The notes under the pieces: model-generated | The model's database searches: none | Told to the model about the DNA's origin: nothing | Seen by the model: the letters and a program-made list of their open reading frames with translations, nothing else | Made by a program: the position numbers and the translations under genes | Origin: an uncultured Acidobacteriota bacterium | Lineage (GTDB): Bacteria > Acidobacteriota > Terriglobia > Acidiferrales > UBA7541 | Assembly (NCBI GenBank): GCA_963831545.1 | Contig: CAWHQX010000011.1 | Coordinates: 143,206-207,205 of the forward strand | Length of the DNA stretch: 64,000 nucleotides | Direction: 5' to 3' | Part shown: positions 1 to 64,000 of the stretch, one piece after another | Position numbering within the stretch: position 1 is the stretch's first letter | Layout: each line of letters begins with the position of its first letter

Positions 1-583
1 GAAGAACGTTCGCCTCCCCGTAGATGAGCTCACTGAAACTAATCAGAATGCTCGGTGTAATGAGAACCAGAATGATTACAGCCACGCGAGCCTTGATACT
101 CAACTCCTCATCAAATACCAAAAGAATCCCACACAAAAGCAGCAGCTGAACGATACGCAACGCATGATAGCCAGTGACGGAATGGGTGACGTGACGTAGA
201 AGATTGAATTCCTGATAGCCGAGCGGCCAGAAACGTCCCGCGCCCGTGTCGATCTGGATTTCGGCGTTATGGCCAAGCAACGTTTCGTACGTAAAGTTTG
301 AGTTGTCATAGTATGTAAAATCTTCCCATACCAGAGACCCTGCAATGTAGCAGGCCAAAAACAGAATCAGGAAGGCCACAGCGAGGATGACCGCGCGCTG
401 CGACGAATCATGTCGTCGAGACGGAACCGACTCCAACCTGATACGTGGCTGGTTCGGGAGAACCCAAATCACCATGAACACGCCCAGCACAGTTATGGCG
501 ATCCAGATAGGCCAAAACAAAGTAGGTTCTGTCCCGAGCACTTTGAGAGAGTCCAGAAGATGATGGAGAAAATGGAGTATCAA
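1..583 (-). CDS. Partial polytopic membrane protein running off the left edge (possibly GT-C-like glycosyltransferase); start uncertain
   Basis: Manual translation gives an open minus-strand frame from about 615 to the edge. It has several hydrophobic segments and the segment LVWEDFTYYDNSNF...GRFWPLGYQEFNLLRH. It is absent from the ORF track because no stop lies in the window. Confidence 0.55.
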   Translation of the reverse strand, partial: MILHFLHHLLDSLKVLGTEPTLFWPIWIAITVLGVFMVIWVLPNQPRIRLESVPSRRHDSSQRAVILAVAFLILFLACYIAGSLVWEDFTYYDNSNFTYETLLGHNAEIQIDTGAGRFWPLGYQEFNLLRHVTHSVTGYHALRIVQLLLLCGILLVFDEELSIKARVAVIILVLITPSILISFSELIYGEANVL

Positions 584-1018
584 GTCGGAATTTCCAATTT
601 GGAATTTAGACCCCTACTGTAATACCCCCCATCGCCCAAACTGTGCGGGTGCCAGATGAAAATGTGCGTAACAGTACATACTTCTCTTCTCGATTCTCAA
701 TAAACGTAATTGGCGAAAGTGACAGAGCGGTTCCGGTGCCCAAAAAAGACGGGAGTCGCCTTCACGACTGTCCCGTAGGACTTGGGCAGCGTCTCCCTTG
801 CAAAAATAAGTCTAGCTCCCGCAACGGTGGCCAATCGCTCGGCAGAATGCTCGGGAAGAAGCAGCAATGATATTGTCAAAAAATACCAATGAAAAAACCT
901 GATGGATCGTCTGCTGGCGAGCGTCTAAATCACATCCTATCATTCCAATTCGGCCTCCTTGGTTCTGAGCGCTGTTCGGGTAACATCGGAAAAGTCTACC
1001 CGGCTCGTCAACTAGGAC

Positions 1019-1300
1019 TTACATCGTGCTCCGTGCCGACCTGGGTAGTAAGTGGCTTCCGGCAAGGCCACGAGATGCGAGCGCCATGAATATGTACGCT
1101 CCTGCCAACGCACCAAAACCCTTCCAGATATCAGTCCAACCGCGCGCACCAGCGATCAAATTCGAGAGATGAACAGCGGCGAGGTATACATGTATGCCTG
1201 CGAGGAACAGAGCCGTGAGCGGATGCAGGACACAGGCGGGCAAAGGACGTGAAGGTCGTGTAGGAATCTTTAAGGCACGCCAACCGCCGAGTAATTGCAA
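1019..1300 (-). CDS. Small hypothetical membrane protein
   Basis: Two hydrophobic helices (ALFLAGIHVYLAAVHL; IWKGFGALAGAYIFMALA). Same strand as, and just downstream of, the GH52 gene. Confidence 0.35.
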   Translation of the reverse strand: MQLLGGWRALKIPTRPSRPLPACVLHPLTALFLAGIHVYLAAVHLSNLIAGARGWTDIWKGFGALAGAYIFMALASRGLAGSHLLPRSARSTM

Positions 1301-1321
1301 AACTAGTTTGATGCCGGTGAA

Positions 1322-3589
1322 TCAATCAAGCCATAGAGCGCTAGTGATTACGCGCGGGTAGTAGCGGCTCGCCTTGCCCTCGCCGGACACGATTTGATCG
1401 CAACAAGCCCAATAGGAACTGCCTTCGGTCTGCCATTTAACGTGAGCAGCATCGGCTTTGCGGAGGATTTCCGCGACCTGGGGGTCGTGGTCGAGATCGA
1501 AGACGCGACGAGCAACATGCAGGAAGATGGCGATCTTGCTCATCCAGGAATTGTTGCTGGTTGAAGAGAGCTTGATGCCGCCGTCGGCAAACAGATTTCG
1601 GCGATCCGGATCGAGCAGAAGCTTCGTGGTGTGTTCCCTGAGTACGTCGAACATTTTGCGCTCCGAAGCGCCGGCGAAAATCTGGCCGAGATTTTGCTGC
1701 GCGTATCCGGTCTTCTCGAAATACAACGCATAGACGCATCCCTCAATGGCCGGGAGGATGCGGGATTGGTATCCGGGATTCGACTTCTCAAAAATGGCGG
1801 GGAGAATTCCGCCGTCAGGCTGATCAGCGACAACAGCTGCGACTTTGGCAGCGATTTGCTGACATTTGTTCTGAGTTTTGGTGTCGCCGAGGTCGCGGAA
1901 GAGCAGAGCCAGGGCGCGATAGCTGGCCCAACTTTTGACGGCAATGTAGACGTTGTTGCGGGTCTGGGCGAGGGAGTGGTCGAGAGAGTCGTAGGTGGTG
2001 ATCTCCTGCCCACCGGCACAGCGGGTGCTGTCGAACTGCGCGAAGCCGACGTCTCCACCGCGGTTGATCATGCTTGCGAGGCACGCCTCGACGATGCTGC
2101 GATTGCGCTGGAGCCAGGAGATGTCGCGGGTCTTTGCGAGATAACACGTGGCAACAAGGATCCAGTTGCAGAGCTGCTCCTGGGTCATGTAGCTGAAACA
2201 ACCGGTGAGGTTGGCGAGTTCGTAGCTGCTGCGTCCTTTGGGAGAGAAATTGTTGTGGGCGCCCATGTCATGGCAGAAGCTGAGTCCACCAGGCTTGCGG
2301 TCGTAAGGTCTTGCAAGCTGGGCGGCGTCGGGAGGCGGGGGTGGCTGCGAAGGATCGATTTGGGTTTGATGAGCCGAAGCCGCGGTTTCGGATTTATAGA
2401 TTTTAATTTCATCAGTGTAACTGTAATTGCTGACAAAATTGTCGAGCAGGTTGCGGACGAGCCATGGATTGCGATCGAGCTCCCAAAAAACATGGTCGAC
2501 GGCGAGATCGAGTGTATTCATCATGCAGTATTCGCCCTCGTTGACGACCCAGAATGGCTGCTTGTCGATTTCCAGCAACTGGGTGCTGCCGTAGTAGCTG
2601 TGGGTGGAGTGAGCAATCATGAAGCGTTGTTCGTCGGAGAGGGAGGAAGCATCAAGCGTAGCGTCGAGAGCTTCGGCGGAAGCGATTAATTGAGCCGAGC
2701 GGTCGAGGGTGGCACGCAAAACGTCAGTGAGGTCTTTGTAGTAGCGGGTGTAGAGATAACGGCCATCGAGCCCTGTGGTTTCGATATTGGCGAGAAAGGA
2801 GCCAATCGCGAGTGTCATACAGTAGCGTTTTCCGGCGGGAACCTCAAAGCCGACTCCGGGGCAAGAGCCGAGCAAGTGGACAGGATTGTGGCGCTCTCGA
2901 ATGCCGTCGGTAGGCGACCAACGCATAAAACTAAAGGCGTGCAGCTTGGCATTTTTGTCGGAAAGATCTGAGACCTGAGCGGCAACGCCGGCTTCGCGGC
3001 GAAAGGCAAATCCGACGCGATCCGGAGAACCCAAGTCATCATTGATCATGCGAGGGCCAGGGCGGGAGTGATTCAGAGCGAAGATTCCCGTTTTTGGCTC
3101 GGAGCCGCGAGTGTTGTCGACGACAAGCTGGGCGACAACCGCCGGCATAAGCGCTTCGCGCATCTCTTTCTCCGATGCGCTGGAGGGATCCGGAATCGGG
3201 CCGAACGGTGTGTATACCGTGAAGGCCATCTCACCGGCATGCCAAGCGTCGGTACACCAGCCATAGCTGCGTTGGACATCTTTCGAGTCGAAGGGAACCG
3301 CGTCGGGGCGGACATTCTGTTCCGAAGGCCCGGCCTGTTCGACGAGGAATGCATCGGCAGCCTTGGGGGCGGCCCCGATATAAAACGGAAGACATTTTAG
3401 GGGCGAGTTGCTGTAGCGGTCGCCGTCGATCACGCCGATAAAAACTTCCTGATCGCCGGGTTGGCCAATCTGAAGGCCGATGCCGCCGCGTGTCCCAGGA
3501 TTGCCGCATGTGAAACTCATGAAGGCACCCATGGGAGAGTGCTGAGAGTTAAAGCCGATATGAAATGGAAGTGTTCGATGCCTGGTCAT
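1322..3589 (-). CDS. Glycoside hydrolase family 52 beta-xylosidase
   Basis: GH52-type motifs FNSQHSPMGAFMSFT, VVNEGEYCMMNTLDL (nucleophile region), FCHDMG, EITTYDSLD (acid/base region), SSTSNNSWMSKI. Confidence 0.88.
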   Translation of the reverse strand: MTRHRTLPFHIGFNSQHSPMGAFMSFTCGNPGTRGGIGLQIGQPGDQEVFIGVIDGDRYSNSPLKCLPFYIGAAPKAADAFLVEQAGPSEQNVRPDAVPFDSKDVQRSYGWCTDAWHAGEMAFTVYTPFGPIPDPSSASEKEMREALMPAVVAQLVVDNTRGSEPKTGIFALNHSRPGPRMINDDLGSPDRVGFAFRREAGVAAQVSDLSDKNAKLHAFSFMRWSPTDGIRERHNPVHLLGSCPGVGFEVPAGKRYCMTLAIGSFLANIETTGLDGRYLYTRYYKDLTDVLRATLDRSAQLIASAEALDATLDASSLSDEQRFMIAHSTHSYYGSTQLLEIDKQPFWVVNEGEYCMMNTLDLAVDHVFWELDRNPWLVRNLLDNFVSNYSYTDEIKIYKSETAASAHQTQIDPSQPPPPPDAAQLARPYDRKPGGLSFCHDMGAHNNFSPKGRSSYELANLTGCFSYMTQEQLCNWILVATCYLAKTRDISWLQRNRSIVEACLASMINRGGDVGFAQFDSTRCAGGQEITTYDSLDHSLAQTRNNVYIAVKSWASYRALALLFRDLGDTKTQNKCQQIAAKVAAVVADQPDGGILPAIFEKSNPGYQSRILPAIEGCVYALYFEKTGYAQQNLGQIFAGASERKMFDVLREHTTKLLLDPDRRNLFADGGIKLSSTSNNSWMSKIAIFLHVARRVFDLDHDPQVAEILRKADAAHVKWQTEGSSYWACCDQIVSGEGKASRYYPRVITSALWLD

Positions 3590-3699
3590 GATTTCGCCTC
3601 GCGATCAATTGGGGATAAAACGTCAATGATGCAAAGAAACAAGGAAGAAAAAAAGTTATGAAGTGAAAATGTAGAGAAACTGCGGGCCAAAGGCGGCTT

Positions 3700-3845
3700 G
3701 GTGGCGCGGATTACCGCATCAAAGGCAGGCTTAGGCTGTGCGTTGCGATCGAAGAGGACGGGATAGTTGGTCCTTCCCTTAACCGGCAAATTGTTGAGCC
3801 AGGGATCGGCGTCGGTAACGCCCCAGAAGCTGACACGGGTGATCG
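3700..3845 (-). pseudogene. C-terminal remnant of a GH10 endo-1,4-beta-xylanase
   Basis: ITRVSFWGVTDADPWLNNLPVKGRTNYPVLFDRNAQPKPAFDAVI matches the typical GH10 C-terminus. The rest of the barrel, including both catalytic Glu, is missing. Confidence 0.8.
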
Positions 3846-3887
3846 ACGCTGGGAGTCGCCTCGATGAAACATGATTAGGAGTTTTTT

Positions 3888-5249
3888 TCATGACACATAG
3901 CCCTTGCGACGCTCAATGAGATCGTTGGCGATGGAGCGGGTCTTCTCTCGGGAGAGCGGATAAAACAGGAGGCACGCGGCGGCGGCGAAGAAGCAAATTC
4001 CCGCATAGACGCTGGCAGTGAGAAGAATGCCCGATCGCGCATGGTCAGTTTGTACCGAGGCTTCCGAGACAACACCGTAAGCGGAGAGGAGCCACCCGGC
4101 TATCGCGCCGCCGAGCGCGAGTCCTGCCCAGAGAGCGAACACCACCGCAGCGGTAACGGTGCCACTGGCGCGACGGCCTGTTTTCCATTCGCCGTAATCA
4201 GCAACGTCGCCCATCATCGCCCAGAGTATCGGACCAGACAATCCGAAGGAGAATTGACGCAGAACTTCGGCTCCGATGATGACCGCGGTGGCGCTTGGAG
4301 ACAGGAAGAGTAACAAGGTGCTGAAGAGGCCCGTGAGAAACATGCTGCCGATGAAGAGCTCACGCTTGCCCACTCGGACAGAGACGAAGGTAGAGCATGC
4401 CACACCCAGAAGAAGTGCAGCGAGTCCGAAGCCATTGAACCATGCGTAAAGCGTCACATGTCCGACGACGTATCGGAAATAGGGGGCCATAACGTTGCCA
4501 CGGACGAGGATGGCGGTGAAATAAAAGAGCGTAACGAAGAAGAGGACGACCCAGGGCCGATTGCGAAACAGATCAGAGAGATCCTGAGTGAGCGAGGACT
4601 TCTGCTGCGGATCCGGCTGGATACGTTCTTTGGTGACGAAGAAAGTGATGATGAAAAAGATGACGCTGACGAGAGAAAGAATACCCATGGTGAGTTGGTA
4701 GCCGCGAGCATCGTTGCCGTGGCCGAAGAAGGTGACCATGGGGATGGCGAGGCCAGCAATGATGAAGCCTGCGGCGTTGGCGGCGATTTGACGGTAGGAA
4801 GAGATGCTGGTGCGTTCGTCTGGATCTTCGGTCATGACGGCCGTCAGAGAAGCGTACGGCACATTGTTAATGATGTAGATGATGCGAAGAAGGCTGTAGG
4901 TGACCCATGCATAGATGAGCTTGGCGGCCGGACTGATTTGAGGAGTGGTGAACGTGAGGAAGCCAATCAGGCCGAAAGGTAGCGCGGTCCAAAGGAGCCA
5001 AGGGCGGAACTTGCCCCAGCGCGTGGTGGTACGGTCGGCGACAACACCCATGATGGGATTGAGGAAGGCCACGCTCAGACCGACGACACCGAATAAGGTT
5101 CCGGCCTGAGCCGGGGTTAGGCCGAAGGTGTGGGTATAGAAATCCAATTGAAGGGCAATCATGAACTGGAAAACGAAGTTCGCCGCCATATCGCCCAGGC
5201 TATAACCAAACTTTTCCTTGAAGGAGAGTTTTTGAATGGCTTGAGTCAT
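3888..5249 (-). CDS. MFS glycoside-pentoside-hexuronide (GPH) cation symporter, probable xyloside/xylo-oligosaccharide transporter
   Basis: KEKFGYSLGDMAANF, DRTTTRWGKFRPWLL, WAMMGDVADYGEW; about 12 TM segments; xylan-locus context. Confidence 0.9.
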   Translation of the reverse strand: MTQAIQKLSFKEKFGYSLGDMAANFVFQFMIALQLDFYTHTFGLTPAQAGTLFGVVGLSVAFLNPIMGVVADRTTTRWGKFRPWLLWTALPFGLIGFLTFTTPQISPAAKLIYAWVTYSLLRIIYIINNVPYASLTAVMTEDPDERTSISSYRQIAANAAGFIIAGLAIPMVTFFGHGNDARGYQLTMGILSLVSVIFFIITFFVTKERIQPDPQQKSSLTQDLSDLFRNRPWVVLFFVTLFYFTAILVRGNVMAPYFRYVVGHVTLYAWFNGFGLAALLLGVACSTFVSVRVGKRELFIGSMFLTGLFSTLLLFLSPSATAVIIGAEVLRQFSFGLSGPILWAMMGDVADYGEWKTGRRASGTVTAAVVFALWAGLALGGAIAGWLLSAYGVVSEASVQTDHARSGILLTASVYAGICFFAAAACLLFYPLSREKTRSIANDLIERRKGYVS

Positions 5250-6215
5250 ATGCGACCTGCTTCCCTGGCGTTTACGCCAAGACCTGTAAAATCAGCGTCT
5301 TTGGATCGGTTTAGCCGAGGAAATTCGCGCCGTGGAAGAAGAATTCATCGGAGACCGGGTGATCGTGGAAACATCGTTGGTGAAAGAAAATGGAGTTGCT
5401 GAGGCAACCGTTGTGGATAGAGAGATTCTAAAGAGTGTCGCGGATAGTGTAGAGTTTTTGGAAGGTAGCTTCGTTTTTTTGCTCGCGGCACTCCGCACAA
5501 TCTTATTCACGCGTACGACTCCTCTTCACATGCTGGTCGAATCTGAGGATGGCGCTCAGGAATCTTGCGAACTTAACGGAGCGATTGAATTATTGTGGAA
5601 AGAAAGCGTTCCACTGCGGCGTACTATAGCATAAACGTTATGGTAGACGGTATCGGCAGCAGTCCAAAACAACCCTAAGACCCGGGACGGCCCGCAATCT
5701 TGGGCACTAAGTTCGATCTCACCGCCGTAACAAATGTACTTTTTCCCAACAATCCTGCTGCGATTTCTCGCGGCGCTGGTGAGTGGATGCGCCGTCAGCT
5801 CTTTGAGGGGACCGCTCTGGTGAATGTAATATGATCATTTGCAATTAGAGACCATGGGATGAAAGTGTTCTGCCACGTGGGTGAGTGTATCGAAGCCAAA
5901 CGGAACCCAAATGACTGAGAAGAAATCAATGGGCTGGCAAAATATCCGCCGCCAATCGGATAATTAGTGAAACACCTCCCTGATCGGGTTTGTGAGGAAT
6001 ATTTTCAGCGCCTCGCCCGACAATCATGATTTTCTTCAGCCTCGCTTTCAGGCGGAGGACGACTCCGGCGCGGCGGCGGCCACCAACGCCAATCTAACAA
6101 AATAAAAGAAGTGACATTCTCCAGTCGCCACTCTGTGAGGAGAGCGGTTGTGCGCCCGAGTCCAGGCAGATCGTCACTGGCGCCACTGATCGGACTGTCA
6201 CGCTTCAGGTACATG

Positions 6216-7301
6216 TCACGTCTCCTGAGTGGCCGTCGGAGGTTGATTGAGCCAAGCGAGGAAGAGCTTATAGCCTACCGATAGAACGATCGCGCCGACG
6301 AACAAACCGATGAGGCCCAACGCGACGAATCCGCCAATCGCGCCGAGGAACACCACCGCCATTGGAACTGCGACTCCTCGCCCCAGCAGGAGGGGCTTCA
6401 GGAAGTTGTCCACCAGGGCGACGAGGAGGCACCAAACCAGGAAAATCAAGGCTTTGGTGGTGCTCGAGATCGCGAACATGTAAACCACCGCCGGTATGAG
6501 GACGAGTACGCCCACCTGCAGCACAGCGGCAATTAGAAACGCTACAGCCCACAAACCCGCTCCAGGTAATCCTGCAACAAGAAAACCAAGGCCCGCGAGA
6601 GTCGATTGGATCAGCGCCACGCCAAGGATACCGCTGGTAACGCTGCGGATGGTGGCTCCAATGAGTTGCTGAAACTCGGGCCCCTTGGCTCCGAAAATAC
6701 GATTGCACAAGGAGCACGTCACTGCATAAGCGACCTGGGCGTTCGCCAGAAGAACTCCAGCCACTACAATGGAAACAGCGAATTGCAGCACGGTGAGGCC
6801 GAGGCCCGCCGAAACAGAGAGCAGCCCAGGGACAGTCGCTTTGATCTGAGGAGCAAAGCTTTTTATAGCCTCGCTTAGGTCCTGAGATGCCCGGCCCCAT
6901 AAACTGCTCAATGGAACCCCGATAATCGGCCAGGTTTCGACGCCCGCAGGAGGAGGTGGAATAAGTAAGGTCCCTTCCTTGAAATGGGCTGTAAGGGTCT
7001 GGGCGCCCTGCACCAGCGTTTCTGCGAGCAAGACGACCGGAATAATCAGGAAAGTCAAAACCAGAACCGTGAGAAGGACCGAGGTCAGCGCTCCTCGCCC
7101 GCCTAGCACAAGCTGCAGCTTTTGGAAGCCCGGGTAAACAGCGACCGCAATGACAATGCCCCAAGTGAGCACAGGAATGAAGGGGAGCAGGATCAAGAGA
7201 CACGCGGTGGATAGCAAAATCGCTAAGCCGATGTGGATGGATGCCTCGAGTGCGAGGTTTAGTTGGGTCTTGTCGTAGGCAGTTTTGTTCAAAGTCGCCA
7301 T
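6216..7301 (-). CDS. AI-2E family transporter
   Basis: 361 aa, multi-TM, C-terminal VDNFLKPLLLGR...GGFVALGLIGLFVG pattern. Confidence 0.88.
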   Translation of the reverse strand: MATLNKTAYDKTQLNLALEASIHIGLAILLSTACLLILLPFIPVLTWGIVIAVAVYPGFQKLQLVLGGRGALTSVLLTVLVLTFLIIPVVLLAETLVQGAQTLTAHFKEGTLLIPPPPAGVETWPIIGVPLSSLWGRASQDLSEAIKSFAPQIKATVPGLLSVSAGLGLTVLQFAVSIVVAGVLLANAQVAYAVTCSLCNRIFGAKGPEFQQLIGATIRSVTSGILGVALIQSTLAGLGFLVAGLPGAGLWAVAFLIAAVLQVGVLVLIPAVVYMFAISSTTKALIFLVWCLLVALVDNFLKPLLLGRGVAVPMAVVFLGAIGGFVALGLIGLFVGAIVLSVGYKLFLAWLNQPPTATQET

Positions 7302-7465
7302 AGTCCCAGTCCCGCAATTTTGCCGCTGGACATTAGGACTCGGGGAGGCGTTGGGGGCAATGGAGACTCTCCGAGTCCGGCTGTCTGTTCGAGGTCAGCG
7401 GTGTTGCGCCGACTGCTCCCGTGTGACCAGTGCCTAACCTTTTAGACGCGGGCACGTATCTGAAC

Positions 7466-7485
7466 AACTGGGGAAATCCCTAGGG
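7466..7485. promoter_or_regulatory. Island palindrome box 1 (AACTGGGG-AAAT-CCCTAGGG)
   Basis: Member of the repeated dyad. TAAAAG on the minus strand at 7444-7439 faces the AI-2E gene. Confidence 0.75.
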
Positions 7486-7569
7486 AGCCGCTCCGAGATG
7501 TTTGGTTGCCAGCCTCCGATGTCAGTAAAACGCGTTCACCGAAAACTTGGGACGGGAAGCTGTTTGCCG

Positions 7570-7589
7570 CGCTAGGGAAATCCCTAGTT
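7570..7589. promoter_or_regulatory. Island palindrome box 2 (CGCTAGGG-AAAT-CCCTAGTT)
   Basis: TAGACT at 7611-7616 faces the SYLF/YSC84 gene. Confidence 0.8.
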
Positions 7590-7693
7590 TCCCCAAGATG
7601 TTGTGCGAAGTAGACTCTCGGTGTCGGTCCGCCCAAAGCAAAGTTAGAAAGTGCACAGCAACGGTGTTGGTGCGCTTTAGGAGGAAGATTCCA

Positions 7694-8257
7694 ATGAAAT
7701 TGAAGATAATCGGCTGGGTGCTCGCGGTGGCTTTACTGTCGGCAATCGGAACCAGCGCTAAGGATGACAACGACGAAAAAAAGGAAAAATCCCGCAAGAT
7801 GGCTGCCCAGACTCTGCAGGATTTGTATAAACTCGATCCCCCAGCTCAGGCGGCTATCCAGAAGTCGGCCGGGTACGCAATTTTTAGCAACACGGGCGTC
7901 AATCTGTTGCTCAGCACGGCCCGCGGCTCGGGAATCGCCACGAACTCCAAAACCAAACAGGAAACTTTCATGAAGATGGTTTCGGCCGGGGCGGGTCTGG
8001 GCGTCGGCGTGAAGGACTATCGCGTAGTCTTCGTGTTCGAGAATGATAAGGCGTTCACTCAATTTCTCGATTCCGGTTGGTCCGGTTCGGCGCAAACGGA
8101 TGCTGCCGCTAAGGCCGGAGACAAAGGTGGAGCCTATTCGGGGGCGGTCGAGGTTGCCCCGGGTGTCTGGGTCTATCAGATCACGAAGAATGGCCTCGCG
8201 CTTCAATTGACCTTGCAGGGCACGAAATACTACAAGGACGACGACCTCAATAAGTAG
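7694..8257 (+). CDS. Secreted YSC84/SYLF-domain lipid-binding protein
   Basis: Signal peptide MKLKIIGWVLAVALLSAIG; motifs AGYAIF, GAGLGVGVKDYRVVFVF, GLALQLTLQGTKY; RBS GAGGA before ATG 7694. Confidence 0.8.
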   Translation: MKLKIIGWVLAVALLSAIGTSAKDDNDEKKEKSRKMAAQTLQDLYKLDPPAQAAIQKSAGYAIFSNTGVNLLLSTARGSGIATNSKTKQETFMKMVSAGAGLGVGVKDYRVVFVFENDKAFTQFLDSGWSGSAQTDAAAKAGDKGGAYSGAVEVAPGVWVYQITKNGLALQLTLQGTKYYKDDDLNK

Positions 8258-8342
8258 TCGAGCATCAAGATGCGAGACGGGGTCCACAAGCTCAGTCCGT
8301 TAGCTAATCTGTGTCTGCGGACTCAATCGAGGACGGTACGAG

Positions 8343-8558
8343 GTGGCTCCGATGCAGGACGAGGGCGAAATCGATCAGAGGGCCTCAGACGCTGAGCTGA
8401 TGGTGATAGTGCGTCGAGCGCAGGAAGAGCTTGAGGCCCACGGCGAATCGAATCAAGTAAATCTGCTCTTGCGTGACTTTGCGAGGGCACTTCTGAAACA
8501 ACGTTTGCTACTAAAGGTGGAGTTCGTTCGGATGATCGAACTGAGTCGGCGGAAGTAG
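8343..8558 (+). CDS. Small hypothetical helical protein
   Basis: 71-aa ORF with plausible composition lying between same-strand genes; no family recognised. Confidence 0.35.
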   Translation: MAPMQDEGEIDQRASDAELMVIVRRAQEELEAHGESNQVNLLLRDFARALLKQRLLLKVEFVRMIELSRRK

Positions 8559-8613
8559 AGCGCAATGGACAATCAGGGGAAACTTGGTCGAATTCGACAA
8601 AGGAGAGCAGAAT

Positions 8614-9420
8614 ATGAAGTCAAGTAACAGTTGGATGAGAAGCGGCCTCGTGCTCGCTATGGCGACAGTCTGTATTGCCTTCGCTTGGAGCGCCGGGGCA
8701 CAAGTACAGACCACAAAGACTACGACTGTCGGCCAGAGCAGCCAGGTAGTCAAAGTCGATCGCGGCGAGGTTCTGGCGGTGGAAGGCAACGATTTGATGG
8801 TGAGAATGGCAGATGGCTCGATCCGTCACTTTGAGAACATCCCCGAGAGCGCCAAGGCTACAGTTGACGGAAAACAGATGGGAATTCACGACTTGAAACC
8901 GGGCATGAAGCTGCAGCGCACCATAACCACAACAACCACTCCTCAGATCGTTACCACTGTCGAGACAGTGAAGGGAAAGGTCTGGCATGTCACTGCGCCA
9001 CTCTCGGTGATCTTGACGCTGGAAAACGGAACGAATCAATCGTTCAAGATTCCGAAAGATCAGAAATTCAAGGTGAATGGAGAAATGGTTGACGCCTTCG
9101 GCCTGAGGAAGGGGATGGTGGTAACAGCGACGAAAATCGTGGAGGTTCCGTTTTCGGTCACGTCACAGGAGAAGAGTGTAAGCGGCACGATGCCGGCACC
9201 CCCGCTAGCCCTGCCAGCTCCGCCAACCGACACTGTTTTACTGATTGCCGAGGGAGAGCCCACGGCTGCTCCACCGGAGGCCGCGGAAACGCCCGCTGTC
9301 CCTATACAAACGAACCCGACGACGACGGGAAGCTACCTTCCAGCCATTGGTCTGGGTGTGTTGCTGCTGATTATTGTTTTGGCCCTGGCAAAACTCGGAC
9401 GCCGGAAGTCCCGAACTTAG
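8614..9420 (+). CDS. Exported beta-rich protein with C-terminal sorting-signal-like anchor; paralog of 25974-26768
   Basis: Signal peptide; core near-identical to the LPKTG protein (GEV..V.GNDL.VRM.DG.IRHF...GKVWHVT.P.SVILTLEN.TNQSFKIP); Pro-rich linker, NPTTTG, hydrophobic helix, RRKSRT tail. Confidence 0.85.
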   Translation: MKSSNSWMRSGLVLAMATVCIAFAWSAGAQVQTTKTTTVGQSSQVVKVDRGEVLAVEGNDLMVRMADGSIRHFENIPESAKATVDGKQMGIHDLKPGMKLQRTITTTTTPQIVTTVETVKGKVWHVTAPLSVILTLENGTNQSFKIPKDQKFKVNGEMVDAFGLRKGMVVTATKIVEVPFSVTSQEKSVSGTMPAPPLALPAPPTDTVLLIAEGEPTAAPPEAAETPAVPIQTNPTTTGSYLPAIGLGVLLLIIVLALAKLGRRKSRT

Positions 9421-9430
9421 AATGCTTCGA

Positions 9431-9460
9431 GGAGGAGCCCAGTCAACGACAGGCTCCTCC
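9431..9460. terminator. Probable intrinsic terminator between convergent genes
   Basis: GGAGGAGCC...GGCTCCTCC 9-bp stem followed by AGTTTTG. Confidence 0.6.
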
Positions 9461-9487
9461 AGTTTTGTTCGGATTTGGAGCAGTCGT

Positions 9488-11440
9488 TTACGGAACCTCC
9501 ACTGCCCATGCAATGACCTTCCACCCTGCTTTCTCTTTGGCCCACAGTACGAGAAGCGCCGGTGACTCTTCGTCGCCAAAGTTCAGCCGGCTCGCGGACA
9601 AGTAGTAGGTGCCGTACTTCGCATCCACTGGGTTCAAGTCAGGCGTTTTTTCCGGAAGCTTCCGATTCTGGCACTTAAAGCTATCGGCCATCTGATCTGG
9701 TACCGCCATGATCGCGAATTCTTTTGAATTTTCCTGCTCAACCGGCCGCAGCAAATCGTTCACTGGTTGCACGCTCGACATCATGGCCGATAAATTTGCC
9801 CCTTCGGGCACCCTTGCGAGTGCCAATTCCAGTCCTGACCGTATGCGGGCTGAGCGCGTGAGACTCTTCTCAGCTGCCGAAGGTGCGCGCAGACACGCAT
9901 ATGACAACTGCGACGCAAACTTGGAAGCTTGCGCACTATCCCGCTTCCCGATCCACGTCTGATAGAACTGCGTGATGTCTTTCACCGCTTCGGGATCTCC
10001 GGCAATTGACTTCGGCTCTTCTTCTGTGGGTGCGGTGACCGCAGAGTTCTTTGGGACAATTCCCGCGTCGCCGCTGTCCTCGATGCGGACAGCGATAATC
10101 TTCCAGTAGCCACCTTCTTGCGCCCACAGTAACGAAATCATCTTGTTCCCGCTGCTGCCGTGCTTCTCTTTAAACGCGGTGCCGTAGTACTTTTCTTTCG
10201 CCTGTTTTCCTGATTCATCCGCCGGCTCCGGCACGCACTCCTCGTCCGTTCCAATGTCCGGTGGCACACTGACCAGCCGGAATTCCGATCGATATGCGTT
10301 CTTTACCTCTTTCAATTCTTTCAACCATTGGTCGCCCGGCTCGAATACGTCGCTTACAGAATTTACTGCAGAGGTACTCGTGTCGAAATTGTTCATTGCC
10401 ATTTCGACGCGTAGCCTCACCATGCCTGGCGCAACCGGCTTACGGTTCTTTTGCGCCATCGCCTCCAAGCACGGATAGCTGCGTCTGGAAAAATATGCAA
10501 CAGAGAGATTGGGCTGCCTGTCCACAACCCAAGTCTTCAGAAAGTCGTGCGCGCTCTCATCGATGCCCTTATCGGCTTTCACGCCTGGATTCAAAGGGAT
10601 ATTACCCAACCTTTGCGTGGCATTTTCTTTTGGCGGCTTACCACCACTTCCAAGAAGTCCAAACACTTCCCGCCACCAACCGTTTAAGCCGATCCATCGT
10701 TGATCATGTTTATCCAGGTTGTTTCCGGCGCGCACGTCCGAGTTCGAAGCCGTCAAGTGCCCGTTGACGAGGCCCTTCGGAAAACCTGAGGAGCGGTAAT
10801 CCACGTCGACGTCCGCCATTTTGTAGTCGCGCGAAATAGAAAACTGAACCGAGGGTGGACCATTCTTCAGTCGATAGGAGATTGGAAAACCTTTGTGATA
10901 AATGGTGTTGTCATGATCGCGAACGAACTCCTGACTTTCGATGAGGGTGTCGACCGCGTTAGGCTTAAGGTAAACATAGATACGGAATTGACGGTCTCCT
11001 CCCACGCCGGATTCCTCTCCCATCACTTCGTCAACAGAATTCACCAGATCAATGGCGCGACCAAGGCTCTTGCCTTTAGCGTCCGTCAGCTTCGTTTTCG
11101 CCAGTGCGTGAGTCACTGCGTCGAACGTGGTTCGAATCGACAGCCGAGCGTTGTCGTAAGTCTCTTGAGGCGCAAGCTTGCTTCCGGTGGTCTGGTTATA
11201 ATGGCTAACATAGTCGTCGACCAACTGCTTTTGCTCGGGCAGTAGCTTTGAGTAGGATTTCCCGATTTCTTGAGCGTTGCTTACTTGTTTCGGCGGATTA
11301 GTTGGCTTTTTCTTTGGGCTTGGCTGTGTTTGACCTGTCGCCAAATTGCCGGCCACAAATATCGTGAGAACGATCGTGAGTGCTCGAATGCCTGATCTCA
11401 TCGTGAGCCTCCTTCCAGGAAACCTGCGATACGGGAGCAT
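9488..11440 (-). CDS. Large secreted hypothetical protein with an internal duplication
   Basis: 650-aa ORF, signal peptide (IRALTIVLTIFVAGNLATGQ); two similar C-terminal modules ending LWAQEGGYWKIIA and LWAKEKAGWKVIA. Confidence 0.8.
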   Translation of the reverse strand: MLPYRRFPGRRLTMRSGIRALTIVLTIFVAGNLATGQTQPSPKKKPTNPPKQVSNAQEIGKSYSKLLPEQKQLVDDYVSHYNQTTGSKLAPQETYDNARLSIRTTFDAVTHALAKTKLTDAKGKSLGRAIDLVNSVDEVMGEESGVGGDRQFRIYVYLKPNAVDTLIESQEFVRDHDNTIYHKGFPISYRLKNGPPSVQFSISRDYKMADVDVDYRSSGFPKGLVNGHLTASNSDVRAGNNLDKHDQRWIGLNGWWREVFGLLGSGGKPPKENATQRLGNIPLNPGVKADKGIDESAHDFLKTWVVDRQPNLSVAYFSRRSYPCLEAMAQKNRKPVAPGMVRLRVEMAMNNFDTSTSAVNSVSDVFEPGDQWLKELKEVKNAYRSEFRLVSVPPDIGTDEECVPEPADESGKQAKEKYYGTAFKEKHGSSGNKMISLLWAQEGGYWKIIAVRIEDSGDAGIVPKNSAVTAPTEEEPKSIAGDPEAVKDITQFYQTWIGKRDSAQASKFASQLSYACLRAPSAAEKSLTRSARIRSGLELALARVPEGANLSAMMSSVQPVNDLLRPVEQENSKEFAIMAVPDQMADSFKCQNRKLPEKTPDLNPVDAKYGTYYLSASRLNFGDEESPALLVLWAKEKAGWKVIAWAVEVP

Positions 11441-11565
11441 TACGCCCTATCCGGCTTCGGAGGTCAATCTGCACCACCAACCTCCCAACAATATACGAAA
11501 ACGCCCGATCTTCTTCGCCAAGTGTTTCCGTGGAACAGGCACGCGCTTGACGACTTTCGCACCTC

Positions 11566-12104
11566 TCACTGACCTTGGCTCTGCACCAGTGGAAGTAGTG
11601 AGGCCACTTGTGCATCGATCAATAATTCGATGCGGCGTCCTAGTTGGAAGAATGTTGCCGTTTTCTTGCCTGGTAATATTCCACTTACGAGCGGCACGTA
11701 TTTCTTCCGCAACTGGACAACGGACTCACTAATTTCCTCGGATCGCTTTAAATAATCGAGCGCTTTCGCGTCCGTGACCGTGCCCCAGTTCTCTGCGTAT
11801 TCCTTGATCAGCCCCAGCTTTGCATCACCGATCTTCGTGTACTCAGCCCGGTATGATCATAGACCGGCCAGAACTTTGTTGATTCCGATTCAGTTAGACT
11901 TAGATTCGCGGCGATAAGCTGCTTTGTTTGCGGCCGGAGATCCTTCCGCAATAATTCAATATCCTGATCGCTCGCCACCTGCCCGCTGTTGCTTGACGCT
12001 GCCGGTTCCTGCCCAGCCTCCGTCTGCGCAGTGGCATGTGGTCCAACTAAAGAACAAATTCCCGTCAACATCAGTGCTATTGCTATTTTATTGTTCACAA
12101 CCAT
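11566..12104 (-). pseudogene. Frameshifted secreted helical protein (DQDIELLRKDLR...KFWPVYD type)
   Basis: The ORF-track frame breaks after FWPVYD near 11855. A second frame continues YRAEYTKIGDAKLGLIKEYAENW...LPGKKTATFFQL...LPLVQSQGQ to TGA at 11566-11568, consistent with a single-base indel. Confidence 0.7.
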
Positions 12105-12140
12105 TCCCCTTAGTCTGCAATGTTCTGATAGTGCTGTTTA

Positions 12141-13430
12141 TCAGGCGGCGGCAGCTCGCCTTCTGGGTGCGCATTCACGCTCGTTGCGAAATCGGAATAA
12201 ATGTCGAAACGGGACAAAGTTGGCGACGAACATATACTCTGTGAGTCGCAAGCTCCCGTCCAAACGTCTAATCTGACATTCACCTTGCTTCTCTGCTCGG
12301 CTTATGAAAGGCAAACCATTTCCCTCGAGGGTCCGACTTTGACCCAAAAGAAAGGCATCAATGGTGAAGTGCCTGATGTTTGTCTCCGAAACTCCGAACA
12401 AATGCAAGGCTCTCTGATTTGCGGCAACAAATCGGCGGTCTGCGTTCGTCAAAACGATTGCGTCGACCGAGCTGGCCATTAACTCTTGCAAGTCACTCTC
12501 CCTCGCGCGACGTGCTTCCTGTAGCTTCCTGGTTTCCTCCCTGGCATTCTTCCAACGTCCTGTGAGCGTGTTGAGTGTCCGCCGCAGATGTACCGTCATA
12601 TGCTGCAAAGTGACGAAGAGTTGCGACCCGAATTTGCTGATTTTGTGACTCGTGACAGCGATCGCATCAAGGGAGCCTGCGAATACCTTCCGCAGGTCAC
12701 TTGCGCGATAGGATTCCTGCAGTCTCCGAGTTTTCTCCGGGAGAGTCTTCCCCCATTCAGCGAGCCCGTTCAGTGCCCGCCGAACACGCGCGGACACTTG
12801 CTCCAAAGCGGCAACGAGTTGCGGCCTGAATTTGGTAATTTTGTGAGTTGTCACAGCAATTGCATCGAGTGAGCCTGCGAATATCTTCCGCAAGTCGCTT
12901 GTGCGATATGATTCCTGGAGTCTTCGAGTTTTCTCGGGGACAGTCTTCCCCCATTCACCGAGCCTGTTCAGTGCCCGCCGAACATGCGCGGGCACTTGCT
13001 CCAAAGCGGCAACGAGTTGCGGCCTGAATTTGGTAATTTTTTGAGTTGTCACAGCAATTGCATCAAGTGAGCCTGTGAATATCTTCCGCAAGTCGCTTGT
13101 GCGATATGATTCCTGTAGTCTTCGAGTTTTCTCGGGGACAGTCTTCCCCCATTCACCGAGCCTGTTCAGTGCCCGCCGAACATGCGCGGGCACGTGCTCC
13201 AAAGCGGCAACGAGTTGCGGCCTGAATTTGGTAATTTTTTGAGTTGTCACAGCAATTGCATCAAGTGAGCCTGTGAATATCTTCCGCAAGTCGCTTGTGC
13301 GATATGATTCCTGGAGTCTTCGAGTTTTCTCGGGGACAGTCTTCCCCCATTCAGCGAGCCCTTTCAGTGCCCGCCGGACATTTACCGTCACTTGTTCGAA
13401 GAGTTGCGAACTGAATTTGGTGATTTTCAT
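12141..13430 (-). CDS. PAS-domain protein with an N-terminal array of 66-aa tandem repeats and no output domain
   Basis: C-terminus SDLQELMASSVDAIVLTNADRRFVAANQRALHLFG...GECQIRRLDGS is PAS-like; it is preceded by 4 repeats plus a diverged fifth. Confidence 0.8.
   Translation of the reverse strand: MKITKFSSQLFEQVTVNVRRALKGLAEWGKTVPEKTRRLQESYRTSDLRKIFTGSLDAIAVTTQKITKFRPQLVAALEHVPAHVRRALNRLGEWGKTVPEKTRRLQESYRTSDLRKIFTGSLDAIAVTTQKITKFRPQLVAALEQVPAHVRRALNRLGEWGKTVPEKTRRLQESYRTSDLRKIFAGSLDAIAVTTHKITKFRPQLVAALEQVSARVRRALNGLAEWGKTLPEKTRRLQESYRASDLRKVFAGSLDAIAVTSHKISKFGSQLFVTLQHMTVHLRRTLNTLTGRWKNAREETRKLQEARRARESDLQELMASSVDAIVLTNADRRFVAANQRALHLFGVSETNIRHFTIDAFLLGQSRTLEGNGLPFISRAEKQGECQIRRLDGSLRLTEYMFVANFVPFRHLFRFRNERECAPRRRAAAA
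12460..13427. repeat. 198-bp in-frame tandem repeat, about 5 units, no spacers
   Basis: The segment G(T/C)GCGATA(T/G)GATTCC recurs at 12703, 12901, 13099 and 13297, an exact 198-bp period. Confidence 0.95.
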
Positions 13431-13531
13431 GGCACAGCCTCGGCAAAACTCGACCTAAATCTCAGAAGTTCAGCATTCAATTCTTCTCCAGAGCAAGCAT
13501 GTTCCGCTCTCACTTGTTAAGGGCGCGAGTC

Positions 13532-14021
13532 TTAGCTGCCAGCCAGCCACTTGTTCAGGAGAACCTTAACCTCAACGCGTCGGTTTCCTGTGCGTCCGGC
13601 AGCAGACTCGTTGGAGGCTACGGGAGCCACTTCTCCCATAGCGCCAAGCGCCACGATGTGCCGAACCGGAACGTTGCAGTTCTGGAGCAAATATGCAATT
13701 ACGTTTTGCGCGCGCTCCATGCTCAGTTTCTGGTTCATTGCCGCGTCGCCGCTGGAATCGGCATAGCCCTTCACTCGAATGATATAGCCCTAAACGTCGA
13801 CGGCATCGTGGGCCAACTTTTTCAGGCTTCCTGATCCGTTGGGGAAATCTTGGGGCTGCCGCTAGCAAAGTGGACAACCAATTTGTACGATCGTATCGCC
13901 GGTGCGGCGGTGATCAGCCCCTTGACGTTTGTCTCGTCATCACATGCGCCTAAGCGACCATTAATGCCACAAAACAGGCGGTCCACAGGCCTACAAGGAT
14001 TCTCATTCGCTTGCTTTGCAT
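13532..14021 (-). pseudogene. Degraded OmpA-family protein (internal deletion, stops, frameshifts)
   Basis: RBS plus MQSKRMRILVGLW signal peptide interrupted by TAG; LKKLAHDAVDV*GYIIRVKGYADSSG...LSMERAQNV...GRTGNRRVEVKV is an OmpA C-terminal domain. Confidence 0.75.
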
Positions 14022-14193
14022 AAAGCCGTTCCCTCCCTTTAATCTCGGATCAGGACAGAAACTAGACCTGCATGGTCTACCAGGTATTTCCGCGCGTTGG
14101 GCAAGAACAACAATTCAGAAGAGAACGTGGACCAGCAGGCCACGCGCAACCCATCGAACAGCATCATTTATAAATACCGGCGGGAAGTAGCTC

Positions 14194-14213
14194 TACTAGG
14201 GGAATCCCTAGTT
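14194..14213. promoter_or_regulatory. Island palindrome box 3 (TACTAGGG-GAAT-CCCTAGTT)
   Basis: TATAAA on the minus strand at 14172-14167 faces the OmpA pseudogene and PAS-repeat gene. Confidence 0.8.
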
Positions 14214-14395
14214 TGTTCAGTCCTCTCCAGGAAACTCCTCTGGCCCCAGGCCTAACCACATCTCCAGCGGCGGACTTGATGCACATCGGCGCAGGAAGGA
14301 GCGGTGTCAATCCACCCGGCCAGTCCTGTACAGCCGCTTCGTCCCGGCTCCCCGGGACCGGCCCCAACTGGGTTGCCTGTAACCCAAGCGGACAA

Positions 14396-14415
14396 GACTA
14401 GGGATTTCCCTAGGT
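14396..14415. promoter_or_regulatory. Island palindrome box 4 (GACTAGGG-ATTT-CCCTAGGT)
   Basis: TATCAT at 14438-14443, upstream of response regulator 1. Confidence 0.8.
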
Positions 14416-14485
14416 GGCGCGGGAGAGAAGATGTGGATATCATCTGGTGCTGACATTCGCTGACCGCCCAGGAAGGCCACGCATC

Positions 14486-15175
14486 ATGGGGGATGTGTCC
14501 GCGAAGTATTTGCGTCCGCACGTACTGGTTGCGGATGACCATGCAATGTTTGCTGAAGCGTTGCGCGTTTATTTGGGAAAGACTTATACGGTTGTCGGGG
14601 TGGTGCTCGACGGTCGTGCGATGGTAGAGGCAGCTGTTCGGCTCAAGCCTGACTTGATTATTGTGGATGTCGGGATGCCGCTGCTGAACGGCTTGGATGC
14701 GGCCCGAAGAGTTCGAGTGCAAGTTCCAAGCGTCAGATTCATCTTCTTGACCATGCAGGATGATCCAAATCTTGCCGCGGCTGCTCTTGAACTAGGGACA
14801 ATTGCTTTTGTCCTCAAACATTCAGCTGGACCAGAACTGCTGAAGGCCATTGAACAGGTGCTAAGCGGCCGGCCCTACTTGACTCCCAAAGTGCGGTCCG
14901 TGGATTGGGTCCAAACCAAAGCTAGGGCCAGTCATTTCTCAAAGGAAATGACTCCGCGACAAACAGATGTCGTTCAAATGCTGGCCGAGGGACGGCCCAT
15001 GAAGGAGATCGCTGGGCTTCTGGAGTTGAGCGAAAAGACTGTGGAATTCCACAAACACCACATCATGGACGTTTTCAACCTCAAAAGTAATGCTGATGTG
15101 GTTTTGTTTGCTTTGAAGCGCGGCCTCATCTCCATGAATATTGAGCCCGAGCATCGCGCGCGCACCAGAGGATAA
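14486..15175 (+). CDS. NarL/FixJ-family response regulator (REC + LuxR HTH), copy 1
   Basis: VLVADDH, IIVDVGMP, FVLK; HTH TPRQTDVVQMLAEGRPMKEIAGLLELSEKTVEFHKHHIM. Confidence 0.95.
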   Translation: MGDVSAKYLRPHVLVADDHAMFAEALRVYLGKTYTVVGVVLDGRAMVEAAVRLKPDLIIVDVGMPLLNGLDAARRVRVQVPSVRFIFLTMQDDPNLAAAALELGTIAFVLKHSAGPELLKAIEQVLSGRPYLTPKVRSVDWVQTKARASHFSKEMTPRQTDVVQMLAEGRPMKEIAGLLELSEKTVEFHKHHIMDVFNLKSNADVVLFALKRGLISMNIEPEHRARTRG

Positions 15176-15523
15176 TGAATACCCGGTCTCAACTTTAAGG
15201 CTCAATCGTCCGATTCCCGGTAGAGCATCGCGCATTCCCAGACTGACGTTAGCGAGAGTCAGAACGCAAGCTTTAACGCCAGTAGAATGACACGGGGAGA
15301 CTCATCGGAGTCCAGCGATGACGGCGACCAGGAGAACGGATACCCACTCGTTCCACTTACACTAGGAACTTATCCTCTTTAGACTCCGCGAGATGTTAAC
15401 TTAGGCTGAAAGTTCTTGCCAGTGCTATATTCTTGGTCACCGTACCGCTCGTCGGATGCATATACCCCTGAGCGATGACGTTCTTCAGGTGGCGCCATTT
15501 GAGAATCGCCCTGGAGGTTTCTT

Positions 15524-17395
15524 GTGACGGCTCAAGTCGAGCACAGCTTGGCGGGTGAACCTAGCCGCCCCGGTTGGCAGCATTCTGGCTATGGCCAGAG
15601 CGGGAGATCAGGAGCGGTAAGGTTCGCCCTGCTTCTGCTCCTCGTCGCTTTTCTGTTTCCGCAATCGATCGTGGCGCAACGAACGAAGTCTGTCCGGCGA
15701 GTCCTCATTTTCAATGATTTTGGTTCCATTTCGTCGCCCGGGATCGCGATTCTAGATCAGGCCATCGCGGCTGGCCTAGCGAGTTCTCCATACCAGATCG
15801 AACTCTACAACGAGAGTCTTGAGGCAACCTTGTTTCCTGATGAGCCTTCCCAGCACAGCTTCCGTGAATGGTTCATTCGCAAATACGCAGACCGCAAACC
15901 GGATGTAATCATTACCGTCGGACCTGCGTCTCTGAAGTTCATGGTCGAGGCGCATCAGACGTCATTTCCAAATATTCCAATCGTCTTTTGCGGCAGTACG
16001 AAGGAAATGCTGGACCAGCTGAAGCCAGACTCTTACTTTACCGGTGTTTGGGGAGTGGCACAGCCAGAAAAGACATTGATCGCGGCGTTGCACTTGCAAC
16101 CCGACACCAAGCACGTGGTTGTCGTGGGTGGTACTGGGGCGTTTGACCGGCGCCTCGAGGCCATCACCAAGGAAAGTTTGCGCAAGTACGAGTCGCAGTT
16201 CGAGTTCACATACCTCACGGACCTTACGATGCCTGCGCTCCTTGAACGACTAAGGCGGTTGCCGAGCGAGACGATTGTCTATCACACGTCCCTTATGGAG
16301 GACGCCGCGGGGACACACTTTATTGACGCAACCCAGGCCGCTCCTATGGTAGCAAGTGCCGCGAATGCACCTGTCTTTGCAATGGATGACGTCGATGTCG
16401 GTAATGGAACGGTGGGGGGCGACGTGGTGAGTTGGGCAGCGGGCGGTAAAATAGCTGCTGGGATGGTGTTGAGGATTCTCGACGGCGCGAAGCCGCAGGA
16501 AATTCCCATCGTCGGGAACGACAACGTCTATCTGTTCGATTGGCGAGCTCTGCGTCGGTGGGGACTCAAGGAAAGTGCCCTTCCACCCGGAAGCGTCGTG
16601 ATTTTCCGCGAATACTCCGTATGGGAACGCACCAAATGGATTTGGATCAGTGGGCTGCTGATGATCCTCAGTCTAGCCCTCCTTGCCGTCTATCTTCAGT
16701 TCAGTCGAAGACAACTCAAGCAGGCGAGAGAGTTTCAGTTGCAGCTAAGCGGCCTTTTGATCAACGCACAGGAAATGGAACGGAGACGATTGGCGTCGGA
16801 GCTCCATGATGATTTCAGCCAGCGCGTGGCCCTGCTCGCATTGGGATTGGAAAATGCCTCGGAGGCGCTACCTGATTCTTCAGAAGCTACCAAGCGACAG
16901 CTGCACGAGCTTTTTGATTCAGCTAGCGAGCTTGGTGCCGATCTACACACCGTATCCCATCGTTTGCATCCCTCCGTCCTTGAGAGCCTGGGACTTGCCC
17001 CAGGGGTAGACGCTTTATGTAAGGAATTCAGTGCCCGGCAGGACATTCGGGTTGATTTTTCTTCCGAGAATATTCCTCATGTCGTGCCTCCCAACGTAGC
17101 TCTGTGTTTATTCCGTATTGTCCAGGAGGGCCTTCAGAATTTAAGGAAGCATAGTGGAGCTTCGCAGGCCCAGGTAAGCTTGCGTAAGGACGGGGACAGA
17201 TTGCGTCTCTCCGTATGTGATAAAGGTAAAGGTTTCGATACGAAGGAGGTGAGAAATAAAGTGGGCCTGGGAATACCAAGCATGGGAGAACGTGTACGAC
17301 TGCTTGGTGGGCAATTCGAGATTCAATCGGAACCCGGGAAAGGGACCAAAATCGAGGTGTGTATGCCGCTTCCAACAAACGGGATTATCAGCTGA
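15524..17395 (+). CDS. Sensor histidine kinase (periplasmic substrate-binding-protein-like domain, 1 TM, HisKA_3, HATPase_c), copy 1
   Basis: ERRRLASELHDDFSQ H-box, QEGLQNLRKH N-box, DKGKGFD and GLGIPSM G-boxes. Confidence 0.93.
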   Translation: MTAQVEHSLAGEPSRPGWQHSGYGQSGRSGAVRFALLLLLVAFLFPQSIVAQRTKSVRRVLIFNDFGSISSPGIAILDQAIAAGLASSPYQIELYNESLEATLFPDEPSQHSFREWFIRKYADRKPDVIITVGPASLKFMVEAHQTSFPNIPIVFCGSTKEMLDQLKPDSYFTGVWGVAQPEKTLIAALHLQPDTKHVVVVGGTGAFDRRLEAITKESLRKYESQFEFTYLTDLTMPALLERLRRLPSETIVYHTSLMEDAAGTHFIDATQAAPMVASAANAPVFAMDDVDVGNGTVGGDVVSWAAGGKIAAGMVLRILDGAKPQEIPIVGNDNVYLFDWRALRRWGLKESALPPGSVVIFREYSVWERTKWIWISGLLMILSLALLAVYLQFSRRQLKQAREFQLQLSGLLINAQEMERRRLASELHDDFSQRVALLALGLENASEALPDSSEATKRQLHELFDSASELGADLHTVSHRLHPSVLESLGLAPGVDALCKEFSARQDIRVDFSSENIPHVVPPNVALCLFRIVQEGLQNLRKHSGASQAQVSLRKDGDRLRLSVCDKGKGFDTKEVRNKVGLGIPSMGERVRLLGGQFEIQSEPGKGTKIEVCMPLPTNGIIS

Positions 17396-17454
17396 TTTGA
17401 CGCGAATTGACTTTTAACTACGGCTAGAAGCGCCTGCTAACACGAGAACGGCCC

Positions 17455-17474
17455 GGTTAGGGTTTTCCCTAGTT
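17455..17474. promoter_or_regulatory. Island palindrome box 5 (GGTTAGGG-TTTT-CCCTAGTT)
   Basis: TAGAAT at 17496-17501, upstream of the lipoprotein-DASS operon. Confidence 0.8.
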
Positions 17475-17614
17475 GAGCGCACGTCAGATCGAACCTAGAA
17501 TTTGTGTGAACCAAACAGGCTAATGGCCTTGAACACTGAGGTCCAGCCAGTCAGGGTCGTCGCGTTTTCCACCGGACACACGTCGGGGCCACGGTCTGAT
17601 TCTAAGGAGATGCG

Positions 17615-18187
17615 GTGGTGCTTTCTCGGGAAGGCTCGTTGGTCTCGCTCGGGCGACGATTGTTAGTGCTCGCTCTGCTGCTGCCGACCGGATGCAGTCA
17701 GCCGACTATTCCATCCTCTGAGATTTCTACGCCAAGCGAGTGGCACGCATTCGAAGGCACTTGGACCGCCTCAGGTACTCGGCAGACGATTAAGCTGGAG
17801 ACAGACCACCGCGCGTCCACATTCGATTTGACCGGGTCGCTGCTACTAACAGGAGATCGTGGGTTGGGCGTAGGGTTCCGGGCGAGGGCCATGGGTTTCT
17901 CCGACACTCTCGCCGGAATGCAGGGCCGCTGTGTGTGGACTGATGAGCGCGGCGATAAGGTATACAGCGAATTGAACGGTGAGTGGGTGGGAACCGGAAG
18001 ACGCGTCGTCGGCACTTTTCTGGGAGGAACCGGGCGATTCGCCGGCATCACCGGCGAGTATTCCTTTGAGTGGGAGTACGTCGTTGTGTCCGAGGACGGC
18101 GGGGTGAGCGGCAGGTCCGTCAACCTTAAGGGCCGCTCTCGGTTTGGTTCAACGCCTCCCGCGATTACCGGAGAACAATCCAAATGA
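17615..18187 (+). CDS. Hypothetical beta-rich lipoprotein
   Basis: Lipobox-like LLLPTGC; its stop overlaps the DASS start (ATGA coupling). Confidence 0.7.
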   Translation: MVLSREGSLVSLGRRLLVLALLLPTGCSQPTIPSSEISTPSEWHAFEGTWTASGTRQTIKLETDHRASTFDLTGSLLLTGDRGLGVGFRARAMGFSDTLAGMQGRCVWTDERGDKVYSELNGEWVGTGRRVVGTFLGGTGRFAGITGEYSFEWEYVVVSEDGGVSGRSVNLKGRSRFGSTPPAITGEQSK

Positions 18188-19599
18188 GCACAGCCAAGAC
18201 CTCGTTTCGCCAGCAGTTGATGCGAGCCATTCCGTTGGCTCTGGCGCTCGGCATCTGGTACTGGCCAATACCAGCAGGGTTGACGCGAGAGGCCTGGCAT
18301 CTGTTTGCGATCTTTGCGGCGGCGATCGTCGCCGTCATTTTGAATTCATTTCCCCTTTTGACGGCCTCACTACTGGCGGTGTCAGCGGCGGTGCTCACTC
18401 GCACGGTTGACCCGGCTAAGGCTTTCGCTGGCTTTGCCAATCAGAGTGTGCTCCTGGTGGTTGTCGCATTTCTCGTCGCGAACGCGGTCGTGAAATCGGG
18501 GCTCGGACGACGCATCAGCCTCTTTGTGGTGGGCGCCTTCGGGCGATCCACGCTAGGATTGGGCTACAGCATTTTTTTTACCGATGCGATGATCGCACCT
18601 GCATTTCCGAGCAATACGGCGCGCGGTGGCGTGCTCTATCCGATTATTCTTTCTTTGGCACAAAGTTCCGGCTCCAAGCCAGACGACGAAGGTAACCGGC
18701 GGATGGGTGGCTACTTGATGTTCTGCGGAATGGCGAGCCTTAGCGTCTCGTCAGCCCTGTGGCTGACCGCAACTTCGGGCAATCCCATCGCGGTCTCGTT
18801 GGCGGAACCGTATGGCGTGAAGATCAACTTCGGCTCGTGGCTTGTCGCATCGTCGATTCCGATATTGACGATGATCGCGTTACTTCCGCTCGTCCTCTAC
18901 AAATTGTTTCCGCCTGGCGTGACAGACACCCCTGATGCGCCAAAGGCCGCGCGCGAAGCGCTAAGCACGATGGGATCCCTTACGCGAGACGAATGGATTG
19001 TTACGGTGGCGTTCGCATTCATGGTGACTGGATGGGTGATGGCAGGCGCACTGAACTTGAGTCTCGCTGCTGTGGCGTTCGCTGGCCTGGGTGCGCTCCT
19101 AGCTACAAATGTCCTTACGCTCGAGGACATCAACTTACAGGGAGGTACGCTGGTCACGTTTATTTGGCTGGCGGTGTTGTTTGCACTGAGCGGGCAGTTG
19201 AACGAGCTAGGCTTCATGGGCTACGTTGGAGCCCGGCTGACGTCGCTACTTGGAGGGATCGCCTGGCCCATTACTTACGTCGTACTCGTGGTGCTTTACG
19301 TGTTGATGCACTACATGTTCGTCAGTCAGACAGCACAAGTATTGGCGCTGTTCGACGTCTTTCTGGGCGTCGGGGTCAAGACCGGTGTTCCGGCCCCTTT
19401 AATGGCTTTTGCGCTGCTGTTTGCGAGCAGTTATTTCGCGACGATTACGCCGCAGGGAGGCAGCCAGAACGTCATCTTCGTTGGGAGTGGTTATCTGACG
19501 CAAGGTGAACTCTACCGGCTTGGCCTGCTGACTACGATTTTCTGTTTGCTGGTGTTCCTGGTGGTCGGAACGCCGTGGTTGCTCCTGGTCGCGCGGTAA
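18184..19599 (+). CDS. DASS-family anion permease (CitT/TtdT-like)
   Basis: PAFPSNTARGGVLYPI, LWLTATSGNP, GYLTQGE; multi-TM. Confidence 0.9.
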   Translation: MSTAKTSFRQQLMRAIPLALALGIWYWPIPAGLTREAWHLFAIFAAAIVAVILNSFPLLTASLLAVSAAVLTRTVDPAKAFAGFANQSVLLVVVAFLVANAVVKSGLGRRISLFVVGAFGRSTLGLGYSIFFTDAMIAPAFPSNTARGGVLYPIILSLAQSSGSKPDDEGNRRMGGYLMFCGMASLSVSSALWLTATSGNPIAVSLAEPYGVKINFGSWLVASSIPILTMIALLPLVLYKLFPPGVTDTPDAPKAAREALSTMGSLTRDEWIVTVAFAFMVTGWVMAGALNLSLAAVAFAGLGALLATNVLTLEDINLQGGTLVTFIWLAVLFALSGQLNELGFMGYVGARLTSLLGGIAWPITYVVLVVLYVLMHYMFVSQTAQVLALFDVFLGVGVKTGVPAPLMAFALLFASSYFATITPQGGSQNVIFVGSGYLTQGELYRLGLLTTIFCLLVFLVVGTPWLLLVAR

Positions 19600-19625
19600 C
19601 GGTGGCGCGAATAATTTGTGAATCT

Positions 19626-21344
19626 TTAATCTCTCACTTGGGCACTCTGGTTCGCAGACAACTCCCCATACTTCGCGACTGCCAACTCCAGGCTGAATTG
19701 CATCCTCTCGCGTCCGAGGTCTTGACCTAGAGACGATCTTTGGACCATTTGCAGTACTCCGGGGTTGAGTCCCACCAGCCATGTGGACACATCATTTTCG
19801 CGTTGGCGTTTCTCGGCTTCAATCAGTGCTTTCAATGCCGTGTATTCGAGATCCGGCACAGCGCTGAGATCGAGTGCAACTACCTTGGGTTGAGCTTCGT
19901 TCACCAGAACTCGTATTTTCTGCCCGATATGCTCTGCGTTGGCGAAGAATACGCGTCCCTCAAGCCGCAGCAGCAACAACCCGGAAAAAGTTTCGTCCTC
20001 TGGATGGTCCTCGGTTCGTGGACGAAACACATTGGTCCCTGGCTTGCGTCCCAAAACGTAAACCGGAGGGTCGGCTACCTGAGATGCCAGCGCTACGAGT
20101 GACAACACAATGGCGACGATGATGCCTTTCAGGGTTCCCAACAGCACCACCCCTGCTAAGGCGGTTAAGGCCCACGTGAATTCTGTTCGCCGGATTTGCA
20201 GGATCGCACGGAACTCCGCCGGTCGCATCAATCCGATGGAGTAAACAATGACTACAGCTGCGAGTGTGGCTTGCGGCATCAGCGCCAGAAGCGGTGCCAG
20301 CAGAAGAATTGTAGCTAACGCCACCGCGGCTGTGACTATCTCCGCAAGCTGAGTGCGCGCTCCTGCAAGTCGATTCACGGCGGTTTGCGAAGTGCCTCCA
20401 CCTGCCGGCATTGCGCCCAGGAATGCACCTCCCGCATTGGCAATCCCCGTTGCCAGCAACTCTCGATTTGCGCGTATGGGTGGCTCATCACTTTTGGCAA
20501 ACGCCCGGCCGGAAGCAATGGTCTCGGTGAAACTCATCAGCGCTATGCCTAGAGCCCCAGGCCAGAGATCCTGCGCAAGAGAGAATTCTGGGAAGGTAAT
20601 CGAGGGTAGACCCCTGGGAATGTGGCCGACCAACTCCACTCCGTGAATCTGAAGATCCAGTAGCCGTGCACCGATGATCCCAGCAGCGACAGCAATCAGC
20701 GGAGCCGGAGCCCGCGGGAGGAATCGTTCGATCCCCACCAACAACAGGACCATCGCTACACCGACAGCCAAAGTCGTTAACGACGTTTCAGGAATACTAC
20801 GAACGATTGCCATGATGTTGTGGAAGAAGGAACCTCGAGGGAAATGAATGCCAAGAATCTTCGGGAGTTGATCTAGCACGATGACAATGCCGATACCCGC
20901 CTTAAAGCCGACTAATACCGGTTCGGAAATGAAATTAGCGATAAAGCCAAGCCGCAACAATGAAGCAAGAATGAGGAAGCCGCCAACCATCAGCGTTAGC
21001 ATCACGGAAGCCCTGAGCAAGGCTGACGGATCGGCGCCAGGCACGACCTCGCCTAGTTCAGTTGCGGTTAAAATTGCGATGGTAGTGGTGGTGCTAACGC
21101 TCAGGGGACGAGAGCTGCCTATCAGGGCGTAAATCGCCATGGGGACTAAGGCGGTGTAGAGGCCCACTTGCACCGGCAGTCCGGCGATCGTGGCATAGGC
21201 CATGGCTTTGGGAATGACCACGGCGGCCGTCGTGATGCCCGCGATTATGTCTGGCCGCAGCCAATCCTTCTGATAGCTGAACAACCAATCTGCGATGGGC
21301 AGGTAGCCGAGCCTTTGACGGTCCGTGGACAAGTTCTCCCCCAT
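19626..21344 (-). CDS. SulP-family inorganic anion transporter with STAS domain
   Basis: DIIAGITTAAVVIPKAMAYATIAGLP..GLY signature; STAS segment LEGRVFFANA...LDLSAVPDLEYTAL. Confidence 0.93.
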   Translation of the reverse strand: MGENLSTDRQRLGYLPIADWLFSYQKDWLRPDIIAGITTAAVVIPKAMAYATIAGLPVQVGLYTALVPMAIYALIGSSRPLSVSTTTTIAILTATELGEVVPGADPSALLRASVMLTLMVGGFLILASLLRLGFIANFISEPVLVGFKAGIGIVIVLDQLPKILGIHFPRGSFFHNIMAIVRSIPETSLTTLAVGVAMVLLLVGIERFLPRAPAPLIAVAAGIIGARLLDLQIHGVELVGHIPRGLPSITFPEFSLAQDLWPGALGIALMSFTETIASGRAFAKSDEPPIRANRELLATGIANAGGAFLGAMPAGGGTSQTAVNRLAGARTQLAEIVTAAVALATILLLAPLLALMPQATLAAVVIVYSIGLMRPAEFRAILQIRRTEFTWALTALAGVVLLGTLKGIIVAIVLSLVALASQVADPPVYVLGRKPGTNVFRPRTEDHPEDETFSGLLLLRLEGRVFFANAEHIGQKIRVLVNEAQPKVVALDLSAVPDLEYTALKALIEAEKRQRENDVSTWLVGLNPGVLQMVQRSSLGQDLGRERMQFSLELAVAKYGELSANQSAQVRD

Positions 21345-21388
21345 ACAATGCCCGTTGCTGAATTTAGCAAAGCGAACCTGCTGGCTTC

Positions 21389-21408
21389 ACCTAGGGATTT
21401 GCCTAGTG
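21389..21408. promoter_or_regulatory. Island palindrome box 6 (ACCTAGGG-ATTT-GCCTAGTG)
   Basis: Lies between divergent sulP-like and kinase 2 genes; TAAATT on the minus strand at 21366-21361. Confidence 0.75.
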
Positions 21409-21656
21409 GCAGCTTAGACCTCCGCGAGGCAAAAGCTGAATGGAACGAGGCTATGCTATGCAGGTCCTGGGACTCATAGAGAGAATTTCGGAGCTTTTGT
21501 TTGGGGTCGGAACGGTCGGTTCGTAAGCCGTGGGCTAGCAGACTCGGCGATTCCTTTCCAAATCCATTTCTTGCAGCTTATTTCCTTGAGCGCAGTGGCT
21601 TTTGCGCATAGACTTACGATATAAATCCAGCCTAGGACTGAGTTCGAACTTCGGAG

Positions 21657-23537
21657 GTGCCGGTTAGCCTGCGCTTGCGCCGGTATCGGGAGATGGTCCT
21701 GGAAAATGTTTCGCTCTCCGGGCAAGGCAATCAGCTTCCGAGAGCATTGCTTGCGTCTGGCTGGGCTTCGCTGCTGACTCTCGTCGTCTTATTCGGGAGC
21801 GGCCAAACCTCGGCTCAAGCGCCTCTGAAAAGAAATGTGCTGATTCTCAGCGACGTGGGTTTGTCGCATTCCCTCACTGCGGAATTTACCCGGGACATTG
21901 TCGCAGAGGTGCGGGATACGCCAGCGCGACATGTCGAGTTTTACTCTGAGAGTCTCGATCTGCAGGCCTTTCCAGGCGGACCTTCGCGAGATGATTCCGA
22001 AGACTGGCTTGCCAAGAAATATGGCGAACATAAATTGGACGCAGTCGTAGCGATTGGTCCGGGCACAATTGATTTTCTCTCCAATGATACCGAGGACCTG
22101 TTCCAAAATGCGCCCATTGTGATTTGCGGGAGTTCCGCGGATCAAGCCAGTAATCCAAAACTCGATGCCAGATTCACAGGAACGTGGGTCCAGCTTAAAC
22201 CAGAAAGAACACTTGAACTGGCTCTGCAGCTTTTCCCAGATACACGTCACGTGTTTGTGGTGGGAGGTAGTTCCGACTTTGACAAAGCAGTGATGTCGTT
22301 GACAAAAAAGGCGCTGGGTTCGGTCAAGCCGACGCCGGAAATTGTCTATCTGACCGGCATGGAAATGAATGGTTTACTGGAACGGCTGCGGAATCTGCCG
22401 GACCACTCCATCGAGTTCTATACTTCATTCTTTCAGGATTCGGCCGGGAATAGATTTCTCAATGCAACTAAAGCCCTTCCGATGATCGCGGCAGCCTCCA
22501 ACGGCCCGGATTTCGGCATGTCTGATGGGTATCTGGGAAATGGGATTGTTGGCGGATACGTTTTGCCCTTTGAAAAACAAGCGAGGATGACAGCCCAAAT
22601 TGTCGGGGAACTACTGGACGGGAAACAAGTCCAGGCAATTCCGATCAAGACTCTTTCCAGTGAGTACGAGTTCGACTGGCGTGAACTCAAGCATTGGCAT
22701 ATCACGGAAGCCAGCCTTCCACTGGGAAGCGTGATCATGTTTCGAGAGCGTGGTCTCTGGGAGCGCACCAAGTGGGCTTGGATCACATCGCTTCTGATCA
22801 TCGCGGCTCTCTCCTCCATTACCTTTTACCTGCAAAGCAGCCGAAAGCAGCTAACGCTGGCCAAGGAAAAGCAGATGCAGCTCAGCGGTCTGCTGATCAA
22901 CGCAGAGGAGAAGGAACGAAGCCGGGTGGCATCCGAACTTCACGATGACTTTAGCCAGAGGCTGGCGTTACTGGCCCTGGGTTTGGAGAGTGTTGACGAA
23001 GCCACGCCCGCTTCTTTAGAGCACGTTCATAAGCAATTGCAGGAGCTTGCCAGGTCCACAAGCGAGCTTGGTTCTGATCTGCACACCCTATCGCATCGGT
23101 TGCATTCGTCCACGCTCGAGAGCCTGGGTCTTGTTCCGGCTGTCGACGCTTTATGCAGAGAATTCACTTGCAAGCAAGGCATCAGGGTCGACTTTTTATG
23201 CGATGAAATTCCGCGATCAATCAATCCCGACGCAGCCCTTTGTATCTTCCGCATCGTTCAAGAATCACTGCGGAACGTGAAGAAGTACAGTGGTGTGGAG
23301 GAGGCGGAGGTGGACCTGCGAATGACGGGCGACAGATTAGAGATTCGCGTGAGGGACAAAGGACGCGGATTCAGTTTGTCGGAACTCGGCCAGAATGGGG
23401 GTCTCGGTATCCGGAGCATGGAACAACGCGCGCGGCTGTTGGGTGGAAATTTTGAGATTCACTCTGAGCTCGGAAAGGGTACGAGAGTCGAGGCCTGGGT
23501 GCTGCTCAAACCCGTAGTACGGCATACGACGGCCTAG
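21657..23537 (+). CDS. Sensor histidine kinase (SBP-like sensor, HisKA_3, HATPase_c), copy 2; start may be downstream
   Basis: ERSRVASELHDDFSQ; collinear paralog of 15524-17395. Confidence 0.93.
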   Translation: MPVSLRLRRYREMVLENVSLSGQGNQLPRALLASGWASLLTLVVLFGSGQTSAQAPLKRNVLILSDVGLSHSLTAEFTRDIVAEVRDTPARHVEFYSESLDLQAFPGGPSRDDSEDWLAKKYGEHKLDAVVAIGPGTIDFLSNDTEDLFQNAPIVICGSSADQASNPKLDARFTGTWVQLKPERTLELALQLFPDTRHVFVVGGSSDFDKAVMSLTKKALGSVKPTPEIVYLTGMEMNGLLERLRNLPDHSIEFYTSFFQDSAGNRFLNATKALPMIAAASNGPDFGMSDGYLGNGIVGGYVLPFEKQARMTAQIVGELLDGKQVQAIPIKTLSSEYEFDWRELKHWHITEASLPLGSVIMFRERGLWERTKWAWITSLLIIAALSSITFYLQSSRKQLTLAKEKQMQLSGLLINAEEKERSRVASELHDDFSQRLALLALGLESVDEATPASLEHVHKQLQELARSTSELGSDLHTLSHRLHSSTLESLGLVPAVDALCREFTCKQGIRVDFLCDEIPRSINPDAALCIFRIVQESLRNVKKYSGVEEAEVDLRMTGDRLEIRVRDKGRGFSLSELGQNGGLGIRSMEQRARLLGGNFEIHSELGKGTRVEAWVLLKPVVRHTTA

Positions 23538-23715
23538 CGAGGTGCTCAACGGGTGTGGTGTCCTCGCCGAGGCGGATTGTAACGGCGTTGCCGAGTGTGA
23601 CGGGCGTCATAGCATACTGCCCCGCATAGTACTTGATTCATGTACTCAGCCCACTTTGTGGACGTGAATTCGTGTAGTATGGCGGTCCCGGCCCGCCCAG
23701 AAAGAGGCCAAGATC

Positions 23716-24414
23716 ATGGAAAACGTTTTAATAGACAGATCTCGACCAAAGTTCCTGATCGCCGATGACCATGCGATGTTCGCGGAGGCTTTGAGAGTTT
23801 TTCTGGAGCGAACATACCCAGTTGTCGGGTTGGTGTCCGACGGCCGCGCCTTGATTGAAGCAGCCTCACGACTTAAGCCTGAAATCATTATCGTCGATGT
23901 GGCCATGCCCATCCTGAATGGCCTAGATGCGGCGCGCAGAATTAAGGAGCAGTCTGCCAAGATCAAGTTCATCTTCCTGACGATGCAAGAGGATCCAAAT
24001 CTGGCTGCAGCGGCGCTGGAACTGGGCCCGATCGGGTTCGTGCTGAAGCACACGCCTGGGTCGGAACTATTGAAGGCGATTGATCATGTACTGCATGGAA
24101 AGCCCTATGTGACTGCCAAGCTGAGGGCGGAGGATTGGGTCACAACGAAGGCGCGGGCGCGACAGTTCGCTACGGAATTGACGGCACGGCAGCGCGATAT
24201 CGTGCAGTTGTTTGCCGAAGGGCGGCCCATGAAGGAAATCGCTGGATTGCTGAACCTAAGCGAAAAGACGGTGGAATTCCACAAGCATCACATTATGGAA
24301 GCGTTCAACGTTAAGAATAATGCCGATCTGATATTGTTCGCTTTGAAACATGGACTTATCTCGATCGATCCCGAGCCCTCTGTGCCGGCACGCGCGGGCC
24401 ACAACGGGCGATAA
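23716..24414 (+). CDS. NarL/FixJ-family response regulator, copy 2
   Basis: IADDH, IIVDVAMP; HTH AEGRPMKEIAGLLNLSEKTVEFHKHHIM. Confidence 0.95.
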   Translation: MENVLIDRSRPKFLIADDHAMFAEALRVFLERTYPVVGLVSDGRALIEAASRLKPEIIIVDVAMPILNGLDAARRIKEQSAKIKFIFLTMQEDPNLAAAALELGPIGFVLKHTPGSELLKAIDHVLHGKPYVTAKLRAEDWVTTKARARQFATELTARQRDIVQLFAEGRPMKEIAGLLNLSEKTVEFHKHHIMEAFNVKNNADLILFALKHGLISIDPEPSVPARAGHNGR

Positions 24415-24440
24415 CACCCTCTGCAATTGCAAACTGACGG

Positions 24441-24460
24441 GACTAGGGATTTCCCCAGTG
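24441..24460. promoter_or_regulatory. Island palindrome box 7 (GACTAGGG-ATTT-CCCCAGTG)
   Basis: TAACAT at 24482-24487, upstream of the receiver-only protein. Confidence 0.75.
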
Positions 24461-24569
24461 GCGAAGTCCGTTCCCACCACCTAACATCCGATTCTGGTTT
24501 GGTACCATCGCATCGTGGGACGCTGACGTGGCGGACCCACCGTGCGCGATTGTTGGATGGAGGCGAACA

Positions 24570-24965
24570 TTGATTCGCCCACGCGTGCTCCTGGCCGATG
24601 ACCATCTCGAATTCCTGGAAGCGGAAATCGCTTTGCTGCGACCTCATTTTGAACTGGTGGGCACGGTGAGCGATGGAGTTTCGCTTATATCTGAGGCCGC
24701 GCGGCTCAGTCCGGACGTTGTGGTGGTTGACGTCACCATGCCGTTTATGAACGGCATCGACGCGGTCCGCAAACTCGTCGAGTCCGGCTGCACTACCAAG
24801 TTTGTATTTCTGACGATTAATACTGGCGCGGAGTTCGTTAAAGCATGCCAGCAAGCAGGAGCTCGGGGCTATGTCTGGAAAAGCCGAATGAACGCCCATC
24901 TGATTCCAGCGATTTACGCGGCCCTCAAAGGCCTTCCGTATATTTCTCCGTTAACTTCCTCGTGA
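24570..24965 (+). CDS. Single-domain (receiver-only) response regulator
   Basis: VLLADDH, VVVDVTMP, GYVWK; ends without an HTH. GGAGG precedes TTG 24570. Confidence 0.85.
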   Translation: MIRPRVLLADDHLEFLEAEIALLRPHFELVGTVSDGVSLISEAARLSPDVVVVDVTMPFMNGIDAVRKLVESGCTTKFVFLTINTGAEFVKACQQAGARGYVWKSRMNAHLIPAIYAALKGLPYISPLTSS

Positions 24966-25064
24966 GTATTGGAGCTTCTTTGTCCAGAAATGGCCGCCAC
25001 CGCAGGGATTGCTCTCGCAAGATTTGTCGAACGGTGCGGCAAATGCGGGAGAGGCGGATTCGCT

Positions 25065-25084
25065 GGTTAGGGATTTCCCTAGTT
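25065..25084. promoter_or_regulatory. Island palindrome box 8 (GGTTAGGG-ATTT-CCCTAGTT)
   Basis: TAAAAG at 25107-25112, upstream of the sortase. Confidence 0.8.
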
Positions 25085-25163
25085 GTCGGTGCTATTTGGA
25101 AAAGCCTAAAAGGGTAGGCAGCGAATTCACTTCGCGAAAACAGCGGGAATACGCTACCGGTCC

Positions 25164-25910
25164 TTGCGGAAGGCTTCCGAAATGGTGCGGGGCAACATAA
25201 TGAACGCGCTCAGCGGCTTTGAACGGCTCCTGCTGTTCCTGGGATTGCTGCTGCTCTCGGTGTACGCCGTCGGCCGCATTTATAGTTCGCTCTACTCTCA
25301 TCTCGCCGTGCACGAATTCTGGGGTTCGCATGGCTCCTCGAGCACAGTCAACCCCGCCGGCGCATCCCAGCAGAATCACGGAATTCCGGATTTTCACTTG
25401 TGGTCGGTAAAACGGATTGAGGCCTACCACATGAGCTTAGTCGCAAGCGTCCCGCCTCCCCTAGGCGTTCTAAGAATTCCTTCGGTTGATCTGGAAGTGC
25501 CGGTGCTCGAAGGAACCGACGACCTGATGCTGAATCGCGGGGTGGGACACATCGATGGCACCAGCGCCCTCGATGAGGGAGGTAACGTTGGTATTGCCGG
25601 ACACCGCGATGGATTTTTTCGAGGGCTTAAGGACGTTCATGTTGGCGACACGATGGATGTGTATAGCGAAAAGGGAAATTTGCGTTATGTTGTAGATGAG
25701 ATTGTTGTTGTTCCGCCAGAGGACGTTTCTGTCCTGGCGCCGCGATCCAAACCCACTCTAACTCTTGTAACCTGCTATCCCTTTTATTTTGTGGGCAGTG
25801 CTCCGCTGCGTTACATCGTTCACGCCTCGATCACAGATGTGAACAGTCTCTCGGCTTCTGATCAGCCACACACTCTGGTTAAGGAGGGAGGAGGCCGAGT
25901 CAAAAAATGA
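25164..25910 (+). CDS. Class D sortase (alternative start ATG 25200)
   Basis: N-terminal TM; catalytic-triad motifs GIAGHRD, LTLVTCYPF, PLRYIV. Confidence 0.93.
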   Translation: MRKASEMVRGNIMNALSGFERLLLFLGLLLLSVYAVGRIYSSLYSHLAVHEFWGSHGSSSTVNPAGASQQNHGIPDFHLWSVKRIEAYHMSLVASVPPPLGVLRIPSVDLEVPVLEGTDDLMLNRGVGHIDGTSALDEGGNVGIAGHRDGFFRGLKDVHVGDTMDVYSEKGNLRYVVDEIVVVPPEDVSVLAPRSKPTLTLVTCYPFYFVGSAPLRYIVHASITDVNSLSASDQPHTLVKEGGGRVKK

Positions 25911-25973
25911 ATTGCTCTGGAAGTGGACGGCGCGGTTCGAGAAATTACCCTATTTCAATAGTGGAGGAAACAA

Positions 25974-26768
25974 ATGAAGTCAGGCAATTGTCCAAAAACA
26001 GTACTGGTATTGTTGTTGGGAACACTCTGTTTCGCGTTGGCGATTTCGACCAATGCGCAAATACAAACCGAAAAGTCCGCGACGGTAGGGCGGACGACTA
26101 TGCAAGTTCAGATCGAACGTGGAGAAGTTGTGCTTGTGGACGGCAACGACCTCGTCGTCAGGATGGAGGATGGCACCATTCGGCACTTCCCCAATGTGTC
26201 GGAAAGCGCCAAGGTCACCGTGGATGGCAAGGAACTCGGTATTCATGACTTGAAGCCGGGCATGAAACTCCAGCGAAGCATCATTACCGCGTCCACTCCC
26301 CAAACCATCACGACCGTCCAGACAGTCACCGGTAAAGTGTGGCATGTGACCCCGCCAAACTCGGTGATCCTGACACTGGAAAACAACACCAACCAGTCAT
26401 TCAAGATTCCCGAGGGACAGAAGTTTAATGTGAATGGCGAGATGGTCGATGCATTTGGCTTGAAAAAGGGAATGATTGTCACCGCCACCAAAATCGTTGA
26501 GGTTCCCGAGGTCGTAGTGTCTCAACATAAGCATGTAATCGGAACCATGCCTGCGCCACCATCTGCTCCTCCAGCTGACGTTCCTATGTTGATTGCAAGG
26601 GCAGAACCCACGCCGGCGCCAGAAACTGCAGAAGCCTCTGCGGCCCCGGCTCCAACGAAGACACTGCCGAAAACTGGGAGCGAACTGCCTCTGCTCGGGC
26701 TGCTTGGGCTTCTTTGCCTAACGGCCTCACTCGGAGTCAAGTTCCTCCGCGCAAATATCAGCGTTTAG
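25974..26768 (+). CDS. LPXTG-anchored exported protein, probable sortase substrate
   Basis: Signal peptide, Pro/Ala linker, LPKTG + hydrophobic helix + K/R tail; directly downstream of the sortase. Confidence 0.9.
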   Translation: MKSGNCPKTVLVLLLGTLCFALAISTNAQIQTEKSATVGRTTMQVQIERGEVVLVDGNDLVVRMEDGTIRHFPNVSESAKVTVDGKELGIHDLKPGMKLQRSIITASTPQTITTVQTVTGKVWHVTPPNSVILTLENNTNQSFKIPEGQKFNVNGEMVDAFGLKKGMIVTATKIVEVPEVVVSQHKHVIGTMPAPPSAPPADVPMLIARAEPTPAPETAEASAAPAPTKTLPKTGSELPLLGLLGLLCLTASLGVKFLRANISV

Positions 26769-26781
26769 AGTAACCCCGAAA

Positions 26782-26814
26782 GAGGAGGAGTCTCGGCGTT
26801 GCTGGCTCCTCCTC
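26782..26814 (+). terminator. Hairpin after the LPKTG gene
   Basis: GAGGAGGAG...CTCCTCCTC stem, similar to the hairpin after the paralog at 9431; the U-tract is weak. Confidence 0.45.
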
Positions 26815-26935
26815 ACAGTTGCGCGGCAGAGGAGAGCCCTAGAAGACTAAGCAGTGAGGTTCAGGCGGTCGCCGTACTCATTTGCTGGTTGGCCAGTGGA
26901 ATCCAGCGGAGGAAGTCACGAAGGGAAGTTCAACT

Positions 26936-28288
26936 ATGAGAATGAAAACTCTACGGTCCAAACTACTCAGGAAGATCGGCCAAGATGCTCTGGCAGTACT
27001 GAGCTCCCTGCTGCTTGTGCAAATGGGCCCGCCCGTTGCTGCTCAAGCGCAACAGAAACCTGACAGCCCGGTCTCGAAAGGGAGCGTTAACACGCCGCCG
27101 GAGCAGGAAGAATCTGCCGCCAAAATACCCCCGGACCAACTTGACTCCCTCGTGGCTCCTATCGCGCTTTACCCAGACCCAATGCTCGCGCAGGTTCTGG
27201 CTGCATCGACCTACCCATTAGAACTGATGCAGCTCCAGCAGTGGCTGGCAAAGAACAAAGACCTGAAGGACAAAGCGCTCGTGGATGCGGTCTCGAAACA
27301 ACCCTGGGACCCGAGCATTCAGGGCTTGGTTGCACTCCCCGAGGTAGTGAAGCGCCTCGCAGAAGACATTCAGTGGACCACCGATCTAGGCAACGCGTTT
27401 CTGGCCCAGCAAAGCGACGTGATGGAAGCAGTTCAGCGCATGCGGAAAAAGGCCACCGACGCCGGCAACTTGAAATCGACCGAGCAGCAAAAGGTAGAAA
27501 CCAAGGTTGTGGAATCCAAACAAGTCATCGTCATCGAACAATCCAATCCGGAAGTTGTTTACGTTCCGAGCTATAACCCTGTCGTCGTATACGGCCCACC
27601 TGTCTATCCCTATCCACCCATCGCTTACCCGCCTCCTGGCTACTACGCTGCCGGCGTAGCGATTTCCTTCGGTGTGGGACTGGCGATGGGAGCGGCATGG
27701 GGCGGAGGCTGGGGATATGGCTGCGGTTGGGGTGGCAACAACAACGTCACCATCAACAACAACAATAATTTCAACCGCAACTCCAACATCAACGGGGGAA
27801 ACCGCAACAACATAAACGGCGGCAACCGCGTCAACCCGAACGGAAATCGCGCTGGCGGAGCGGGCGGCAACAATTGGCAACACAACTCTCAACACCGTGG
27901 TGGAACTCCCTACTCGGATCGTTCGACGGCAAACAAATACGGTGGAACAACCCGAGGAGCGTCGGCGTCCGATCGGCAGGCCAATGCGCGTCAGAATCAA
28001 GCAAATTCTGCGAATAGGGGTCAATCCGGCGGACGAGGGAATCAGGGTCAACTGGGTGGACAACAACCGCGTGCGAGCGACCGTAGTTCGGGCGGCAATC
28101 GTGGTTCATCTGCAGGCGGCGGAGACCGCGGTGGCAATCGCGGTGGATCATCCGGCGCAAGTAACAGGAGCACCGCCCTTGGTGGTGGTTCCAGCGGCAG
28201 AAGCGGCAGCGCAGCGCGAGCCAGCAGCTCGCGGGGCTCGGCCAGTATGGGATCGCGCGGCGGCGGCGGCGGCGGGCGGAGGAGGTAG
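26936..28288 (+). CDS. DUF3300-domain protein with Asn/Gly/Arg low-complexity tail
   Basis: QLDSLVAPIALYPDPMLAQVLAASTYP, WDPSIQGLVALPEV, YVPSYNPVVVYG. Confidence 0.9.
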   Translation: MRMKTLRSKLLRKIGQDALAVLSSLLLVQMGPPVAAQAQQKPDSPVSKGSVNTPPEQEESAAKIPPDQLDSLVAPIALYPDPMLAQVLAASTYPLELMQLQQWLAKNKDLKDKALVDAVSKQPWDPSIQGLVALPEVVKRLAEDIQWTTDLGNAFLAQQSDVMEAVQRMRKKATDAGNLKSTEQQKVETKVVESKQVIVIEQSNPEVVYVPSYNPVVVYGPPVYPYPPIAYPPPGYYAAGVAISFGVGLAMGAAWGGGWGYGCGWGGNNNVTINNNNNFNRNSNINGGNRNNINGGNRVNPNGNRAGGAGGNNWQHNSQHRGGTPYSDRSTANKYGGTTRGASASDRQANARQNQANSANRGQSGGRGNQGQLGGQQPRASDRSSGGNRGSSAGGGDRGGNRGGSSGASNRSTALGGGSSGRSGSAARASSSRGSASMGSRGGGGGGRRR

Positions 28289-28295
28289 ACAAGTC

Positions 28296-29339
28296 ATGAA
28301 CGAGGAAACCAAAATGAACCCAAGAAAAACAAATGTACTAGCGCGAAAGGCTTTCGTGAGATTGTCGATCGTTGGCCTCTCTTGCGCCTTGACGTTGCTC
28401 ACCTCGTCACGTTTATTCGCGCAGGCGAATCCACCCGAATCTTCGCCGCAAAACCAGGAAACCTTTGCAACTCCGAAGGACGCTGCTGACGCACTCATCA
28501 AAGCAGCGAGCACCTTTGATGTGACGGCGCTGAAAGGGATTCTCGGACCGGGTGGCGACGATCTGGTCGCCTCGGAAGATGTTGTTCGAGACAAGAACAT
28601 CGCCATCGCATTTGCCGAGGAGGCGCAGCGAAAAACTTCAATAGCCATCGACCCGAAAAAACCGGAACGGGCCATTCTTATCGTGGGAGACAGGAACTGG
28701 CCGATGCCGATACCGATTGTGAAACGAAATGGAAAATGGCTCTTCGATACCAAAGCTGGCCGACAAGAGATGCTCTACCGGCGCATCGGCTCGAACGAAC
28801 TGGATGCCCTTCAGATTTGCCGAAACTACGTGGATGCCCAGCACGAATACGCATTGCAAAAACACGATAATTCCGAAGTGAATCAATACGCTCAGAGAGT
28901 TATCAGCACGCCCGGAAAACAAGACGGACTTGTATGGCGTAATCCGGATGGAAGCCTGGGCGGACCAATCTCTGAAGGAATTGCAGATGCTTTGGAGCAG
29001 GGCTATACGGATAAAGCAAAGCCCTATCACGGCTATTTCTTCAAAATCCTCAAAGGGCAAGGCCCCGCGGCTCCGCTGGGAAAGATGGATTTTGTCGTCG
29101 AGGGTGCCATGATCGGTGGCTTTGCTCTGGCCGCTGCACCGGCCGACTACCGCGTTACCGGAGTCGAAACCTTCATCGTCAGTTATGAAGGAATTGTCTA
29201 CCAAAAGGACTTGGGCCCAGACACTCTAAGGATCTTCAGGGAAATGGAGCTGTACGACCCAGACAAATCGTGGAAACCTACGAACGATAGCTGGCCGGAT
29301 GATGCGTCCGGTGATCTGTCAGAGCAAGCCAAGAATTGA
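28296..29339 (+). CDS. DUF2950-domain protein
   Basis: FATPKDAADAL, WPMPIPIVK..GKWLFDT.AG..EML.RRIGSNEL, PYHGYFFKILKGQG, IVYQKDLG; follows DUF3300. Confidence 0.9.
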   Translation: MNEETKMNPRKTNVLARKAFVRLSIVGLSCALTLLTSSRLFAQANPPESSPQNQETFATPKDAADALIKAASTFDVTALKGILGPGGDDLVASEDVVRDKNIAIAFAEEAQRKTSIAIDPKKPERAILIVGDRNWPMPIPIVKRNGKWLFDTKAGRQEMLYRRIGSNELDALQICRNYVDAQHEYALQKHDNSEVNQYAQRVISTPGKQDGLVWRNPDGSLGGPISEGIADALEQGYTDKAKPYHGYFFKILKGQGPAAPLGKMDFVVEGAMIGGFALAAAPADYRVTGVETFIVSYEGIVYQKDLGPDTLRIFREMELYDPDKSWKPTNDSWPDDASGDLSEQAKN

Positions 29340-29394
29340 ATGGGTAATTTAGTTTCTTAGACGATTGGGTCGGAGGTGCCGTACGCGTTGTTCG

Positions 29395-29804
29395 ATGCGC
29401 GCCTTGTCGGCTTTGGTTGTAGCTTTCACTTTCTTTGCTTTCTCAACGATTGCTCAGTGGGGGGGCATCTACACGGCCACAACCATTCCATCTGTCGCCT
29501 ATCGGGAGGCAGTACGAAAAATCGCATCCAGATTGTTTCCTACACCAGCGAATCGGAACGAGCCGAACTCAAGGAAGTGTTCTGCAGGGAGGGCCCCGAC
29601 AAAGGTGTCGCTCTCCTTCGCACTATGTCGAAGGGGTACACCAACATCGCCGGTCAATCTGGACGCAAGATCCTCGCCGCGGTAACTCTGGATGTTCCCA
29701 AAGGCGAACGCCTGATCCTGAGAGATGGCTTCTTCGATCTGGCTACGCAGAGTCCAGAGATCGCAATCTTGACCGACATCGTCGGCGCCAACAGAGTGTC
29801 TTAA
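29395..29804 (+). pseudogene. Probable frameshifted secreted hypothetical protein
   Basis: Signal peptide MRALSALVVAFTFFAFSTIAQ lies in one frame and the globular part GGSTKNRIQIVSYTSESERAELK... in another; a G7 run lies at 29458-29465. Confidence 0.45.
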
Positions 29805-29840
29805 CTCTGGCAATCCTACACTGTACATCTGTTCTCGAGG

Positions 29841-29860
29841 TACTAGGGTTTTCCCTAGTT
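29841..29860. promoter_or_regulatory. Island palindrome box 9 (TACTAGGG-TTTT-CCCTAGTT)
   Basis: Upstream of the RND operon. Rightward hexamer is weak (CAGAGT at 29882); leftward TAGGAT at 29818-29813. Confidence 0.8.
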
Positions 29861-30077
29861 GTTGCCATTTCCTGGATTAGACAGAGTGTGCGTGACAGAC
29901 CATTTGTTGCCGGCGCATTGATCGAGCAGTGCGAATAATCGGGGACTCCGATCGCTCGACGCGTATCTCCAGTCGGGCGCACCTGCGCCGGAAAACACCG
30001 ATTCTCGAACCGAGAGGCCGTTCCGCGTTTTGGCGCGGTTGGTCTACGACGGCAGTCGAAGTCCGGAGGCCAAACGA

Positions 30078-31283
30078 ATGACTCCAGAATGTAAGTTCAG
30101 GATCCCTCCACGGCTGCGCCACTCCTTTGCGAGAAAATCGATTCGTCACCCAGTTTGCATTTCGCGGCTTCTCTTTGCTCCCTTGCTCTTGCTTGCCACG
30201 ATCGCCGGGTGTTCTTCTAAAGAAGAAAAGCCAGTTTCTCCGCCTCTTGGAGTCACGGTCACACCGGTAGTCCAAAAGGATGTGCCCATCCATCAGGAAT
30301 GGGTCGGGACGATGGTTGGCAACGTGGACGCGGAGATTCGTCCCAAGGTCGAAGGATTTCTGCTTACCCGTCTCTACACCGAAGGCTCCTACGTGGAGAA
30401 GGGGCAGCCGATGTTCCAGTTGGATAAAAGACAGGCACAAGCGGCGGTCGAGCAGGCTACGGGGAACCTGGAGCGCGCACGGGCTGCGTTGAGCCAGGCT
30501 CAAATCGATGTGCGGCGCTTTACCCCTCTGGTGGCCCAAAGGGCCGTGAGCCAAGCAGAACTGGACAAAGCCACGAGTTCGGAAAGGGCTGCGTCCGCTA
30601 CGGTGGACGCGGATCAAGCTGCCCTAGACAACGCCAAGTTGAATCTTGGCTGGACAACGGTGACTTCGCCGATTTCTGGGATTGCGGGAGTCGCCAAGGT
30701 CGGAATCGGAGATCTGATTACCCCGACTACGGTCATGACGACCGTCTCGACTGTGAACCCAATCTACGTTGACATCAACATCGCTGAACAAGACTACATG
30801 CGGCTTCAGCGGAACAAGCCCGGTCAGTCCAAACAGCCGAATCTGGAACTGATTCTAGGGGACGGGACGCTCTATCCTCAGCGGGGAAGCGTGCGGTTCG
30901 TCAACCGCGAAGTGGACTCAAGAACGGGGACCATTCAAGTACGCGGAGAGTTTCCAAACCCAGGCAACGTGCTACGCCCTGGTCAGTACGCACGCATTCG
31001 AGCGATTACGGAATTGCGTAACGCTGCATTTCTGATCCCTCAGCAATCGGTTTCTGAACTACAAGGTATCTATCAGGTTGGAGTCGTGGGCTCAGACAAC
31101 AAGGTCACGATTAAGACAGTGAAACTCGGTCCACAGTTCGGTGATATGTGGGTCGTTGAATCCGGACTCCAGCCCGGAGAAAGCGTGATCGTCGACGGAT
31201 TGCAACGCGTGAAGACGGGAGTGACAGTTGCTCCGACGCCGTTCAAAGATACTCAGGCCAACGCCATGAAGGGTGAGAAGTAA
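30078..31283 (+). CDS. RND efflux periplasmic adaptor (MFP, AcrA-like)
   Basis: Lipobox LATIAGC, EIRPKVEGFL, TVTSPISGIAG, VDSRTGT, LRPGQY; GGAGG before ATG 30078. Confidence 0.93.
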   Translation: MTPECKFRIPPRLRHSFARKSIRHPVCISRLLFAPLLLLATIAGCSSKEEKPVSPPLGVTVTPVVQKDVPIHQEWVGTMVGNVDAEIRPKVEGFLLTRLYTEGSYVEKGQPMFQLDKRQAQAAVEQATGNLERARAALSQAQIDVRRFTPLVAQRAVSQAELDKATSSERAASATVDADQAALDNAKLNLGWTTVTSPISGIAGVAKVGIGDLITPTTVMTTVSTVNPIYVDINIAEQDYMRLQRNKPGQSKQPNLELILGDGTLYPQRGSVRFVNREVDSRTGTIQVRGEFPNPGNVLRPGQYARIRAITELRNAAFLIPQQSVSELQGIYQVGVVGSDNKVTIKTVKLGPQFGDMWVVESGLQPGESVIVDGLQRVKTGVTVAPTPFKDTQANAMKGEK

Positions 31284-31285
31284 CC

Positions 31286-34200
31286 ATGTCAAAATTCTTC
31301 ATTAGTCGGCCGATCGTCGCGATCGTTATCTCGATTGTTACGGTAATCGGGGGGCTCGTGGCGATGATGAAGTTGCCAGTCGCTCAACTGCCCGATATCG
31401 TCCCACCACAAATAAATGTATCAGCCACGTATACGGGCGCGGACGCGCTGACGATTGAACAGTCCGTTGCCACGCCGCTGGAACAGCAAATGAACGGTGT
31501 GGACAATATGCTTTACATGATGTCCACGAACGCGAACGACGGCACCATGACGCTTAAGGTGACCTACGATGTCGGCACCAACGTGGACATCGACCAGGTG
31601 AACACGCAGAACCGGGTATCCCAGGCCAGCCCCAATCTCCCCACTTCGGTTAACCAATATGGCGTGACCGTAAAGAAACTGATGGGTCTTCCGCTGCTGG
31701 TGCTCTCTGTCTATTCGCCAGACGGCACGTACAACGGCCAGTTCCTGGGCAACTACGCGACCATCAATATCAACGACGCGCTTCTGCGCGTCCCGGGAGT
31801 CGGACAAGTCACGAACTTTGGTGCTGCCGACTATGCCATGCGCATATGGGTAAAGCCGGACCAGTTGACGAAACTCGGAATGACCGTCACGGATTTGACA
31901 AACGCCGTGCAGCAACAAAGCGCTGTGAATCCTGCCGGCCAGATTGGTGCCGAACCCGCCCCCAAAGGCCAGCAGTTCACTTACGCTGTTCGCGCGCCCG
32001 GCCGTCTCGTGAATCCCGAAGATTTTGGCAACATCATCGTTCGTCAGAATCCCGATGGCTCGACGGTCAGGCTCAAAGATGTTTCGCGGATTGAACTGGG
32101 ATCCCTCGTCTATCAGCAGATCGGACGCTACAACGGGAAACCGGCCGTCATTATCGCGGTTTATCAGGCCCCAGGTTCGAACGCCTTGGCCGTAGCGAAA
32201 CAAGTCAAGGAGCAAATGGAGGAATTGAAATCTAATTTTCCGGGTGGCCTCGAGTATGTCGTCGCCATGGACACGACTCTTCCAATTACAGAAGGGATGA
32301 AAGAGATCATCAGCACCCTCCTTGAGGCGCTAGTCCTCGTTATCATCGTGGTGTTTCTGTTTCTCCAGAATTGGCGCGCGACTCTGATTCCGCTGCTGGC
32401 GGTACCAGTCTCACTTATTGGTACATTCGCTATATTCCCCATTCTTGGTTTTTCGATTAACACCCTGTCGCTGTTCGGCCTGATCCTCGCCATTGGCCTC
32501 GTGGTGGACGATGCGATTGTCGTTGTCGAAGCCGTCGAGCACCACATTGAACATGGACTATCGCCGAAGGACGCAACTCACAAGGCCATGGAAGAAGTGT
32601 CCGGTCCGGTAGTTGGCATAGCGTTGGTGCTCTCTGCGGTGTTCGTGCCTATGGCGGCGTTGGGCGGCATCAAGGGACTGCTGAACCAGCAATTCGCAAT
32701 CACGATCGCTATCTCAGTGCTTATTTCTGCCTTCAATGCTTTGACGCTCTCCCCTGCGCTGTCTGCGATGCTGCTTCGTCCCCGCAAAAAGTCGAAAGGT
32801 CCACTGGGGAAATTTTTCGATCTGTTCAATCGTGCATTCGAAAAGATGACCGGCGGTTATGTGAGTTGGAGCCATCTTCTTATTCGTAGGTGGGCGCTTG
32901 CGATGCTGTTCCTCGTCGGCATCTCCGTGATTGCCGTGGGAATGGGCCGGCGCCTCCCCACGAGTTTTATACCGGAAGAGGATCAGGGCTATGCATTCCT
33001 GCAGATACAACTCCCTGATGCGGCCTCATTGCAGCGGACTGATGCTGTGATGCGCAAGATTGACGAAATGCTGGCGCACATGCACGGCGTTCAGAGTTTC
33101 AGCGGAATCTCCGGCTTCAGCTTACTTTCAAACACCTCTGCCTCCTACACCGGTTTTTACTTCCTTCAACTTGAACCGTGGGAAGAGCGCAAAACCGATG
33201 AGCTTTCCGCTACTGGCTTGATGCGCAGCCTAAACCAGAAATTGAGCAAGGAAATCCCGGAGAGTATGGCTTTTGCCTTCGGTCCTCCTGCTATTCCCGG
33301 CCTGGGCACCGCGGGCGGGTTCACGTTTATGTTGCAAGATCGTAGCGGCGGAAGCCTTCAACAGCTATGGGATACTCTGGAACAATTGACGCAAGCCGCG
33401 CGCAAGCGTCCAGAAATCGCGTCATTGGTCACGACCTTCCGTCCGTCCGTACCGCAGCTGTTTGTGGATGTCGATCAAGATCGAATTCTTAAGCAAGGAC
33501 TTCAGTTCGGCGAGGTGTTCCAGACATTGCAGGCATTCCTTGGCGGCGCTTATGTGAACCAGTTCAATCGCTTCGGACGGCAGTGGAAGGTGTACCTCCA
33601 GGCAGAACCTCAGTTCCGCAACAGCGCGGATCAGATTAGCAACTTCTACGTTCGCAACTCCAAGGGCGATATGACGCCGTTGGCCTCACTAGTCACGATC
33701 AAGCGAGTTTCTGGGCCCGAGTACACGAACCGTTTCAATTTGTTTCGCAGCATCCAGATTAACGGTACGCCAGCTCCCGGTGTCAGTTCGGGGCAGGCGA
33801 TGGCGGCGATGGAACAAGTTGCGAAGGAAGTCTTGCCCTCAGGATTCGGATACGCGTGGAGCGATATGTCGTTCCAAGAAAAAAAGGCCGAAGGCGGGCA
33901 AGCGATGGTTTTTGGGATGTCCTTCTTATTTGTGTTTCTGATTCTGGCGGCACTGTATGAGAGTTGGTCGCTTCCTTTCAGCGTGCTTCTATCAGTCCCT
34001 GTGGCGGTTCTGGGTGCCTACGGCGGGCTGCTTCTACGCAAATTCGATAACAACGTCTTTGCACAGATTGGCCTGGTGATGCTGATCGGACTCACTGCCA
34101 AGAACGCCATCCTGATTGTTGAGTTCGCAGTATTGGAACACTCAAAAGGAAAGGAGCTGGTGGAAGCCACACTTGAAGGTGCCCGGTTGCGTTTGCGACC

Positions 34201-34438
34201 AATCCTGATGACGTCGTTCGCGTTTATTCTGGGATGCGTTCCTCTTTGGACGGCGAAGGGAGCAGGCGCTATTGGTCGGAAGGTGCTGGGGAGTTCAGTG
34301 ATCACCGGCATGGGTGCCGCAACCGTTCTTGGAGTTTTCCTCGTACCCGTCCTGTTTGTGGTGGTTGAGCGCATCGCCAAGAAAAAACCTCACGTGGTCG
34401 TGGAGCAACCCGCCGTACTCGAAGGAGGCCACGACTGA
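31286..34438 (+). CDS. RND efflux permease (HAE1, AcrB-like)
   Basis: MSKFFISRPIVA, AIGLVVDDAIVVVE, GLTAKNAILIVEF, RLRPILMTSFAF. Confidence 0.96.
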   Translation: MSKFFISRPIVAIVISIVTVIGGLVAMMKLPVAQLPDIVPPQINVSATYTGADALTIEQSVATPLEQQMNGVDNMLYMMSTNANDGTMTLKVTYDVGTNVDIDQVNTQNRVSQASPNLPTSVNQYGVTVKKLMGLPLLVLSVYSPDGTYNGQFLGNYATININDALLRVPGVGQVTNFGAADYAMRIWVKPDQLTKLGMTVTDLTNAVQQQSAVNPAGQIGAEPAPKGQQFTYAVRAPGRLVNPEDFGNIIVRQNPDGSTVRLKDVSRIELGSLVYQQIGRYNGKPAVIIAVYQAPGSNALAVAKQVKEQMEELKSNFPGGLEYVVAMDTTLPITEGMKEIISTLLEALVLVIIVVFLFLQNWRATLIPLLAVPVSLIGTFAIFPILGFSINTLSLFGLILAIGLVVDDAIVVVEAVEHHIEHGLSPKDATHKAMEEVSGPVVGIALVLSAVFVPMAALGGIKGLLNQQFAITIAISVLISAFNALTLSPALSAMLLRPRKKSKGPLGKFFDLFNRAFEKMTGGYVSWSHLLIRRWALAMLFLVGISVIAVGMGRRLPTSFIPEEDQGYAFLQIQLPDAASLQRTDAVMRKIDEMLAHMHGVQSFSGISGFSLLSNTSASYTGFYFLQLEPWEERKTDELSATGLMRSLNQKLSKEIPESMAFAFGPPAIPGLGTAGGFTFMLQDRSGGSLQQLWDTLEQLTQAARKRPEIASLVTTFRPSVPQLFVDVDQDRILKQGLQFGEVFQTLQAFLGGAYVNQFNRFGRQWKVYLQAEPQFRNSADQISNFYVRNSKGDMTPLASLVTIKRVSGPEYTNRFNLFRSIQINGTPAPGVSSGQAMAAMEQVAKEVLPSGFGYAWSDMSFQEKKAEGGQAMVFGMSFLFVFLILAALYESWSLPFSVLLSVPVAVLGAYGGLLLRKFDNNVFAQIGLVMLIGLTAKNAILIVEFAVLEHSKGKELVEATLEGARLRLRPILMTSFAFILGCVPLWTAKGAGAIGRKVLGSSVITGMGAATVLGVFLVPVLFVVVERIAKKKPHVVVEQPAVLEGGHD

Positions 34439-35865
34439 TGCGAATCACCAGCGCAGTTGTGCTTCTGTCACTTCTCTTGACCGGCTGCAGCGTGGGCCCC
34501 AAATACAAGCGCCCGGAGATCCAGCCTCCGGCGGACTTCTATGCAGAGAGACAGATAAGCACGAGTTCCGAGGCGGATTTGGCGTGGTTCGATTTATTCA
34601 AGGATCCGGTTCTGCAAGGCCTGATACGGGAAGCTCTCAAGAACAACTATGACTTACAAGTAGCCTTCGCGAGGGTAGAGCAGGAACGTGCACTCTCCGG
34701 CGTGGCTCGTTCCCAATATTACCCTCAGGTAGGATATGGCGGAAGCATTTCCGGGCAGCAGGCTCCATACCCCCTCGTTTCGAACCACACGTATTATGCC
34801 TACAACTTCAGCACCATCTGGGAAATTGACCTGTTCGGGCGTATCCGCAAACTGAATGAAGCACAGCGGGCCGCGTATTTTGGCAGCGAGGATGCCAGGC
34901 GCGATATTCGACTCCTGGTTCTGTCGGAAGTTGCGCAGGGATACTTTCAACTGCGAGCACTCGATGCCGATGTCGAGGTTGCGAGTCGAACGGTCAAGAG
35001 TTTTCAGGTTACTCTGGACATCTTTCAGCACCGGCTTGAGGGCGGCGCGGCTTCCGGTCTAGAGGTTGCTCGGGCACAAGCGGCGCTTGCGAACGTCGCC
35101 GCTGTGATCCCAGACTTGCGGAGACAGATCGTGGCGCAAGAGGCAGCGTTGAATTTGCTTTTGGGGCGCGCCCCCGGCCCGATTGCCCGCGGCAGCGCTT
35201 TGGCCGACCAGTTTGACCCGCCGGAGGTGCCCACCGGGTTGCCGTCACAATTGTTGGAGCGTCGGCCCGATCTCCAGCAAGCAGAAGAGAATCTCATTGC
35301 TGCAAACGCCAACGTCGGCGTCGCAAAAGCCAATTTTTTTCCGACGATTTCCTTGACGGGAGTGCTAGGTGGAGTAAGCCCGCAACTTTCGGAACTCACA
35401 GGTGCCGGAAGGGCGTGGAGCCTCGCCGGAAATTTGGCTGGTCCTCTTTTTACGGCTGGCCGTTTAAAGAATGAATATCGGGCATCTCTGGCGCAACGCG
35501 ACCAGGCAAAGATCGCCTTTGAGAAGTCCGTTACGCAGGCCTTTGGCGAGGTCTCAACGTCGCTCTCAGCCCATCAAGAGCTGGCCAATGCGTACGCGGA
35601 ACAGCTCGGCTCCGTCGAGGCATATCGTGAGTCAGTTCGGCTGTCGAGCATCCGATATGACAGCGGCCTCGCAAGCTATCTCGAGATCATTGATGCGCAG
35701 ATCCAAATGTATCCGGCAGAGCAGTCGGCCATCATCTACGACCTCGGTCGCAAGGTGTCCCTTGTCAATCTGTATCGAGCGCTGGGCGGCGGTTGGAATC
35801 TGAATGATGCGCAGTGGAGTAGCACGAGTGGGACGGCTGCGCCAGCGCCGTCACCTACCCCGTAA
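34438..35865 (+). CDS. Efflux outer-membrane lipoprotein (NodT/OprM family)
   Basis: LLTGCSVGPKY, WEIDLFGRIR, LLERRPDL, LYRALGGGW. Confidence 0.95.
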   Translation: MRITSAVVLLSLLLTGCSVGPKYKRPEIQPPADFYAERQISTSSEADLAWFDLFKDPVLQGLIREALKNNYDLQVAFARVEQERALSGVARSQYYPQVGYGGSISGQQAPYPLVSNHTYYAYNFSTIWEIDLFGRIRKLNEAQRAAYFGSEDARRDIRLLVLSEVAQGYFQLRALDADVEVASRTVKSFQVTLDIFQHRLEGGAASGLEVARAQAALANVAAVIPDLRRQIVAQEAALNLLLGRAPGPIARGSALADQFDPPEVPTGLPSQLLERRPDLQQAEENLIAANANVGVAKANFFPTISLTGVLGGVSPQLSELTGAGRAWSLAGNLAGPLFTAGRLKNEYRASLAQRDQAKIAFEKSVTQAFGEVSTSLSAHQELANAYAEQLGSVEAYRESVRLSSIRYDSGLASYLEIIDAQIQMYPAEQSAIIYDLGRKVSLVNLYRALGGGWNLNDAQWSSTSGTAAPAPSPTP

Positions 35866-35900
35866 AAGAGTCTTTATTGCGAAAGAGGAGCAAACTTTCA

Positions 35901-36710
35901 ATGGCCAAAAACGACGCGTCACAGGAAGATAAATTCTTGAAGAAGAAAAAATACGAAAAAGAAATGAAGCGGCTCCAGGCGGAACTCTGCAGATTGCAGG
36001 ACTGGGTTAAATACAAAGGTCTCAGGATCATTGTTGTCTTCGAGGGACGGGATGCCGCAGGCAAAGGTGGCACAATTCGCGCCATGACGGAGCGGGTCAG
36101 CCCGCGCGTATCTCGCTTGATCGCGCTGCCGGCCCCTTCCGACCGCGAGAAAAGTCAGATGTACATCCAGCGCTACATGCAACATTTTCCAGCCGCAGGC
36201 GAGGTCGTGATCTTTGACCGTAGCTGGTACAACCGCGCCGGCGTTGAGCACGTCATGGGCTTTTGCTCGGACAAACAATACCGCGAGTTTCTGAAGCTCT
36301 GCCCGACGGTCGAAAAATACATCACCGATGCCGGAATTATCCTCATCAAATACTGGCTGGAGGTCGGCCAGAAGGAGCAACAACGCCGGTTCGAAGCGCG
36401 CCTCAAGGATCCTCTCCGCCAGTGGAAGCTCAGTCCCATGGACCTGGAATCGTTTCGCCGCTGGTATGACTATTCGCGTGCCAGGGATCGCATGCTCGAG
36501 GCTACGGACTCAAAACATGCCCCATGGCACCTGGTTCGCTCCGACGATAAGCGCAGGGCTCGGCTGAACTGCATTTCTCACTTGCTGAGCATAATTCCCT
36601 ACAAGAAAGTTCCCCGGGAGAAGATTGAGCTACCGAAGCGCTCGGAAAAACATGGCTACAACGATCAGGCATCGGTCAAGCGGCACAAATTCATTCCGGA
36701 GAAATACTGA
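35901..36710 (+). CDS. ppk2: Polyphosphate kinase 2
   Basis: FEGRDAAGKGGTI P-loop, LPAPSDRE, FDRSWYNRAGVE, WKLSPMD. Confidence 0.95.
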   Translation: MAKNDASQEDKFLKKKKYEKEMKRLQAELCRLQDWVKYKGLRIIVVFEGRDAAGKGGTIRAMTERVSPRVSRLIALPAPSDREKSQMYIQRYMQHFPAAGEVVIFDRSWYNRAGVEHVMGFCSDKQYREFLKLCPTVEKYITDAGIILIKYWLEVGQKEQQRRFEARLKDPLRQWKLSPMDLESFRRWYDYSRARDRMLEATDSKHAPWHLVRSDDKRRARLNCISHLLSIIPYKKVPREKIELPKRSEKHGYNDQASVKRHKFIPEKY

Positions 36711-36726
36711 TAAAAAGGGGAAAGAA

Positions 36727-37274
36727 ATGCGAAGGCTGATTGTTTTAGGATTCATTTTATTTCTAATGAGCGGTGCTTCGTTGTTTGCGCAAGATGGGCG
36801 TTACAACGGCGACAGAAAAGCCGATTTTAGCAAATTCAAGACCTCCAGAGCAGCTCAACAACCAAATCCATTGTGCCGTTACCCGCGAATTGACCGCTAA
36901 GGGACTTCGCGAGGTAAAGCCGGAAGAGAATCCCGATCTAGTGGTTCGATATTGGGCGTGGCGACCAGTGCCAATTGGGTGTCTTTGGCCCCTACTTTGG
37001 TTATCACTGGGGTATGTCTACTACAACATGGAAACTTACACCAACCACCAAGGCACACTCGGCATCGAAACTCATTGATGCAAGAGCGCGCGAACTCGCC
37101 TGGCGCATGTTGGTTAGCGTCAGGTTAATTCGCTCTGACTCCGACAAAATTTGGAAGACAGCTGACAGCGATATCAAGAATGTTTTTAAAGCTATCCGCC
37201 CTCTGCAAAAGAGGTGGAAGCAAAGAAACAACAGTGGGCCAAAGAACGCCGCAAAGAAGCCCTCCCAACCTTAG
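36727..37274 (+). pseudogene. Multiply frameshifted DUF4136-like secreted protein
   Basis: Pieces in three frames: MRRLIVLG...ADFSKFKT / RELTAKGL...NPDLVVRY...GTLGIE / LIDARARELAWR. Confidence 0.7.
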
Positions 37275-37283
37275 CGTAGGGTA

Positions 37284-38573
37284 TCAACTCATTCGCCACG
37301 GTTGGCCGGTGGAGGCGAGGACGCTGTTCCAAAGGGTTCCCTTGGGGTCAATCTTTTTTCGTTGTGATGTGGCGAGCGATATAGGTACATGGGTGAACTG
37401 GTGGTTCCAGAAACCGACCACCATGTTTGTTCTGCCACTCATTCCTGCATGCACGGCGTTGTGTGCAAGAAGGAGGCAGAAGGCCGAGTCATGTGGGTTT
37501 GCCGGCACGCTCCTGATGATGTAGCTCGGATCGATGTACTTGATGCTTACTTTCGTACCTGTAGTCTTAAAGTGCTCTCCAATCGTGTCGCGCAGGAAAA
37601 TTCCGATGTCTGCGTACTGGACGTTTCCCGAAGGGTCGCAGTCCGCCCTTTTTTGCAAGAGATCTTGGCCCGCACCTTCCGCGACAACAATCACTGCATG
37701 GCCTCTGCGATCGAGGCGTAACTTGAGTTCAGCCAGGAATTTATCGAGAGTAAACGCAACTTCGGGAACAAGACAAAAGTTCGCCTGGCTGTCGACCAGG
37801 ACGGAATAGGCTGCGATGAATCCGGAGTCGCGGCCCATCAATTTTACCAGTCCGATGCCGTTGGTCGCAGCCTCTGCCTCGGTGTTGGCCGCATAAATGG
37901 CTCGGCGCGCTTCGGAAACCGCTGTCTCGAAACCGAAGGTCTTTTGAACGAAGGAGACGTCGTTGTCGATGGTCTTCGGGACGCCAATGACGCTGAGGGC
38001 CATCCCTTGCCGACTCGCTTCTTCGGCGATTTTCTGCGCTCCCCGAAGGGTGCCGTCGCCGCCTATGGCGAAGAGGATACCGATCTTCAGGTCTGCGAGG
38101 GTTTGGACCATCTCCGCCGGGTCCTGAGGCCCACGCGAAGAGCCCAAAACAGTCCCGCCGGTCTCGTGAATTCGCTTGACCGACTCTGGCAATAGTTTGA
38201 GAGGCTCGTGGCCGTACCGGCGCACGAGGCCCTCATAGCCAAAGCGGAACCCATACACCTTATTCACGTCGTAGTGGTGGTACAGGCTCAGGACGATGGA
38301 GCGAATCACATCGTTCAACCCTGGACAGAGCCCACCGCAGGTCACTATTCCGCAAACGAGTTTTGAGGGATCGAAAAAGAGATTCTCCCTCGGTCCCGCT
38401 GCCTCCATCGCGGGAGGATCCGCACGTTCTGCGATCCATAACTTTATGTCCTCCAGTCGCGCGTGAAACAGCACACGTTCGTCGTCGCAGGTAAATCGTA
38501 CGCCGGATAACGGTGAAGGAAAGCGGCACGGGCCCAATCGCGCTATCGCAAAATTAAGATCGCCCTCTAGCAT
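37284..38573 (-). CDS. pfkA: 6-phosphofructokinase, GGDG + PKTIDND type (probably ATP-dependent)
   Basis: TCGGLCPGLN, GTVLGSSRG, IGGDGT, VPKTIDND, KLMGRDSG, YIDPSYIIRS. Confidence 0.9.
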   Translation of the reverse strand: MLEGDLNFAIARLGPCRFPSPLSGVRFTCDDERVLFHARLEDIKLWIAERADPPAMEAAGPRENLFFDPSKLVCGIVTCGGLCPGLNDVIRSIVLSLYHHYDVNKVYGFRFGYEGLVRRYGHEPLKLLPESVKRIHETGGTVLGSSRGPQDPAEMVQTLADLKIGILFAIGGDGTLRGAQKIAEEASRQGMALSVIGVPKTIDNDVSFVQKTFGFETAVSEARRAIYAANTEAEAATNGIGLVKLMGRDSGFIAAYSVLVDSQANFCLVPEVAFTLDKFLAELKLRLDRRGHAVIVVAEGAGQDLLQKRADCDPSGNVQYADIGIFLRDTIGEHFKTTGTKVSIKYIDPSYIIRSVPANPHDSAFCLLLAHNAVHAGMSGRTNMVVGFWNHQFTHVPISLATSQRKKIDPKGTLWNSVLASTGQPWRMS

Positions 38574-38826
38574 AAATGTTATCCTCTCTTCTTTCGGCTT
38601 TCGACCGATCCTTTCAGACGGAGCGTTGTCCGTAGTGCGTAGCCGTCTTCGTTATAGTTCGTGAGCCGGTGCATTTCCGAGACGAGTCCAGAGGACGGCC
38701 ACGGACCGAGAGCCGGCCCGGTACGTGCACCCCGAGACAGGCGATGCTCTTTGCCATTCCACGGTGACTTGAGGCGATTCCAGGACTTCAATACACGCAT
38801 CCTAAGGCAAAGAAGCTCTGGACGGC

Positions 38827-38846
38827 TACTGGGAAAACCCCTAGTT
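38827..38846. promoter_or_regulatory. Island palindrome box 10 (TACTGGGA-AAAC-CCCTAGTT)
   Basis: TAGGAT on the minus strand at 38804-38799 faces pfkA. Confidence 0.7.
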
Positions 38847-38878
38847 CACTTTGAAGTCGATTTGAAAAATGACGCAGT

Positions 38879-38898
38879 GATCAGGGATTTCCCTAGTT
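38879..38898. promoter_or_regulatory. Island palindrome box 11 (GATCAGGG-ATTT-CCCTAGTT)
   Basis: 52 bp from box 10, upstream of the BASS gene; no good -10 at the fixed spacing. Confidence 0.7.
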
Positions 38899-39083
38899 GC
38901 CGTCCGGACAGCTTTCTCGCAAAAGCAACAGTGAGAATAGCGATGAAGAAAATGGAGAGTCGGCAAAGCTGCGTTTACCTCAATTTTCGACCGTAGGCGG
39001 CCCTCATTGTCGAATTTCTACCGGATTGATAACTGGGCGTGCCTATCGAGGTGTGGTTTGGGTAACCTCGCTAGGAGAGCTGA

Positions 39084-39903
39084 TTGTTCTCACCGGATAA
39101 ACTCGTCAACCCGCTCGTCTTGATTCTTCTCATTGAGATGATGGTGGCGACGGGACTTGGCGTGTCATTCGGTGATCTCGCAAGCGTACTTAAGAATGCA
39201 GGTCTTCTTGCCCGTGCAGCGCTGGCAAATTACGTCCTGGTCCCCGCAGCAGCCATTCTCCTTTTATATCTGTTCCATACCGCTCCCATGGTGACTGCCG
39301 GATTTCTACTGGTTGCCGCGTGTCCCGCAGCCCCGTTCGCTCCACCGTTGACAGCGATGGCCAAAGGCAACGTTAACGTTGCTGTCGGACTAATGGTGGT
39401 TTTGGCGGCGTCCTCTGCGATTCTTGCGCCAATTCTATTGAGCTTTCTCTTACCTCTTATGGCTCGCGGAGCAAACTTGAAAATCGATACGTTCAAGATT
39501 GTAACAACGCTTCTGATGACCCAAATCCTGCCGCTGGGAATCGGGATGCTGGTTCACTCCAGACTTCAGAAGCATGCGGCAAAGTTGCAGACAGCGAGCG
39601 AATCTCCTTAGCGCGGTCCTGAGTCTCGTGGTCTTTGCATTGATCATTAGTCTGCAATATAAGACTCTCGCGGAAATCCGATGGGTAGGCTTTGTGGGGC
39701 TCACTCTCCTGATACTGCTCAGTCTGGCTGCCGGCTGGATAGTTGGGGGCCAAATGATTGGAATTCGCCGGGCGGTTGCCCTGACTACGGCAGCGCGAAA
39801 CGTTGGCGTTGCGCTGGTGATCGCAACCGCGAGTTTTCCTGACAGTGCCGCTGTGACAGCGGTCATCGTTGTCGCGATTTTCCAGACGGTGCTGCTCACG
39901 TGA
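39084..39903 (+). pseudogene. Bile acid:Na+ symporter (BASS)-family transporter split by a frameshift near 39595
   Basis: Frame 1 has LANYVLVP, ACPAAPFAP, AKGNV; frame 2 continues ANLLSAVLSL...TAARNVGVALVIA. Confidence 0.8.
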
Positions 39904-40007
39904 TTTCTCTGTCGATGGGTCGATTCTCTTCAGTGCCTCAACCATTCTGAGGGCAAGAGAAAGCAATGTTTGCGACGATGCTTGCTTCGTAGAAGGAAAG
40001 TCAGCGA

Positions 40008-41273
40008 TTACTTCGGTCGCGAGGTTCCGAGCCCCTGCCGATCTTCTGCCGATGCATCCTGTTTGTCTTCCGGGTTGCCAAACGACCGCTCGATGATGGA
40101 CTGCAGCCGCTGCTGCCGATGCCGTAGAGCATGATGACGTTCTTCGGGCAGTACAGAGATCATCTCACTGATGAGGGCCCTCATTCGACGCATAACTTGC
40201 ACACTATTGGCACCATAGAAACAAATCTCATCGAATGCCAAGCGCAGGAAGTCCTCCCAGCTCGGAAAGGCAATGAGGACTCGGATGTTGTCGTCAGAGT
40301 CGCGAAAGGCGCCAATTTCTAAACGGCGTCGGCCCAGACGGAGCAAAAGATCTTCAATCTGGTCCAGTGCCTGTACCGCTGTGGTCGGATCATTAATCGC
40401 CGGAGACAGGGCTTTGATGGCGATGTCGACCAGCAATCGGATGGCATATTTAGGATCTTGCTCGAAAGTACGCTCGCCGCCTAGATCAATCGCACTCCTC
40501 AGCTGTGACTCAGCGATTCGGCCCCCTTCCCCAACAACCCGCAGAATCGGGGTCAAATCAAAGACAGAATCACCAACGGCGGCAGCGAATTCAATGACAC
40601 ATCCGGCCCTGCTGGCAATCTGCACCAGTGCCGGCACATCCAAAGCTTGGACGATCTCCGGATGGCCGTGATGCACAAGCGTCTGGACACTAGGAAAATG
40701 AGAGATTTCAGCAAAGCCTGAAGACGCAGGCGTATCTAATGGGGGATACAGATTCTCAATAACTTTGCGACCGTGATCACCCGTGAAGACCAACATCCTG
40801 GTAACCTGCAGCATACTCACACGTTGGATGAGACTAATAAACATGATGACGCTTACGATAAGCAGCGCGGTTACCACTACTATGCCGACTAACGGAACTC
40901 GGCCGGTGCCCCCACGGTCGACCCAAGCCAACGCAACCAGCGCGTAAAGAAATGTTGCAGTAAAAACACCGATCGCATGGGAGATCACGGGGTCACGGGC
41001 GATCCACAAAACAAGCCGCGGGGAGTAGGCTGTAGCACTGAATTGCACCATGACAAAGGTCAGAGAGAATACAATGCCCGTGAGGGCGAGCATACCGGAC
41101 GCAATGGAAGAGTAAATGCCGATTGCGGCGTTCGCGCTGACAGTGGAAGCGAAGCCTGGTAGGAGCACATTGGCCAGGCGGGCTACCGTCACGCCAGACG
41201 TAAGTGCCGCCGCCGCATAAACCAACGGAACAAGCCATGCCTTGGCCTGGGTCTTACGCAGCTTATGAAACAT
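40008..41273 (-). CDS. DUF2254-family membrane protein
   Basis: VQFSATAYSPRL, ERTFEQDPKYAIRLLVDIAIKALSPAINDPTTAVQALD. Confidence 0.9.
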   Translation of the reverse strand: MFHKLRKTQAKAWLVPLVYAAAALTSGVTVARLANVLLPGFASTVSANAAIGIYSSIASGMLALTGIVFSLTFVMVQFSATAYSPRLVLWIARDPVISHAIGVFTATFLYALVALAWVDRGGTGRVPLVGIVVVTALLIVSVIMFISLIQRVSMLQVTRMLVFTGDHGRKVIENLYPPLDTPASSGFAEISHFPSVQTLVHHGHPEIVQALDVPALVQIASRAGCVIEFAAAVGDSVFDLTPILRVVGEGGRIAESQLRSAIDLGGERTFEQDPKYAIRLLVDIAIKALSPAINDPTTAVQALDQIEDLLLRLGRRRLEIGAFRDSDDNIRVLIAFPSWEDFLRLAFDEICFYGANSVQVMRRMRALISEMISVLPEERHHALRHRQQRLQSIIERSFGNPEDKQDASAEDRQGLGTSRPK

Positions 41274-41294
41274 CGTCTCGCGAGCTCGCTCTTC

Positions 41295-42869
41295 TCATTC
41301 GGCCGATTGCGCCCTGACAAAGTTGTATTTTGCGCTGAACATAATCCGCGGCGCATTGCCCGTAGAGCCGTCTTTGTTTACTCGCCAGCCATAAAGGAAT
41401 TCCGTGCCCAAGGTCAATGAGCCGTAAGGATTCCAGATCAGGTTACCCGCCGCATAATTGCTTTGGTGAAATACGGAGCCGGGCTGGGCTTCGGTGTTTT
41501 GGACTTGGACAAAGCCGTATACCACGCTTGAGCGCAAGCCCTTAAGCCAGAAATGTTGCAAACCCGCGTAGGTTGCGAATACGGGCAGCGCTTTGAGTTC
41601 GGGATTCTGCAAGCTGGTGACCGCCGCGTCGATTCCCAAGCCAGACGTATCATTGATGTAGCGTTCGATGCCATTCCCGTAAGCTCCCTGATAAACGATG
41701 GTATTCTGCCTCCATAACTTTTCCGATCCCGCCAGATTGAAGCCCCACCCGAACACGGAGTCATGCCGGCCATCTGGCAGATACGCCGCTACATCTCGAA
41801 ACAATGCGGAAACCTGCACATGGCCGCCGTCCATTTCACGCCGCAGCTTCAAGGCTCCGTCAGGCGCAGGGCTGTTCGGTTGAGCACTGAAATCGGGGGT
41901 GGTGAATGCTACGTCCGAGTTGGGCTTCTCAACCGATAGGCTGAAGGTCGTCTTTTCTGCGACCAAAAGACTGTAACGAAATTGTGGGTTGCGAATGGAA
42001 ACCTGCGCGTTTGGGCCCTGGAAGTCGAGCTGGTCAGTCCCCGCGTCAGGATCCATGAAGTTAGAGAAGGTCTGGCCGATCAGGAAATTCTTTGCTTGTC
42101 CGTAAGCATGGCGCAATCTTGGAGTGGTTGCGTTGGAACCGAAAAGATCCGCTTCAACGAAGAATCTGATCGATTCGCCTGACTTCAGCGGAACCAGGAA
42201 GTCAAGATTGATGCGCGTCGGTCGTACCGATATGGTCGTGTTCGTAAATGCGGCCGGAGCCGGAATTGGGATCGTGGCCGGAATGAAGCTATCGACATTT
42301 CCTGCCGGCTTCAAATCGTAGATAAAGTCAGTTTTGGCATAACCGCCTATCCGCAATAATGTGCTCGTACCTGGCAGCCGGAAATATCCCGGAAAACGCG
42401 GGTCCAGCGGTTCGTTATTGATGCGCGGGGCGGCCAGCGGATCCTGCGCAAAGGTGCGATAGGTCGAAGTTGTGTTGCTAATTTCCTCTTTTTTCGGAGT
42501 CAGTTCCGATTCCACTTGCGTCTTTTCTTCACTCTGCCATGTGGCAACAGCCGCCGCTGGAGCGGGTGCGGCTGCTGCAGTTGGAGCTTTGGCAGGAGCA
42601 CCCGAAATGCGCTTCAGTTCGCTCTGCACCTCTGCCATCTGGTTCTGCAGATTGTCCAGTTTCTTTTGAAGAGCCTCTATTTGGGACGGCGTCGCCTCTT
42701 GTCCTTGCGCGCGAGCTGATTGCGAGCCGGCGACGAAAAAGACTGCACAGAACAAACAAATTGAAGTTGTTTTACGGAGACGGATCTTTGTTCTCGCACC
42801 GCATCCAAGCGCAATTGCGGAGTTAAATGAAAAGCGAACGTTGGGGTAATACGCGTTCAGACAATTCAT
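41295..42869 (-). CDS. DcaP-family trimeric outer-membrane porin (start uncertain)
   Basis: N-terminal coiled coil (IEALQKKLDNLQNQMAEV), IGGYAKTD, RLRHAYG, LIGQTFSNFMD, C-terminal SAKYNF. Confidence 0.8.
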   Translation of the reverse strand: MNCLNAYYPNVRFSFNSAIALGCGARTKIRLRKTTSICLFCAVFFVAGSQSARAQGQEATPSQIEALQKKLDNLQNQMAEVQSELKRISGAPAKAPTAAAAPAPAAAVATWQSEEKTQVESELTPKKEEISNTTSTYRTFAQDPLAAPRINNEPLDPRFPGYFRLPGTSTLLRIGGYAKTDFIYDLKPAGNVDSFIPATIPIPAPAAFTNTTISVRPTRINLDFLVPLKSGESIRFFVEADLFGSNATTPRLRHAYGQAKNFLIGQTFSNFMDPDAGTDQLDFQGPNAQVSIRNPQFRYSLLVAEKTTFSLSVEKPNSDVAFTTPDFSAQPNSPAPDGALKLRREMDGGHVQVSALFRDVAAYLPDGRHDSVFGWGFNLAGSEKLWRQNTIVYQGAYGNGIERYINDTSGLGIDAAVTSLQNPELKALPVFATYAGLQHFWLKGLRSSVVYGFVQVQNTEAQPGSVFHQSNYAAGNLIWNPYGSLTLGTEFLYGWRVNKDGSTGNAPRIMFSAKYNFVRAQSAE

Positions 42870-43084
42870 ACAAGGACCTCTCTGAATCGCAGAGATACGT
42901 AAAAAACGAATTCCGTTGCGTTCCGACTGCGGAGATTCGGCAATTTGCTGCGGCTCCGAATGAAACAACGTTCTCTTGGCAGCATCTTTCGTAACCCGGC
43001 GAACCGGCAACCATGCGAAAGATCGATACTGCAAATTCTTTCGCCATTTGTATTTGCAGGGTAAGAGACAATTTCACGCGATGA

Positions 43085-43104
43085 AACTAGGGATTTCCCT
43101 AGTT
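43085..43104. promoter_or_regulatory. Island palindrome box 12, perfect arms (AACTAGGG-ATTT-CCCTAGTT)
   Basis: Lies between divergent porin and decarboxylase genes. TACCCT (minus, 43063-43058) and TAAATG (plus, 43126-43131) are both 31.5 bp from the centre. Confidence 0.85.
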
Positions 43105-43211
43105 GTTGCGGTTATTCAGCACTGCTAAATGTCTTCACAGACCCAAATTAAGGTCACAGCAAATCGAACACCGGTCATGCCAAACCAAGTGTGAATTGTC
43201 GGGAGGATCAT

Positions 43212-46034
43212 ATGAGTACCGCAACAAATGCGTCCGCTCCTCGAGTGGACCAATTCCTTATGGCCGCGGAAGCAAGGTTCGATCGCTGGCGGGCGTTGTT
43301 GCAAGAAGCTCGCTTGTGGGACAGATCGACGAAGCAGCAGACTCCGGGCAAACATCAAGCGGCTGTCACGAAGTGCTTCAATGAATTGCGTCAGTGGGAA
43401 GACTATTTTGCCTATCCCGGACAAACCCTGCTGAAGGCGCTGGGGGAACGCATCGCCTCGAGTGACGCATCTGGTACGGCTCGCTTGGTTCAGTCGATGA
43501 GCGCCGCATTACTGACACACTCGTATCGCTCCAACGCCGCGGATTGGGAGGGAGAAGGACAAGCCGCCATAAATCTTGGTGAACAGGTCCCCGTTCCGGG
43601 AGAAGAATCGGCAGCACGACGACCTTACTTCGAAGTGCTCGTGGTGAGTCCGGCGCGCCGCTCAGTCTGGCAGGAGCTGGCGCAGGATCTCCGGAGGCTA
43701 CGGCGGCCCGTGGACAAATTCATCTATGAGCCCGTGTTTGTTGGCACTTATGAGGACGCGGTACTGGCGACCATTCTGAATGGTAGCGTGGAAGCCGTGA
43801 TTATTTACGAGGGAATTCCGCTCGCCTCGTCTCACGACGCCCCAGTGCTGCGTGAATTTCTGACCAGCCATCTTGCCGGAAGCGGATTTGACTCAAGTTC
43901 GGCCGATTACAGCATGGCACTCGCTCAGGGCCTGAAGCAGCTGCGCCCCGAGCTGGACATTTATTTCCTCAGTGACCGCCAGGTGGAGAAAGTGGCGGGC
44001 GACGTCTCGGCGGATTGCATCCGTAGGGTTTTCTACCAAGTCGAAGAACCACTGGAGCTTCATCTCAGCATTCTTGATGGAGTTGCCGATCGATTCGACA
44101 CTCCCTATTTCGATAACCTGCAGAAATACGCGCAGCGTCCTATCGGAACATTTCATGCCCTGCCGGTCGCTCGAGGGAAGTCCATATTTAAATCGAACTG
44201 GATTAGCGATATGGGTCAGTTTTACGGCATAAATCTATTTCTTGCGGAGTCGTCAGCTACGACCGGTGGACTGGACAGCCTACTGGAGCCTACAGGCAAC
44301 ATCAAGGTGGCTCAGGACAAGGCGGCGCGAGCATTCGGAGCGGATCATGTCTTCTTCGTGACGAACGGGACCTCGACTTCGAACAAGATGGTGGAGCAGG
44401 CGCTGCTAGGGCCCGGCGACATCATGTTGGTCGATCGGAATTGCCATAAGTCGCATCACTATGGCGCGGTAATTTCCGGCGCCCTTCCCTTGTACGTCGA
44501 AGCGTATCCCCTGACACAGTACTCGATGTATGGGGCGGTCCCGCTGCGCACCATCAAGAAAGCGTTGCTTGATTTGAAAGCCGAGGGTCGACTGGATCGC
44601 GCGCGACTTCTGGTGCTTACAAACTGCACGTTTGACGGACATATCTACAACGTCGAGCGCGTTATGGAAGAATGCCTGGCGATCAAGCCGGACCTCATTT
44701 TCCTATGGGATGAAGCGTGGTTTGGTTTCGCCAGGTGGACTCCGTTCTACCGGCGGCGCACTGCCATGGGGGCAGCCGCAACCCTGGAGAAAAAGTTCAA
44801 AGACCCCGCGTACCGTGCGGCGTACCTGGAGCAAGAAAAGAAACTGGGCGCCGACTTGAAAGGCAGCGAGAAAACACTGCTCGAAACGCGATTGCTCGCC
44901 AATCCCGACAAAGTACGTCTCCGGGTTTACCAAACTAACTCGACTCACAAATCCATGTCGTGTTTACGCCAGGGCTCGATGGTACTGGTCAAAGACCAGG
45001 ACTATCACACCGTTGAGGAACAATTCCACGAAGCGGTGTTCACGCACGCTTCGACTTCACCGAACCTTCAGATTATTGCGACGCTGGATGTAGCGCGACG
45101 CCAGATGGAGTTGGAAGGCTACGAGCTGGTAAACCGGGCCATCCAACTGGCGCTGGACGTGAGGCGCGAAGTCAACTCGCATCCGCTGATTTCGAAATAC
45201 TTCCGCGTGCTCGGCGCCGACGAGATGATCCCGGCGGAGTTCCGTAATTCAGGATTTGTCGACTATCTAACCCCAGGCGTGAACTGGGCCACCGCCGTGA
45301 AGGCTTTCAAGGAAGATGAATTCTCGCTTGACGTAACCCGGCTCACGCTAGTTTGCGGGTCGGCGGGATTCGACGGTACACAATTCAAAAACCTGCTCGC
45401 CGCTGACTTTGACATTCAGCTGAACAAGACGTCCCGTAACAGCGTTCTGCTTCAGACCAACATTAACAACACGCGCAGCGACATTGCTCAACTTATCAAG
45501 GTTCTCGTCCAGATCTCACAGGGGATTGAGAAAAAGCTTGGCGAGGGGGGCAGCGCCGTGAAACAAGCGTTCCAAGCGCGCGTGAAATCACTGATGACCG
45601 ATGTGCCAGATCTTCCCAACTTCAGCTGCTTCTTCGATCGGTTCCGTGAGGATCCTTCCAGCAAAACCAGCGAAGGGGATATGCGCTCCGCATTCTTCGC
45701 GGCGTATCGCGAGAAACAATGCGAGCACATAAAACTATCCAGCCCGGATATCGACAAACGCCTGAAGGAAGGACCGGAGTTGGTTTCAGCCAGCTTTGTA
45801 ATCCCATACCCACCCGGATTCCCGATTATGGTGCCGGGACAAGTCATCAATGCGCAGACTATCGAGTTCATGCGCAAGCTAGACGTGAAGGAGATTCACG
45901 GCTTCACCGCGGCACTCGGGCTGAAACTGTTGAATCCGGCGTTTCTGCAGTCGCTGAAAGCGCCAGTGAAAACTCCAACGAATGCAGCAAAGCACGAGAA
46001 GGGCAAGGCTGCGCGCAGTGCGTCCGGCCATTAA
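43212..46034 (+). CDS. Orn/Lys/Arg-family PLP decarboxylase (long form)
   Basis: FFVTNGTSTSNK, DRNCHKSHH, TNCTFDG, WDEAWF, PLP lysine STHKS, IPYPPGFPIMVPG. Confidence 0.92.
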   Translation: MSTATNASAPRVDQFLMAAEARFDRWRALLQEARLWDRSTKQQTPGKHQAAVTKCFNELRQWEDYFAYPGQTLLKALGERIASSDASGTARLVQSMSAALLTHSYRSNAADWEGEGQAAINLGEQVPVPGEESAARRPYFEVLVVSPARRSVWQELAQDLRRLRRPVDKFIYEPVFVGTYEDAVLATILNGSVEAVIIYEGIPLASSHDAPVLREFLTSHLAGSGFDSSSADYSMALAQGLKQLRPELDIYFLSDRQVEKVAGDVSADCIRRVFYQVEEPLELHLSILDGVADRFDTPYFDNLQKYAQRPIGTFHALPVARGKSIFKSNWISDMGQFYGINLFLAESSATTGGLDSLLEPTGNIKVAQDKAARAFGADHVFFVTNGTSTSNKMVEQALLGPGDIMLVDRNCHKSHHYGAVISGALPLYVEAYPLTQYSMYGAVPLRTIKKALLDLKAEGRLDRARLLVLTNCTFDGHIYNVERVMEECLAIKPDLIFLWDEAWFGFARWTPFYRRRTAMGAAATLEKKFKDPAYRAAYLEQEKKLGADLKGSEKTLLETRLLANPDKVRLRVYQTNSTHKSMSCLRQGSMVLVKDQDYHTVEEQFHEAVFTHASTSPNLQIIATLDVARRQMELEGYELVNRAIQLALDVRREVNSHPLISKYFRVLGADEMIPAEFRNSGFVDYLTPGVNWATAVKAFKEDEFSLDVTRLTLVCGSAGFDGTQFKNLLAADFDIQLNKTSRNSVLLQTNINNTRSDIAQLIKVLVQISQGIEKKLGEGGSAVKQAFQARVKSLMTDVPDLPNFSCFFDRFREDPSSKTSEGDMRSAFFAAYREKQCEHIKLSSPDIDKRLKEGPELVSASFVIPYPPGFPIMVPGQVINAQTIEFMRKLDVKEIHGFTAALGLKLLNPAFLQSLKAPVKTPTNAAKHEKGKAARSASGH

Positions 46035-46124
46035 GTTCGATTGGTTGGAGCTGTAGTAGACGATCGATTCGCAAGCGAGGAATTCGAAGCAAGGGCAGAT
46101 TCATTTCGTCCAAGGAGGACAGTT

Positions 46125-47774
46125 ATGGCGACTCCTATACGGTCTCATCTTTCCGTAAGTCTCAAACAGCAGCAAGAATTTGAAAAGCTCAGCCCATTCG
46201 AACTGAAGGATAAATTGATCCAATTGGCCGGCGACGCCTCTCGGCAGAGCACGCAGACAATGCTCAATGCCGGTCGCGGAAACCCCAACTGGATTGCAAC
46301 GACTCCCCGCGATGCTTTTTTCACTTTGGGCACGTTTGCAATTCAGGAATCGAAGAGGGTATGGGACGAGTCCGACCTTGGGGGAATGCCTCAAAGGGCC
46401 GGGATAGCAAAACGCTTGTCGGATTTTGTGGCAAAAAATCCCAACGCCCCCGGGATTGGTCTGATTCAGGCGGCCGTCGAATATGCCGTGAAGGAATTCA
46501 AGTTCAACGCGGACGCTTTCGTACATGAGTTGATCGACAGCATTATCGGGGACCAATACCCGTCGCCGGATCGCATGCTGGTTCATGCCGAACGCGTGGT
46601 GCACGAATACCTGGCCAAAGAAATGTGCGGCGGCAAACCACCGGCTGGGAAGTTTGACATTTTCGCGGTCGAGGGTGGCACAGCGGCAATGTGCTACATC
46701 TTTGATTCTCTGATGGTGAACCACCTATTGCATCGAGGAGACAAGGTAGCGCTCGCTCTCCCCATGTTCACTCCGTATATTGAGGTCTGTCATCTCGACC
46801 GGTTCCATTTCAATGTAGTGGAAATGAATGCGAGTGAAGTGTCCTCGAGTGATGGGCGGCACACCTGGCAATATCCAGATGCGGAGATTGACAAGCTCAA
46901 AGACCCAACGATTAAAGCGTTGTTCTTTGTCAATCCAAGCAATCCTCCCTCCGTCGCTATGCGCGCGAACTCCATGCAGCGATTGGCTGCCCTGGTTCAG
47001 AACAATCGACCGGACTTAATCGTGGTCACCGATGACGTGTACGGGACCTTCGTGCCCGGCTTCCGCTCCTTAATGGCTGAAGTCCCACAAAACACAATCG
47101 GCGTGTATTCGTTTTCGAAGTATTTCGGCTGCACCGGATGGCGCCTGGGAGTTGTTGCGATTCATGAGGACAATATTTTCGACAAAGCAATCGCCAAGCT
47201 GCCTGAGGGTATTCGTCGGGAATTGAATACTCGCTATGGGCCTCTGACGCTTCATCCAGAACAGATCAAGTTCATCGACCGTATGGTAGCGGATAGCCGT
47301 TGCGTAGCGCTGAATCACACAGCCGGTCTGTCGCTGCCACAACAGGTTCAGATGACGTTGTTCTCGCTCTTTGCCCTTCTGGACAAGGACGACCGCTACA
47401 AGAAACTCACCAAGGAAATTGTGAAACGTCGATTGCAGGCCTTGTGGGCCGGAATGAATCTGCCCCTCCCTCCAGATGCGATGCGTGCTGATTACTACGC
47501 GACTCTCGACATCATGGTGTGGGCTGAGAAGACACACGGCCCCGCGTTCGTCGAATTCCTTAAGAAAAACTATCACCCCTTTGATGTTCTATTCGCGTTG
47601 GCGGAGAAATTCTCGACAGTGCTTCTCAACGGAAGCGGCTTTGCCGGTCCGGATTGGTCGGTGCGAGTGTCGCTCGCCAATCTGCCGGACGAGGCGTATT
47701 CCAAAATCGGCGAGCAACTCACGACCGTTGTGCAAGTGGCAGTTAACGCGTGGAAGGCTCAGGCGTCCGCGTAG
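46125..47774 (+). CDS. aspD: Aspartate 4-decarboxylase (bifunctional aspartate transaminase/decarboxylase)
   Basis: [59 protein letters not shown]. Confidence 0.93.
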
Positions 47775-47815
47775 AACGTATAAAACGACCCGAGGCGTAT
47801 CAAGGGAGGTTGACG

Positions 47816-49513
47816 ATGTTCATCCTGACGTGGCTTGCTGAGACCCTCCGACAGTACCCGGAGATCGCCATTTTCCTCACGCTGGCCTTCGGATATTACT
47901 TCGGCAAGTTCACCTTCAAGGGCATCGGCCTGGGGTCAGTCACTGCTACGCTGCTAGCGGGAGTCATAATCGGGCAAATCGGTATAACCATCTCCCCGCC
48001 CCTGAAGGCAACTGTCTTCCTGATGTTTTTATTCGCCGTCGGCTATGGCGTCGGTCCACAGTTTGTCCGCGGTGTCGCCAAGGATGGCTTGCCGCAAGCT
48101 ATCTTTGCCGCGGTCCAATGTGTGTTCTGTCTGTTGGTCCCCGTCGCGATTGCGAAGATAGCCGGCTATGACCTCGGATACGCAGCAGGGTTGTACTCTG
48201 GGTCGCAGACAATCTCTGCTGCGATGGGCCTCTCAACGGACGCCATCAACCGGCTCGGGTTGGCGGCCGACCAGACTAAAAGCCTGTTGAACTCAATGCC
48301 GGTCGCGTACGCGGTGACTTACATTTTCGGCACCGTCGGTTCGGCGCTTGTTATCGCGCTCCTAGGTCCGGCGATACTGCGCTTGGATCTTGTCGGCGCC
48401 TGTAAGGACTACGAAGAAAAGAATGGCGGCAGCAAGGAACTTGGCGGACCAGGGTCGGCTTGGCATCGTTGGGAAATACGTGCGTTCCGCGTGAAACCAG
48501 GCGGAAAGGTCGCGGGACTGCGCGCTATCGAAGCCGAGGCATTGGTGCCGGATGCGCGCATTTTTGTACTGCGCGTACGCCGCGAGGGGAAGATTGAAGA
48601 TGCCACCGCGGACACAGTGTTGCACGAGAACGATGTGGTGGCGCTTGCGGGTGCCCGTGAAGTGCTTCTGAGAGTGGTTGGGGAAGGGGGCGCTGAAGTC
48701 GAAGACCCGGAGTTGTTAAGCGTTCCGATAGAAGGCGTGGACGTATATGTCACCAACAAGGCGGTCGACGGCAAAACCCTGACCGAAATTGCCCAGCTCC
48801 CTGCGGCACGGGGCGTCTTCCTGCGCAAAATTACGCGGGGCGCGACTGCCACGTCGATCCCCATCCTGCCGAACACTCAAATCAACCGCGGTGATCTACT
48901 CACAGTCGTCGGCCGCACGCAGGACACCACCGCCGTGGCCAAGTTGCTGGGCGTCGCGGATCGTCCGACTGACGTGGCCGACGTCGCATTCATTGGCGGT
49001 GCAATCGCATTAGGCGCGTTCGTCGGCGCGTTGGTCCTGAAGATACGAGGGGTACCTCTGACCTTGTCGACTGCAGGAGGCGCGCTCATCGCCGGTCTCG
49101 TGTTTGGCTGGCTGCGCTCAGTGCGCCCACTATTCGGGCGCATCCCATCCCCCACCGTGTGGTTCATGAACTCGGTGGGATTGAACATCTTCATTGCGGT
49201 GGTGGGCATCTCGGCAGGCCCGGGCTTCGTGAATGGGCTCAAGACCCAAGGCATCAGTCTGTTTCTGTGGGGCGCGCTGGCGACCACGGTACCACTCATT
49301 TTGGGTATGTTCGTTGGCAAATACATCTTCCGCTTCCATGACGCGCTCTTGCTGGGCATCGTCTCCGGTGCCCGCACGACGACTGCTTCGCTCGGCTTGG
49401 TTTGCGATCGTGGCCACAGCCAGGTTCCCGCGCTCGGTTACACCGTCACCTACGCTGTCGGGAACACTCTGCTCACGATCTGGGGTATGGTGCTCATCAT
49501 ATTGCTGTCGTGA
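47816..49513 (+). CDS. aspT: Aspartate:alanine antiporter (AspT/YidE family)
   Basis: [24 protein letters not shown], two TrkA_C-like domains, GARTTTA; follows aspD. Confidence 0.92.
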
Positions 49514-49569
49514 CAGGCCTCGGCGGTTGATAATCACGAACCTTTTAAAGCTCCATAGCTGAGCTGAGT

Positions 49570-49998
49570 ATGAGCTGGCTTGCAAACCTCTTTACGAAAT
49601 ACCCCGACATGGGTATTTATCTCGCCCGTGGTATCGGATATCTCATCGGGAGATTAAAGTTTCACGGCGTTGGTCTGGGCGTAGTCACAGGGTCAGTTCT
49701 CGGCGGGATCTTCATCGGGAATTCCTTTCATGTGCCCGTATCGGATCAAGCCAAATCAATGCTCTTTCTCCTTTTCCTGTTCGGGATCGGATACTCAGCT
49801 GGACCCAGCCTCTTTCGCAATCTCAGCGGGACGGTTGGCGGTGGGCTGCCCTCGGCGTTTTTGTCCCCGTGGCAGGGGCTTCTGACTGCCTACTCGGTGG
49901 CGAGATTTTTACATCTCGCCGCGGGTCTGGTTTCCGGTTGTCTCACGGAATCTCCCGCAATCGGCACGGCAAGTGAGGCAATGCAAGCCTTGAGATGA
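49570..49998 (+). pseudogene. Truncated second AspT-family antiporter (N-terminus only)
   Basis: GLGVVTGSVLGG, LFLFGIGYSAGP, SGCLTESPAIGTA, then a stop at 142 aa. Confidence 0.8.
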
Positions 49999-50014
49999 AA
50001 GGCCAACAACCGTA

Positions 50015-50212
50015 TTGGCCGGAAATCTATTGAGGCGAATTAGTCCAGCCGCTCAGAAATGCGGTGTCGAGAATACGATTGGATGGCACACCTTCCGTCA
50101 CAGATACGCGACGCAGTTAAAATTGAATGGTGAAGACGTCAAGGTGCTGCGAGAGTCTTTGCGCCATGCTAACAGTCGAATCTCTTCGGCAGCGACGAAA
50201 GGAGGGAATTGA
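50015..50212 (+). mobile_element. Tyrosine-recombinase (phage-type integrase) C-terminal remnant next to the tRNA-Asp 3' end
   Basis: IGWHTFRHRYATQLKLNGEDVKVLRESLRHANSRI carries the HxxR and second His motifs; the catalytic Tyr segment is lost. Confidence 0.85.
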
Positions 50213-50279
50213 TCCTGCTTAGTATTTCTTTATGTTCCCACGCGGGAGAACCAAACTTTCTCCAAGTACTTGAAAAGAA

Positions 50280-50356
50280 TGGCGGGGACGACGAGACTCG
50301 AACTCGCGACCTCTGCCGTGACAGGGCAGCGTTCTAACCAACTGAACTACGTCCCC
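50280..50356 (-). tRNA. tRNA-Asp(GTC)
   Basis: Reverse complement GGGGACGTAGTTCAGTTGGTTAGAACGCTGCCCTGTCACGGCAGAGGTCGCGAGTTCGAGTCTCGTCGTCCCCGCCA; cloverleaf, encoded CCA. Confidence 0.97.
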
Positions 50357-50379
50357 GCGAGGGATTTAAAGCAAACGGA

Positions 50380-50456
50380 TGGTGGGCAGTGCAGGGCTCG
50401 AACCTGCGACCTCCTGCTTGTAAGGCAGGCGCTCTAACCAACTGAGCTAACCGCCC
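50380..50456 (-). tRNA. tRNA-Val(TAC)
   Basis: Reverse complement GGGCGGTTAGCTCAGTTGGTTAGAGCGCCTGCCTTACAAGCAGGAGGTCGCAGGTTCGAGCCCTGCACTGCCCACCA. Confidence 0.97.
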
Positions 50457-50474
50457 TTCTGCTCACATTTGCCA

Positions 50475-50503
50475 ATCGTACAGGAACAGTGAATTTGCGT
50501 CAA
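50475..50503 (-). promoter_or_regulatory. Sigma70 promoter of the tRNA-Val/tRNA-Asp operon
   Basis: TTGACG-N17-TACGAT on the minus strand. Confidence 0.75.
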
Positions 50504-50553
50504 TGTGTGCGTGGCTCTCTACTTTTGTAATGCTGAAAAAAATCGCCGCTTTG

Positions 50554-50582
50554 TTGCCAATTTTGCGGCCAGCCAGTACACT
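50554..50582 (+). promoter_or_regulatory. Sigma70 promoter of the DUF507 pair
   Basis: TTGCCA-N17-TACACT. Confidence 0.65.
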
Positions 50583-50617
50583 CGAATACTTGAAGGAATG
50601 CAAAGGAAGCTGCCGAG

Positions 50618-50905
50618 ATGCTGTTGAACCGTGACTACGTTGGGTATATGGCGTCAGACGTCATCAAGAAATTGATTGAAGGCAACCTGATCGAAATCAA
50701 AGAGAAAGATATGGAAGGCGTAGTCGCGCGAGTGCGCGCGCGAATGACAGAAGAAATTACCGTCGAGGACAAGATCAACGAAGAAGCGCGCACGATTTTG
50801 ACGCAGCACCAGGATGAAATGCGTCGAGCCGGTATTTCGTACCAAGATATGTTTAAGAAAGTCAAAGGTCAGATTGCTCGCGATCGCAAGCTGATTCTAC
50901 GGTGA
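50618..50905 (+). CDS. DUF507-family protein
   Basis: 95 aa, EDKINEEARTIL...YQDMFKKVKGQIARDRK. Confidence 0.75.
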   Translation: MLLNRDYVGYMASDVIKKLIEGNLIEIKEKDMEGVVARVRARMTEEITVEDKINEEARTILTQHQDEMRRAGISYQDMFKKVKGQIARDRKLILR

Positions 50906-50944
50906 TCCTGTGGCAGGGAAGAGATCTGGGGAACATACGATAAC

Positions 50945-51268
50945 ATGCGATTGAGCCGCGAAAAGATTGTGCGAATCTCCCACCAGGTAACGGATTTGCT
51001 TGTACAAAGCAATGATGTCGAATTTGTGGAAGACCGCGACACCATCCGCCAGCACATCGTTCAATCGATTACCAACATCTTGCGGGAAGAAGAAAAAGTC
51101 GAAGTGGAAGTCCGCAAGAGGATCACGTCCCAGAAAAAGGAAATTATTGAGGGCAGCGAAGAGTGGGATGTGCTGTTCCGCAAGTACTACAGTGACGAAC
51201 TTCGTCGCATGGGTATTTCCGCTGCTCCCGAAGAGCACCAAAAAGCCGGCCACGGCGGGCATCGCTAG
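50945..51268 (+). CDS. DUF507-family protein
   Basis: MRLSREKIVRISH...EGSEEWDVLFRKYYSDEL. Confidence 0.8.
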   Translation: MRLSREKIVRISHQVTDLLVQSNDVEFVEDRDTIRQHIVQSITNILREEEKVEVEVRKRITSQKKEIIEGSEEWDVLFRKYYSDELRRMGISAAPEEHQKAGHGGHR

Positions 51269-51895
51269 AAGACGTTTCGCCTCAAATTCCTCCTACGAAA
51301 CCGATCTCGATTCTCTGGACACGCCCGCACTCAGGAGAGTCCAGTTCGCCTTATTCACGACTCGAAAAGCGCAACTCTCCAAACTGTGCAAAATAGTTCC
51401 GCAATTGTTCAACGCAGATAAGAATTGCCTGAGACGCCGGCTCGGAAATTTTCGGGATAGAAAACACGACCTAAATTGTCCTCAGTTGTCCCGTGCTACC
51501 TGTTGCCTGGAAATTCAAACTCGCGCAGTATCGTCGGAAGTTGCGGCTGCACGAGACTCATTTCGGCCGAAGCGGTCTGCGGGGGGGAAACGACCTCCAA
51601 GGGCGACAACTGAATCTTGTAGCAGCCGTAAGTCTTTTGGTTGACGGCACACTGATTCGCGGACCGGAACAAGGTCACAGGTTTAAGCCGCACCACAAGA
51701 ATACTCTGAGCTCCCGGACGTGACGGACCTGTAACAATTGACAGGGCGGTCAATTTCGCGGGATTCGAATCATCGGATCGGTGAGCTCAATCTGTTGGCG
51801 AAACCCACCAGGAGCGTTCCAACTCGGACTCATCGCTATAAAATGAAAACGGGCGGCAACCTCGCCGCCCGCACAGTTCTGCTGTTGCCCGAGCA

Positions 51896-53167
51896 TCACG
51901 GAGAATCTGGCCGGCGCTTCAGCGTCGGGCGGTCATCATCACTACTGCTTGGATCGGCCGTCGTAGGCTGGGTTTGCGAAGTCTTGTCCGACTGCTCTGT
52001 TTTCGTGCGCAGCGTCGGTTTACCCGGCTGATTATCCATCACCTTTCGGCTGAACATGATATTCCGCAGCCGGGCTTTCACCATATCAAATTCAGAAGTA
52101 GTTACGATGTACTCATCTTTTTCAGGAAGAATCCGGGCTATTTCTTTTTGTGCGTCAGCTATACGTTCCGGGGTTGGAGGATGTGTCGAGAAGAATTTTG
52201 GGATCGTGCCCGGGCGGCGCTTCTCGTCGGCTTGAATCCGTTCGAAGAAGGTCACATACGCGTTTGGATCATATCCCGCCTTATACATATACTGTAGGCC
52301 AAGGAAGTCGGCTTCCTTTTCAGCATCGCGAGAAAACTTCAAATAAGAGAGCGGAATCGCCAATTGCAGTGCCTGGTAGATTCCGTAACCGGCCCATCCA
52401 CCTGGACCCAAGAGCATCAAGGGAATGGTGGCCAGCTGCATCATTTCGCCCTTTGTGGCCTGTTTGGTTCCATGCCGCGCGGTGACATGCGAAATCTCGT
52501 GAGCCATCACTCCCGCGAGCTCGGACTCCTCCTGCGCACGGAGGATGAGGCCACTGTTAACGTAGAAAAACCCGCCCGGAAGTGCGAATGCATTCACTTC
52601 GTCGGAATCAATCACTTTGATTGTAAAAGGGACTTGGGCATCGGAATTACGAACCAAATTCTGGCCTACGCGGTTCACGTATTCCACCACGACCGGGTCA
52701 TCCACGAGTTTTGAAGAGCGCTCCACTTCCTGAGCGAGTCCTTTACCCAACGCAATCTCATGTTCGATGGAATAGAAGTTTATGCCCTTACCAACGTTGC
52801 GGTTTCCGATCGCGTCGACGTCGTCCTTGCTGTTTTTGGGATGAACCGTTTCCTGTTGCGGAACCGGGGCATCCGCGCCGGGAGTTCCGGGTGCTGGTTT
52901 GGCCGCCGTGGGAGCTGCCGGAGTCTGAGGTGAAGCTGTTGATTGCGGGTCAGTTGGGCTTTGGGTTCCAGGCTGGGCAGTCGATTGCGGATCTTGCGGA
53001 GTTTTCTGAGTACCTGTTTGAGTGCTGGCTGGAGGAGCAGGGTTCTGCGTGGTATTCGATTGCGCCATTACGACGGAAGCGGTGCCAAGCGTTAAGCTCC
53101 AGGCAAACAGGAGAGACAAACTGTGTTGAGAGAGTTTCCCCATCTTCAAACCTCCCCATCCATCCAT
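51896..53167 (-). CDS. M48-family metalloprotease, exported
   Basis: EVNAFALPGGF, LAGVMAHEISHV (HExxH), FSRDAEKEAD, STHP; signal peptide and Pro/Gln linker. Confidence 0.92.
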   Translation of the reverse strand: MDGWGGLKMGKLSQHSLSLLFAWSLTLGTASVVMAQSNTTQNPAPPASTQTGTQKTPQDPQSTAQPGTQSPTDPQSTASPQTPAAPTAAKPAPGTPGADAPVPQQETVHPKNSKDDVDAIGNRNVGKGINFYSIEHEIALGKGLAQEVERSSKLVDDPVVVEYVNRVGQNLVRNSDAQVPFTIKVIDSDEVNAFALPGGFFYVNSGLILRAQEESELAGVMAHEISHVTARHGTKQATKGEMMQLATIPLMLLGPGGWAGYGIYQALQLAIPLSYLKFSRDAEKEADFLGLQYMYKAGYDPNAYVTFFERIQADEKRRPGTIPKFFSTHPPTPERIADAQKEIARILPEKDEYIVTTSEFDMVKARLRNIMFSRKVMDNQPGKPTLRTKTEQSDKTSQTQPTTADPSSSDDDRPTLKRRPDSP

Positions 53168-53286
53168 CGACAGCAGTATAGCACCGGTCGAGGCCGGTAG
53201 GCGTAATCCTTATGATGTATGGGTTGCCTGGAAGGTTTTCCAGGCGCCTGCAGATACCAGCTCGCACACCCCGTGTGGCTAGATTG

Positions 53287-53315
53287 TTGACACTTTTCGC
53301 CGGGGTCTCTAGAGT
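53287..53315 (+). promoter_or_regulatory. Probable sigma70 promoter
   Basis: TTGACA-N17-TAGAGT. Confidence 0.55.
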
Positions 53316-53320
53316 CAGAG

Positions 53321-53548
53321 GTGCCCATGAGCGTGCGCAAAATTCAGATCGGACAGTTGTGGAAGAAGGAAGAGACCGGGGACATATTTTTGGTCACCCG
53401 TGTTTACAGCGAAGCTCTAAGCACCATTGTTGTCCTTCGCAAATCGGGAGCCGAGGAAGAAAACGTTACTCGAGTCAAGGCAGAACGGACGCCCCAAGGG
53501 CACAATCTGCCAGGGTTTATACCCGCCGTTGACGATGATGCGGTCTGA
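53321..53548 (+). CDS. Small hypothetical protein (start may be ATG 53327)
   Basis: 75-aa beta-rich ORF (IQIGQLWKKEETGDIFLVTRV) behind a good promoter. Confidence 0.6.
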   Translation: MPMSVRKIQIGQLWKKEETGDIFLVTRVYSEALSTIVVLRKSGAEEENVTRVKAERTPQGHNLPGFIPAVDDDAV

Positions 53549-53576
53549 AGCCTACCAGGGTGCAGCCGGCCAAGCC

Positions 53577-54293
53577 TTAGATCGACCGGACAGCCAGAGC
53601 CACGACGTCGTCGACCGCCATGGGCTCCTTTTGCAGAAAAGGCTCACCATATTTCACTCCAATCAGCGCGCCATGCTGCCGGGCTAGCAGTTCCATGCGA
53701 TTGTCCAATTCGTCGATGGCCAGGAAAACGCGCTGTTTTCGTTCGGTCTCTGCTGGACGGAATTGCGAGCCGTAGGCCAGGATCGCCCGGTGGCGGGTCG
53801 CATACTGCTTGCTGATATCCACGATGAAAGTCGGTTCCATGCCCTCAAACGACGTACCGTAGAGAATCTTGAATGGGCGGTACGGTTCCCCATCGAGTGG
53901 CAAGCGCTTGAGCCCTGCCAGAAAACAGCCTTCATACCCTAGCGTGGAGGCGTGATAGTGGTCAGGGTGACGCGCCTCCCAATACGGGAGAATCACGGTC
54001 CGTGGCCGGAGCTCCCGGATCACTTGTGCCAACCTCAACTTGTTCTGGCGTGTGGGCTGGACATCGGAATCGGGCACTCCAAGATTGCCGCGCCAGGAGA
54101 CCTTGAGAATTCTCGCCGCGCGCGCGGCTTCTTTCGCGCGAATCACGGGCGTACCTCGCGTGCCCATCTCGCCCGCCGTCAAATCGAGGATTCCGGTTTT
54201 ATATCCGGCTTGTGCCATTTTAAGCAGGGTCCCGCCGCAGGTCAGTTCGACATCGTCGGGATGAGCGGCTATGGCAAGAACGTCAAGATTCAT
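53577..54293 (-). CDS. bshB1: PIG-L-family deacetylase, BshB1-like (bacillithiol biosynthesis)
   Basis: LAIAAHPDDVELTCGG, DLTAGEMGTRG, RHPDH. Confidence 0.82.
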   Translation of the reverse strand: MNLDVLAIAAHPDDVELTCGGTLLKMAQAGYKTGILDLTAGEMGTRGTPVIRAKEAARAARILKVSWRGNLGVPDSDVQPTRQNKLRLAQVIRELRPRTVILPYWEARHPDHYHASTLGYEGCFLAGLKRLPLDGEPYRPFKILYGTSFEGMEPTFIVDISKQYATRHRAILAYGSQFRPAETERKQRVFLAIDELDNRMELLARQHGALIGVKYGEPFLQKEPMAVDDVVALAVRSI

Positions 54294-54377
54294 TGGGCCT
54301 CCGAACATTCTAGATCGTTGGATTTCATCGACAGGGAATTCTACCAGCCACCGGGAGTTGTGATAAGTTCGAAGGCT

Positions 54378-55109
54378 ATGAATGGCACGCTGGAAAATCG
54401 CGTGGCACTGGTAACAGGCTCCGGTAAACGGCTGGGCCGGGCCGTCGCGCTTCGCTTGGCTTCCGAAGGAGCGAATGTCGCGATCCATTACGGCAAATCT
54501 GAATCCGAGGCGCAGCAGGTTGTTGCGGAAATCGAGAAACTTGGTCGTAAGTCTCAGGCATTTGGTGCCGATTTGCTGAGCGTGGCGGCGATCCGCTCTT
54601 TGATCGCCGACGTTGTCTCCCACTTTGGCCGGCTCGATATCCTCATCAATAGTGCCGCTAATTTTATTGAAACGGAATTCTCGGAGACGACCGAACAGAG
54701 CTGGGATTTGTCGCTCGATACAAATTTGAAGGCTCCGTTTTTCTGTACCCAAACTGCGGCGCCTCATCTCGAAAAAGTCGGAGACGGAGTTGTGATCAAC
54801 TTTGCCGATATCGGGGGATTACTGGGGTGGACGGATTTCCTTCCGCATTCCGTGTCTAAAACCGGAGTCATGATGATGACCCGTATTTTGGCCAAGGAAT
54901 TAGCTCCGAAGGTTCGTGTTAACGCGATCGCCCCAGGCACCATCAGCCTGCCGGGTGATCCGCCGGAGTGGGAGCAAGATTACATCCGCAAGGCCCCCCT
55001 CAAGCGATCTGGCCGACCCGAGGAGATCACGGACGCGGTCATGTATCTCATTCGGGCAGAGTTTGTGACGGGGCAAGTCCTGGTCGTCGACGGCGGCAGG
55101 TCGCTGTAG
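54378..55109 (+). CDS. SDR oxidoreductase, pteridine-reductase/FolM-like
   Basis: ALVTGSGKRLGRAVA, LINSAANF, VRVNAIAPG; HSVSK replaces YxxxK. Confidence 0.88.
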   Translation: MNGTLENRVALVTGSGKRLGRAVALRLASEGANVAIHYGKSESEAQQVVAEIEKLGRKSQAFGADLLSVAAIRSLIADVVSHFGRLDILINSAANFIETEFSETTEQSWDLSLDTNLKAPFFCTQTAAPHLEKVGDGVVINFADIGGLLGWTDFLPHSVSKTGVMMMTRILAKELAPKVRVNAIAPGTISLPGDPPEWEQDYIRKAPLKRSGRPEEITDAVMYLIRAEFVTGQVLVVDGGRSL

Positions 55110-55310
55110 GGAAGTGCCTAAACAGGCTGGAGATAAGCCTGTTTCGCGGCCGAAGAATCTAAAAAAGTGTTGAATGGCATCTGGATTATTTCTGGCATTC
55201 TGGATGCGACAATTCCTACCAGGGTGTACTCTTGTTAATTGTGCGCAGTCGATGAGTTTGCCGGCAAACAGGGCCGAGTCCCAGTTCGCTATCAGAGGAG
55301 CAGTTCAAGT

Positions 55311-57986
55311 ATGGATCAGGAAACATTCGCAGCGCGGCACATTGAGGACGTCGAGATACAAGAGTGGTTGGAGTCTCTCGACTCGGTGCTGGAATCCAGT
55401 GGAACCGACGTCGCCCGGGAAATTCTGGAACGTTTGCGCGCCCACGCCACCGTCAGTGGAATCGACTTGCCCTTTACCGCCAACACACCCTACGCGAACA
55501 CGATTCCTGCAAGACTCGAGCCCCTGTTCCCAGGAGATCAACAGCTCGAGCGCCGCATTAAGTCGCTCATCCGATGGAACGCTCTGGCGATGGTAGTCCG
55601 TGCGAATCGCATGGAGCACAACATCGGCGGCCACATTTCGACTTACGCCTCTGCCGCAACTTTGTACGAAGTCGGCTTCAACCATTTCTTTCGTGCGCGC
55701 AGCGACAGCTTCGAAGGGGATACGGTCTTTTTTCAGGGCCATGCCGCTCCAGGCGTTTATTCGCGAGCCTTTCTCGAAGGCCGGATCAGCATTGAACAGT
55801 TGGAAAATTTCCGTCGTGAACTGAAACCTGGTGGCGGACTGTCTTCCTACCCACATCCGTGGCTCATGCCGAATTTTTGGGAATATCCGACCGTGTCGAT
55901 GGGTTTGGGCCCGCTCATGGCGATTTACCAGGCACGTTTCAATCGGTACCTCGAAAATCGCGGACTGAAGCCGGTAACCGACGCGAAAGTATGGGCGTTC
56001 TTGGGTGACGGCGAGACGGACGAGCCAGAATCGCTCGGCGCAATCACGCTCGCTTCCCGTGAGAAGCTCGACAATTTGATTTTCGTCATTAATTGTAACC
56101 TGCAGCGCCTTGATGGGCCGGTACGCGGCAATGGACAAATCATCCAGGAATTGGAATCGGCATTCCGCGGCGCACGTTGGAACGTGATCAAGGTTTTGTG
56201 GGGCAGTGAATGGGACCCTATTCTCGAGCGCGATACGGAAGGGCTGCTCGTCAAGAGAATGGGCGAAATGGTCGATGGGGAATACCAGAAGCTGGTGGTT
56301 TCCAGCGGCGACTACATCCGACAGTTTTTCTTTGGCAGCGATCCCCGCTTGTTGAAGCTTGTAGAACCGTTGCCTGATGAGGCCTTGCGTCGTTTGCGTT
56401 TGGGTGGCCACGATCCGCGAAAGGTCTACGCTGCATACAAGGCAGCTGTCGATCACACCGGCGGCCCGACCGTCATTCTTGCTCGCACCATCAAGGGTTA
56501 CGGCCTTGGCGAAGCGGGCGAAGGTAAAAACGTCACGCACCAGCAGAAAAAGCTGAATGAAGACGAATTGCGGGAGTTCCGTTCTCGTTTCGGCATTCCA
56601 ATGAGCGACGAGGACTTGAGCGAAGTACCGTTCTATCGTCCGGCGGAAGATAGCGAAGAGATCCGCTATTTGCGTGCAAAGCGTGAAGCGCTTGGTGGCT
56701 ACACGCCGCAACGAAAAGTGCGCTCCAAGCCGATCGTCGCCGATCACAACGAACTGTTCAGTGAATTTCATGACGGCAGCGATGGTCGCGAAGTATCAAC
56801 TACGATGGCGTTTGTCGCGATGCTGCGCAAAATGTTGAAGGATCCTGAGATCGGGAAACTGATCGTGCCGATTGTGCCGGACGAAGCTCGCACGTTCGGC
56901 ATGGAATCGTTGTTCCGCACCGTGGGAATTTATTCGAGTGTCGGCCAGAAGTACGAACCAGTCGATGTCAACACGCTCCTCTATTACAAGGAAGCTAAAG
57001 ACGGCCAGATACTGGAAGAGGGAATCACAGAGGCTGGCTCGGTTGCTTCGTTTATCGCCGCTGGTTCCGCGTATGCCACTCACGGGATCAATACAATCCC
57101 ATTTTTCATCTATTACTCGATGTTCGGGTTCCAGCGCATCGCTGATTTTATCTGGGCCGCCGCGGACATGCGGACCCGTGGATTCCTGCTGGGTGGGACA
57201 GCCGGACGTACGACACTTTCAGGAGAAGGCCTGCAGCACCAGGACGGCAACAGCCACGTTCTTGCGCTGCCCGTGCCTAATCTCCTGGCTTACGACCCGG
57301 CTTACGCTTACGAAATTTCCGTCATCATCCAGGACGGAATTCGCCGCATGTACAAGGAAGGCGAAAGCATTTTCTACTACATTACGGTCATGAATGAACC
57401 GTATGCGATGCCAGCGATGCCTGCCGGAGTTGAGGAAGGCATTCTGAAAGGGATGTACAAATTCCGTGCCGCCGTCAACAAGAAATCGAAATTGCGTGCT
57501 CAACTCTTTGGCAATGGTGCAATTCTGAACGAAGTCGTTGAAGCCCAGGAAATGCTCGAGAAAAATTACGGTGTCGCCGCCGATGTATGGAGCGTCACCA
57601 GTTACAAGTGTCTCTATACCGATGGCATCGAAACGGAACGATGGAACCGGCTGCACCCGGCTGAGAAACCAAGAGTCCCCTATGTTACCGAGTGTCTTGA
57701 CGGAGCGCAGGGTGTGTTTGTGGCTGCAACCGATTATTTGAAGACCTTACCGAACATGGTCAGCAAGTGGATGCCGCGCCGCCTGGCTTCACTTGGCACG
57801 GATGGTTTCGGTCGCAGCGAAGGCCGTACGTCATTGCGCGAATTCTTTGAAGTTGATGCCCGTTTCATCGTGTTGGCGACTCTCCACGAACTCTATCAGG
57901 ACGGACACCTTACGAAGGATGTGGTTGAAAAGGCCATCCAGGATTTGGGCATCAATCCGGAGAAGCCGAACCCGGTCATCTCCTAG
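55311..57986 (+). CDS. aceE: Pyruvate dehydrogenase E1 component (homodimeric AceE type)
   Basis: GGHISTYASAA, FQGHAAPG, SSYPHPWLMP, GDGETDEPES, NCNLQRLDGPV, LGTDGFGRS. Confidence 0.96.
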   Translation: MDQETFAARHIEDVEIQEWLESLDSVLESSGTDVAREILERLRAHATVSGIDLPFTANTPYANTIPARLEPLFPGDQQLERRIKSLIRWNALAMVVRANRMEHNIGGHISTYASAATLYEVGFNHFFRARSDSFEGDTVFFQGHAAPGVYSRAFLEGRISIEQLENFRRELKPGGGLSSYPHPWLMPNFWEYPTVSMGLGPLMAIYQARFNRYLENRGLKPVTDAKVWAFLGDGETDEPESLGAITLASREKLDNLIFVINCNLQRLDGPVRGNGQIIQELESAFRGARWNVIKVLWGSEWDPILERDTEGLLVKRMGEMVDGEYQKLVVSSGDYIRQFFFGSDPRLLKLVEPLPDEALRRLRLGGHDPRKVYAAYKAAVDHTGGPTVILARTIKGYGLGEAGEGKNVTHQQKKLNEDELREFRSRFGIPMSDEDLSEVPFYRPAEDSEEIRYLRAKREALGGYTPQRKVRSKPIVADHNELFSEFHDGSDGREVSTTMAFVAMLRKMLKDPEIGKLIVPIVPDEARTFGMESLFRTVGIYSSVGQKYEPVDVNTLLYYKEAKDGQILEEGITEAGSVASFIAAGSAYATHGINTIPFFIYYSMFGFQRIADFIWAAADMRTRGFLLGGTAGRTTLSGEGLQHQDGNSHVLALPVPNLLAYDPAYAYEISVIIQDGIRRMYKEGESIFYYITVMNEPYAMPAMPAGVEEGILKGMYKFRAAVNKKSKLRAQLFGNGAILNEVVEAQEMLEKNYGVAADVWSVTSYKCLYTDGIETERWNRLHPAEKPRVPYVTECLDGAQGVFVAATDYLKTLPNMVSKWMPRRLASLGTDGFGRSEGRTSLREFFEVDARFIVLATLHELYQDGHLTKDVVEKAIQDLGINPEKPNPVIS

Positions 57987-58172
57987 GCGAAGAATTCGCT
58001 GCGCTCACTGAGCCAATGCCCATTTGGAACCGCAGTTTTTCGATCGTTTCTGACTGCAATCGCCAGCGGAGACACTGCGCGTCTCCCAGGCAGCAGTGAA
58101 CGGGAGCGCAGAAACTCGAATGCTTGCCACGTTTGCGCGCAGCTCCAGCCGGACTTACCCGCCGTTCGGCAA

Positions 58173-58595
58173 TTACGGTACCCCCTCCAGAAGCTCGTTG
58201 GGTTTCAGTTTGCCCGTCGCTAGATGCGCGATGAGCTCGCGATTGGCTGCCAGAAAGTCGTAATTGGCAAGTTCCTTCGGCAAGGCCCAGACGATATGTT
58301 CGTAAACAATGGGCGTGATGTCTGGTTCCAGAAATTGTGCGGCAAAAAAATGGATCTCGAGCTGTTGCAGTAGGTTGGCATACTGGTGAGAAACCTCTGC
58401 GATTTCCGTGCACTTCGTCAGCGTGACGCCAAGCTCCTCTCGCAGTTCCCGGGCCAGAGCCTCGTTTAGCGTTTCATCATCATGCACCTTGCCGCCGGGG
58501 AATTCCCATTTGAGTGCGGAAGTGTCGTTGTGTCGGCGTTGCCCGATCAGGATGCGGCGATCGGCTCGCTCTATAACTGCAGCTACGACAATCAT
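58173..58595 (-). CDS. NUDIX (d)NTP pyrophosphohydrolase, MutT/NudG-like
   Basis: WEFPGGKVHDDETLNEALARELREELG Nudix box. Confidence 0.9.
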   Translation of the reverse strand: MIVVAAVIERADRRILIGQRRHNDTSALKWEFPGGKVHDDETLNEALARELREELGVTLTKCTEIAEVSHQYANLLQQLEIHFFAAQFLEPDITPIVYEHIVWALPKELANYDFLAANRELIAHLATGKLKPNELLEGVP

Positions 58596-58741
58596 TGGAG
58601 ATTCACGAGGTCCAAAGCATAGCAGAGAACTCACTGTTCGGAGAATGACAGTCTCGGTATCCATTGACGTAAACAGTGAAACTATGTTGGACTTCATCTT
58701 CGCTTTTTTTCGGAGGAAACGTGTCGATTTGCAGAATTGGA

Positions 58742-59743
58742 ATGGTTGTCGCGATGCTGGCTGTTCCCGTACTGGCCGGTGCACAATCGGCGACTAGTGA
58801 TTCAGTCGTTCGATTCAAGGGCACGATGCAGAACGTTAAAGCCTCCTTTGGCCCGGCAGAGCCTGTGGCTCGCCTGAAACCGGGCGAGATTCTCGAAGCA
58901 AGTTCGTTGGATTGTTTCGGCAATGCCCTGCAAAAGCCGGGCGATCCGTTTTCCTTAATTAAAATTGATAACCCGCTGACTGGGCCCTTCTATATTGAGG
59001 GGGCGGAGCCTGGCGACACGCTCGTCGTTCATATCCTGGATTTGCAGGTCGACAGCAAACAGGGAGTCGGGACATTCGGCCCAGGTTTTGGCGCTGCGAA
59101 CTCCACCCATTACACGCCAATGCTTGAAAAGGAGCCGCTGCCAGAACGCGCATGGTACTACCCGATCGACGCCGAGAAGAAGCTCATCACCTTCCAGGCG
59201 ATCGATTCCGATTTTAAGGTCCAGTTTCCGCTGAAGCCTTTCCTTGGCTGCATTGGAGTTGCCCCTGGGCACGGTGAAGTGCGCAGTTCGATTGTGCCTG
59301 CTGAATTCGGCGGAAACATGGATGCTCCGGAGGTGTCTCCGGGCAATACGCTGTATCTGCCGGTGAACGTCAAAGGGGCTCTTTTTTATTTTGGCGACGG
59401 ACACGCCGCGATGGGCGACGGAGAAGTGGCAGGAAGCGCCGTAGAAGTTCCGATGCGCGCTCGATTCAAGTTTGAACTGGTGAAGGGGAAGAGCTCTGGA
59501 TGGCCGCGGCTCGAGAACGAGCACGAAATCATGGCCACCGGAATTTATCGCCCCGTTGATGACGCCGTGCGCATTGCGGTCACCGAAATCATCGACTGGA
59601 TCCACCAGGATTACGGTCTTTCCGAACTGGACGCATACGAACTGTTCTCCAAGGTCGGAAAACTGCATCTCACCGAGATGGTGGATCCCAATTACGTCGT
59701 AATTGCGTCGATCGACAAGAGATATTTGCCGAACAAAAAATGA
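58742..59743 (+). CDS. Acetamidase/formamidase-family protein with signal peptide
   Basis: NPLTGPFYIEGAEPGDTL, FGGNMD, GDGHAAMGDGEV. Confidence 0.88.
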   Translation: MVVAMLAVPVLAGAQSATSDSVVRFKGTMQNVKASFGPAEPVARLKPGEILEASSLDCFGNALQKPGDPFSLIKIDNPLTGPFYIEGAEPGDTLVVHILDLQVDSKQGVGTFGPGFGAANSTHYTPMLEKEPLPERAWYYPIDAEKKLITFQAIDSDFKVQFPLKPFLGCIGVAPGHGEVRSSIVPAEFGGNMDAPEVSPGNTLYLPVNVKGALFYFGDGHAAMGDGEVAGSAVEVPMRARFKFELVKGKSSGWPRLENEHEIMATGIYRPVDDAVRIAVTEIIDWIHQDYGLSELDAYELFSKVGKLHLTEMVDPNYVVIASIDKRYLPNKK

Positions 59744-60138
59744 TGTACAGCCGATTGCTGCTTGACCATTTTGAATACCCACGAAATGCCGGCGAATTGA
59801 CCCTCGCCGATGCCGTCGTCGAAGTGACCAATCCCGTTTGTGGTGATTTGCTGAAATTATCTGCAACGATGAAAGCGGGGAAGATTCATGAGGCGAAGTT
59901 TCTCTGTCGCGGGTGCACCACTGCCATTGCCTGCGGATCGCTCCTGACCGAGCAAATGCGCGGGAGAGAACGATCCGAGCTTAAGGGATTGACTGCGGAA
60001 TATCTGTCGGCCGCGCTAGGTGGTGTACCGGAGGCCTCGTATCATGCGGCGCAATTGGCAGAAGACGCTGTCAGAGCGCTGACGGCAGTGCTCGAGAAAC
60101 GGGAGTCTCCGCCTCGATTTCCATCAAAGAGCCAATGA
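59740..60138 (+). CDS. IscU/NifU-like Fe-S scaffold protein
   Basis: LLDHFEYPRNAG, NPVCGD, GCTTAIAC. Confidence 0.85.
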   Translation: MMYSRLLLDHFEYPRNAGELTLADAVVEVTNPVCGDLLKLSATMKAGKIHEAKFLCRGCTTAIACGSLLTEQMRGRERSELKGLTAEYLSAALGGVPEASYHAAQLAEDAVRALTAVLEKRESPPRFPSKSQ

Positions 60139-60150
60139 CTCTAATTAAGC

Positions 60151-60738
60151 TCACTTCGATGGATTCGCAAAGCGGGTAAATGTTGCGGGATCATTTAGAT
60201 TAAGAACGCAGCCTTCCTCTGTCGTCACATATTCATGGACATCGTTCTTGTTCGCCCAGACGACCGCTCTCGCTCCTTTATCCATCGGCGCCGCGAGTAA
60301 TTCAGGATAGAGTGTCGAAGAGAACACGACAGGATGACCGCGCTGGCCTCGAAACACTGGCAAGGCAATCAAAGCGCGAGAGGAATAAAAGTGCGAAATC
60401 AATCTGCTTACCAGGTCTGCGCTGATCAATGGATGATCGATCAAAAAAAGAATCAGTCCATCCGTTTTTGCCGGTAAACTGCGCAATGCGGCGTGAAGGG
60501 AACTCAGTTGACCTTCTTTCCAGTTTTCATTGATTACGATTTCGTCTTCGGCCAAATCGACCAACTTGCCAATCGGCTCCGCATGCGCCCCCAGCACAAT
60601 TCGCCTTACTCCGATTTCGGGATGTCGTGTGATTTCGAGAAGATGATCAAGAAATGGCCGGCCCTGATAGGGCAGCAATGCTTTGGGCGAACCCATTCTG
60701 CTCGATGATCCACCAGAAAGAATGACTGCCGCAAGCAT
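60151..60738 (-). CDS. MocA/YgfJ-like nucleotidyltransferase
   Basis: ILSGGSSSRMGSPKALL, GQLSSL, LIDHP, GHPV. Confidence 0.88.
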   Translation of the reverse strand: MLAAVILSGGSSSRMGSPKALLPYQGRPFLDHLLEITRHPEIGVRRIVLGAHAEPIGKLVDLAEDEIVINENWKEGQLSSLHAALRSLPAKTDGLILFLIDHPLISADLVSRLISHFYSSRALIALPVFRGQRGHPVVFSSTLYPELLAAPMDKGARAVVWANKNDVHEYVTTEEGCVLNLNDPATFTRFANPSK

Positions 60739-60746
60739 TGCTACGG

Positions 60747-61571
60747 CTACCTTGTTTCTACGGCGTCGCGTAGTTCCAGGTTAAGCTTTTTGTGGGACGC
60801 ATTCAGGGCATTGCGCCGTACCGCGATTAATTCACCAACGATGCTGAGCGCAATTTCTTCAGGCGACAACGCGCCAATGTCCAGACCCATTGGAGCGAAC
60901 ACGCGCTCGAATTCTTCCTTACGGTAACCTTCTTTTTCGAGCGCCTTATAGACACTCAAGACCTTTCTCTTGCTGCCAATCATCCCTACATACCGGGCCG
61001 CCGTCCTCACGGCCCATGCGAGAACCCGCATATCCTCCTTATGCCCGCGCGTCACGATCACCAGATAAGAAGAGCCATTCGGTCGCAGTGTTTGCAATGC
61101 TTCGTCGTAGCTGGTGAAAATCTGCTGCGCCATCGGAAATCGCTCTGCATTACCGAATGCTTCCCGATCATCGATTACGCTGACCGCAAAGCCAACCGCA
61201 TGAGCAGCATTTGCCACCGCCATTGAAACATGGCCACCCCCAAAAATGAGCACAACCGGTTGCGGCAATATTGGCTCGACAAAAATCTCTACTGTCCCGC
61301 CGCAGATCAATCCGTTGTCGTACTTTGCCTCATGATTGAGTTGAAAGACCAGTTTGCGCGGTAGCTCGTTGGCCATGACTTCCTTCGCAGCGGCCCAGAC
61401 ATCGGCTTCGACGCACCCTCCGCCAATCGTACCCATTGTCGATCCGTCTTCCCGTACGAGCATCCGGGAGCTTTCATAACTGGGGATCGATCCCTGGGTA
61501 TGCACAATCGTGGCCAGAGCGCCCCGCTGTCCGGCACGCCGCATTCGCACGATCTCTTCAAACAAGTCCAT
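60747..61571 (-). CDS. XdhC/CoxI-family molybdoenzyme maturation protein
   Basis: GTIGGGCVE, GLICGG, IFGGGHV, VTRGH, YVGMIGSKRK, GLDIGALSPEEIA. Confidence 0.9.
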   Translation of the reverse strand: MDLFEEIVRMRRAGQRGALATIVHTQGSIPSYESSRMLVREDGSTMGTIGGGCVEADVWAAAKEVMANELPRKLVFQLNHEAKYDNGLICGGTVEIFVEPILPQPVVLIFGGGHVSMAVANAAHAVGFAVSVIDDREAFGNAERFPMAQQIFTSYDEALQTLRPNGSSYLVIVTRGHKEDMRVLAWAVRTAARYVGMIGSKRKVLSVYKALEKEGYRKEEFERVFAPMGLDIGALSPEEIALSIVGELIAVRRNALNASHKKLNLELRDAVETR

Positions 61572-61671
61572 AAGCATCAGCCTACGAGGCAGTGCGGCAA
61601 GTGTCAATTGGGCGGACCGCCGAATCCGATGTATTTTGTAGGGACGCAATACTGGGCATTGGAGGACTTTT

Positions 61672-62703
61672 ATGAAAGCCATCGTCATGCACCAGCACGG
61701 CGGCCCGTCGGTCTTGCAGTATCAGGATTGTGAGGATCCGGCGATTGGTGCGAACGAAGTCCTCGTTCGAGTCCGTGGCTGCGCATTGAATCATCTCGAT
61801 CTATGGGTACGCAGAGGGTTGCCCGGTGTCCGGATTCCGCTTCCGCATATCCCTGGCAGCGATGTGTCGGGCGAGATCGCAAAGATTGGTTGCGACGTGC
61901 GAACCGTGAAGGTTGGGGAGAAGGTTGTGCTGGCTCCAGGTGTGACGTGCGGACGTTGCCCCGCCTGCGTTGCCGGGAATGACAATCGGTGCCTCGAATT
62001 TACCAATCTCGGTTACAAAATCGATGGTGGCTGCGCCGAATTTGTGCGATGCCCGGAAGTCAATTGCATGCCCTACCCGGAGAATCTGGACTGGGTGCAG
62101 GCGGCTGCCGTGCCGCTCGTCTTTATGACAGCGTGGCACATGCTCGTCAACCGGGCTCGACTGCAGTCCGGAGAAGATGTCCTCGTGCTGGCTGGCGGTA
62201 GCGGCGTAGGAATGGCCGCGATTCAGATCGCGAAATTGTATGGCGCACGCGTGATCGCCACAGCGGGCTCGGAGGAAAAGCTGCAGAAGGCGAGGGAGCT
62301 GGGAGCTGACGAAGGCATTAATCACCGAACGACGGAAATCGACAAGGAGGTCCGGCGACTTACAGCCAATCGTGGTGTCGACGTCGTGATCGAGCACGTT
62401 GGTACGGCAACATGGAACAAGAGCCTTCGAAGTCTGGCGCAGGCGGGCAGGCTCGTGACGTGCGGTGCAACGACCGGCTACGATGCAACGATCGATTTGC
62501 GCTTCTTGTTCTCGAGACAGCTTTCATTGCTGGGCTCATATATGGGAACGAAAGCCGATCTACGAATCGTTCTGAAGTTAGTGGTCCAGGGCCGGCTGAA
62601 ACCCATCGTCGATCAGGTTCTTCCGCTCAGAGAATGCTCCTCCGCTCACGAATACCTCGAACAAGGAAGACAATTCGGTAAAGTCGTTCTGAGCGTTCCC
62701 TGA
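61672..62703 (+). CDS. Zinc-binding alcohol dehydrogenase / quinone-oxidoreductase family (MDR)
   Basis: ALNHLD, PHIPGSD, structural-Zn segment CGRCPAC...C, GGSGVG, GKVVL. Confidence 0.9.
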   Translation: MKAIVMHQHGGPSVLQYQDCEDPAIGANEVLVRVRGCALNHLDLWVRRGLPGVRIPLPHIPGSDVSGEIAKIGCDVRTVKVGEKVVLAPGVTCGRCPACVAGNDNRCLEFTNLGYKIDGGCAEFVRCPEVNCMPYPENLDWVQAAAVPLVFMTAWHMLVNRARLQSGEDVLVLAGGSGVGMAAIQIAKLYGARVIATAGSEEKLQKARELGADEGINHRTTEIDKEVRRLTANRGVDVVIEHVGTATWNKSLRSLAQAGRLVTCGATTGYDATIDLRFLFSRQLSLLGSYMGTKADLRIVLKLVVQGRLKPIVDQVLPLRECSSAHEYLEQGRQFGKVVLSVP

Positions 62704-62810
62704 AGGTTGCCGTTCATTCAGGGCGCGATCGACCCGAAAAAATTGCAGACTCTCGCGCCGTTTGTCTCTCCGGGGATGCTATGACAGAATAAAGGGAGTA
62801 CGAGGGAACC

Positions 62811-63350
62811 ATGGAAACGACTTTGGGCAAGAGTGTCACACTCACCAAACCGGAAGACTTCGGCAAGCTGCTTCAGGATGAAGGCATTATCTTCACTCAG
62901 CTCGATAAGGCGGTAAACTGGGCGCGGAGCAGCTCCATCTGGCCACTCGGATTTGGCTTGGCTTGCTGTGCCATTGAAATGATGTCAATGGCCGCATCCC
63001 GTTTTGACCTGGCGCGCTTTGGCGCAGAGGTATTTCGTCCGTCTCCCCGTCAGGCCGATCTCATGATCGTTGCGGGCCGCCTGTCGCAAAAAATGGCGCC
63101 GGTCATCAAGCAACTGTACGATCAGATGCCGGAACCGAAGTGGGTGATTTCGATGGGCGCCTGCGCTACATCGGGCGGCGTCTTTAATAACTACGCGATT
63201 GTGCAGGGATGCAACCAGGTAATTCCTGTCGACGTATACGTTCCGGGCTGCCCTCCGCGTCCGGAAGCGGTGCTTTACGCCATACTGCAATTACAGAAGA
63301 AGATCGAAGGCGAAAAGGGTTCCTTCAAGCGCGCCTTGAATATCGCGTAG
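62811..63350 (+). CDS. nuoB: NADH-quinone oxidoreductase subunit B
   Basis: [35 protein letters not shown]. Confidence 0.96.
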
Positions 63351-63390
63351 GCTGCTCCTCCAGTTGAAGGCACTCGAACCACGGTAAATC

Positions 63391-63999
63391 TCATCCTGGG
63401 GAGCCCGAAGCCGGCGCGTACACAGTCGCCGTCCCTCCCTCCTTCAATTCAAGAACGGATTCCGGGACAGCTTTCTCCCTGCGAACGTAGCCCATTCCGA
63501 TGTACGCGTGCGCAGCCGGAGAAAATCCGGCTCGCGTAACATAGCCGACTTGCGTCCCATCAAACAGCAGCGGAGTACCACGTTCGGGTTGCTCCTTCGA
63601 TTCGAATTTCAGCGAGACACGGGTTCGATTGACATGTCCACGCGATCGAACTCGTTCAACAATTTCCTGCCCCGTATAGCAGCCTTTGGTGTAGCTGATG
63701 TGGGAAGTCTGCAGCCCGGCCTCGTGCGGAATCTGTTTTTCGCCGAAATCGTAGCTGAACCAGGGGACACCCTGCTCCAATCGAACCACGTTTAAGCTTT
63801 TATATCCTGCTGCTCCCCCGCCAACGTCACGTGCGGCATCCAGCAGCAAATTCCAGAGCGGTTGCAATTGCGCCCGCTTCGCAAGGAACTCTATGCTCGC
63901 GACGCCGCCCACGGTTCGCTTGCTGATCGAACAGGCGTAGGTACCGAGCGTACAATCCCGCATTTCCATTTCCCTGAGGTCACCCACGTCTACCCCAAG
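63391..63999 (-). CDS. YgfZ/GcvT-like folate-binding protein, partial (frame open to the right edge)
   Basis: ISYTKGCYTGQEIVER signature. Confidence 0.9.
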   Translation of the reverse strand, partial: LGVDVGDLREMEMRDCTLGTYACSISKRTVGGVASIEFLAKRAQLQPLWNLLLDAARDVGGGAAGYKSLNVVRLEQGVPWFSYDFGEKQIPHEAGLQTSHISYTKGCYTGQEIVERVRSRGHVNRTRVSLKFESKEQPERGTPLLFDGTQVGYVTRAGFSPAAHAYIGMGYVRREKAVPESVLELKEGGTATVYAPASGSPG

Positions 64000-64000
64000 C

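Follow-up and report, generated by a model that had tools for sequence, protein, structure and literature searches.

In a 36-kb island of a soil Acidobacteriota genome, about a dozen genes are associated with a 16-base palindromic box, CTAGGGA-WW-TCCCTAG. The box consists of two inverted 7-bp elements with a 2-bp gap (7-2-7) and stands in a fixed register with -35- and -10-like promoter elements. On sequence grounds the proteins that dock on it are most likely the NarL-type response regulators encoded by the island itself, and the genes behind it would form a regulon that is new but of a familiar type. The explanation as a whole, in which a regulator dimer sits on a box upstream of weak sigma70-type promoters and would activate them, is considered probable.

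Distribution of the boxes

The window (the whole stretch of 64,000 nucleotides analysed) contains 12 boxes with at most three mismatches to CTAGGGAWWTCCCTAG, against 0.41 chance matches expected; 12 matches were reached in none of 100 shuffles. Across the 5.0 Mb genome, 11 of the 16 sites with at most two mismatches lie in the 36-kb stretch. Most box promoters carry a single box; where boxes come in pairs, the two promoters are divergent. The 12 boxes and 12 hexamers of an earlier sequence-only reading all lie at the coordinates and on the strands it gave, and the pattern is stronger than first reported. The modules are as follows.

Box 1 module, 7439..7483, minus strand: box 7468-7483; -35-like TTGTTC 7467-7462; -10 TAAAAG 7444-7439; predicted TSS about 7432; target, AI-2E family transporter gene (ATG 7301); module identical in locus L026
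Box 2 module, 7572..7616, plus strand: box 7572-7587; TTTCCC 7588-7593; -10 TAGACT 7611-7616; predicted TSS about 7623; target, Ysc84-family gene (ATG 7694)
Box 3 module, 14167..14211, minus strand: box 14196-14211; -10 TATAAA 14172-14167; predicted TSS about 14160; target, decayed OmpA/DUF5666-type gene, its frame disrupted at about 13500-14030, intact in L026
Box 4 module, 14398..14443, plus strand: box 14398-14413; -10 TATCAT 14438-14443 (class with an 18-bp spacer); predicted TSS about 14450; target, response regulator 1 gene
Box 5 module, 17457..17501, plus strand: box 17457-17472; -35 TTGAGC 17473-17478; -10 TAGAAT 17496-17501; predicted TSS about 17508; target, 190-aa unknown gene, then a DASS (Na/sulfate symporter family) transporter
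Box 6, 21361..21435, both strands: box 21391-21406; leftward -10 TAAATT 21366-21361, target SulP/STAS gene (ATG 21344); rightward weak CAAAAG 21430-21435, target kinase 2/regulator 2 operon
Box 7 module, 24443..24487, plus strand: box 24443-24458; -10 TAACAT 24482-24487; predicted TSS about 24494; target, stand-alone receiver gene 24528-24965
Box 8 module, 25067..25112, plus strand: box 25067-25082; -35 TTGTCG 25083-25088; -10 TAAAAG 25107-25112; predicted TSS about 25119; target, sortase gene
Box 9 module (re-assigned), 29843..29887, plus strand: box 29843-29858; -35 TTGTTG 29859-29864; conserved -10-like CAGAGT 29882-29887; predicted TSS about 29894; target, RND efflux operon (membrane-fusion gene 30030/30078, pump, OMF)
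Box 10 module, 38799..38844, minus strand: box 38829-38844 (3 mismatches); -10 TAGGAT 38804-38799; predicted TSS about 38792; target, phosphofructokinase-family gene (ATG 38573)
Box 11 module, 38881..38925, plus strand: box 38881-38896; -35 TTGCCG 38897-38902; CAAAAG 38920-38925, without a TA hexamer; target, SBF-family transporter gene
Box 12, bidirectional, 43058..43131, both strands: box 43087-43102 (perfect match); leftward -10 TACCCT 43063-43058, target DcaP-like porin; rightward TTGTTG 43103-43108 and -10 TAAATG 43126-43131, target operon of Orn/Lys/Arg-decarboxylase, aspartate 4-decarboxylase and Asp-Al_Ex transporter

Since box 4 faces the gene of response regulator 1, it would be autoregulatory. 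Box 6 is probably bidirectional; its counterparts in relatives have TA hexamers on either side. At box 9 the leftward hexamer proposed earlier, TAGGAT (29818-29813, minus strand), does occur, but the three closest orthologous loci do not conserve it and it is probably a chance match; these loci keep TTGTTG-N17-CAGAGT, directed toward the RND membrane-fusion gene.

Register with promoter elements

A hexamer starting with TA begins 31.5 or 32.5 bp from the dyad (base k=32 or k=33) at 11 of the 12 boxes, and at eight it has the form TAnnnT, as a recount of the earlier figures bears out. In the full scan of offsets from 9 to 80, every other pair of offsets gave at most three boxes with TA and at most two with TAnnnT. 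With a background TA frequency of 0.024 per position, taken from the flanks of these boxes, the binomial probabilities are 5e-11 for at least 11 of 12 with TA and 3e-13 for at least 8 of 12 with TAnnnT. The core elements in the window are weak, matching the consensus at no more than four of six positions for the -35 and at three to five of six for the -10, as is typical of activator-dependent promoters. CA replaces TA at three window promoters (boxes 6R, 9R and 11R).

The same spike is found in 309 distinct further boxes at 79 loci of other Acidobacteriota genomes. These have 293 TA starts at k=32 and k=33 (213 + 80) versus about 18 per offset elsewhere; TA is absent at the offset in 49 of the 309 boxes (about 16%). 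On the hexamer side the box is followed by T (0.89), T (0.69) and G (0.92), the TTG with which a -35 element starts. When box sides are picked by TTG alone, T and A occur at k=32/33 with frequencies of 0.71 and 0.76. A TTG directly after the box and TA at k=32/33 give a spacer of 17 or 18 bp, which would place the box at about -51 to -36, abutting the -35 element. The boxes thus lie just upstream of the -35 at a fixed distance from the -10, with a centre at -43.5 or -44.5 in a numbering that takes the hexamer as -12 to -7 and rests on the assignment of TAnnnT as the -10.

The module is directional, running from box through TTG and spacer to TAnnnT on the hexamer side. That this side faces a gene had been noted for the window, box 9 excepted, and holds as a preference in the larger set: an ORF of at least 150 aa is faced by 175 of 251 hexamer sides versus 90 of 271 other sides (P = 5e-17). 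At the box 7 promoter downstream of regulator 2, compared in 48 genomes, box and -10 are conserved and the spacer varies freely. At the final -10 position relatives show only a weak preference for T (0.45 among hexamers starting at k=32), and their boxes carry a weak composition signal, pyrimidine then purine, at k=43-46.

Candidate regulators

The island encodes two paralogous pairs of response regulator and sensor kinase.

Response regulator 1, 14486..15175, plus strand: NarL family, receiver and GerE/LuxR helix-turn-helix; recognition helix SEKTVEFHKHHIM
Sensor kinase 1, 15524..17395, plus strand: ABC_sub_bind-type periplasmic domain, HisKA_3 and HATPase_c
Sensor kinase 2, 21657..23537, plus strand: paralogue of kinase 1
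Response regulator 2, 23716..24414, plus strand: 71% identical to regulator 1; same recognition helix

The pairing of a receiver-GerE/LuxR-HTH regulator with a HisKA_3 kinase is seen in both Pfam and PDB matches. Among 79 regulator orthologues the helix SEKTVEFHKHH is near-invariant while the rest of the protein falls to 67% identity, and it is unlike the helix of the next-closest NarL-type paralogues in the same genome. Regulators or receivers are the most frequent box-driven genes, accounting for 56 of 287 predicted first genes behind boxes.

Boxes and regulators also occur together. Of 151 genomes from this order, ten have at least three boxes, nine encode a regulator orthologue scoring at least 290 bits, and eight combine the two (Fisher P = 7e-11); more than two boxes were found in none of 300 sampled other genomes of the phylum. 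Two genomes (G411 and G416) carry three boxes each with no close regulator orthologue detected. Four regulator orthologues (L019, L020, L022 and L023) have no box within 10 kb.

Comparison with known systems

The closest precedent is NarL of E. coli, whose activating 7-2-7 sites, centred at -43.5 in yeaR and -44.5 in ogt, directly adjoin the -35 element (PMC10853779, PMC7419079). The cryo-EM structure shows NarL bound at -43.5 touching alpha-CTD, not sigma4, and alpha-CTD sits in the minor groove at the A/T-rich site centre. The boxes described here share the 16-bp arrangement of inverted heptamers with a 2-bp gap, the A/T-rich centre, the weak -35 that they abut and the predicted centre at -43.5/-44.5, and the NarL-family regulator is likewise paired with a HisKA_3 kinase. 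One site is enough at yeaR, and single boxes are the rule here. The NarL/NarP regulon proper was nevertheless rejected, as the heptamer is CTAGGGA rather than TACYYMT and the island regulators score 96-98 bits against an NCBIfam NarL cut-off of 250. The recognition helix reads TVEFHKHHI versus TVKVHVKHM in NarL. Two NarL residues, K174 and R178, were mutated in the NarL study; in the alignment as read here, the lysine alone pairs with an identical residue. Unlike NarX/NarQ, the sensors have a solute-binding-protein-type periplasmic domain, and unlike in E. coli the host is an Acidobacteriota bacterium with an accessory-island regulon of many such promoters.

DosR/DevR of Mycobacterium tuberculosis is also a NarL-family regulator. 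Its box at hspX is an activator site centred at -43.5, and the cryo-EM complex shows contacts to sigma region 4, alpha-CTD and alpha-NTD (PMC13486717). As here, a promoter-proximal palindrome at about -43.5 stands beside a suboptimal -35 and the regulator's own operon lies inside the regulon. However, Dev boxes are 18-20 bp long and at least two in tandem are needed at regulon promoters, whereas the present boxes are 16 bp, unrelated in sequence and mostly one per promoter, with pairs serving divergent promoters; identity with the Dev box was rejected. The RcsB box, TN(G/A)GAN4TC(T/C)NA, is a 14-bp pseudo-palindrome that a NarL-family dimer recognises; it has T..A at the edges and RG/CY in the core. 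It resembles the central 14 bp of the present box, TAGGGAAATCCCTA, which is not an RcsB box since it differs at two symmetric inner positions (G for A, C for T). RcsB sites are spread over many positions, some of them within genes, unlike the one fixed position seen here.

The sequence-only reading had assigned the boxes class II geometry. The fixed register and the predicted centre at -43.5/-44.5 uphold part of this, and the boxes resemble canonical class II sites (CRP/FNR at -41.5) in the poor -35, the strict helical register and the position beside RNA polymerase of what would be an activator. The -35 overlap does not stand: canonical class II sites overlap and replace the -35 and their activators contact sigma region 4, whereas the present box ends at -36, one base before a retained TTG, with the register shifted by 2 bp. 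A canonical class II site was therefore rejected. The proposed contact with sigma70 region 4 is likewise not assured because NarL at -43.5 uses alpha-CTD rather than sigma4, while DosR contacts both.

Alternative readings

The box may instead be a repressor or dual-function operator, the regulator at -51..-36 blocking access of alpha-CTD or sigma4 and the promoters firing once it leaves. Some promoters are repressed by NarL-family regulators, and steric interference is conceivable where a box abuts a -35-like TTG. This is improbable, however, as the register with the -10 holds within 1 bp over hundreds of promoters and the core elements are not overlapped, a pattern more readily explained by stereospecific contact with RNA polymerase than by occlusion. 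Moreover, those elements are weak, and the family precedents at exactly -43.5/-44.5 are activators. Still less likely, a different DNA-binding protein would read the box and the regulators would co-occur with it through shared island membership alone. A Crp/FNR-type regulator gene does stand behind the box at some relatives' loci, and the four orthologues without nearby boxes fit as well. Against this, the 7-2-7 inverted repeat is the classic NarL-type dimer target, regulator genes are the commonest ones behind boxes, the recognition helix stays invariant as the protein drifts, and the island proteins scanned contain no other transcription-factor domain.

Conservation extends without a break from the box to the TTG, as it would if the downstream half-palindrome and TTG formed an extended -35 of an alternative sigma factor promoter. 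This is very unlikely: over the 309 boxes of relatives the upstream and downstream halves are equally conserved, which points to a dimeric protein and not a sigma domain, the TTG, 17/18-bp spacer and TAnnnT form a housekeeping-type geometry, and no sigma-factor gene was found in the island proteins scanned. Insertion scars or a dispersed (MITE/REP-like) repeat, with the hexamer spacing inherited from a common repeat unit, are effectively refuted. Short flank similarities exist between a few copies (families D5, D7, D11 and D12), but flanks and box-hexamer spacers are otherwise unrelated, hexamer sequences vary while their position is fixed, and the boxes are gene-oriented and confined to gene-upstream sites of one island rather than genome-wide. 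The earlier view of the boxes as regulatory protein sites rather than insertion scars is supported by the register in 309 boxes, the gene orientation, the regulator co-occurrence and the NarL/DosR precedent.

A regulon of the accessory island

In the favoured reading, a dimer of the island's NarL/LuxR-type regulators would bind CTAGGGA-WW-TCCCTAG. The two paralogues have a common recognition helix, and each would act with a kinase bearing a periplasmic solute-binding-type sensor domain. The box would lie directly upstream of a weak sigma70-type promoter (TTG of the -35, a 17 or 18 bp spacer and TAnnnT). From a dyad centred near -43.5 or -44.5, the phosphorylated regulator may recruit or stabilise RNA polymerase and so switch on the downstream gene. 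The predicted regulon is the accessory island itself: the regulators' own genes, the stand-alone receiver, anion and solute transporters, a porin, the RND pump, sortase, DUF3300/DUF2950 and amino-acid decarboxylases. Inclusion of the regulators' own genes and of the stand-alone receiver suggests feedback.

The palindromic box and its hexamer

The palindrome CTAGGGAWWTCCCTAG occurs exactly 12 times in the window at up to three mismatches, where 0.41 matches are expected by chance, and no shuffled sequence gives 12. The box has a 7-2-7 architecture (CTAGGGA, WW, TCCCTAG), and every copy in the window is intergenic and in front of genes. Just 16 sites with at most two mismatches are present in the 5.0-Mb genome, 11 of them inside a 36-kb stretch, the island. 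Box 11 (38881-38896) reads TCAGGGATTTCCCTAG.

Start positions of boxes 1 to 12 in the window
7468, 7572, 14196, 14398, 17457, 21391, 24443, 25067, 29843, 38829, 38881, 43087

The sequence-only reading had listed 12 hexamers resembling a -10 element at a fixed distance from these palindromes. All 12 were found, starting at base 32 or 33 (31.5 or 32.5 bp from the dyad) when the flanks are laid outward. A hexamer starting with TA stands at offset 32 or 33 in 11 of the 12 boxes, with a maximum of three for any other offset pair from 9 to 80; for the stricter TAnnnT the figures are 8 of 12 and two. With the TA frequency of the same box flanks as baseline, the binomial probabilities are 5e-11 (TA start) and 3e-13 (TAnnnT). 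The fixed register is confirmed, and the interpretation first given to it, as the mark of probable activator sites, is largely right once box 9, the relation to the -35 and the contact surface are corrected.

Candidate regulators of the box

The island encodes two two-component systems and a further receiver.

14486-15175, response regulator 1, receiver and GerE/LuxR-HTH
15524-17395, sensor kinase 1, ABC_sub_bind-type periplasmic domain, HisKA_3 and HATPase_c
21657-23537, sensor kinase 2, paralogue of kinase 1 with the same domains
23716-24414, response regulator 2, receiver and GerE/LuxR-HTH
24528-24965, stand-alone receiver

Regulators 1 and 2 are 71% identical and have the recognition helix SEKTVEFHKHHIM in common. 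Across all 79 regulator orthologues the helix core SEKTVEFHKHH hardly varies, and the next NarL-type paralogues in the source genome carry TKRTVAGHKYAVM at the helix instead. A 7-2-7 inverted repeat is the standard dimer target of the NarL family (PMC10853779, PMC7419079). NCBIfam holds no equivalog for the regulators or the kinases; the best matches (MctR/MctS, NarL and UhpB) fall far below cut-off.

Conservation and distribution in related genomes

The regulator search gave 79 loci (67-92% identity) in Acidobacteriota MAGs labelled Candidatus Acidoferrales, Acidobacteriaceae, Korobacteraceae and Sulfotelmatobacter. These loci, 1.59 Mb in all, contain 309 distinct boxes at up to two mismatches, which form a phylogenetically related set. 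Across their 618 flanks TA starts 213 times at base 32, 80 times at base 33 and about 18 times at each other offset. It is found on at least one side in 260 of the 309 boxes and on both sides in 33. Because the spacers between box and hexamer vary freely within this related set, the register is argued to be kept by selection. The orthologous promoter that follows regulator 2 was compared in 48 genomes: box and TAnnnT hexamer (TAACAT, TAGCAT, TATGAT, TAGTGT and others) keep their positions and the spacer is unconserved, a classical phylogenetic footprint.

Box and regulator also occur together. Among 151 genomes of the same order, 10 have at least three boxes, 9 have a regulator orthologue and 8 have both (Fisher P = 7e-11). 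Orthologues were called at 290 bits or more in a bimodal score distribution where the next matches reach at most 212 bits. None of 300 other genomes sampled phylum-wide has more than two boxes. Only 7 of the 36 same-genus genomes in the order-level sample, the source genome counted, have at least three boxes, and the island is therefore accessory and patchily distributed. The set of kinases and NarL-type regulators has possibly been transferred horizontally.

From 2 to about 9 NarL-type regulator paralogues are carried per genome, all with the same recognition helix. In three same-genus genomes (G368, G385 and G389) the orthologues of at least 290 bits are expanded to 5-7 each, or to 8-9 with the weaker matches (E <= 1e-40) added, and box counts are 7-13. 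Four loci (L019, L020, L022 and L023) encode regulators that are about 70-72% identical, their helix unchanged or almost so, and have no box within 10 kb. A search for variant palindromes near these orthologues found none, and the regulators may, as orphan paralogues, act on boxes in other parts of their genomes.

The promoter module and its direction

Oriented toward the hexamer, the box has the consensus CTAGGGATTTCCCTAG and is directly followed by T (0.89), T (0.69), G (0.92) and Y. This TTG takes the -35 place, with a spacer of 17 bp where the hexamer starts at base 32 and of 18 bp where it starts at base 33. Sides picked by TTG alone, with the -10 ignored, have T at 0.71 and A at 0.76 at bases 32/33. 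The final T of the -10 hexamer is conserved only to a moderate degree, and an extended -10 (TGn) is not enriched upstream of the hexamer. An ORF of at least 150 aa starts within 350 nt on 175 of 251 hexamer sides versus 90 of 271 other sides (P = 5e-17). If the hexamer occupies -12 to -7, the box is predicted to span -51 to -36 with its dyad at -43.5 or -44.5. The centre near -43/-44 that was first proposed holds on that assignment; the proposed overlap of the box with the -35 region does not, as the TTG follows the box and abuts it.

The box centre is always a 4-bp A/T tract. Its two middle bases are polar relative to transcription: read toward the promoter, about 75% of promoter sides give ATTT (50 vs 19 when counted by downstream-gene cluster). 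A symmetric dimer alone would not require this polarity, which may reflect docking of the alpha-CTD. Rfam finds two tRNAs only in the window, and no riboswitch or sRNA accounting for long leaders. Adjacent genes for tRNA-Asp(GTC) and tRNA-Val(TAC) lie downstream of the island at 50280-50456 on the minus strand.

Several boxes deserve individual comment. The hexamer originally assigned to box 9, TAGGAT on the minus side, is absent in the three closest orthologous loci and was rejected as non-conserved, and the plus-side TTGTTG-N17-CAGAGT is kept in all three. In more distant relatives the box before the RND membrane-fusion gene has TAGCAT or TAGGTT on the gene side. Box 9 most likely drives the RND operon, and this reassignment removes the one exception in the original scheme. 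The rightward sides of boxes 6, 9 and 11 have CA in place of TA; C is found there in 15% of TTG-selected sides. In relatives, TA hexamers at box 6 point both to SulP and to the kinase-regulator operon; the box is probably bidirectional. Box 12 is flanked by a hexamer on either side, and the predicted start sites of the divergent pairs at boxes 6 and 12 are about 87 bp apart. What remains of an OmpA/DUF5666-type gene (about 13500-14030, minus strand), probably a pseudogene, lies behind box 3: its signal peptide and its C-terminal OmpA part are in different frames, separated by stops. In the related locus L026 the gene is intact (298 aa).

Comparison with NarL and DosR and other explanations

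NarL-family regulators that use a palindromic site at -43.5 are a well-known kind of system. At E. coli yeaR a single NarL 7-2-7 site with its centre at -43.5, directly before a weak -35, activates transcription, as does a NarL site at -44.5 at ogt (PMC10853779, PMC7419079). The DosR box at hspX is centred at about -43.5 and adjoins a suboptimal -35 (PMC13486717). The predicted geometry of the box is identical to that of NarL at yeaR (-43.5) and ogt (-44.5) and matches that of DosR at hspX. In the NarL complex the alpha-CTD is touched, in the minor groove at the site centre, and sigma region 4 is untouched (PMC10853779), whereas DosR touches sigma region 4, the alpha-CTD and the alpha-NTD (PMC13486717). 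Since the two structures disagree on the contact surface, the contact with sigma70 region 4 that the sequence-only reading proposed is possible and would not be implied by the geometry.

Core elements in the window are weak, with -35 matches at no more than 4 of 6 positions and -10 matches at 3 to 5 of 6, as expected of activator-dependent promoters; that the box is instead a repressor operator is much less likely. A promoter of an alternative sigma factor, which would take in the whole unit, and recognition of the box by a protein other than these regulators are also judged much less likely. Dispersal of the boxes as a repeat is likewise much less likely than their use as activator sites of the NarL-type regulators.

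A fuller mechanism can be drawn only tentatively and, as a whole, is rather doubtful. The box would be the single DNA code shared by an expanded, patchy set of kinases and NarL-type regulators in Terriglobia. Several sensors would converge on one promoter set, and phosphate would drain to the stand-alone receiver, itself box-driven, as a sink. Through its ATTT polarity the box may set the direction in which the alpha-CTD docks between two regulator monomers, as it does in the NarL complex, and a single perfectly placed dimer could fire one or both divergent promoters (boxes 6 and 12, and the 33 two-sided boxes of relatives).

Genes behind the boxes

Genes predicted to be box-driven in the window
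AI-2E transporter; Ysc84-family protein
Regulator 1
190-aa protein and DASS transporter
SulP/STAS
Lone receiver
Sortase
RND efflux operon
PFK-family kinase; SBF transporter
DcaP-like porin
Operon of long Orn/Lys/Arg decarboxylase, aspartate 4-decarboxylase and Asp-Al_Ex transporter

Among the predicted box-driven first genes, those for regulators and receivers form the commonest class (56/287), which implies autoregulation.

Other box-driven first genes in relatives (number)
DUF3300, 23
DcaP-like porin, 21
Sortase, 16
SulP, 15
Ysc84, 13 + 8
AI-2E, 9
RND membrane-fusion protein, 7
PAS protein, 7
Beta-carbonic anhydrase, 7
OmpA-type, 6

The operon at 43212-49513, under box 12, encodes a 940-aa Orn/Lys/Arg decarboxylase, an aspartate 4-decarboxylase (which scores 801 bits with the NCBIfam equivalog) and the Asp-Al_Ex transporter, and looks like a proton-consuming decarboxylation module. 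At 25164-26768 the sortase gene is followed by that of a 264-aa protein without a Pfam match; the same genome also encodes outer-membrane proteins (OMF, DcaP-like porin). The PAS-domain gene at 12141-13430 (minus strand) is built in its 5' part from a 198-bp unit repeated four times in tandem (77-78% identity to the reference copy), and similar PAS proteins are box-driven in relatives.

Significance

Acidobacteriota are a dominant but poorly tractable soil phylum, and to our knowledge hardly any of its transcription-factor sites or promoter architectures have been described. A literature search found the motif string in no paper and returned nothing relevant on acidobacterial transcription start sites or promoters. 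The present analysis introduces no new principle; it offers annotation a solid resource and studies of NarL-family activation a clean system. The operator-promoter module is made precise (box, TTG, 17/18 bp spacer, TAnnnT) and is supplied with a candidate regulator. The conserved target list comprises SulP and DASS transporters, beta-carbonic anhydrase, amino-acid decarboxylase/antiporter operons, porin, RND pump, sortase and DUF3300/DUF2950, and hints at a possible role in pH, anion or inorganic-carbon homeostasis. The -43.5 '7-2-7' geometry has been solved for NarL and DosR, and the boxes are evidence of its use far outside Proteobacteria and Actinobacteria.

Follow-up and report, generated by a model that had tools for sequence, protein, structure and literature searches.

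The window, by which the whole 64-kb stretch of DNA that was analysed is meant, carries two NarL/FixJ-type response regulators (RR-A and RR-B), two sensor kinases (HK-A and HK-B) and a receiver-only protein, together with cargo genes preceded by copies of one inverted repeat, here called the box (Table 1). The box-linked cargo comprises anion and organic-acid transporters, a porin, an RND pump and a sortase operon, as well as PPK2, PFK and an aspartate decarboxylase/antiporter module. All 12 boxes are confined to one 36-kb stretch. The region in which they cluster is an accessory one and adjoins a tRNA gene.

Table 1. Boxes and regulatory genes in the window. Boxes are given as 16-mers; promoter positions were predicted from hexamer matches alone, protein families were assigned with Pfam/NCBIfam, and kinase architecture with Pfam and hydropathy.
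Feature	Position	Strand	Predicted -35, spacer, -10	Genes faced or description
Box 1 (CTGGGGAAATCCCTAG)	7468..7483	-	TTGTTC, 17 bp, TAAAAG	AI-2E family transporter gene, 6216-7301 (-)
Box 2, perfect	7572..7587	+	TTTCCC, 17 bp, TAGACT	SYLF/Ysc84-domain gene, ORF 7547-8257 (+), real start later
Box 3, perfect	14196..14211	-	TAGAGC, 17 bp, TATAAA	OmpA-like pseudogene with in-frame stops, 13538-14048 (-); then PAS protein, 12141-13430, and more genes to 9488 (-)
Box 4, perfect	14398..14413	+	GTGGCG, 18 bp, TATCAT	RR-A/HK-A (+); putative autoregulatory site
RR-A	14486..15175	+		NarL/FixJ-type response regulator; REC + GerE/LuxR HTH
HK-A	15524..17395	+		Sensor kinase; TM1, periplasmic ABC_sub_bind (SBP-like), TM2, HisKA_3, HATPase_c
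Box 5	17457..17472	+	TTGAGC, 17 bp, TAGAAT	Putative lipoprotein, 17615-18187; DASS transporter, 18184-19599 (+)
Box 6, between divergent genes	21391..21406	both	(-) GTGAAG, 18 bp, TAAATT; (+) TGGCAG, 17 bp, CAAAAG	(-) SulP, 19626-21344; (+) possibly HK-B/RR-B
HK-B	21657..23537	+		HK-A paralog (50% identity), equal architecture
RR-B	23716..24414	+		RR-A paralog (about 70% identity)
Box 7	24443..24458	+	TGGCGA, 17 bp, TAACAT	Receiver-only protein
Receiver-only protein	24528..24965	+		HTH-less
Box 8	25067..25082	+	TTGTCG, 18 bp, TAAAAG	Sortase - LPKTG protein - DUF3300 - DUF2950 operon, 25164-29339 (+)
Box 9, perfect	29843..29858	+	TTGTTG, 17 bp, CAGAGT (weak)	RND efflux operon (MFP 30030, RND 31286, OMF 34438) and PPK2 (35877)
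Box 10, 2 mismatches	38829..38844	-	TAGCCG, 18 bp, TAGGAT	Phosphofructokinase gene, 37284-38573 (-)
Box 11, 2 mismatches	38881..38896	+	TTGCCG, 17 bp, CAAAAG	BASS/SBF transporter, split into two ORFs, 39084-39903 (+)
Box 12, perfect 20-bp palindrome, top score (33 bits)	43087..43102	both	(+) TTGTTG and TAAATG; (-) TTTCAT, 17 bp, TACCCT	(+) Decarboxylase-AspD-AspT operon, 43191-49513; (-) DcaP-type porin, 41295-43034

By using a pattern search of the window with CTAGGGNNNNCCCTAG at up to two mismatches, exactly 12 matches were found, five of them perfect, five with one mismatch and two with two; dinucleotide shuffles averaged 0.9 matches and never exceeded 4. All twelve palindromes listed in an earlier, sequence-only reading of this DNA were thereby recovered, its 20-mer starts lying 2 bp before the 16-mer starts used here. 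The core of the box is CTAGGG-N4-CCCTAG within a full inverted repeat of 16-20 bp, and the spacer is 4 bp and A/T-rich in 12 of 12 copies, as that reading had it, with a single G or C in two (GAAT, AAAC). When the 5.0 Mb assembly was scanned with a PWM, all 12 top matches, at 21-33 bits, fell in the window, the best match outside these 12 reaching only 18.5 bits; among sites with up to one mismatch in the whole genome, 10 of 11 are inside it. The scan agrees with the earlier observation of no copy at 1-7 kb or 50-64 kb, and the genome-wide, REP-like frequency that had been named as telling against a regulon is absent. All boxes are intergenic, as had been stated, after correction of two start codons: alignment places that of RR-A at 14486 and not at 14414, and the SYLF gene begins well after 7547, since its ortholog is 190 aa long. 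The earlier list of downstream genes was essentially right, except that the "OmpA" gene is a pseudogene and the BASS gene is split.

The surroundings of the boxes resemble promoters in layout. Flank statistics were drawn from 313 unique sites, each read both ways to give 626 flanks. Long ORFs leave 36% of the DNA uncovered, and 97% of sites fall in that part. Of the flanks, 217 have TTGNNN directly against the box, and the TTG is one-sided, occurring on one side of 184 sites and on both sides of 17. TANNNT is found at offset 23 in 101 flanks and at offset 24 in 51, over a background of about 3.5, although the strict form at a fixed offset covers only about half of the sites; at several window promoters the -10 hexamers are weak, e.g., CAGAGT and CAAAAG. 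Both elements point towards genes: a gene lies ahead in 146/160 orientations with the TANNNT -10 versus 249/472 without it (Fisher p = 2e-20), and in 178/218 orientations with TTG versus 217/414 without. These hexamer statistics, with offset 0 for TTG and 23/24 for TANNNT, describe a class II-like arrangement of predicted promoters. Since the box abuts the -35 element and the -10 element follows 17-18 bp further on, the box centre is predicted near -43.5 with a 17-bp spacer and near -44.5 with an 18-bp one. The boxes are a cis-regulatory signal which, in this genome, is private to the island.

Both response regulators match PF00072 and PF00196, and their acidic pocket DD, acceptor D, T and K are invariant when they are aligned with the staphylococcal regulator NreC; the nearest PDB relatives are NarL, VraR and DesR. 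RR-A, RR-B and their orthologs in another genome (G023) have one and the same recognition helix, SEKTVEFHKHHIM, which is nearly invariant over 75 loci and nearly matches the NreC helix, SVKTVEAHKTHIM, in an alignment. A six-frame translation of the whole genome contains its motif TVExHKxH just twice, and the genome has this helix only in RR-A and RR-B. Both RR-A and the SulP/HK-B unit have a box ahead of them, so that the inverted repeat is found near the regulators' own genes; in G023, SulP, kinase and regulator all lie on the same strand with one box ahead. Box 7 lies 29 bp beyond the RR-B stop codon.

The two regulator/kinase systems are paralogous to each other. HK-A and HK-B both carry PF07730 and PF02518 (HisKA_3-type), and Pfam returned no PAS, heme or Fe-S module in either of them. 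Together with the periplasmic SBP-like sensor, this argues against direct O2 sensing; the signal perceived would instead be an extracytoplasmic ligand. The sequence-only reading had taken the cargo to point to an acid or low-oxygen energy-stress response. An acid/decarboxylation role, as a possibility, would fit the AspD/AspT module, which is outside the families commonest downstream of boxes in the 79 loci described below.

The regulon is a conserved system of many Terriglobia genomes and not specific to this island. In 79 acidobacterial loci with an RR ortholog (67%-92% identical), boxes were found within 10 kb of the ortholog in 75, with 341 sites compared with one in a reversed-sequence control; the other four have no box within 10 kb, despite an intact helix. 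Within the genus, the RR ortholog is present in 4/4 other box-positive genomes and in 0/18 box-negative ones, and the genomes G404 and G190 have it within the box cluster or next to it. The position of Box 7 recurs most often, and the receiver-only protein is the commonest box-driven gene (48 of the 79 loci); the position of Box 8 is also conserved across ortholog loci, and Box 9 is found in the closest loci (L006, L007 and L009). In G023, boxes precede the orthologous AI-2E, SYLF, RR-A, SulP, sortase, BASS and decarboxylase genes, at 51%-88% protein identity and in a rearranged gene order. The proposal that functionally unrelated cargo genes are tied to one box is therefore upheld, and conservation ahead of orthologs, whose lack would have counted against it, is present.

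There is a good probability that RR-A and RR-B, encoded on the island itself, use the box as their operator and activate about 12 units through it, under the control of the periplasmic-sensor kinases. HK-A and HK-B would sense an extracytoplasmic ligand through their SBP-like domains and phosphorylate RR-A and RR-B, and a phosphorylated dimer would bind the inverted repeat next to the -35 of a sigma-70-type promoter and, from this class II-like location, activate it in the manner of NarL at yeaR. The joint response would extend to about 12 transcription units, among them the regulators' own operons, giving positive autoregulation, and the receiver-only protein, which probably serves as feedback or phosphate sink. 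RR-A and RR-B are preferred as readers because box presence tracks the RR ortholog and because both helix and box match NreC; the NarL/LuxR-type dimer put forward by the sequence-only reading is, on helix and ortholog co-occurrence, still the best candidate. The regulon is apparently undescribed yet widespread in soil Acidobacteriota, and the mechanism proposed for it is of a textbook kind.

Other readings of the palindrome have to be weighed against this one. A non-regulatory element, be it a REP/MITE-like repeat, a structural hairpin such as a terminator or a recombination site, could be suggested by the perfect 6-bp stem and 4-nt loop, a hairpin that RNA or single-stranded DNA could form, and by the clustering in an accessory region by a tRNA gene. 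Such an origin is barely credible, however, for copies that are not dispersed over the genome, have no T-run 3' of the palindrome, keep a fixed distance to the -10 and an orientation-dependent tie to gene starts, are retained ahead of orthologs in rearranged islands, and have flanks in which conservation is limited to box, TTG and -10. The genome PWM scan and the promoter phasing effectively refute the REP/MITE-like or structural repeat. It is also very unlikely that a factor encoded elsewhere reads the box, with the two-component systems as mere members of the regulon. CRP/FNR-type dimers do bind sites of 5-4-5 geometry near -41.5, and FNR-type class II sites are similar to the box, which can be read as 5-N4-5 with its centre near -42; moreover, a CRP/FNR-like gene lies downstream of a box in one locus (L029), and genome G290 has box-like sites but lacks a close RR ortholog. 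Against this stand the co-occurrence of box and RR ortholog in the genus and in the 79 loci, the helix nearly identical to that of NreC, a binder of the same core sequence, and a Pfam/NCBIfam scan of the island ORFs, among which no DNA-binding protein besides RR-A and RR-B was found.

The direction of control is a separate matter, as the same regulators could occupy the same sites as repressors, the box being an operator that blocks RNA polymerase until the signal arrives. NarL-family regulators repress some promoters, and occlusion is conceivable for a box that abuts the -35 hexamer and, in its 20-bp form, overlaps it by 2 bp. Repression is nevertheless unlikely: repressor sites usually spread from -35 to +1, whereas the boxes keep a fixed phase just 5' of the -35, as in NarL activation complexes; the -35 hexamers are poor past TTG, which is typical of activator-dependent promoters; and an activator role is described for NreC, whose helix and box are the same (PMC5694512, PMC8139620). 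Activation by RR-A and RR-B is favoured and has a precedent in NarL, a single dimer of which switches on transcription from a palindrome with its centre at -43.5 (yeaR) or -44.5 (ogt), the complex having been resolved by cryo-EM (PMC10853779).

Among known systems, NreC of the staphylococcal and Bacillus licheniformis NreBC shares the core TAGGG-N4-CCCTA and the A/T-rich spacer. NreC operators tested by EMSA are of this TAGGG-N4-CCCTA-like type, spacer included (PMC9918477, Suppl. Fig. 11b); nar OP2 TAGGAGAATCCCTA, nir OP2 AAGGGGATTCCCTA and IR-9 TAGGGGAGTTCCCTA are published examples (PMC9918477 supplement). The likeness to NreC suggested by the sequence-only reading holds, and is made stronger by the near-identical helix, although the published core is not the TAGGG-N4-TCCCA then given. 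The overall identity of NreC to the island regulators is only 33%-35%, which is ordinary among NarL-family regulators, so similarity at the level of orthology was not found; the best NCBIfam model is MctR, at about 135 bits and far under the 300-bit cut-off. The NreB kinase has a cytoplasmic Fe-S PAS, whereas the island kinases have a periplasmic SBP-like sensor, two TM segments and no PAS match. The phylum differs as well, the scan of island ORFs brought up neither an NreA-like GAF protein nor nar/nir/narT targets, and the island palindrome is extended to C-TAGGG...CCCTA-G and locked against the -35.

NarL at E. coli yeaR and ogt is likewise a REC and LuxR-HTH dimer on a palindrome just 5' of the -35, and its cognate kinase is HisKA_3-type, as in the island. 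Its site, however, is built from TACYYMT-type heptamers in a 7-2-7 layout, unlike the island box, and by alignment its base-contacting K188, V189 and K192 are replaced by E, F and H in the island regulators; at the alpha-CTD interface K174 is conserved, whereas R178 becomes Gly. Another example is SsrA-SsrB of Salmonella SPI-2, also a two-component system in a horizontally acquired island that wires most island operons and other cargo. The SsrB palindrome is 18 bp long in a 7-4-7 arrangement with a 4-bp spacer, and has been retained in the orthologous island that another genus carries (PMC2837388). SsrB differs in half-site sequence and biological context, and it tolerates single half-sites and flexible positions, whereas the island boxes are strongly symmetric and fixed in position. 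DosR/DevR and ComA are further NarL-family regulators with GC-containing inverted repeats close to the -35 and multi-operon stress or quorum regulons. Their half-sites, sensors and targets differ from those of the island, DosR reading GGG...CCC with a wider spacing, while the ComA box, laid out as 6-N4-6, has the layout of the island box.

The box, a palindrome with the 16-mer core CTAGGG-N4-CCCTAG, occurs in the window as five perfect copies of CTAGGGNNNNCCCTAG and as exactly 12 copies when up to two mismatches are allowed, box 12 reading AACTAGGGATTTCCCTAGTT. At the same tolerance, dinucleotide-preserving shuffles of the window gave 0.9 copies on average and never more than 4. These are the same 12 copies, with the same constant and A/T-rich spacer of 4 bp, that had been picked out in the sequence-only reading. 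A symmetrised 20-bp PWM was made from the 12 sites and run over the whole source genome, G000 (assembly of 5.0 Mb, 94% complete; window at C11:143206-207205). The 12 window sites ranked on top, at 21-33 bits, and the best match elsewhere reached 18.5 bits; at up to one mismatch, 10 of the 11 genomic matches fell in the window.

The surroundings of the box were analysed by pooling 313 unique sites from the window, the island of G023 (another species of the genus) and 79 related loci, with both flanks read (626). TTGNNN starts at the first base past the 16-mer in 217 of the 626 flanks, and among the window boxes TTG often stands immediately 3' of the box. TANNNT is found in 101 flanks at 23 nt past the box and in 51 at 24 nt, other offsets giving about 3.5. 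Read in this way, the box unit is a predicted sigma-70-type promoter, with a -35 hexamer abutting the box and a spacer of 17 or 18 bp; the predicted positions place the box centre at -43.5 or -44.5, setting the -10 hexamer at -12 to -7. Of the 160 orientations that have the fixed -10, 146 point towards a gene, compared with 249 of the 472 that lack it (p = 2e-20); the TTG side does so in 178 of 218 cases, compared with 217 of 414 for the other side. TTG is one-sided at 184 sites and two-sided at just 17; being one-sided and gene-facing, it is therefore a predicted promoter element and not a symmetric extension of the palindrome. A predicted promoter of this type faces a gene in at least one orientation at 12 of 12 window sites. 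The strict TANNNT pattern undercounts promoters, as exemplified by the sortase promoter (TAAAAG), and the gene census was redone with the presence of TTG or -10 as the criterion. At boxes 1, 6, 8 and 11, nAAAAG (TAAAAG twice, CAAAAG twice) replaces TAnnnT at the fixed offset. TTG and strict TAnnnT are weakly associated (41% vs 32%), which hints at compensation between both elements.

Gene identities were taken from Pfam and NCBIfam. The island encodes two paralogous two-component systems, each pairing a response regulator (RR-A, RR-B) with a histidine kinase (HK-A, HK-B). The cargo includes an AI-2E family transporter, a SYLF/Ysc84 protein, an OmpA-like pseudogene and a PAS protein; a DASS transporter with a putative lipoprotein, and SulP; a sortase with an LPKTG protein, DUF3300 and DUF2950; an RND efflux system, PPK2 and PFK; and a split BASS gene, DUF2254 and a DcaP-type porin. 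It also holds an Orn/Lys/Arg-decarboxylase-family protein of 947 aa, an aspartate 4-decarboxylase (TIGR03801, 799 bits vs a cut-off of 435) and an aspartate:alanine antiporter (TIGR03802, 653 bits vs a cut-off of 547). The island is flanked by ordinary metabolic genes (GH52, MFS, PDH E1 and others), and no difference in base composition was found between island and flanks.

Features of the island, with positions in the window
Feature	Position	Strand	Remarks
LPKTG-protein paralog	8584-9420	+	same N-terminal domain, degenerate sorting signal
PAS-protein gene	12141-13430	-	stand-alone
198-bp tandem repeat	12618-13381		inside PAS-protein gene, in frame; 3.9 copies, 93% identity
OmpA-like pseudogene	13538-14048	-	downstream of box 3; in-frame stops
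Pseudogene, C-terminal part	13538-13831		in-frame stop; 82% identity to intact box-driven OmpA-like protein at related locus L047
Pseudogene, N-terminal fragment	13944-14048		another stop
RR-A	14486-15175		REC + GerE/LuxR HTH
HK-A	15524-17395		TM1, periplasmic ABC_sub_bind (SBP-like) ~320 aa, TM2, HisKA_3, HATPase_c
HK-B	21657-23537		TM1, periplasmic ABC_sub_bind (SBP-like) ~320 aa, TM2, HisKA_3, HATPase_c
RR-B	23716-24414		REC + GerE/LuxR HTH
Receiver-only protein	24528-24965		after RR-B
Sortase + secreted LPKTG protein	25164-26768	+	LPKTG, then TM helix, basic tail
BASS/SBF transporter	39084-39903	+	behind box 11; two overlapping ORFs, 175 + 109 aa
Truncated second aspT	49570-49998	+	~142 aa; ends exactly at end of accessory block
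tRNA-Asp	50280-50356	-	adjoins truncated aspT; tRNA-Val alongside
tRNA region	50280-50456	-	tRNA-Asp and tRNA-Val

Several of these genes are degraded or unusual. The truncated aspT, lying about 280 bp from the two tRNA genes, is full length in G023 (574 aa), where the BASS/SBF ortholog is likewise one protein (306 aa); the split in the window means a frameshift pseudogene or else an error of assembly. Odd low-complexity Pfam hits arise from the 198-bp repeat. As an OMF, a porin and OmpA-like proteins are encoded, the organism appears to be diderm, and a sortase/LPKTG pair is found in it.

Among the scanned island ORFs, no DNA-binding protein was found other than RR-A and RR-B. Together with their two G023 orthologs they have the recognition helix LSEKTVEFHKH(H/Q)I in common, and in the whole-genome six-frame translation TVExHKxH occurs in the RR-A and RR-B genes only. 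The sensor domains of HK-A and HK-B have diverged (50% identity), and the periplasmic domain of HK-B is without a sequence relative in the PDB. Among named NCBIfam equivalogs, none reached its cut-off for the island systems, the best, MctR/MctS, scoring far below theirs. In metagenomes, the regulator family numbers at least 2,683 sequence clusters (E of 1e-60 or better), and its database names are all the generic 'NarL/FixJ family response regulator'. Two more distant paralogous SBP-kinase/regulator pairs are present in G000 (C7:392308-396026 and C15:136777-140388), with regulators at 49% and 43% identity to RR-B, respectively; their helix differs (TKRTVA[GA]HKYAVME), and these pairs presumably read some other box.

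A scan of named genomes with RR-B returned 280 relatives, of which the best 79 loci (67-92% identity) were kept; they were thus picked by regulator similarity, with 10 kb covered on each side and genes called simply as longest ORFs. At least one box lies within 10 kb at 75 of the 79 loci (median 4-5), 341 sites reach 16 bits or more vs 1 in reversed sequence, and the recognition helix is nearly invariant across this set. Two box positions recur. The first, in front of the receiver-only gene, is about 30 bp past the regulator stop codon; the second is about 550-650 bp beyond the first, a place that in the window is upstream of the sortase gene. All 79 loci are labelled Acidobacteriota MAGs except L009 (CAVUAV010000011.1, 'uncultured Acidimicrobiales bacterium', Actinomycetota), which carries an RR-B ortholog at 81% identity and six boxes arranged as in the acidobacterial loci; mis-binning or a wrong label of this contig is probable, and not cross-phylum transfer.

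When 41 close relatives and 401 genomes of its class were scanned, box clusters turned up within the genus in five species (G000, G023, G355, G359 and G426) and, outside it, in other families (G404, G190 and G290). Within the genus, a close RR ortholog (E of 1e-60 or better) accompanies the boxes in all 4 other box-positive genomes and is missing from all 18 box-negative ones. For G404 and G190, the ortholog maps within the box cluster or next to it; there a box with a TTGTTG-17 bp-TATATT-type promoter precedes a receiver-only-(kinase)-regulator operon, with a divergent box in front of a DcaP-like porin. Genomes like G404 and G190 come as 1-2 contigs at 99% completeness and thus probably represent isolates. 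G290 is the exception, since it has box-like sites and a close RR ortholog was not found at this threshold; its seven sites are spread over C25, C36, C41, C45 and C68, with differing spacers (ATTG, ATGT, GTAT and others), and may reflect a diverged regulator or chance. The regulator family is expanded in G355 and G426, which hold 5-7 close paralogs, spread over several contigs or lying far apart; some of these contain in-frame stops. The G023 island has 17 sites above 20 bits and shares most cargo genes with the window at 51-88% protein identity, in a rearranged order; the window flanks have no counterpart at that island. In both islands a box stands 5' of the AI-2E, SYLF, RR-A, SulP, sortase, BASS and decarboxylase orthologs. 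In G023, SulP-HK-RR are co-stranded behind one box, and in the window SulP is inverted, with box 6 between divergent genes.

Taken together, activation of the box-linked genes by the island regulators is likely, with binding, regulatory sign and signal all inferred from sequence. The box, class II-like in its position, would be an operator dedicated to RR-A and RR-B. Positive autoregulation would be implied by the boxes that precede RR-A/HK-A and the SulP/HK-B-RR-B unit, and, given diverged sensors and identical regulator helices, the signals of the two kinases would probably converge on one regulon. The same regulator might instead repress from a box that abuts the -35 hexamer; with the box centre where NarL activates, this is considered rather unlikely. 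Another factor reading the box is a good deal less probable, in light of the absence of further DNA-binding proteins among the scanned ORFs and the co-occurrence of boxes and RR orthologs, G290 being the exception among the box-positive genomes.

That the box is a non-regulatory repeat is extremely improbable. Frequent occurrence across the genome, proposed in the sequence-only reading as the sign of a REP-like repeat, was not observed; this candidate is rejected because the top PWM hits and 10 of 11 near-matches are confined to the window. A mobile cassette is likewise rejected, since the flanks of the 313 pooled sites show no conservation besides box, TTG and -10. A terminator hairpin and a recombination site were also considered and rejected. 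Moreover, 97% of the sites lie outside long ORFs, the non-ORF share of the DNA being 36%. The preferred reading, an operator of the island regulators, describes a solid, well-defined regulon prediction with a conventional, textbook mechanism.

In the related loci, the families most commonly downstream of a box are the receiver-only protein (48 loci), the DcaP-like porin (21) and DUF3300 (19), followed by sortase (14), AI-2E (13) and SulP (12). A small protein that resembles a K+ channel and has the motif TVGYGD is box-linked at 9 loci, Ysc84/SYLF proteins at 8 and 7, OmpA-like proteins at 7 and a beta-carbonic anhydrase at 7, as well as lipoproteins. As the commonest box target, the receiver-only protein suggests a built-in feedback, for instance as a putative phosphate sink. 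The box-linked families point to a programme of envelope functions and anion, bicarbonate and organic-acid transport, possibly in response to an extracytoplasmic ligand. An acid or proton-motive-force role would suit AspD/AspT and the large decarboxylase, which were found within the 10-kb flanks at few loci. The low-oxygen response initially proposed is unlikely as a direct signal because the sensor is of a periplasmic, SBP-like type.

Acidobacteriota are among the most abundant phyla in soil and are poorly studied; to our knowledge, they are without genetic tools. Neither a description of the box or its regulon nor any other described regulon of Acidobacteriota was found in the literature searched, which covered few subscription journals and is thus weak evidence. 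With the chances evenly balanced in our judgement, this may be an undescribed Terriglobia-wide regulon, in which expandable SBP-sensor kinases feed paralogous regulators with one invariant NreC-like helix that act on one box-plus-promoter unit, and accessory envelope, anion-transport and decarboxylation genes join by acquiring the unit. If true, the helix/box identity with Firmicutes NreC would be a clear natural case of a recognition code that is portable and that different phyla either share or have reinvented. The system also lends itself to a direct test of the transfer of the NreC helix-to-box code between phyla. The analysis delivers an operator that is sharply defined and represented by more than 300 sites, a family of candidate regulators, a promoter architecture and a set of genes that recurs (receiver-only protein, DcaP-type porin, sortase/DUF3300/DUF2950 operon, AI-2E, SulP, carbonic anhydrase and K+-channel-like protein), giving functional context to several domains of unknown function and a candidate inducible promoter/regulator pair for Acidobacteriota.

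Proteins named NreC by NCBI share just 33-35% identity overall with RR-A and RR-B, and the recognition helices nearly coincide (SVKTVEAHKTHIM vs SEKTVEFHKHHIM); NarL has STVKVHVKHML at this position. The published NreC operators include nar OP2 TAGGAGAATCCCTA and nir OP2 AAGGGGATTCCCTA, among others, and mutation of the B. licheniformis site TAGGGGAGTTCCCTA abolishes binding of phosphorylated NreC (PMC9918477, Suppl. Fig. 11b). Core and A/T-rich spacer are common to these operators and the acidobacterial box; the likeness to the NreC site proposed in the sequence-only reading holds, and the helix adds to it. The Nre system itself is rejected, as neither an NreB-type kinase nor NreA nor nar/nir targets were found among the scanned island ORFs and the identity is at family level only. 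The closest structural precedent is NarL at yeaR, with a geometry like that predicted for the box promoter: one dimer on a 7-2-7 site centred at -43.5 (yeaR) or -44.5 (ogt) activates via alpha-CTD contacts (PMC10853779). At the level of the whole island, SsrB and SPI-2 offer a parallel, being likewise wired through a palindrome with a 4-bp spacer (PMC2837388).

Follow-up and report, generated by a model that had tools for sequence, protein, structure and literature searches.

Two paralogous kinase–regulator pairs of an uncultured soil bacterium of the Acidobacteriota (GTDB: Terriglobia; Acidiferrales; UBA7541; assembly GCA_963831545.1, genome of 5.0 Mb) appear to share a single type of DNA operator. 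Judging from sequence, we hold with good, if not full, confidence the explanation as a whole, namely that the clade of response regulators comprising RR1 and RR2 reads a 16-base palindrome (the box), that the bound regulator would act as a class-II-type activator, and that two histidine kinases, HK1 and HK2, would feed this shared output. The window analyzed here is the whole stretch of 64,000 nt at positions 143,206 to 207,205 of the forward strand of contig CAWHQX010000011.1, and coordinates are given within it. In the proposed mechanism, the helix SEKTVEFHKHHIM of RR1 and RR2 would recognize CTAGGG-WWWW-CCCTAG, probably as a phosphorylated dimer, in a self-contained regulon of 12 operators within 36 kb.

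RR1 (14486..15175, + strand; Pfam Response_reg 1.3e-21, GerE 3.8e-14) and RR2 (23716..24414, +; Response_reg 7.3e-23, GerE 7e-16) are NarL/FixJ-type response regulators, with GerE scores above the Pfam cut-off in both and a C-terminal four-helix HTH of the GerE type. As in the receivers of other such regulators, the phospho-acceptor residues (D17, D61, T89, and K111) are present, and they are invariant across the clade (17 sequences). HK1 (15524..17395, +) is a membrane kinase consisting of a periplasmic PF04392 sensor resembling solute-binding proteins (SBP), a TM helix, HisKA_3, and HATPase_c; its paralogue HK2 (21657..23537, +) comprises ABC_sub_bind (PF04392), HisKA_3, and HATPase_c. The E-values for the two kinases are 1.8e-9 and 3e-9 for HisKA_3, and 7.4e-13 and 9.7e-11 for HATPase_c, and both carry ELHDD, so that the H-box histidine of the DHp (dimerization/His) domain and the catalytic domain place them among the HisKA_3 kinases of the NarX/DesK type. 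The first-pass annotation described the two pairs as collinear paralogs. Their paralogy is clear (49% identity across 580 residues for the kinases, 71% across 217 for the regulators) and the kinases are collinear, but the gene order differs, being RR1→HK1 in one pair and HK2→RR2 in the other. Identity is distributed unevenly along the kinases (41% in the sensor, 70% in DHp, and 54% in the catalytic domain), bearing out the divergence of the periplasmic sensors claimed earlier, and is more even in the regulators (72% in the receiver and 76% in GerE). Exactly one difference separates RR1 from RR2 over the 28-residue HTH stretch AEGRPMKEIAGLL(E/N)LSEKTVEFHKHHIM, again as first described, and the recognition helix LSEKTVEFHKHHIM is the same in both.

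The box, CTAGGG-N4-CCCTAG with an A/T-rich center, is matched 12 times in the window, where 0.9 matches would be expected by chance. The genome of 5.0 Mb has no good copies other than these 12, which fall inside one 36-kb stretch of the window. Genome-wide, 5 of 5 exact occurrences of CTAGGGN4CCCTAG, as well as 10 of the 11 with at most one mismatch, are found in the window. A matrix built exclusively from the boxes of other genomes recovers 12 sites of at least 19 bits in this genome, all at 7466-43085, with the next-best sites scoring 16.3 and 15.7 bits, and a matrix derived from 65 boxes finds 14 sites, 12 of them in the island.

The distribution of the box follows that of the regulator clade, in line with the proposal of the first-pass annotation that these regulators read it. 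Among 61 relatives, close clade copies (at least 64% identity) are present in four, and it is precisely these that are rich in boxes (11, 15, 28, and 24); counts elsewhere are 0–3, except in one outlier, where an unrelated repeat accounts for nine. Sampling 300 genomes across the class yielded two further carriers, which belong to another family. In the first of them, the sole two matches to CTAGGRWWWWYCCTAG in the genome (one mismatch allowed) flank a bare HK-RR-REC unit containing its HK-RR operon, and in the second, two of the three are no more than 5 kb from REC-HK-RR; none were found in control genomes. With a matrix made from the 12 boxes of the window, 275 boxes were located in 74 clade-regulator loci of other MAGs (12.6 kb each), at least one box being present in 69 of these 74 independent loci, whereas the 65-box matrix found no sites in 16 loci of paralogues outside the clade. 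Since the peptide patterns used to find these loci included the helix, its conservation there cannot count as independent evidence; however, 14 helix-covering clade copies from four genomes, only 60–73% identical overall, keep S(E/K)KTVEFHK(H/R/Y)(H/Q/R)I(M/R/K). Paralogues from this same genome, at 42–45% identity, carry the helix TKRTVAGHKYAVM and lack boxes.

Co-occurrence at the level of genomes cannot separate the regulator from other genes of the island, and this distinction is drawn from the minimal HK-RR-REC loci and from the larger island ORFs that were scanned, in which Pfam finds no other DNA-binding domain. It would be conceivable that the box merely travels with the regulators and is read by some unrecognized DNA-binding protein of the island, or by an alternative sigma factor, since genomes of the genus sample have either the entire island or none of it, and several of its ORFs have no Pfam domain. 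This seems highly improbable given the bare unit in the genome of the other family described above. Across 80 loci, moreover, boxes are most frequent directly on either side of the regulator gene, including the position right past its stop codon, and at satellite loci the regulator and the box persist amid different neighbors. A palindrome used in both directions, next to a −10 element resembling that of sigma-70 promoters, also fits a dimer rather than a sigma factor. That the RR1/RR2 clade comprises the readers of the box is thus strongly supported by sequence.

The surroundings of the box follow a common plan, in which a −35-like TTGnnn hexamer comes directly after the box and a −10-like TAnnnT follows 23 nt after it. 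In 130 flanks, TAnnnT occurs 21 and 13 times at offsets 23 and 24, compared to about 0.7 times at other offsets, and in an independent set of loci 89 and 51 times, compared to about 4. In the latter set, a −10-like TA is found at offsets 22–24 in 243 of 273 boxes and a TTG adjoining the box in 181 of the 546 flanks. This signal is not due to redundant copies, as clustering of the 70 promoter flanks by sequence gives 59 groups. Assuming that transcription starts 7 nt after the −10 element, the center of the box would lie near −43.5, at the edge of the range of about −41.5 to −43.5 expected for a class-II-type site like that of DosR. The spacing ahead of RR1 orthologues does vary by genome (about 23, 34, and 42–45 nt), and some boxes of the window, namely 29843 on its + side, 38881, and 21391 toward HK2, are followed by poor −10 hexamers.

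From this arrangement, in which the box precedes a weak −35 element of promoters of the sigma-70 type, we infer DNA binding and activation. A dimer situated beside the −35 element could also exclude RNA polymerase, making the box an operator for repression, yet we regard this as very unlikely, as the −10 and start regions are never covered by the box, which in over 240 promoters adjoins a weak −35 hexamer at a constant spacing, with single boxes serving divergent promoters. Ahead of RR1 and in the sulP–HK2 interval, the two box regions covered by a scan for consensus sigma-70 promoters, no strong ones were found, and the geometry is that of class-II activators such as DosR. At hspX of Mycobacterium tuberculosis, the box of DosR (DevR) is centered at −43.5 in a promoter whose −10 element is good and whose −35 element is suboptimal, and the NarL/GerE-type DosR dimer reads the G-rich palindrome GGGACT/TGTCCC through helix α9 (PMC13486717). 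The DosR kinases, DosS and DosT, are cytoplasmic haem-GAF proteins, unlike HK1 and HK2. The start of the recognition helix, SEKTV, is common to DosR and the regulators described here. The residues that follow it here are EFHKHHIM, the half-site is CTAGGG, and the start sites are predicted ones, in all of which the present system differs from that of DosR.

Two boxes lie upstream of RR1 and a third between sulP and HK2, where the earlier reading had placed them. The first, CTAGGGGAATCCCTAG (14196..14211), has a −10-like TATAAA on its minus-strand side and faces away from RR1, whereas CTAGGGATTTCCCTAG (14398..14413), followed by GTGGCG, 18 nt, and TATCAT, would provide the RR1 promoter, with the ATG 73 nt past the box. 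Box TTAGGGTTTTCCCTAG (17457..17472), followed by TTGAGC, 17 nt, and TAGAAT, is the putative promoter site of an operon on the + strand (17615..19599) encoding a 190-residue secreted or lipoprotein-like ORF (17615-18187) and a DASS (Na_sulph_symp) transporter (18184-19599). Box CTAGGGATTTGCCTAG (21391..21406) occupies the divergent region between HK2 and the gene of a SulP-family anion transporter with a STAS domain assigned by Pfam (19626..21344, −). It has a good −10 toward sulP (GTGAAG-17/18-TAAATT), but only CAAAAG toward HK2; sulP is its predicted target, and SulP genes are targets in 16 further loci as well.

The mechanism would place further genes under the control of boxes. The box at 25067..25082 lies ahead of a sortase operon (25164-25910 and the genes that follow), sortase being a target in 16 loci, and the downstream DUF3300/DUF2950 genes are probably driven as well. 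Two boxes, 7468 and 7572 (7468..7587), are located between the genes of an AI-2E-family transporter (6216-7301, −) and a Ysc84/SYLF protein (+, true start at about 7694), both predicted targets from families that recur as such in other loci. Box 29843..29858, with its weak −10 on the + side, precedes an RND efflux operon (MFP 30030-31283, RND 31286-34438, and OMF 34438-35865, then PPK2), whose MFP gene is a target in seven loci. Two weaker boxes, 38829 and 38881 (38829..38896), separate PFK (37284-38573, −) from a short SBF-family ORF (39084-39611, +). A perfect box (43087..43102, “box 12”), with TTGTTG-17-TAAATG on its + side, lies between a DcaP-like porin (41295-43034, −) and a decarboxylase operon consisting of OKR_DC_1 (43191-46034), an aminotransferase-fold protein (46041-47774), and an Asp-Al_Ex antiporter (47750-49513); three further genomes keep this promoter, and both the porin and the operon would be targets. 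The wider regulon contains amino-acid decarboxylases, Asp:Ala-type antiporters, glutaminase, and amidase.

The positive autoregulation suggested in the first-pass annotation is borne out in part. For RR1, box 14398 abuts the promoter and its −10 element TATCAT is found 43 nt before the ATG. In turn, the indications for HK2-RR2 are weak in this genome, because the better promoter at box 21391 faces sulP. In relatives, the box, sulP, HK2, and RR2 follow one another in the same direction, and sulP is inverted here.

A third gene was missing from the earlier picture of two pairs. A single-domain receiver without an output domain (24528..24965, +; Response_reg 6.8e-17; the start codon may instead be 24570 or 24585) lies behind RR2 and has a box of its own, CTAGGGATTTCCCCAG (24443..24458), located 29 nt past the RR2 stop and followed by TGGCGA-17-TAACAT. 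It is 37–41% identical to the receivers of RR1 and RR2, and no other kind of gene is driven by a box as often as a receiver-only gene directly following the regulator (63 loci). This protein is likely to be a phosphate sink or feedback element; once induced from its box, it would probably drain phosphate, resulting in negative feedback.

The boxes are not all alike, and RR1 and RR2 might not be interchangeable, in which case partition of the boxes, heterodimers, or competition with one poor activator would create a hierarchical or AND-like logic. The variants available for partition are the symmetric CTAGGG..CCCTAG as opposed to CCCCAG, TTAGGG, and GCCTAG. The ATTTGCCTAG variant of box 21391 recurs at three orthologous sites (before sulP in those cases in which the neighboring genes were inspected), among them the co-directional sulP→HK2→RR2 of relative G033 and a rearranged site in G036, and CCCCCAG recurs after the regulator at orthologous sites. 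Some genomes keep 6–7 clade regulators, and the GerE domains of RR1 and RR2 are just 76% identical outside the helix. However, their recognition helices are identical, and no box subclass tracks the helix variants in 80 loci, making such a division of labor unlikely.

The assignment of the sensors to the PF04392 type I periplasmic binding fold rests on sequence and fold for HK1 (36.2 bits, Pfam cut-off 25.9) and, for HK2, which at 20.0 bits is below the cut-off, on its 41% identity to HK1. The sensor profile matches 6HNI, 3LKV, and 3LFT (E 3.9e-9 to 1.9e-4), and the same structures are the top Foldseek matches (TM 0.63–0.68) of an AF2 model of the HK1 sensor (pLDDT 77). The structures 3LFT, 3LKV, and 6HNI (CD0873) represent stand-alone binding proteins of ABC transporters for Trp, Phe, and Tyr (PMC10443332), whereas in HK1 this fold is fused to the kinase through one TM helix. 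At 12–16% identity to these liganded structures, the ligand is not transferable. Anions or carboxylates, hinted at as ligands in the first-pass annotation, are not favored over amino acids, as the only solved relatives of the fold bind Trp, Tyr, or Phe and the regulon includes amino-acid decarboxylases and antiporters.

HK1 orthologues (72–74% identical) are found in two other genomes and those of HK2 (65–67%) in three; in one relative, HK1 is on a separate contig, unlinked to a clade regulator and with no box nearby. Within each sensor lineage orthologues are 65–81% identical, compared to about 41% between the lineages, and family-wide sensor identity ranges from 42 to 91% while the helix and the box are constant, in agreement with the earlier view of divergent sensors acting on one DNA output. 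Sequence and comparison show the genes, the box, its restriction to the island, its association with the clade, and its promoter geometry; we infer phosphotransfer partners, ligands, and integration logic. The anciently duplicated kinases, with diverged sensors and nearly identical DHp helices, would pass phosphate into a shared output, possibly in response to two different ligands combined by OR logic and with HK2-RR2 autoregulated. Helix α1 of DHp (ASELHDDFSQR[V/L]ALLALGLE) and α1 of the regulators (DDHAMFAEALRV[Y/F]L) are nearly identical between the pairs, which is compatible with cross-talk, though no proof of it. With no sign of insulation in these helices, the two kinases could also share a single ligand or stimulus, such as pH or one amino acid, and differ in affinity or dynamics, which would extend the range or provide redundancy as in NarX/NarQ. 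Both sensors belong to one fold family, and a shared class of ligand is compatible with 41% identity. The conservation within lineages as against that between them suggests separate constraints, though, and sensors diverge to 42% over a constant output; a common stimulus is a possibility that we find rather doubtful.

Escherichia coli NarX-NarL and NarQ-NarP combine two paralogous HisKA_3 kinases and two paralogous NarL-family regulators with overlapping DNA sites. Here, too, kinases and regulators are paralogous. RR1 and RR2 have an identical recognition helix, and a single type of box is used throughout the island; the two sensors may converge on shared operators, with DHp and receiver surfaces that would be similar enough for cross-talk. 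Nitrate and nitrite are sensed in the Nar system by periplasmic four-helix bundles, and the sites are heptamer pairs (7-2-7) across the chromosome; here, unlike in Nar, sensors of the SBP fold are accompanied by a 16-bp CTAGGG palindrome in one island and by a conserved receiver-only gene, which Nar lacks. E. coli EvgS-EvgA combines a NarL-family regulator with a kinase that has periplasmic solute-binding-type (Venus-flytrap) domains, and switches on island-like acid-resistance (decarboxylase/antiporter) and efflux-pump genes (PMC5573083). The present system resembles it in the kind of sensor, the regulator family, and the predicted targets. EvgS is a hybrid with a receiver, HPt, and tandem domains of the SBP_bac_3 type, whereas HK1 and HK2 are kinases of the orthodox HisKA_3 type, each having a single PF04392 domain. 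Hybrid kinases of the EvgS/BvgS type were considered for HK1 and HK2 and rejected, as Pfam finds no receiver, HPt, or SBP_bac_3 domain in them.

The type of switch is ordinary for bacteria, and its biology (a NarL-type activator, paralogous inputs, and autoregulation) is conventional, bringing no new principle; the operator and the regulon are newly defined, and what they offer is annotation and a basis for experiments. The operator motif, promoter architecture, and list of targets permit sequence-based prediction of targets in well over 70 loci of many MAGs, and an uncharacterized type of sensor, in which a solute-binding fold of the PF04392 family is joined to a HisKA_3 kinase, is given a testable pairing with its regulator. 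Acidobacteriota are abundant in soils and, to our knowledge, almost no regulatory circuits have been described for them. As a tentative reading, for which the odds are somewhat unfavorable, the system may represent a portable cassette of soil Acidobacteriota (SBP-sensor kinase, regulator, box, and receiver-only gene) in which the sensors are swapped while operator and helix stay constant, the inputs converging on one hub of pH homeostasis and envelope functions with the receiver as a phosphate sink. Its sensors would include at least two to four PF04392 lineages, as well as MASE1-PAS and soluble kinases, and its regulon a decarboxylase/antiporter module, glutaminase, amidase, and carbonic anhydrase, together with SulP, a K+ channel, porins, and efflux. 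If true, it would be a major uncharacterized stress circuit of a dominant soil phylum.

A repeat search of the intergenic regions yielded the box, a candidate operator: a palindrome of 16 bp, CTAGGG-N4-CCCTAG, whose spacer is A/T-rich. The window contains 12 copies when up to two mismatches are allowed, compared to 0.9 matches expected, and all of these sites are intergenic (7468, 7572, 14196, 14398, 17457, 21391, 24443, 25067, 29843, 38829, 38881, and 43087). All five exact boxes of the 5.0-Mb assembly, as well as 10 of the 11 with no more than one mismatch, lie inside the window. A weight matrix built exclusively from boxes of other genomes finds 12 sites of at least 19 bits, all at 7466–43085, with the runner-up sites elsewhere in the assembly scoring 16.3 and 15.7 bits, and a matrix made from all 65 boxes then known places 12 of its 14 sites in the whole genome within the same stretch. 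The location of the matrix and pattern matches thus indicates a regulon confined to one 36-kb island.

The first-pass annotation proposed that the box is read by two paralogous NarL/FixJ-type regulators, RR1 and RR2, and named boxes in regulator-free genomes as a refuting condition; checked in this way, the distribution of boxes among genomes with and without these regulators favors them as readers. With RR2 as the query against 61 related genomes, close copies (at least 64% identity) were found only in the genome of the window and in three others, the next paralogues reaching at most 52%. Boxes with at most one mismatch number 11, 15, 28, and 24 in exactly these four genomes, and 0–3 in the remaining ones, save for one with nine. 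The latter was considered as evidence against co-occurrence and rejected, since an unrelated repeat, CTAGGGGCTGTCCTAG, accounts for five of the nine matches, the remaining four being scattered and with one mismatch each. In G058, a genome from another family of the same class, CTAGGGGCTGTCCTAG is present on several contigs in pairs about 700 bp apart, resembling the terminal inverted repeats of a small mobile element.

A class-wide sample of 300 genomes added two clade-bearing genomes from a different family, and the control genomes had no box matches. In the first (regulator 61% identical), the tighter pattern CTAGGRWWWWYCCTAG has only two matches genome-wide, which flank the kinase–regulator operon, one located before the kinase and the other 51 nt past the regulator stop, fronting a receiver-only gene. 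In the second (69% identical, with an identical recognition helix), three clustered boxes lie between a REC-HK-RR operon and a porin–glutaminase pair. Independent loci came from scanning 185,579 species genomes, where 80 loci have regulators 67–92% identical to RR2; their sources are many metagenome-assembled genomes bearing the labels Candidatus Acidoferrales, Acidobacteriaceae, Sulfotelmatobacter, and Korobacteraceae. A matrix derived from the 12 window boxes alone detects 275 boxes in the 74 loci not used previously, with at least one box in 69 of them, whereas the matrix from 65 boxes gives no site in 16 loci around paralogues outside the clade. Across clade loci, box positions peak on either side of the regulator gene, directly past its stop and a short way before its start.

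All 14 helix-covering copies of the four genomes retain the recognition helix, S(E/K)KTVEFHK(H/R/Y)(H/Q/R)I(M/R/K), although their overall identity is only 60–73%. The more distant paralogous systems of the window's own genome have no boxes and carry the helix TKRTVAGHKYAVM. Two of these systems (C7:392278–396029 and C15:136774–140538) include kinases of ~1,030 residues, in which the same PF04392 sensor is followed by extra cytoplasmic sensory domains; a receiver-only gene comes after each regulator. Covariation of helix and box was also considered, as a distant regulator with the helix SEKTVMFHKYEIM has CTAGGA/TCCTAG half-sites, but was rejected because this variant also accompanies the standard helix. 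No other recognizable DNA-binding domain was found among the larger ORFs scanned in the island. Taken together, the genus-level, class-wide, independent-locus, and helix evidence, along with the lack of a rival DNA-binding protein, makes it highly probable, on sequence grounds, that the clade including RR1 and RR2 reads the box.

Both pairs are encoded on the forward strand. RR1 (14486–15175) and RR2 (23716–24414) consist of Response_reg and GerE domains, and the kinases HK1 (15524–17395) and HK2 (21657–23537) of PF04392 (ABC_sub_bind), HisKA_3, and HATPase_c, with the PF04392 score of HK2 under Pfam's cut-off. A 190-residue ORF with a DASS transporter (17615–19599, forward) and a SulP transporter (19626–21344, reverse) lie between the pairs. 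Their description as collinear paralogs with diverged sensors is borne out by the alignments, with 49% identity for the kinases and 71% for the regulators, and, by domain, 41% for the sensor, 70% for the dimerization/His domain (DHp), 54% for the catalytic domain, 72% for the receiver, and 76% for GerE. The helix-turn-helix stretches of RR1 and RR2 indeed differ in exactly one residue (E/N). Two features were overlooked at first: the gene order is regulator–kinase in RR1–HK1 and kinase–regulator in HK2–RR2, and a third, receiver-only gene (24528–24965) follows RR2. Helix α1 of DHp in the kinases and α1 of the regulators are almost identical between the pairs. Specificity residues are an established concept for HisKA kinases, and, read in this way, the near-identity of α1 gives no sign of insulation; cross-phosphorylation between the pairs is plausible on this basis. 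In each of the three other genomes that carry the island, both kinases have an orthologue: those of HK2 are 65–67% identical and the two of HK1 that were aligned directly 72–74%; the remaining HK1 orthologue was assigned solely from its 45% identity to HK2. The duplication thus predates these species, which have retained both copies.

The boxes are accompanied by a recurrent promoter layout. Of the 130 oriented flanks around 65 boxes, 21 and 13 have TAnnnT at offsets 23 and 24 past the box end, respectively, compared to ~0.7 elsewhere, and the first three bases beyond the box read TTG in 34 flanks, TAG in 21, and TGG in 14. These counts define the order box, TTGnnn, 17 nt, TAnnnT. Predicted promoters run in both directions from 13 boxes. 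The 70 promoter flanks of this set form 59 sequence clusters, so that the signal is not due to redundant copies. In an independent set of 273 boxes with 546 flanks, 191 flanks have TA at offset 23 (~17 elsewhere), and such a −10 lies on one or both sides of 243 boxes. The flanks give the box a direction within its context, and, with a start site assumed 7 nt past the −10, it would span −51 to −36, centered at −43.5. The predicted promoters share this center, a suboptimal −35, and a good −10 with DosR at hspX, where GGGACT/TGTCCC is read by helix α9 (PMC13486717). A phosphorylated regulator dimer on the box would then provide class-II-type activation. A scan for consensus sigma-70 promoters near RR1 and HK2 found none, which would fit activator-dependent promoters and is uninformative by itself.

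Promoter orientation assigns the window targets. Box 7468 faces an AI-2E transporter, box 7572 a Ysc84 protein, box 17457 the 190-residue ORF and DASS, box 25067 a sortase operon, and box 29843, with a weak −10, RND efflux and PPK2; the weaker boxes 38829 and 38881 face PFK and SBF, and box 43087 a porin and an operon of a decarboxylase, an aminotransferase-fold protein, and an Asp-Al_Ex antiporter. Box 14196 faces a leftward unit, its good −10 (TATAAA) pointing into ~770 bp with no convincing gene (13431–14211), upstream of a tandem-repeat PAS protein (12141–13430, reverse). Possible readings of this stretch are a long leader, an unannotated small gene, and a gene that has decayed; in a relative, a box directly drives a 188-residue PAS protein. 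Behind the two weakest boxes, the ORF of the SBF family (bile acid:Na+ symporters; 39084–39611, 175 residues) matches only the first part of the Pfam model and may be truncated or a pseudogene. At 26882–29339, the DUF3300 and DUF2950 ORFs overlap by ~390 nt when called from the first start codon, hence DUF2950 probably starts later.

Positive autoregulation, also proposed in the first-pass annotation, is well founded for RR1, where box 14398 is followed by a TATCAT −10 and by the ATG 73 nt past the box. Boxes upstream of RR1-like genes in three other genomes lie 23, 34, and ~42–45 nt from a TATCAT/TATGAT −10, spacings about one and two helical turns apart. For HK2–RR2 in this genome the case is weak. 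Two relatives have box, sulP, HK2, and RR2 in a single direction, whereas comparison of 19626–21406 with their loci (L022:4873–9652 and L026) reveals that sulP and its box are inverted here, uncoupling HK2–RR2 from the box-driven sulP promoter. The good promoter of box 21391 faces sulP on the minus side, and toward HK2, 266 nt away, there is only CAAAAG. The receiver-only gene has its own box, 24443, 29 nt past the RR2 stop (unit 24443–24965), and its phospho-acceptor residues are intact. No feature of the family is better conserved than this regulator–box–receiver arrangement, which is found again in 63 loci. CheY-type phosphate sinks are known, and by analogy the box-induced protein is probably a phosphate sink exerting negative feedback.

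An SBP-type kinase is present within 6 kb of the regulator in 52 of the 80 clade loci, usually directly upstream, with sensors 42–91% identical to those of HK1/HK2; other HisKA_3 kinases occur in eight. In satellite loci, clade regulators are paired with a MASE1-PAS kinase, a soluble kinase, or a REC-MEDS protein. Such varied partners beside one regulator clade indicate a variable input and a constant output, in keeping with the proposal that divergent sensors feed one DNA output. In genomes with 6–7 regulator copies (L030, G033:C1:25001–43000, and L029), the extra regulators adjoin REC-MEDS, soluble HisKA_3, and MASE1-PAS inputs, with boxes and a Ysc84 gene nearby, and one adjoins a second sortase and a Crp-type regulator.

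The HK1 sensor alone gave nothing meaningful in a sequence search against the PDB, matches requiring a family profile. A structural model (pLDDT 77, pTM 0.72) and that profile each matched only three solved PF04392 proteins, 3LKV, 3LFT, and 6HNI, 12–16% identical to the sensor, with Phe, Trp, and Tyr as their ligands (PMC10443332). As ligands of the sensor, amino acids are therefore no less likely than anions, and the hint at anions or carboxylates from the neighboring transporters is not favored over them.

A census of the first gene behind box promoters in ~100 loci lists receiver-only proteins as the commonest target (63 loci), followed by DUF3300 (21), SulP and sortase (16 each), Ysc84 (14 + 9), DcaP-like porin (12), OmpA (11), small K+ channel and AI-2E (8 each), RND fusion protein (7), DUF4136 and β-carbonic anhydrase (6 each), and a large decarboxylase (5). 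A glutaminase, an aspartase-like lyase, and a formamidase-type amidase are present in the two distant genomes. From this gene content, the regulon looks like one of pH and ion homeostasis and envelope functions. In L041 (G202:C1:294001–314000), from a different family, a DcaP-like porin and glutaminase pair is connected to the module, with an Asp-Al_Ex antiporter and an aspartase-like lyase nearby, suggesting amino-acid-linked pH homeostasis.

By architecture, with two HisKA_3 kinases and two NarL-type regulators on probably shared sites, the system resembles NarXL/NarQP, and by its predicted promoter mechanism, DosR. Its physiology is possibly like that of EvgS/EvgA, in which a flytrap-type sensor and a NarL-type regulator control acid resistance and efflux (PMC5573083), although HK1 and HK2, unlike the EvgS-type hybrid kinase, have no receiver or HPt domain by Pfam. 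The literature searched contained no characterized kinase of the PF04392/COG2984 type and no characterized acidobacterial NarL acid regulon. What is new for this understudied phylum is the operator, along with the promoter layout and the regulon; the underlying principle is a known one.

Follow-up and report, generated by a model that had tools for sequence, protein, structure and literature searches.

What would a sortase do in a bacterium with two membranes, when a single LPXTG protein is encoded beside it? A first physiological link for a sortase in diderms came only in 2026, with the class GN system of Shewanella (PMC13712847). The locus analysed here, in a window of 64,000 nucleotides (the whole stretch of DNA under study) from an uncultured member of the Acidobacteriota, one of the most abundant soil phyla, would be a second, independent diderm sortase system. 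Its minimal two-gene operon, defined operator and candidate regulators make the question testable. To our knowledge, covalent fixation of a protein in the periplasm by a sortase has no prior experimental demonstration in Acidobacteria. The sequences compared below suggest that this sortase probably fixes its LPKTG protein in that way.

An intact, class-D-like sortase

The two open reading frames of the preliminary description, a sortase and an LPKTG protein, were both found (Table 1). The sortase matched PF04203 in a Pfam search over profile positions 1-123 of 125, at 98.9 bits (E 2.3e-28; gathering threshold 26.6 bits), and has a hydrophobic anchor at its N-terminus. The best PDB match was the B. 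anthracis class D sortase 2ln7 (E 2.5e-19), with GHRD, TLxTC and RYI aligned, so that the His (AGHRD), Cys (TLVTC) and Arg (LRYIV) of the triad fall on those of that enzyme. All 120 sortase homologues carry TLVTC or TLITC. Because the homologues are 242 aa long and begin with MVQGN or MLRGN, ATG 25182 is most likely the start codon rather than TTG 25164; ATG 25200 is a further possible start.

Table 1 Features of the locus and of the surrounding window. Positions are those of the window.
Feature	Position	Strand	Basis or remark
Sister module	7572..9420	+	box 7572-7587, SYLF/Ysc84 gene 7691-8257, substrate paralogue 8614-9420
OmpA-domain remnant	about 13580-13831	-	internal stop
Sensor kinase	21657-23537	+	Pfam HisKA_3, HATPase_c, ABC_sub_bind
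NarL/LuxR-type regulator	23716-24414	+	Pfam Response_reg and GerE
Stand-alone receiver	24528-24965	+	Pfam Response_reg; own box at 24443
Operator 'box 8', TTAGGGATTTCCCTAG	25067..25082	.	one copy of the 16-bp palindrome CTAGGGAWWTCCCTAG; TTG directly after
Sortase, 242 aa	25182..25910	+	PF04203, His-Cys-Arg triad; predicted N-terminal type II membrane anchor and periplasmic catalytic domain (about residues 85-242)
Sortase substrate, 264 aa	25974..26768	+	uncharacterised Terriglobia family; only strict LPXTG protein of the genome
Signal peptide, residues 1-28	25974..26057	+	predicted cut TNA/Q; A28/Q29 conservation; model helix 7-28
All-beta core, residues 29-190	26058..26543	+	two duplicated small beta-barrel modules linked by very long strands (AF2 model)
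Pro/Ala-rich spacer, residues 191-230	26544..26663	+	family composition; low pLDDT
LPKTG sorting motif	26664..26678	+	predicted cut between T234 and G235
Hydrophobic stretch SELPLLGLLGLLCLTASLGV (20 residues), then basic tail KFLRANISV	26679..26765	+	TIGR01167; conserved residues
GC-rich hairpin, no U-tract	26782..26814	+	3' of the substrate gene; may be terminator or attenuator
DUF3300 protein	26936..28288	+	PF11737 E 1.4e-73; Gly/Asn/Arg/Ser-rich C-terminal tail
DUF2950 protein	28296..29339	+	PF11453 E 8.8e-105; conserved neighbour by synteny
OEP	34438-35865		outer-membrane protein
DcaP	41295-43034	-	outer-membrane protein

The enzyme had been called an intact class D sortase (H, TLxTC, R). 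It is intact, but the class assignment needs qualifying. The class D models NF033746 (124.1, cut-off 165) and NF058671 (134.7, cut-off 140) were the best-scoring NCBIfam classes, yet both scores fall below their cut-offs, as do those for the class GN model TIGR03784 (77.4 bits, cut-off 158.25) and for the class C model (75 bits, cut-off 160), which scored lower than class D. With every curated class cut-off missed, the sortase is class-D-like, and 'class D' is a nearest-neighbour label only. A search of the whole genome (5.0 Mb, 94% complete) returned this gene as its sole sortase.

The substrate and its sorting signal

The substrate gene is preceded by the ribosome binding site GGAGGA, 7 nt 5' of its ATG. 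The signal peptide, LPKTG motif, transmembrane helix and basic tail previously ascribed to the protein are all present, and its C-terminus scored 16.9 bits against TIGR01167, above the cut-off of 15.9. Residues flanking the predicted signal peptide cut are conserved across the family (A28 in 94%, Q29 in 98%), and the mature protein is predicted to begin with Gln. In an alignment of 56 family sequences with a mean identity of 36%, only the columns of P232 and T234 in the sorting motif are invariant; conservation is 98% at L231 and 92-98% at P239, L240, G242 and G245 in the hydrophobic stretch. Most of residues 40-190 were modelled with pLDDT >90, and the two halves of the core are similar in sequence (E 3e-5). 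Across the family, the median spacer length is 41 residues (range 28-60), and Pro and Ala make up 55% of the spacer.

Two of the checks proposed in the preliminary description were carried out. A scan of the 5.0-Mb genome for LPxT[GASN] followed by a transmembrane stretch and a basic C-terminus, which covers further LPXTG-TM-K/R proteins, gave the substrate as its sole strict match. Since the only sortase and the only strict LPXTG protein of the genome are encoded by adjacent genes, their pairing goes beyond chance. A fold search of the PDB with Foldseek, using full-length and core-only models, returned nothing at E<=1e-3 (best TM-score 0.25) and no functional clue, and a profile search of PDB sequences with the substrate also found nothing. 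The sole likeness was to tandem small beta-barrels (ModE Mop, MalK/PotA TOBE, EF-P/eIF5A); as it is weak, local and at TM-score <=0.25, the core was not assigned to a fold family. The JGI name 'RNase P/MRP subunit p29', borne by some homologues, was treated as a spurious small-barrel match, the protein being exported. More than 5000 homologues (805 clusters at 50% identity), none with a Pfam domain, define a large protein family with no Pfam model and no solved relative.

The motif tracks the sortase

A sortase gene lies directly 5' of 49 of the 57 homologous copies with LPxT[G/A/S]. Eight LPKT[G/A] copies have no adjacent sortase, and one MAG with such an orphan copy yielded no sortase at all, perhaps because the assembly is incomplete. 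None of the 20 decayed-motif copies (listed locus by locus) has an adjacent sortase, and 10 of the 20 follow a SYLF gene. Since no part of the substrate is better conserved than the motif, whose presence tracks an adjacent sortase, comparison supports the pairing first proposed for this locus and points to a functional sortase and substrate. With a single enzyme and a single motif-bearing protein encoded in the genome, side by side and conserved together, this is a dedicated system in its layout.

The window also holds a sister module with a substrate paralogue, 61-65% identical, which ends in NPTTTG, a transmembrane stretch and RRKSRT and has no neighbouring sortase. The same arrangement of SYLF gene, paralogue and box occurs in 10 other loci. 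This paralogous lineage never stands beside a sortase; it has kept the membrane anchor, and its motif appears to have decayed (NPTTG, KSTTG, NPTAG, SPMMG, SPIAG or none). Because positions 1 and 4 vary across the lineage, NPTTTG is more likely a decayed signal than a class-B-like one, the latter being possible for individual copies. Three versions of the substrate occur naturally within the family, one sorted, one with a decayed motif and one plainly membrane-anchored, and they provide built-in controls.

Orthologues of the pair range from Ca. Acidoferrales to cultured Edaphobacter (sortase 50%, substrate 43% identity), including harmless type strains; E. modestus DSM 18101 and E. aggregans DSM 19364 both have them. 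Hardly any members of the substrate family lie outside Acidobacteriota, and the GC content of the pair matches that of the flanking DNA; by these sequence comparisons the pair is ancient and native to Terriglobia. Among 25 same-genus genomes, 13 encode any sortase and only 4 this substrate, and owing to this patchiness the cassette is accessory and not a core envelope tether. In about 17 loci the next gene after the pair encodes a DUF3300 protein, and rearranged loci (L055, L082, L083, L084, L090) have this gene close by; its product may be a partner.

A diderm host with a diaminopimelate-type wall

The cell had been described as diderm, and this was borne out: the genome encodes LpxC and three Omp85 proteins, and OEP, DcaP and the OmpA remnant were all found in the window. 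MurE is of the 2,6-diaminopimelate type (558.6 bits, cut-off 373), with the DNPR motif, whereas the lysine-type model scored 308 against a cut-off of 536. An acceptor in peptidoglycan is thus chemically available.

Box 8 and its candidate readers

Within the window, 12 copies of the palindrome were found at <=3 mismatches, compared with 0-2 in shuffled sequences. Box 8 lies 100 nt 5' of the sortase ATG. At least 22 orthologous loci have the same box just before the sortase gene, and it also stands 5' of orphan LPKT[G/A] copies and of the paralogue operon. The proposed co-regulation through box 8 therefore holds as far as the operon behind the box and the retention of the box are concerned; regulation itself is what we infer from them. 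The gene order of kinase, two response regulators, sortase and substrate is conserved, and the kinase, NarL/LuxR-type regulator and receiver (21657..24965) are the presumed readers of the box.

A sigma-70 consensus scan found no promoter. By eye, a -35/-10 pair (TTGTCG, 18 nt, TAAAAG) can be picked out after the box. An Rfam scan of 24400-27100 found nothing. The hairpin 3' of the substrate gene folds at -24 kcal/mol (z -0.69), no better than shuffled sequences, which weakens the case for a terminator.

Proposed mechanism and alternatives

With moderate confidence, the locus is read as a dedicated one-enzyme/one-substrate system of diderm Terriglobia, switched through the box, in which the threonine of the substrate would be transferred, most likely to meso-diaminopimelate. 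Sec would export the substrate, whose mature form would begin with Gln once the signal peptide is gone, and the C-terminal hydrophobic stretch and basic tail would hold it in the inner membrane. There the membrane-anchored sortase, its catalytic domain in the periplasm, would cut LPKT/G, forming a thioacyl intermediate on the TLVTC cysteine, and pass the C-terminal threonine on to an amine, most likely that of the free meso-diaminopimelate side chain in lipid II or peptidoglycan, since this is the acceptor of the nearest characterised relatives, the Bacillus class D sortases; attachment to peptidoglycan is accordingly a best guess by analogy. In the product, a Pro/Ala spacer some 40 residues long would connect the duplicated beta-barrel module to the wall in the periplasm, where it may cooperate with the DUF3300 and DUF2950 proteins encoded alongside. 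Transcription would be switched on by the adjacent kinase and NarL-type regulator via the palindromic box beside the promoter, within a stimulus-induced envelope regulon that would also include RND efflux, transporters and the sortase-independent paralogue.

This reading may be challenged on the acceptor. An active sortase could instead use phospholipid ethanolamine, a component of LPS or of the capsule, or a lysine on a partner such as the DUF3300 or DUF2950 protein, an alternative we consider unlikely. Lipid or LPS receives the cleaved proteins in two diderm systems, rhombosortase/GlyGly-CTERM and PorU/T9SS, and a diderm offers other amines, for example on phosphatidylethanolamine or outer-membrane proteins. 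With ethanolamine, the substrate would gain a C-terminal lipid anchor and could move to the outer membrane. As the curated class D family does not take in this sortase, the enzyme need not share the nucleophile specificity of that class, and no diderm sortase has a known acceptor (PMC13712847). Several independent gene orders place the DUF3300 and DUF2950 genes close to the pair, but many loci with the pair lack them; the closest characterised enzymes use diaminopimelate, and this organism makes diaminopimelate-type peptidoglycan. Transfer might also not occur at all, if the sortase were only a processing protease whose intermediate is resolved by water after the LPKT/G cut, releasing the beta-module to the periplasm or for onward export. 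Sortases do hydrolyse slowly in vitro without a nucleophile, and the existence of plain membrane-anchored paralogues means that membrane release could be the only difference that the sortase makes. This is nevertheless improbable: a protein with a signal peptide alone would reach the same end state with no enzyme, and a dedicated transpeptidase fold with its Arg, together with the strictly conserved Thr of the motif, has been kept over the depth of the class, which suggests transfer rather than hydrolysis.

The preliminary description had also allowed for a polymer. An elongated tandem beta-module with a near-invariant mature N-terminus (A/Q) might suit a covalent fibre, pilus-like or head-to-tail, but among the LPxTG members the conservation of every lysine stays at or below 72%, which speaks against a pilus, and no pilin motif is present. 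Head-to-tail ligation through the N-terminal Gln was rejected, since sortase-less paralogues conserve this residue equally and it is not tied to the sortase. There is one sortase and one subunit gene, and the lower class C score points the same way, leaving polymerisation very improbable. Least likely is that the pair came from a monoderm by horizontal transfer and survives only as a non-functional relic: its patchy distribution within the genus would fit, whereas both frames are intact, the motif and triad are strongly conserved, the family is an essentially acidobacterial one, and the pair has native composition and a conserved host operator upstream.

Transfer to the wall being preferred, a more specific and on balance doubtful proposal may be added. 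The beta-rod, linked through its Thr to meso-diaminopimelate of the periplasmic wall, would form an inducible covalent envelope tether, with its barrels engaging DUF3300/DUF2950 or the outer membrane and the sortase-less paralogue doing the same job from the inner membrane. If true, Terriglobia would possess a functional counterpart of Braun's lipoprotein that is made by a sortase and switched by stress, and the first acceptor of any diderm sortase would have been identified.

Comparison with known sortase systems

The class D sortases of Bacillota (B. anthracis SrtC/'SrtD', 2ln7, BasH/BasI, LPNTA; B. subtilis YhcS) are the best PDB and NCBIfam match. Common to them and to this sortase are the GHRD, TLxTCYPF and RYI motifs, an N-terminal membrane anchor, few dedicated substrates encoded alongside, and a diaminopimelate-type wall as possible acceptor. 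As for the LPxTA-type motif of the Bacillota systems, about half of the orthologous loci here have LPKTA (24) and half LPKTG (26), this locus having LPKTG. Unlike class D of Bacillota, the present sortase misses the curated cut-offs and belongs to a diderm host with LPS and BamA; the substrate family is unrelated and without a Pfam domain, its sorting signal has the longer form LPKT[G/A]-S-x-LPL-x-GLLG, and a NarL-type operator would take the place of sporulation control.

The dedicated system of Proteobacteria comprises the class GN or 'marine' sortase TIGR03784, the VIT/VWA target TIGR03788, PdsO, and PdsS/PdsR (= PghKR), as in Shewanella SO2192-SO2196. In Shewanella the operon is controlled by the adjacent two-component system, and the target protects envelope integrity, supporting it under wall stress (PMC13712847; bioRxiv 10.1101/2023.05.05.539549). 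The two systems share their logic: the host is a diderm, a two-component system is encoded close by, and a lone sortase has a lone neighbouring target ending in a sorting motif and transmembrane stretch. They differ in that the sortase here is of another clade (TIGR03784 below cut-off), its target carries neither a VIT nor a VWA domain and does not match the target model, the two-component system combines a NarL/LuxR-type regulator with HisKA_3, and no PdsO-like OmpA gene lies in or adjoining the operon, the sole OmpA match of the window being the broken remnant 11 kb away.

Same-genus genomes also carry a cassette of an LPQTA protein, a VWA protein and a sortase. Its substrate is unrelated, it has the extra VWA partner gene, and its sortase comes last in the operon. 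It shares with the present pair the phylum, a class-D-like sortase, a single adjacent substrate and a hydrophobic stretch of the form PL-x-x-LLG, its own motif being LPxTA, and one same-genus genome (G012) carries both cassettes.

An intact sortase and an LPKTG protein are encoded side by side

The sortase ORF encodes a complete sortase domain (PF04203, 98.9 bits, E 2.3e-28), and its GHRD, TLVTC and RYI motifs line up residue for residue with those around the catalytic His, Cys and Arg of a class D enzyme from B. anthracis (2ln7; E 2.5e-19), in agreement with the preliminary description of an intact enzyme. The ORF pair was likewise recovered, but the start of the sortase gene was moved from TTG 25164 to ATG 25182, most likely the correct codon because close homologues are 242 aa long and begin MVQGN or MLRGN; GGAAGG lies 8 nt upstream of this ATG. 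Basic residues at the N-terminus precede LLLFLGLLLLSVYAVG, a type II membrane anchor; the catalytic domain would thus lie in the periplasm. Class D models scored best, as the original class D label predicted, but both scores were under the curated cut-offs (NF058671, 134.7 against 140; NF033746, 124.1 against 165), and the class GN ('marine'), E and C models gave approximately 75-77 bits against cut-offs of 158-160. Because all of these fall below cut-off, the enzyme is best described as class-D-like, and is placed neither in class D nor in the proteobacterial GN system.

The substrate ORF starts 63 nt after the sortase gene, behind a GGAGGA ribosome-binding site, and encodes 264 aa: a signal peptide (TNA-Q junction), a beta-rich core, a Pro/Ala-rich spacer, LPKTG, 20 hydrophobic residues and the tail KFLRANISV. 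Reading the ORF thus bore out the signal peptide, sorting motif, transmembrane helix and basic tail first reported, and the LPXTG anchor model TIGR01167 scored barely above cut-off (16.9 against 15.9). All stop-to-stop frames of the 5.0-Mb, 94%-complete genome were scanned for LPxT[GASN] followed by a hydrophobic stretch and a basic tail, and the substrate was the sole match; the genome contains no other sortase. With one sortase and one such C-terminus, the adjacency of the two genes is not a chance arrangement.

Judged by gene content, the host is a diderm, as previously proposed. LpxC (E 9e-97) and three proteins of the Omp85/BamA family are encoded in the genome, and an outer-membrane factor and a porin are present in the window. 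The OmpA-domain gene was confirmed to be a broken remnant; it sits between a PAS-repeat gene and the first kinase/regulator pair.

Coordinates of the sortase-substrate pair, its sister module and envelope genes in the window
Feature	Position	Strand	Remarks
Box of sister module	7572-7587		palindrome copy
SYLF/Ysc84-domain exported protein gene	7691-8257		sister module
Substrate paralogue	8614-9420		61-65% identity; motif decayed to NPTTTG; TM stretch and RRKSRT tail retained
OmpA-domain remnant	~13580-13831	-	internal TAG stop; open frame only 85 aa
Box 8	25067-25082		TTAGGGATTTCCCTAG
Sortase gene	25182-25910	+	sole copy in genome
Substrate gene	25974-26768	+	ends in LPKTG signal
Signal-peptidase junction (A28-Q29)	26055-26060
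Hydrophobic stretch	26679-26765
DUF3300 protein	27700-28288		coordinates of the C-terminal tail (~190 residues)
OEP outer-membrane factor	34438-35865		behind RND pump
DcaP-type porin	41295-43034	-

The substrate belongs to a large family with an all-beta core

A word-seeded search with the substrate returned more than 5000 matches, none carrying a Pfam domain, and HMMER, run exhaustively against 1.84 billion representatives, gave 805 clusters at E<=1e-3. Homologues are named 'LPXTG-motif cell wall-anchored protein', 'hypothetical' or 'RNase P p29', the last of which was treated as spurious. AlphaFold2, using a 56-sequence alignment, predicted an all-beta core with high confidence (pLDDT >90 for the greater part of residues 40-190; mean 88 when the core was modelled alone) with very long strands and two similar halves, which also match in sequence (E 3e-5). 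The fold search suggested in the preliminary description was run: Foldseek found nothing in the PDB at E<=1e-3, the sole likeness being a local one to small barrels in tandem (Mop/TOBE, EF-P; TM-scores <=0.25), and a profile search of PDB sequences was empty. Between core and motif lies a spacer of median 41 residues (range 28-60; 55% Pro+Ala), resembling the wall-spanning segments of Gram-positive surface proteins.

The A28-Q29 junction is 94-98% conserved, sortase-less paralogues included, in a family with a mean identity of only 36%. This implies selection on the N-terminal Gln of the mature protein, possibly as a pyroglutamate cap.

The pair lies behind a conserved palindrome

Box 8 is a copy of the palindrome CTAGGGAWWTCCCTAG, which occurs 12 times in the window at <=3 mismatches, against 0-2 times in shuffles; these copies account for almost half of such matches genome-wide. 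At least 22 orthologous loci have the box at the same site, directly before the sortase. In loci of the paralogue it precedes the SYLF gene, and Terriglobales loci that are more distant lack it. About 17 loci keep the gene order kinase, LuxR-type regulator, stand-alone receiver, sortase, substrate, DUF3300, DUF2950, RND fusion protein, and DUF3300/DUF2950 genes are near the pair in five rearranged contexts too. Since both box and gene order are conserved, we infer, with good support, that the pair is co-regulated through the box; of this earlier proposal the conserved site is observed and the regulation is deduced from it. The tail of the DUF3300 protein is rich in Gly, Asn, Arg and Ser (…GGNRNNINGGNR…RGGGGGGRRR), which is unusual for an exported protein.

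The motif is strict beside sortases and decayed elsewhere

Loci were surveyed at one genome per species (300 returned, 78 analysed) and copies sorted by C-terminus. A sortase lies directly upstream of 49 of the 57 LPxT[G/A/S] copies (LPKTG 26, LPKTA 24), and the other eight are mostly extras in genomes whose sortase adjoins another copy (e.g. loci L018/L024, L020/L035, L022/L026). Twenty copies retain the hydrophobic stretch and an RGKSRT-like tail behind a decayed motif (NPTTG, KSTTG, NPTAG, SPMMG, SPIAG or none recognisable); none has an upstream sortase in the per-locus listing, where the single case given by a script tally (1/20) does not appear, and ten lie behind a SYLF/Ysc84 gene. The trio of box, SYLF gene and paralogue, which in the window forms a sister module of the same putative regulon, also occurs in 10 other Terriglobia loci. 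Across the 56-sequence alignment no column of the protein is invariant except P232 and T234 of the motif, and L231 reaches 98%. A sortase-linked lineage with a strict motif and a sortase-less sister with a decaying one would be expected if the sortase processes LPKTG between Thr and Gly.

Orphan second LPKT[G/A] copies (L014-L018, L020, L022) have no adjoining sortase, and each is directly preceded by a box of its own; a single sortase probably handles both substrates in these genomes. At L015, the metagenome-assembled genome G044 carries an intact LPKTG copy and no sortase anywhere, and is either an incomplete assembly or a counter-example to strict co-occurrence.

The hydrophobic stretch is unusually conserved (S-x-LPL-[IVL]-GLLG). 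Because S-x-LPL-x-GLLG recurs in unrelated LPxTA/G proteins whose genes adjoin other sortases of Terriglobia (L094, L006-L009), it may be part of an extended sorting signal specific to this lineage.

The cassette is accessory

Homologues are labelled Candidatus Acidoferrales/Acidiferrales, Terriglobales and Acidobacteriaceae, and the pair extends from Ca. Acidoferrales to the cultured Edaphobacter modestus DSM 18101 and E. aggregans DSM 19364 (sortase 50%, substrate 43% identity). Its base composition is like that of the flanks. Its distribution is that of an accessory cassette: some sortase is present in 13 of the 25 same-genus genomes, and 4/25, this genome included, have a strong match to the substrate; a sortase was found in 1/16 genomes from other families of the order. 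A different cassette, of an LPQTA/LPHTA protein (~250-270 aa), a VWA-domain protein (~349 aa) and a sortase, is present in same-genus genomes G003, G005, G008, G009 and G012 (L006-L009, L012), and G012 holds both.

On a 250-kb contig labelled 'uncultured Acidimicrobiales' (L029, CAVUAV010000011.1) the entire block from kinase to RND gene is present, its proteins 65-91% identical to those of the window; the contig probably comes from a mislabelled bin. The pair also occurs on short contigs labelled Eisenbacteria and Limnocylindrales (L080, L090).

Discussion

On sequence evidence, the operon is a real, intact and conserved dedicated sortase-substrate pair of a diderm, with a defined operator. 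The evidence best supports classical sorting, moved into the periplasm. The substrate would be exported by Sec and retained by its C-terminal anchor, the sortase would cut between Thr and Gly to form a thioacyl intermediate, and the protein would then be transferred to an amine, most likely that of a meso-DAP side chain in lipid II or peptidoglycan. This acceptor is favoured because the nearest characterised enzymes, those of class D, use meso-DAP, as Marraffini and Schneewind reportedly found for B. anthracis, and because the MurE of this genome is of the DAP-adding type (NF001126, 558.6 against a cut-off of 373; lysine type, 308 against 536; DNPR motif present).

Alternatively, the substrate may be passed to a lipid, an outer-membrane component or a partner protein, or merely released by hydrolysis. 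Polymerisation, one of the options first proposed, is disfavoured because no lysine is more than 72% conserved among motif-bearing members and because the near-invariant mature N-terminal Gln is shared with sortase-less paralogues.

Full-text searches found no literature on Acidobacteria sortases. To the proposed periplasmic sorting the analysis adds a natural contrast between sorted and decayed-motif paralogues, a DAP-type wall, operator conservation, the DUF3300/DUF2950 association and orthologues in cultured Edaphobacter strains. Among studied systems, the Shewanella GN-sortase operon comes closest in logic: it is controlled by the adjacent PghKR two-component system, and its target SO2195 guards envelope integrity under beta-lactam stress; the authors of that work state that the anchoring site is still unknown (PMC13712847; bioRxiv 10.1101/2023.05.05.539549). 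The present pair follows the same logic, but lacks every feature that defines membership of the GN family.
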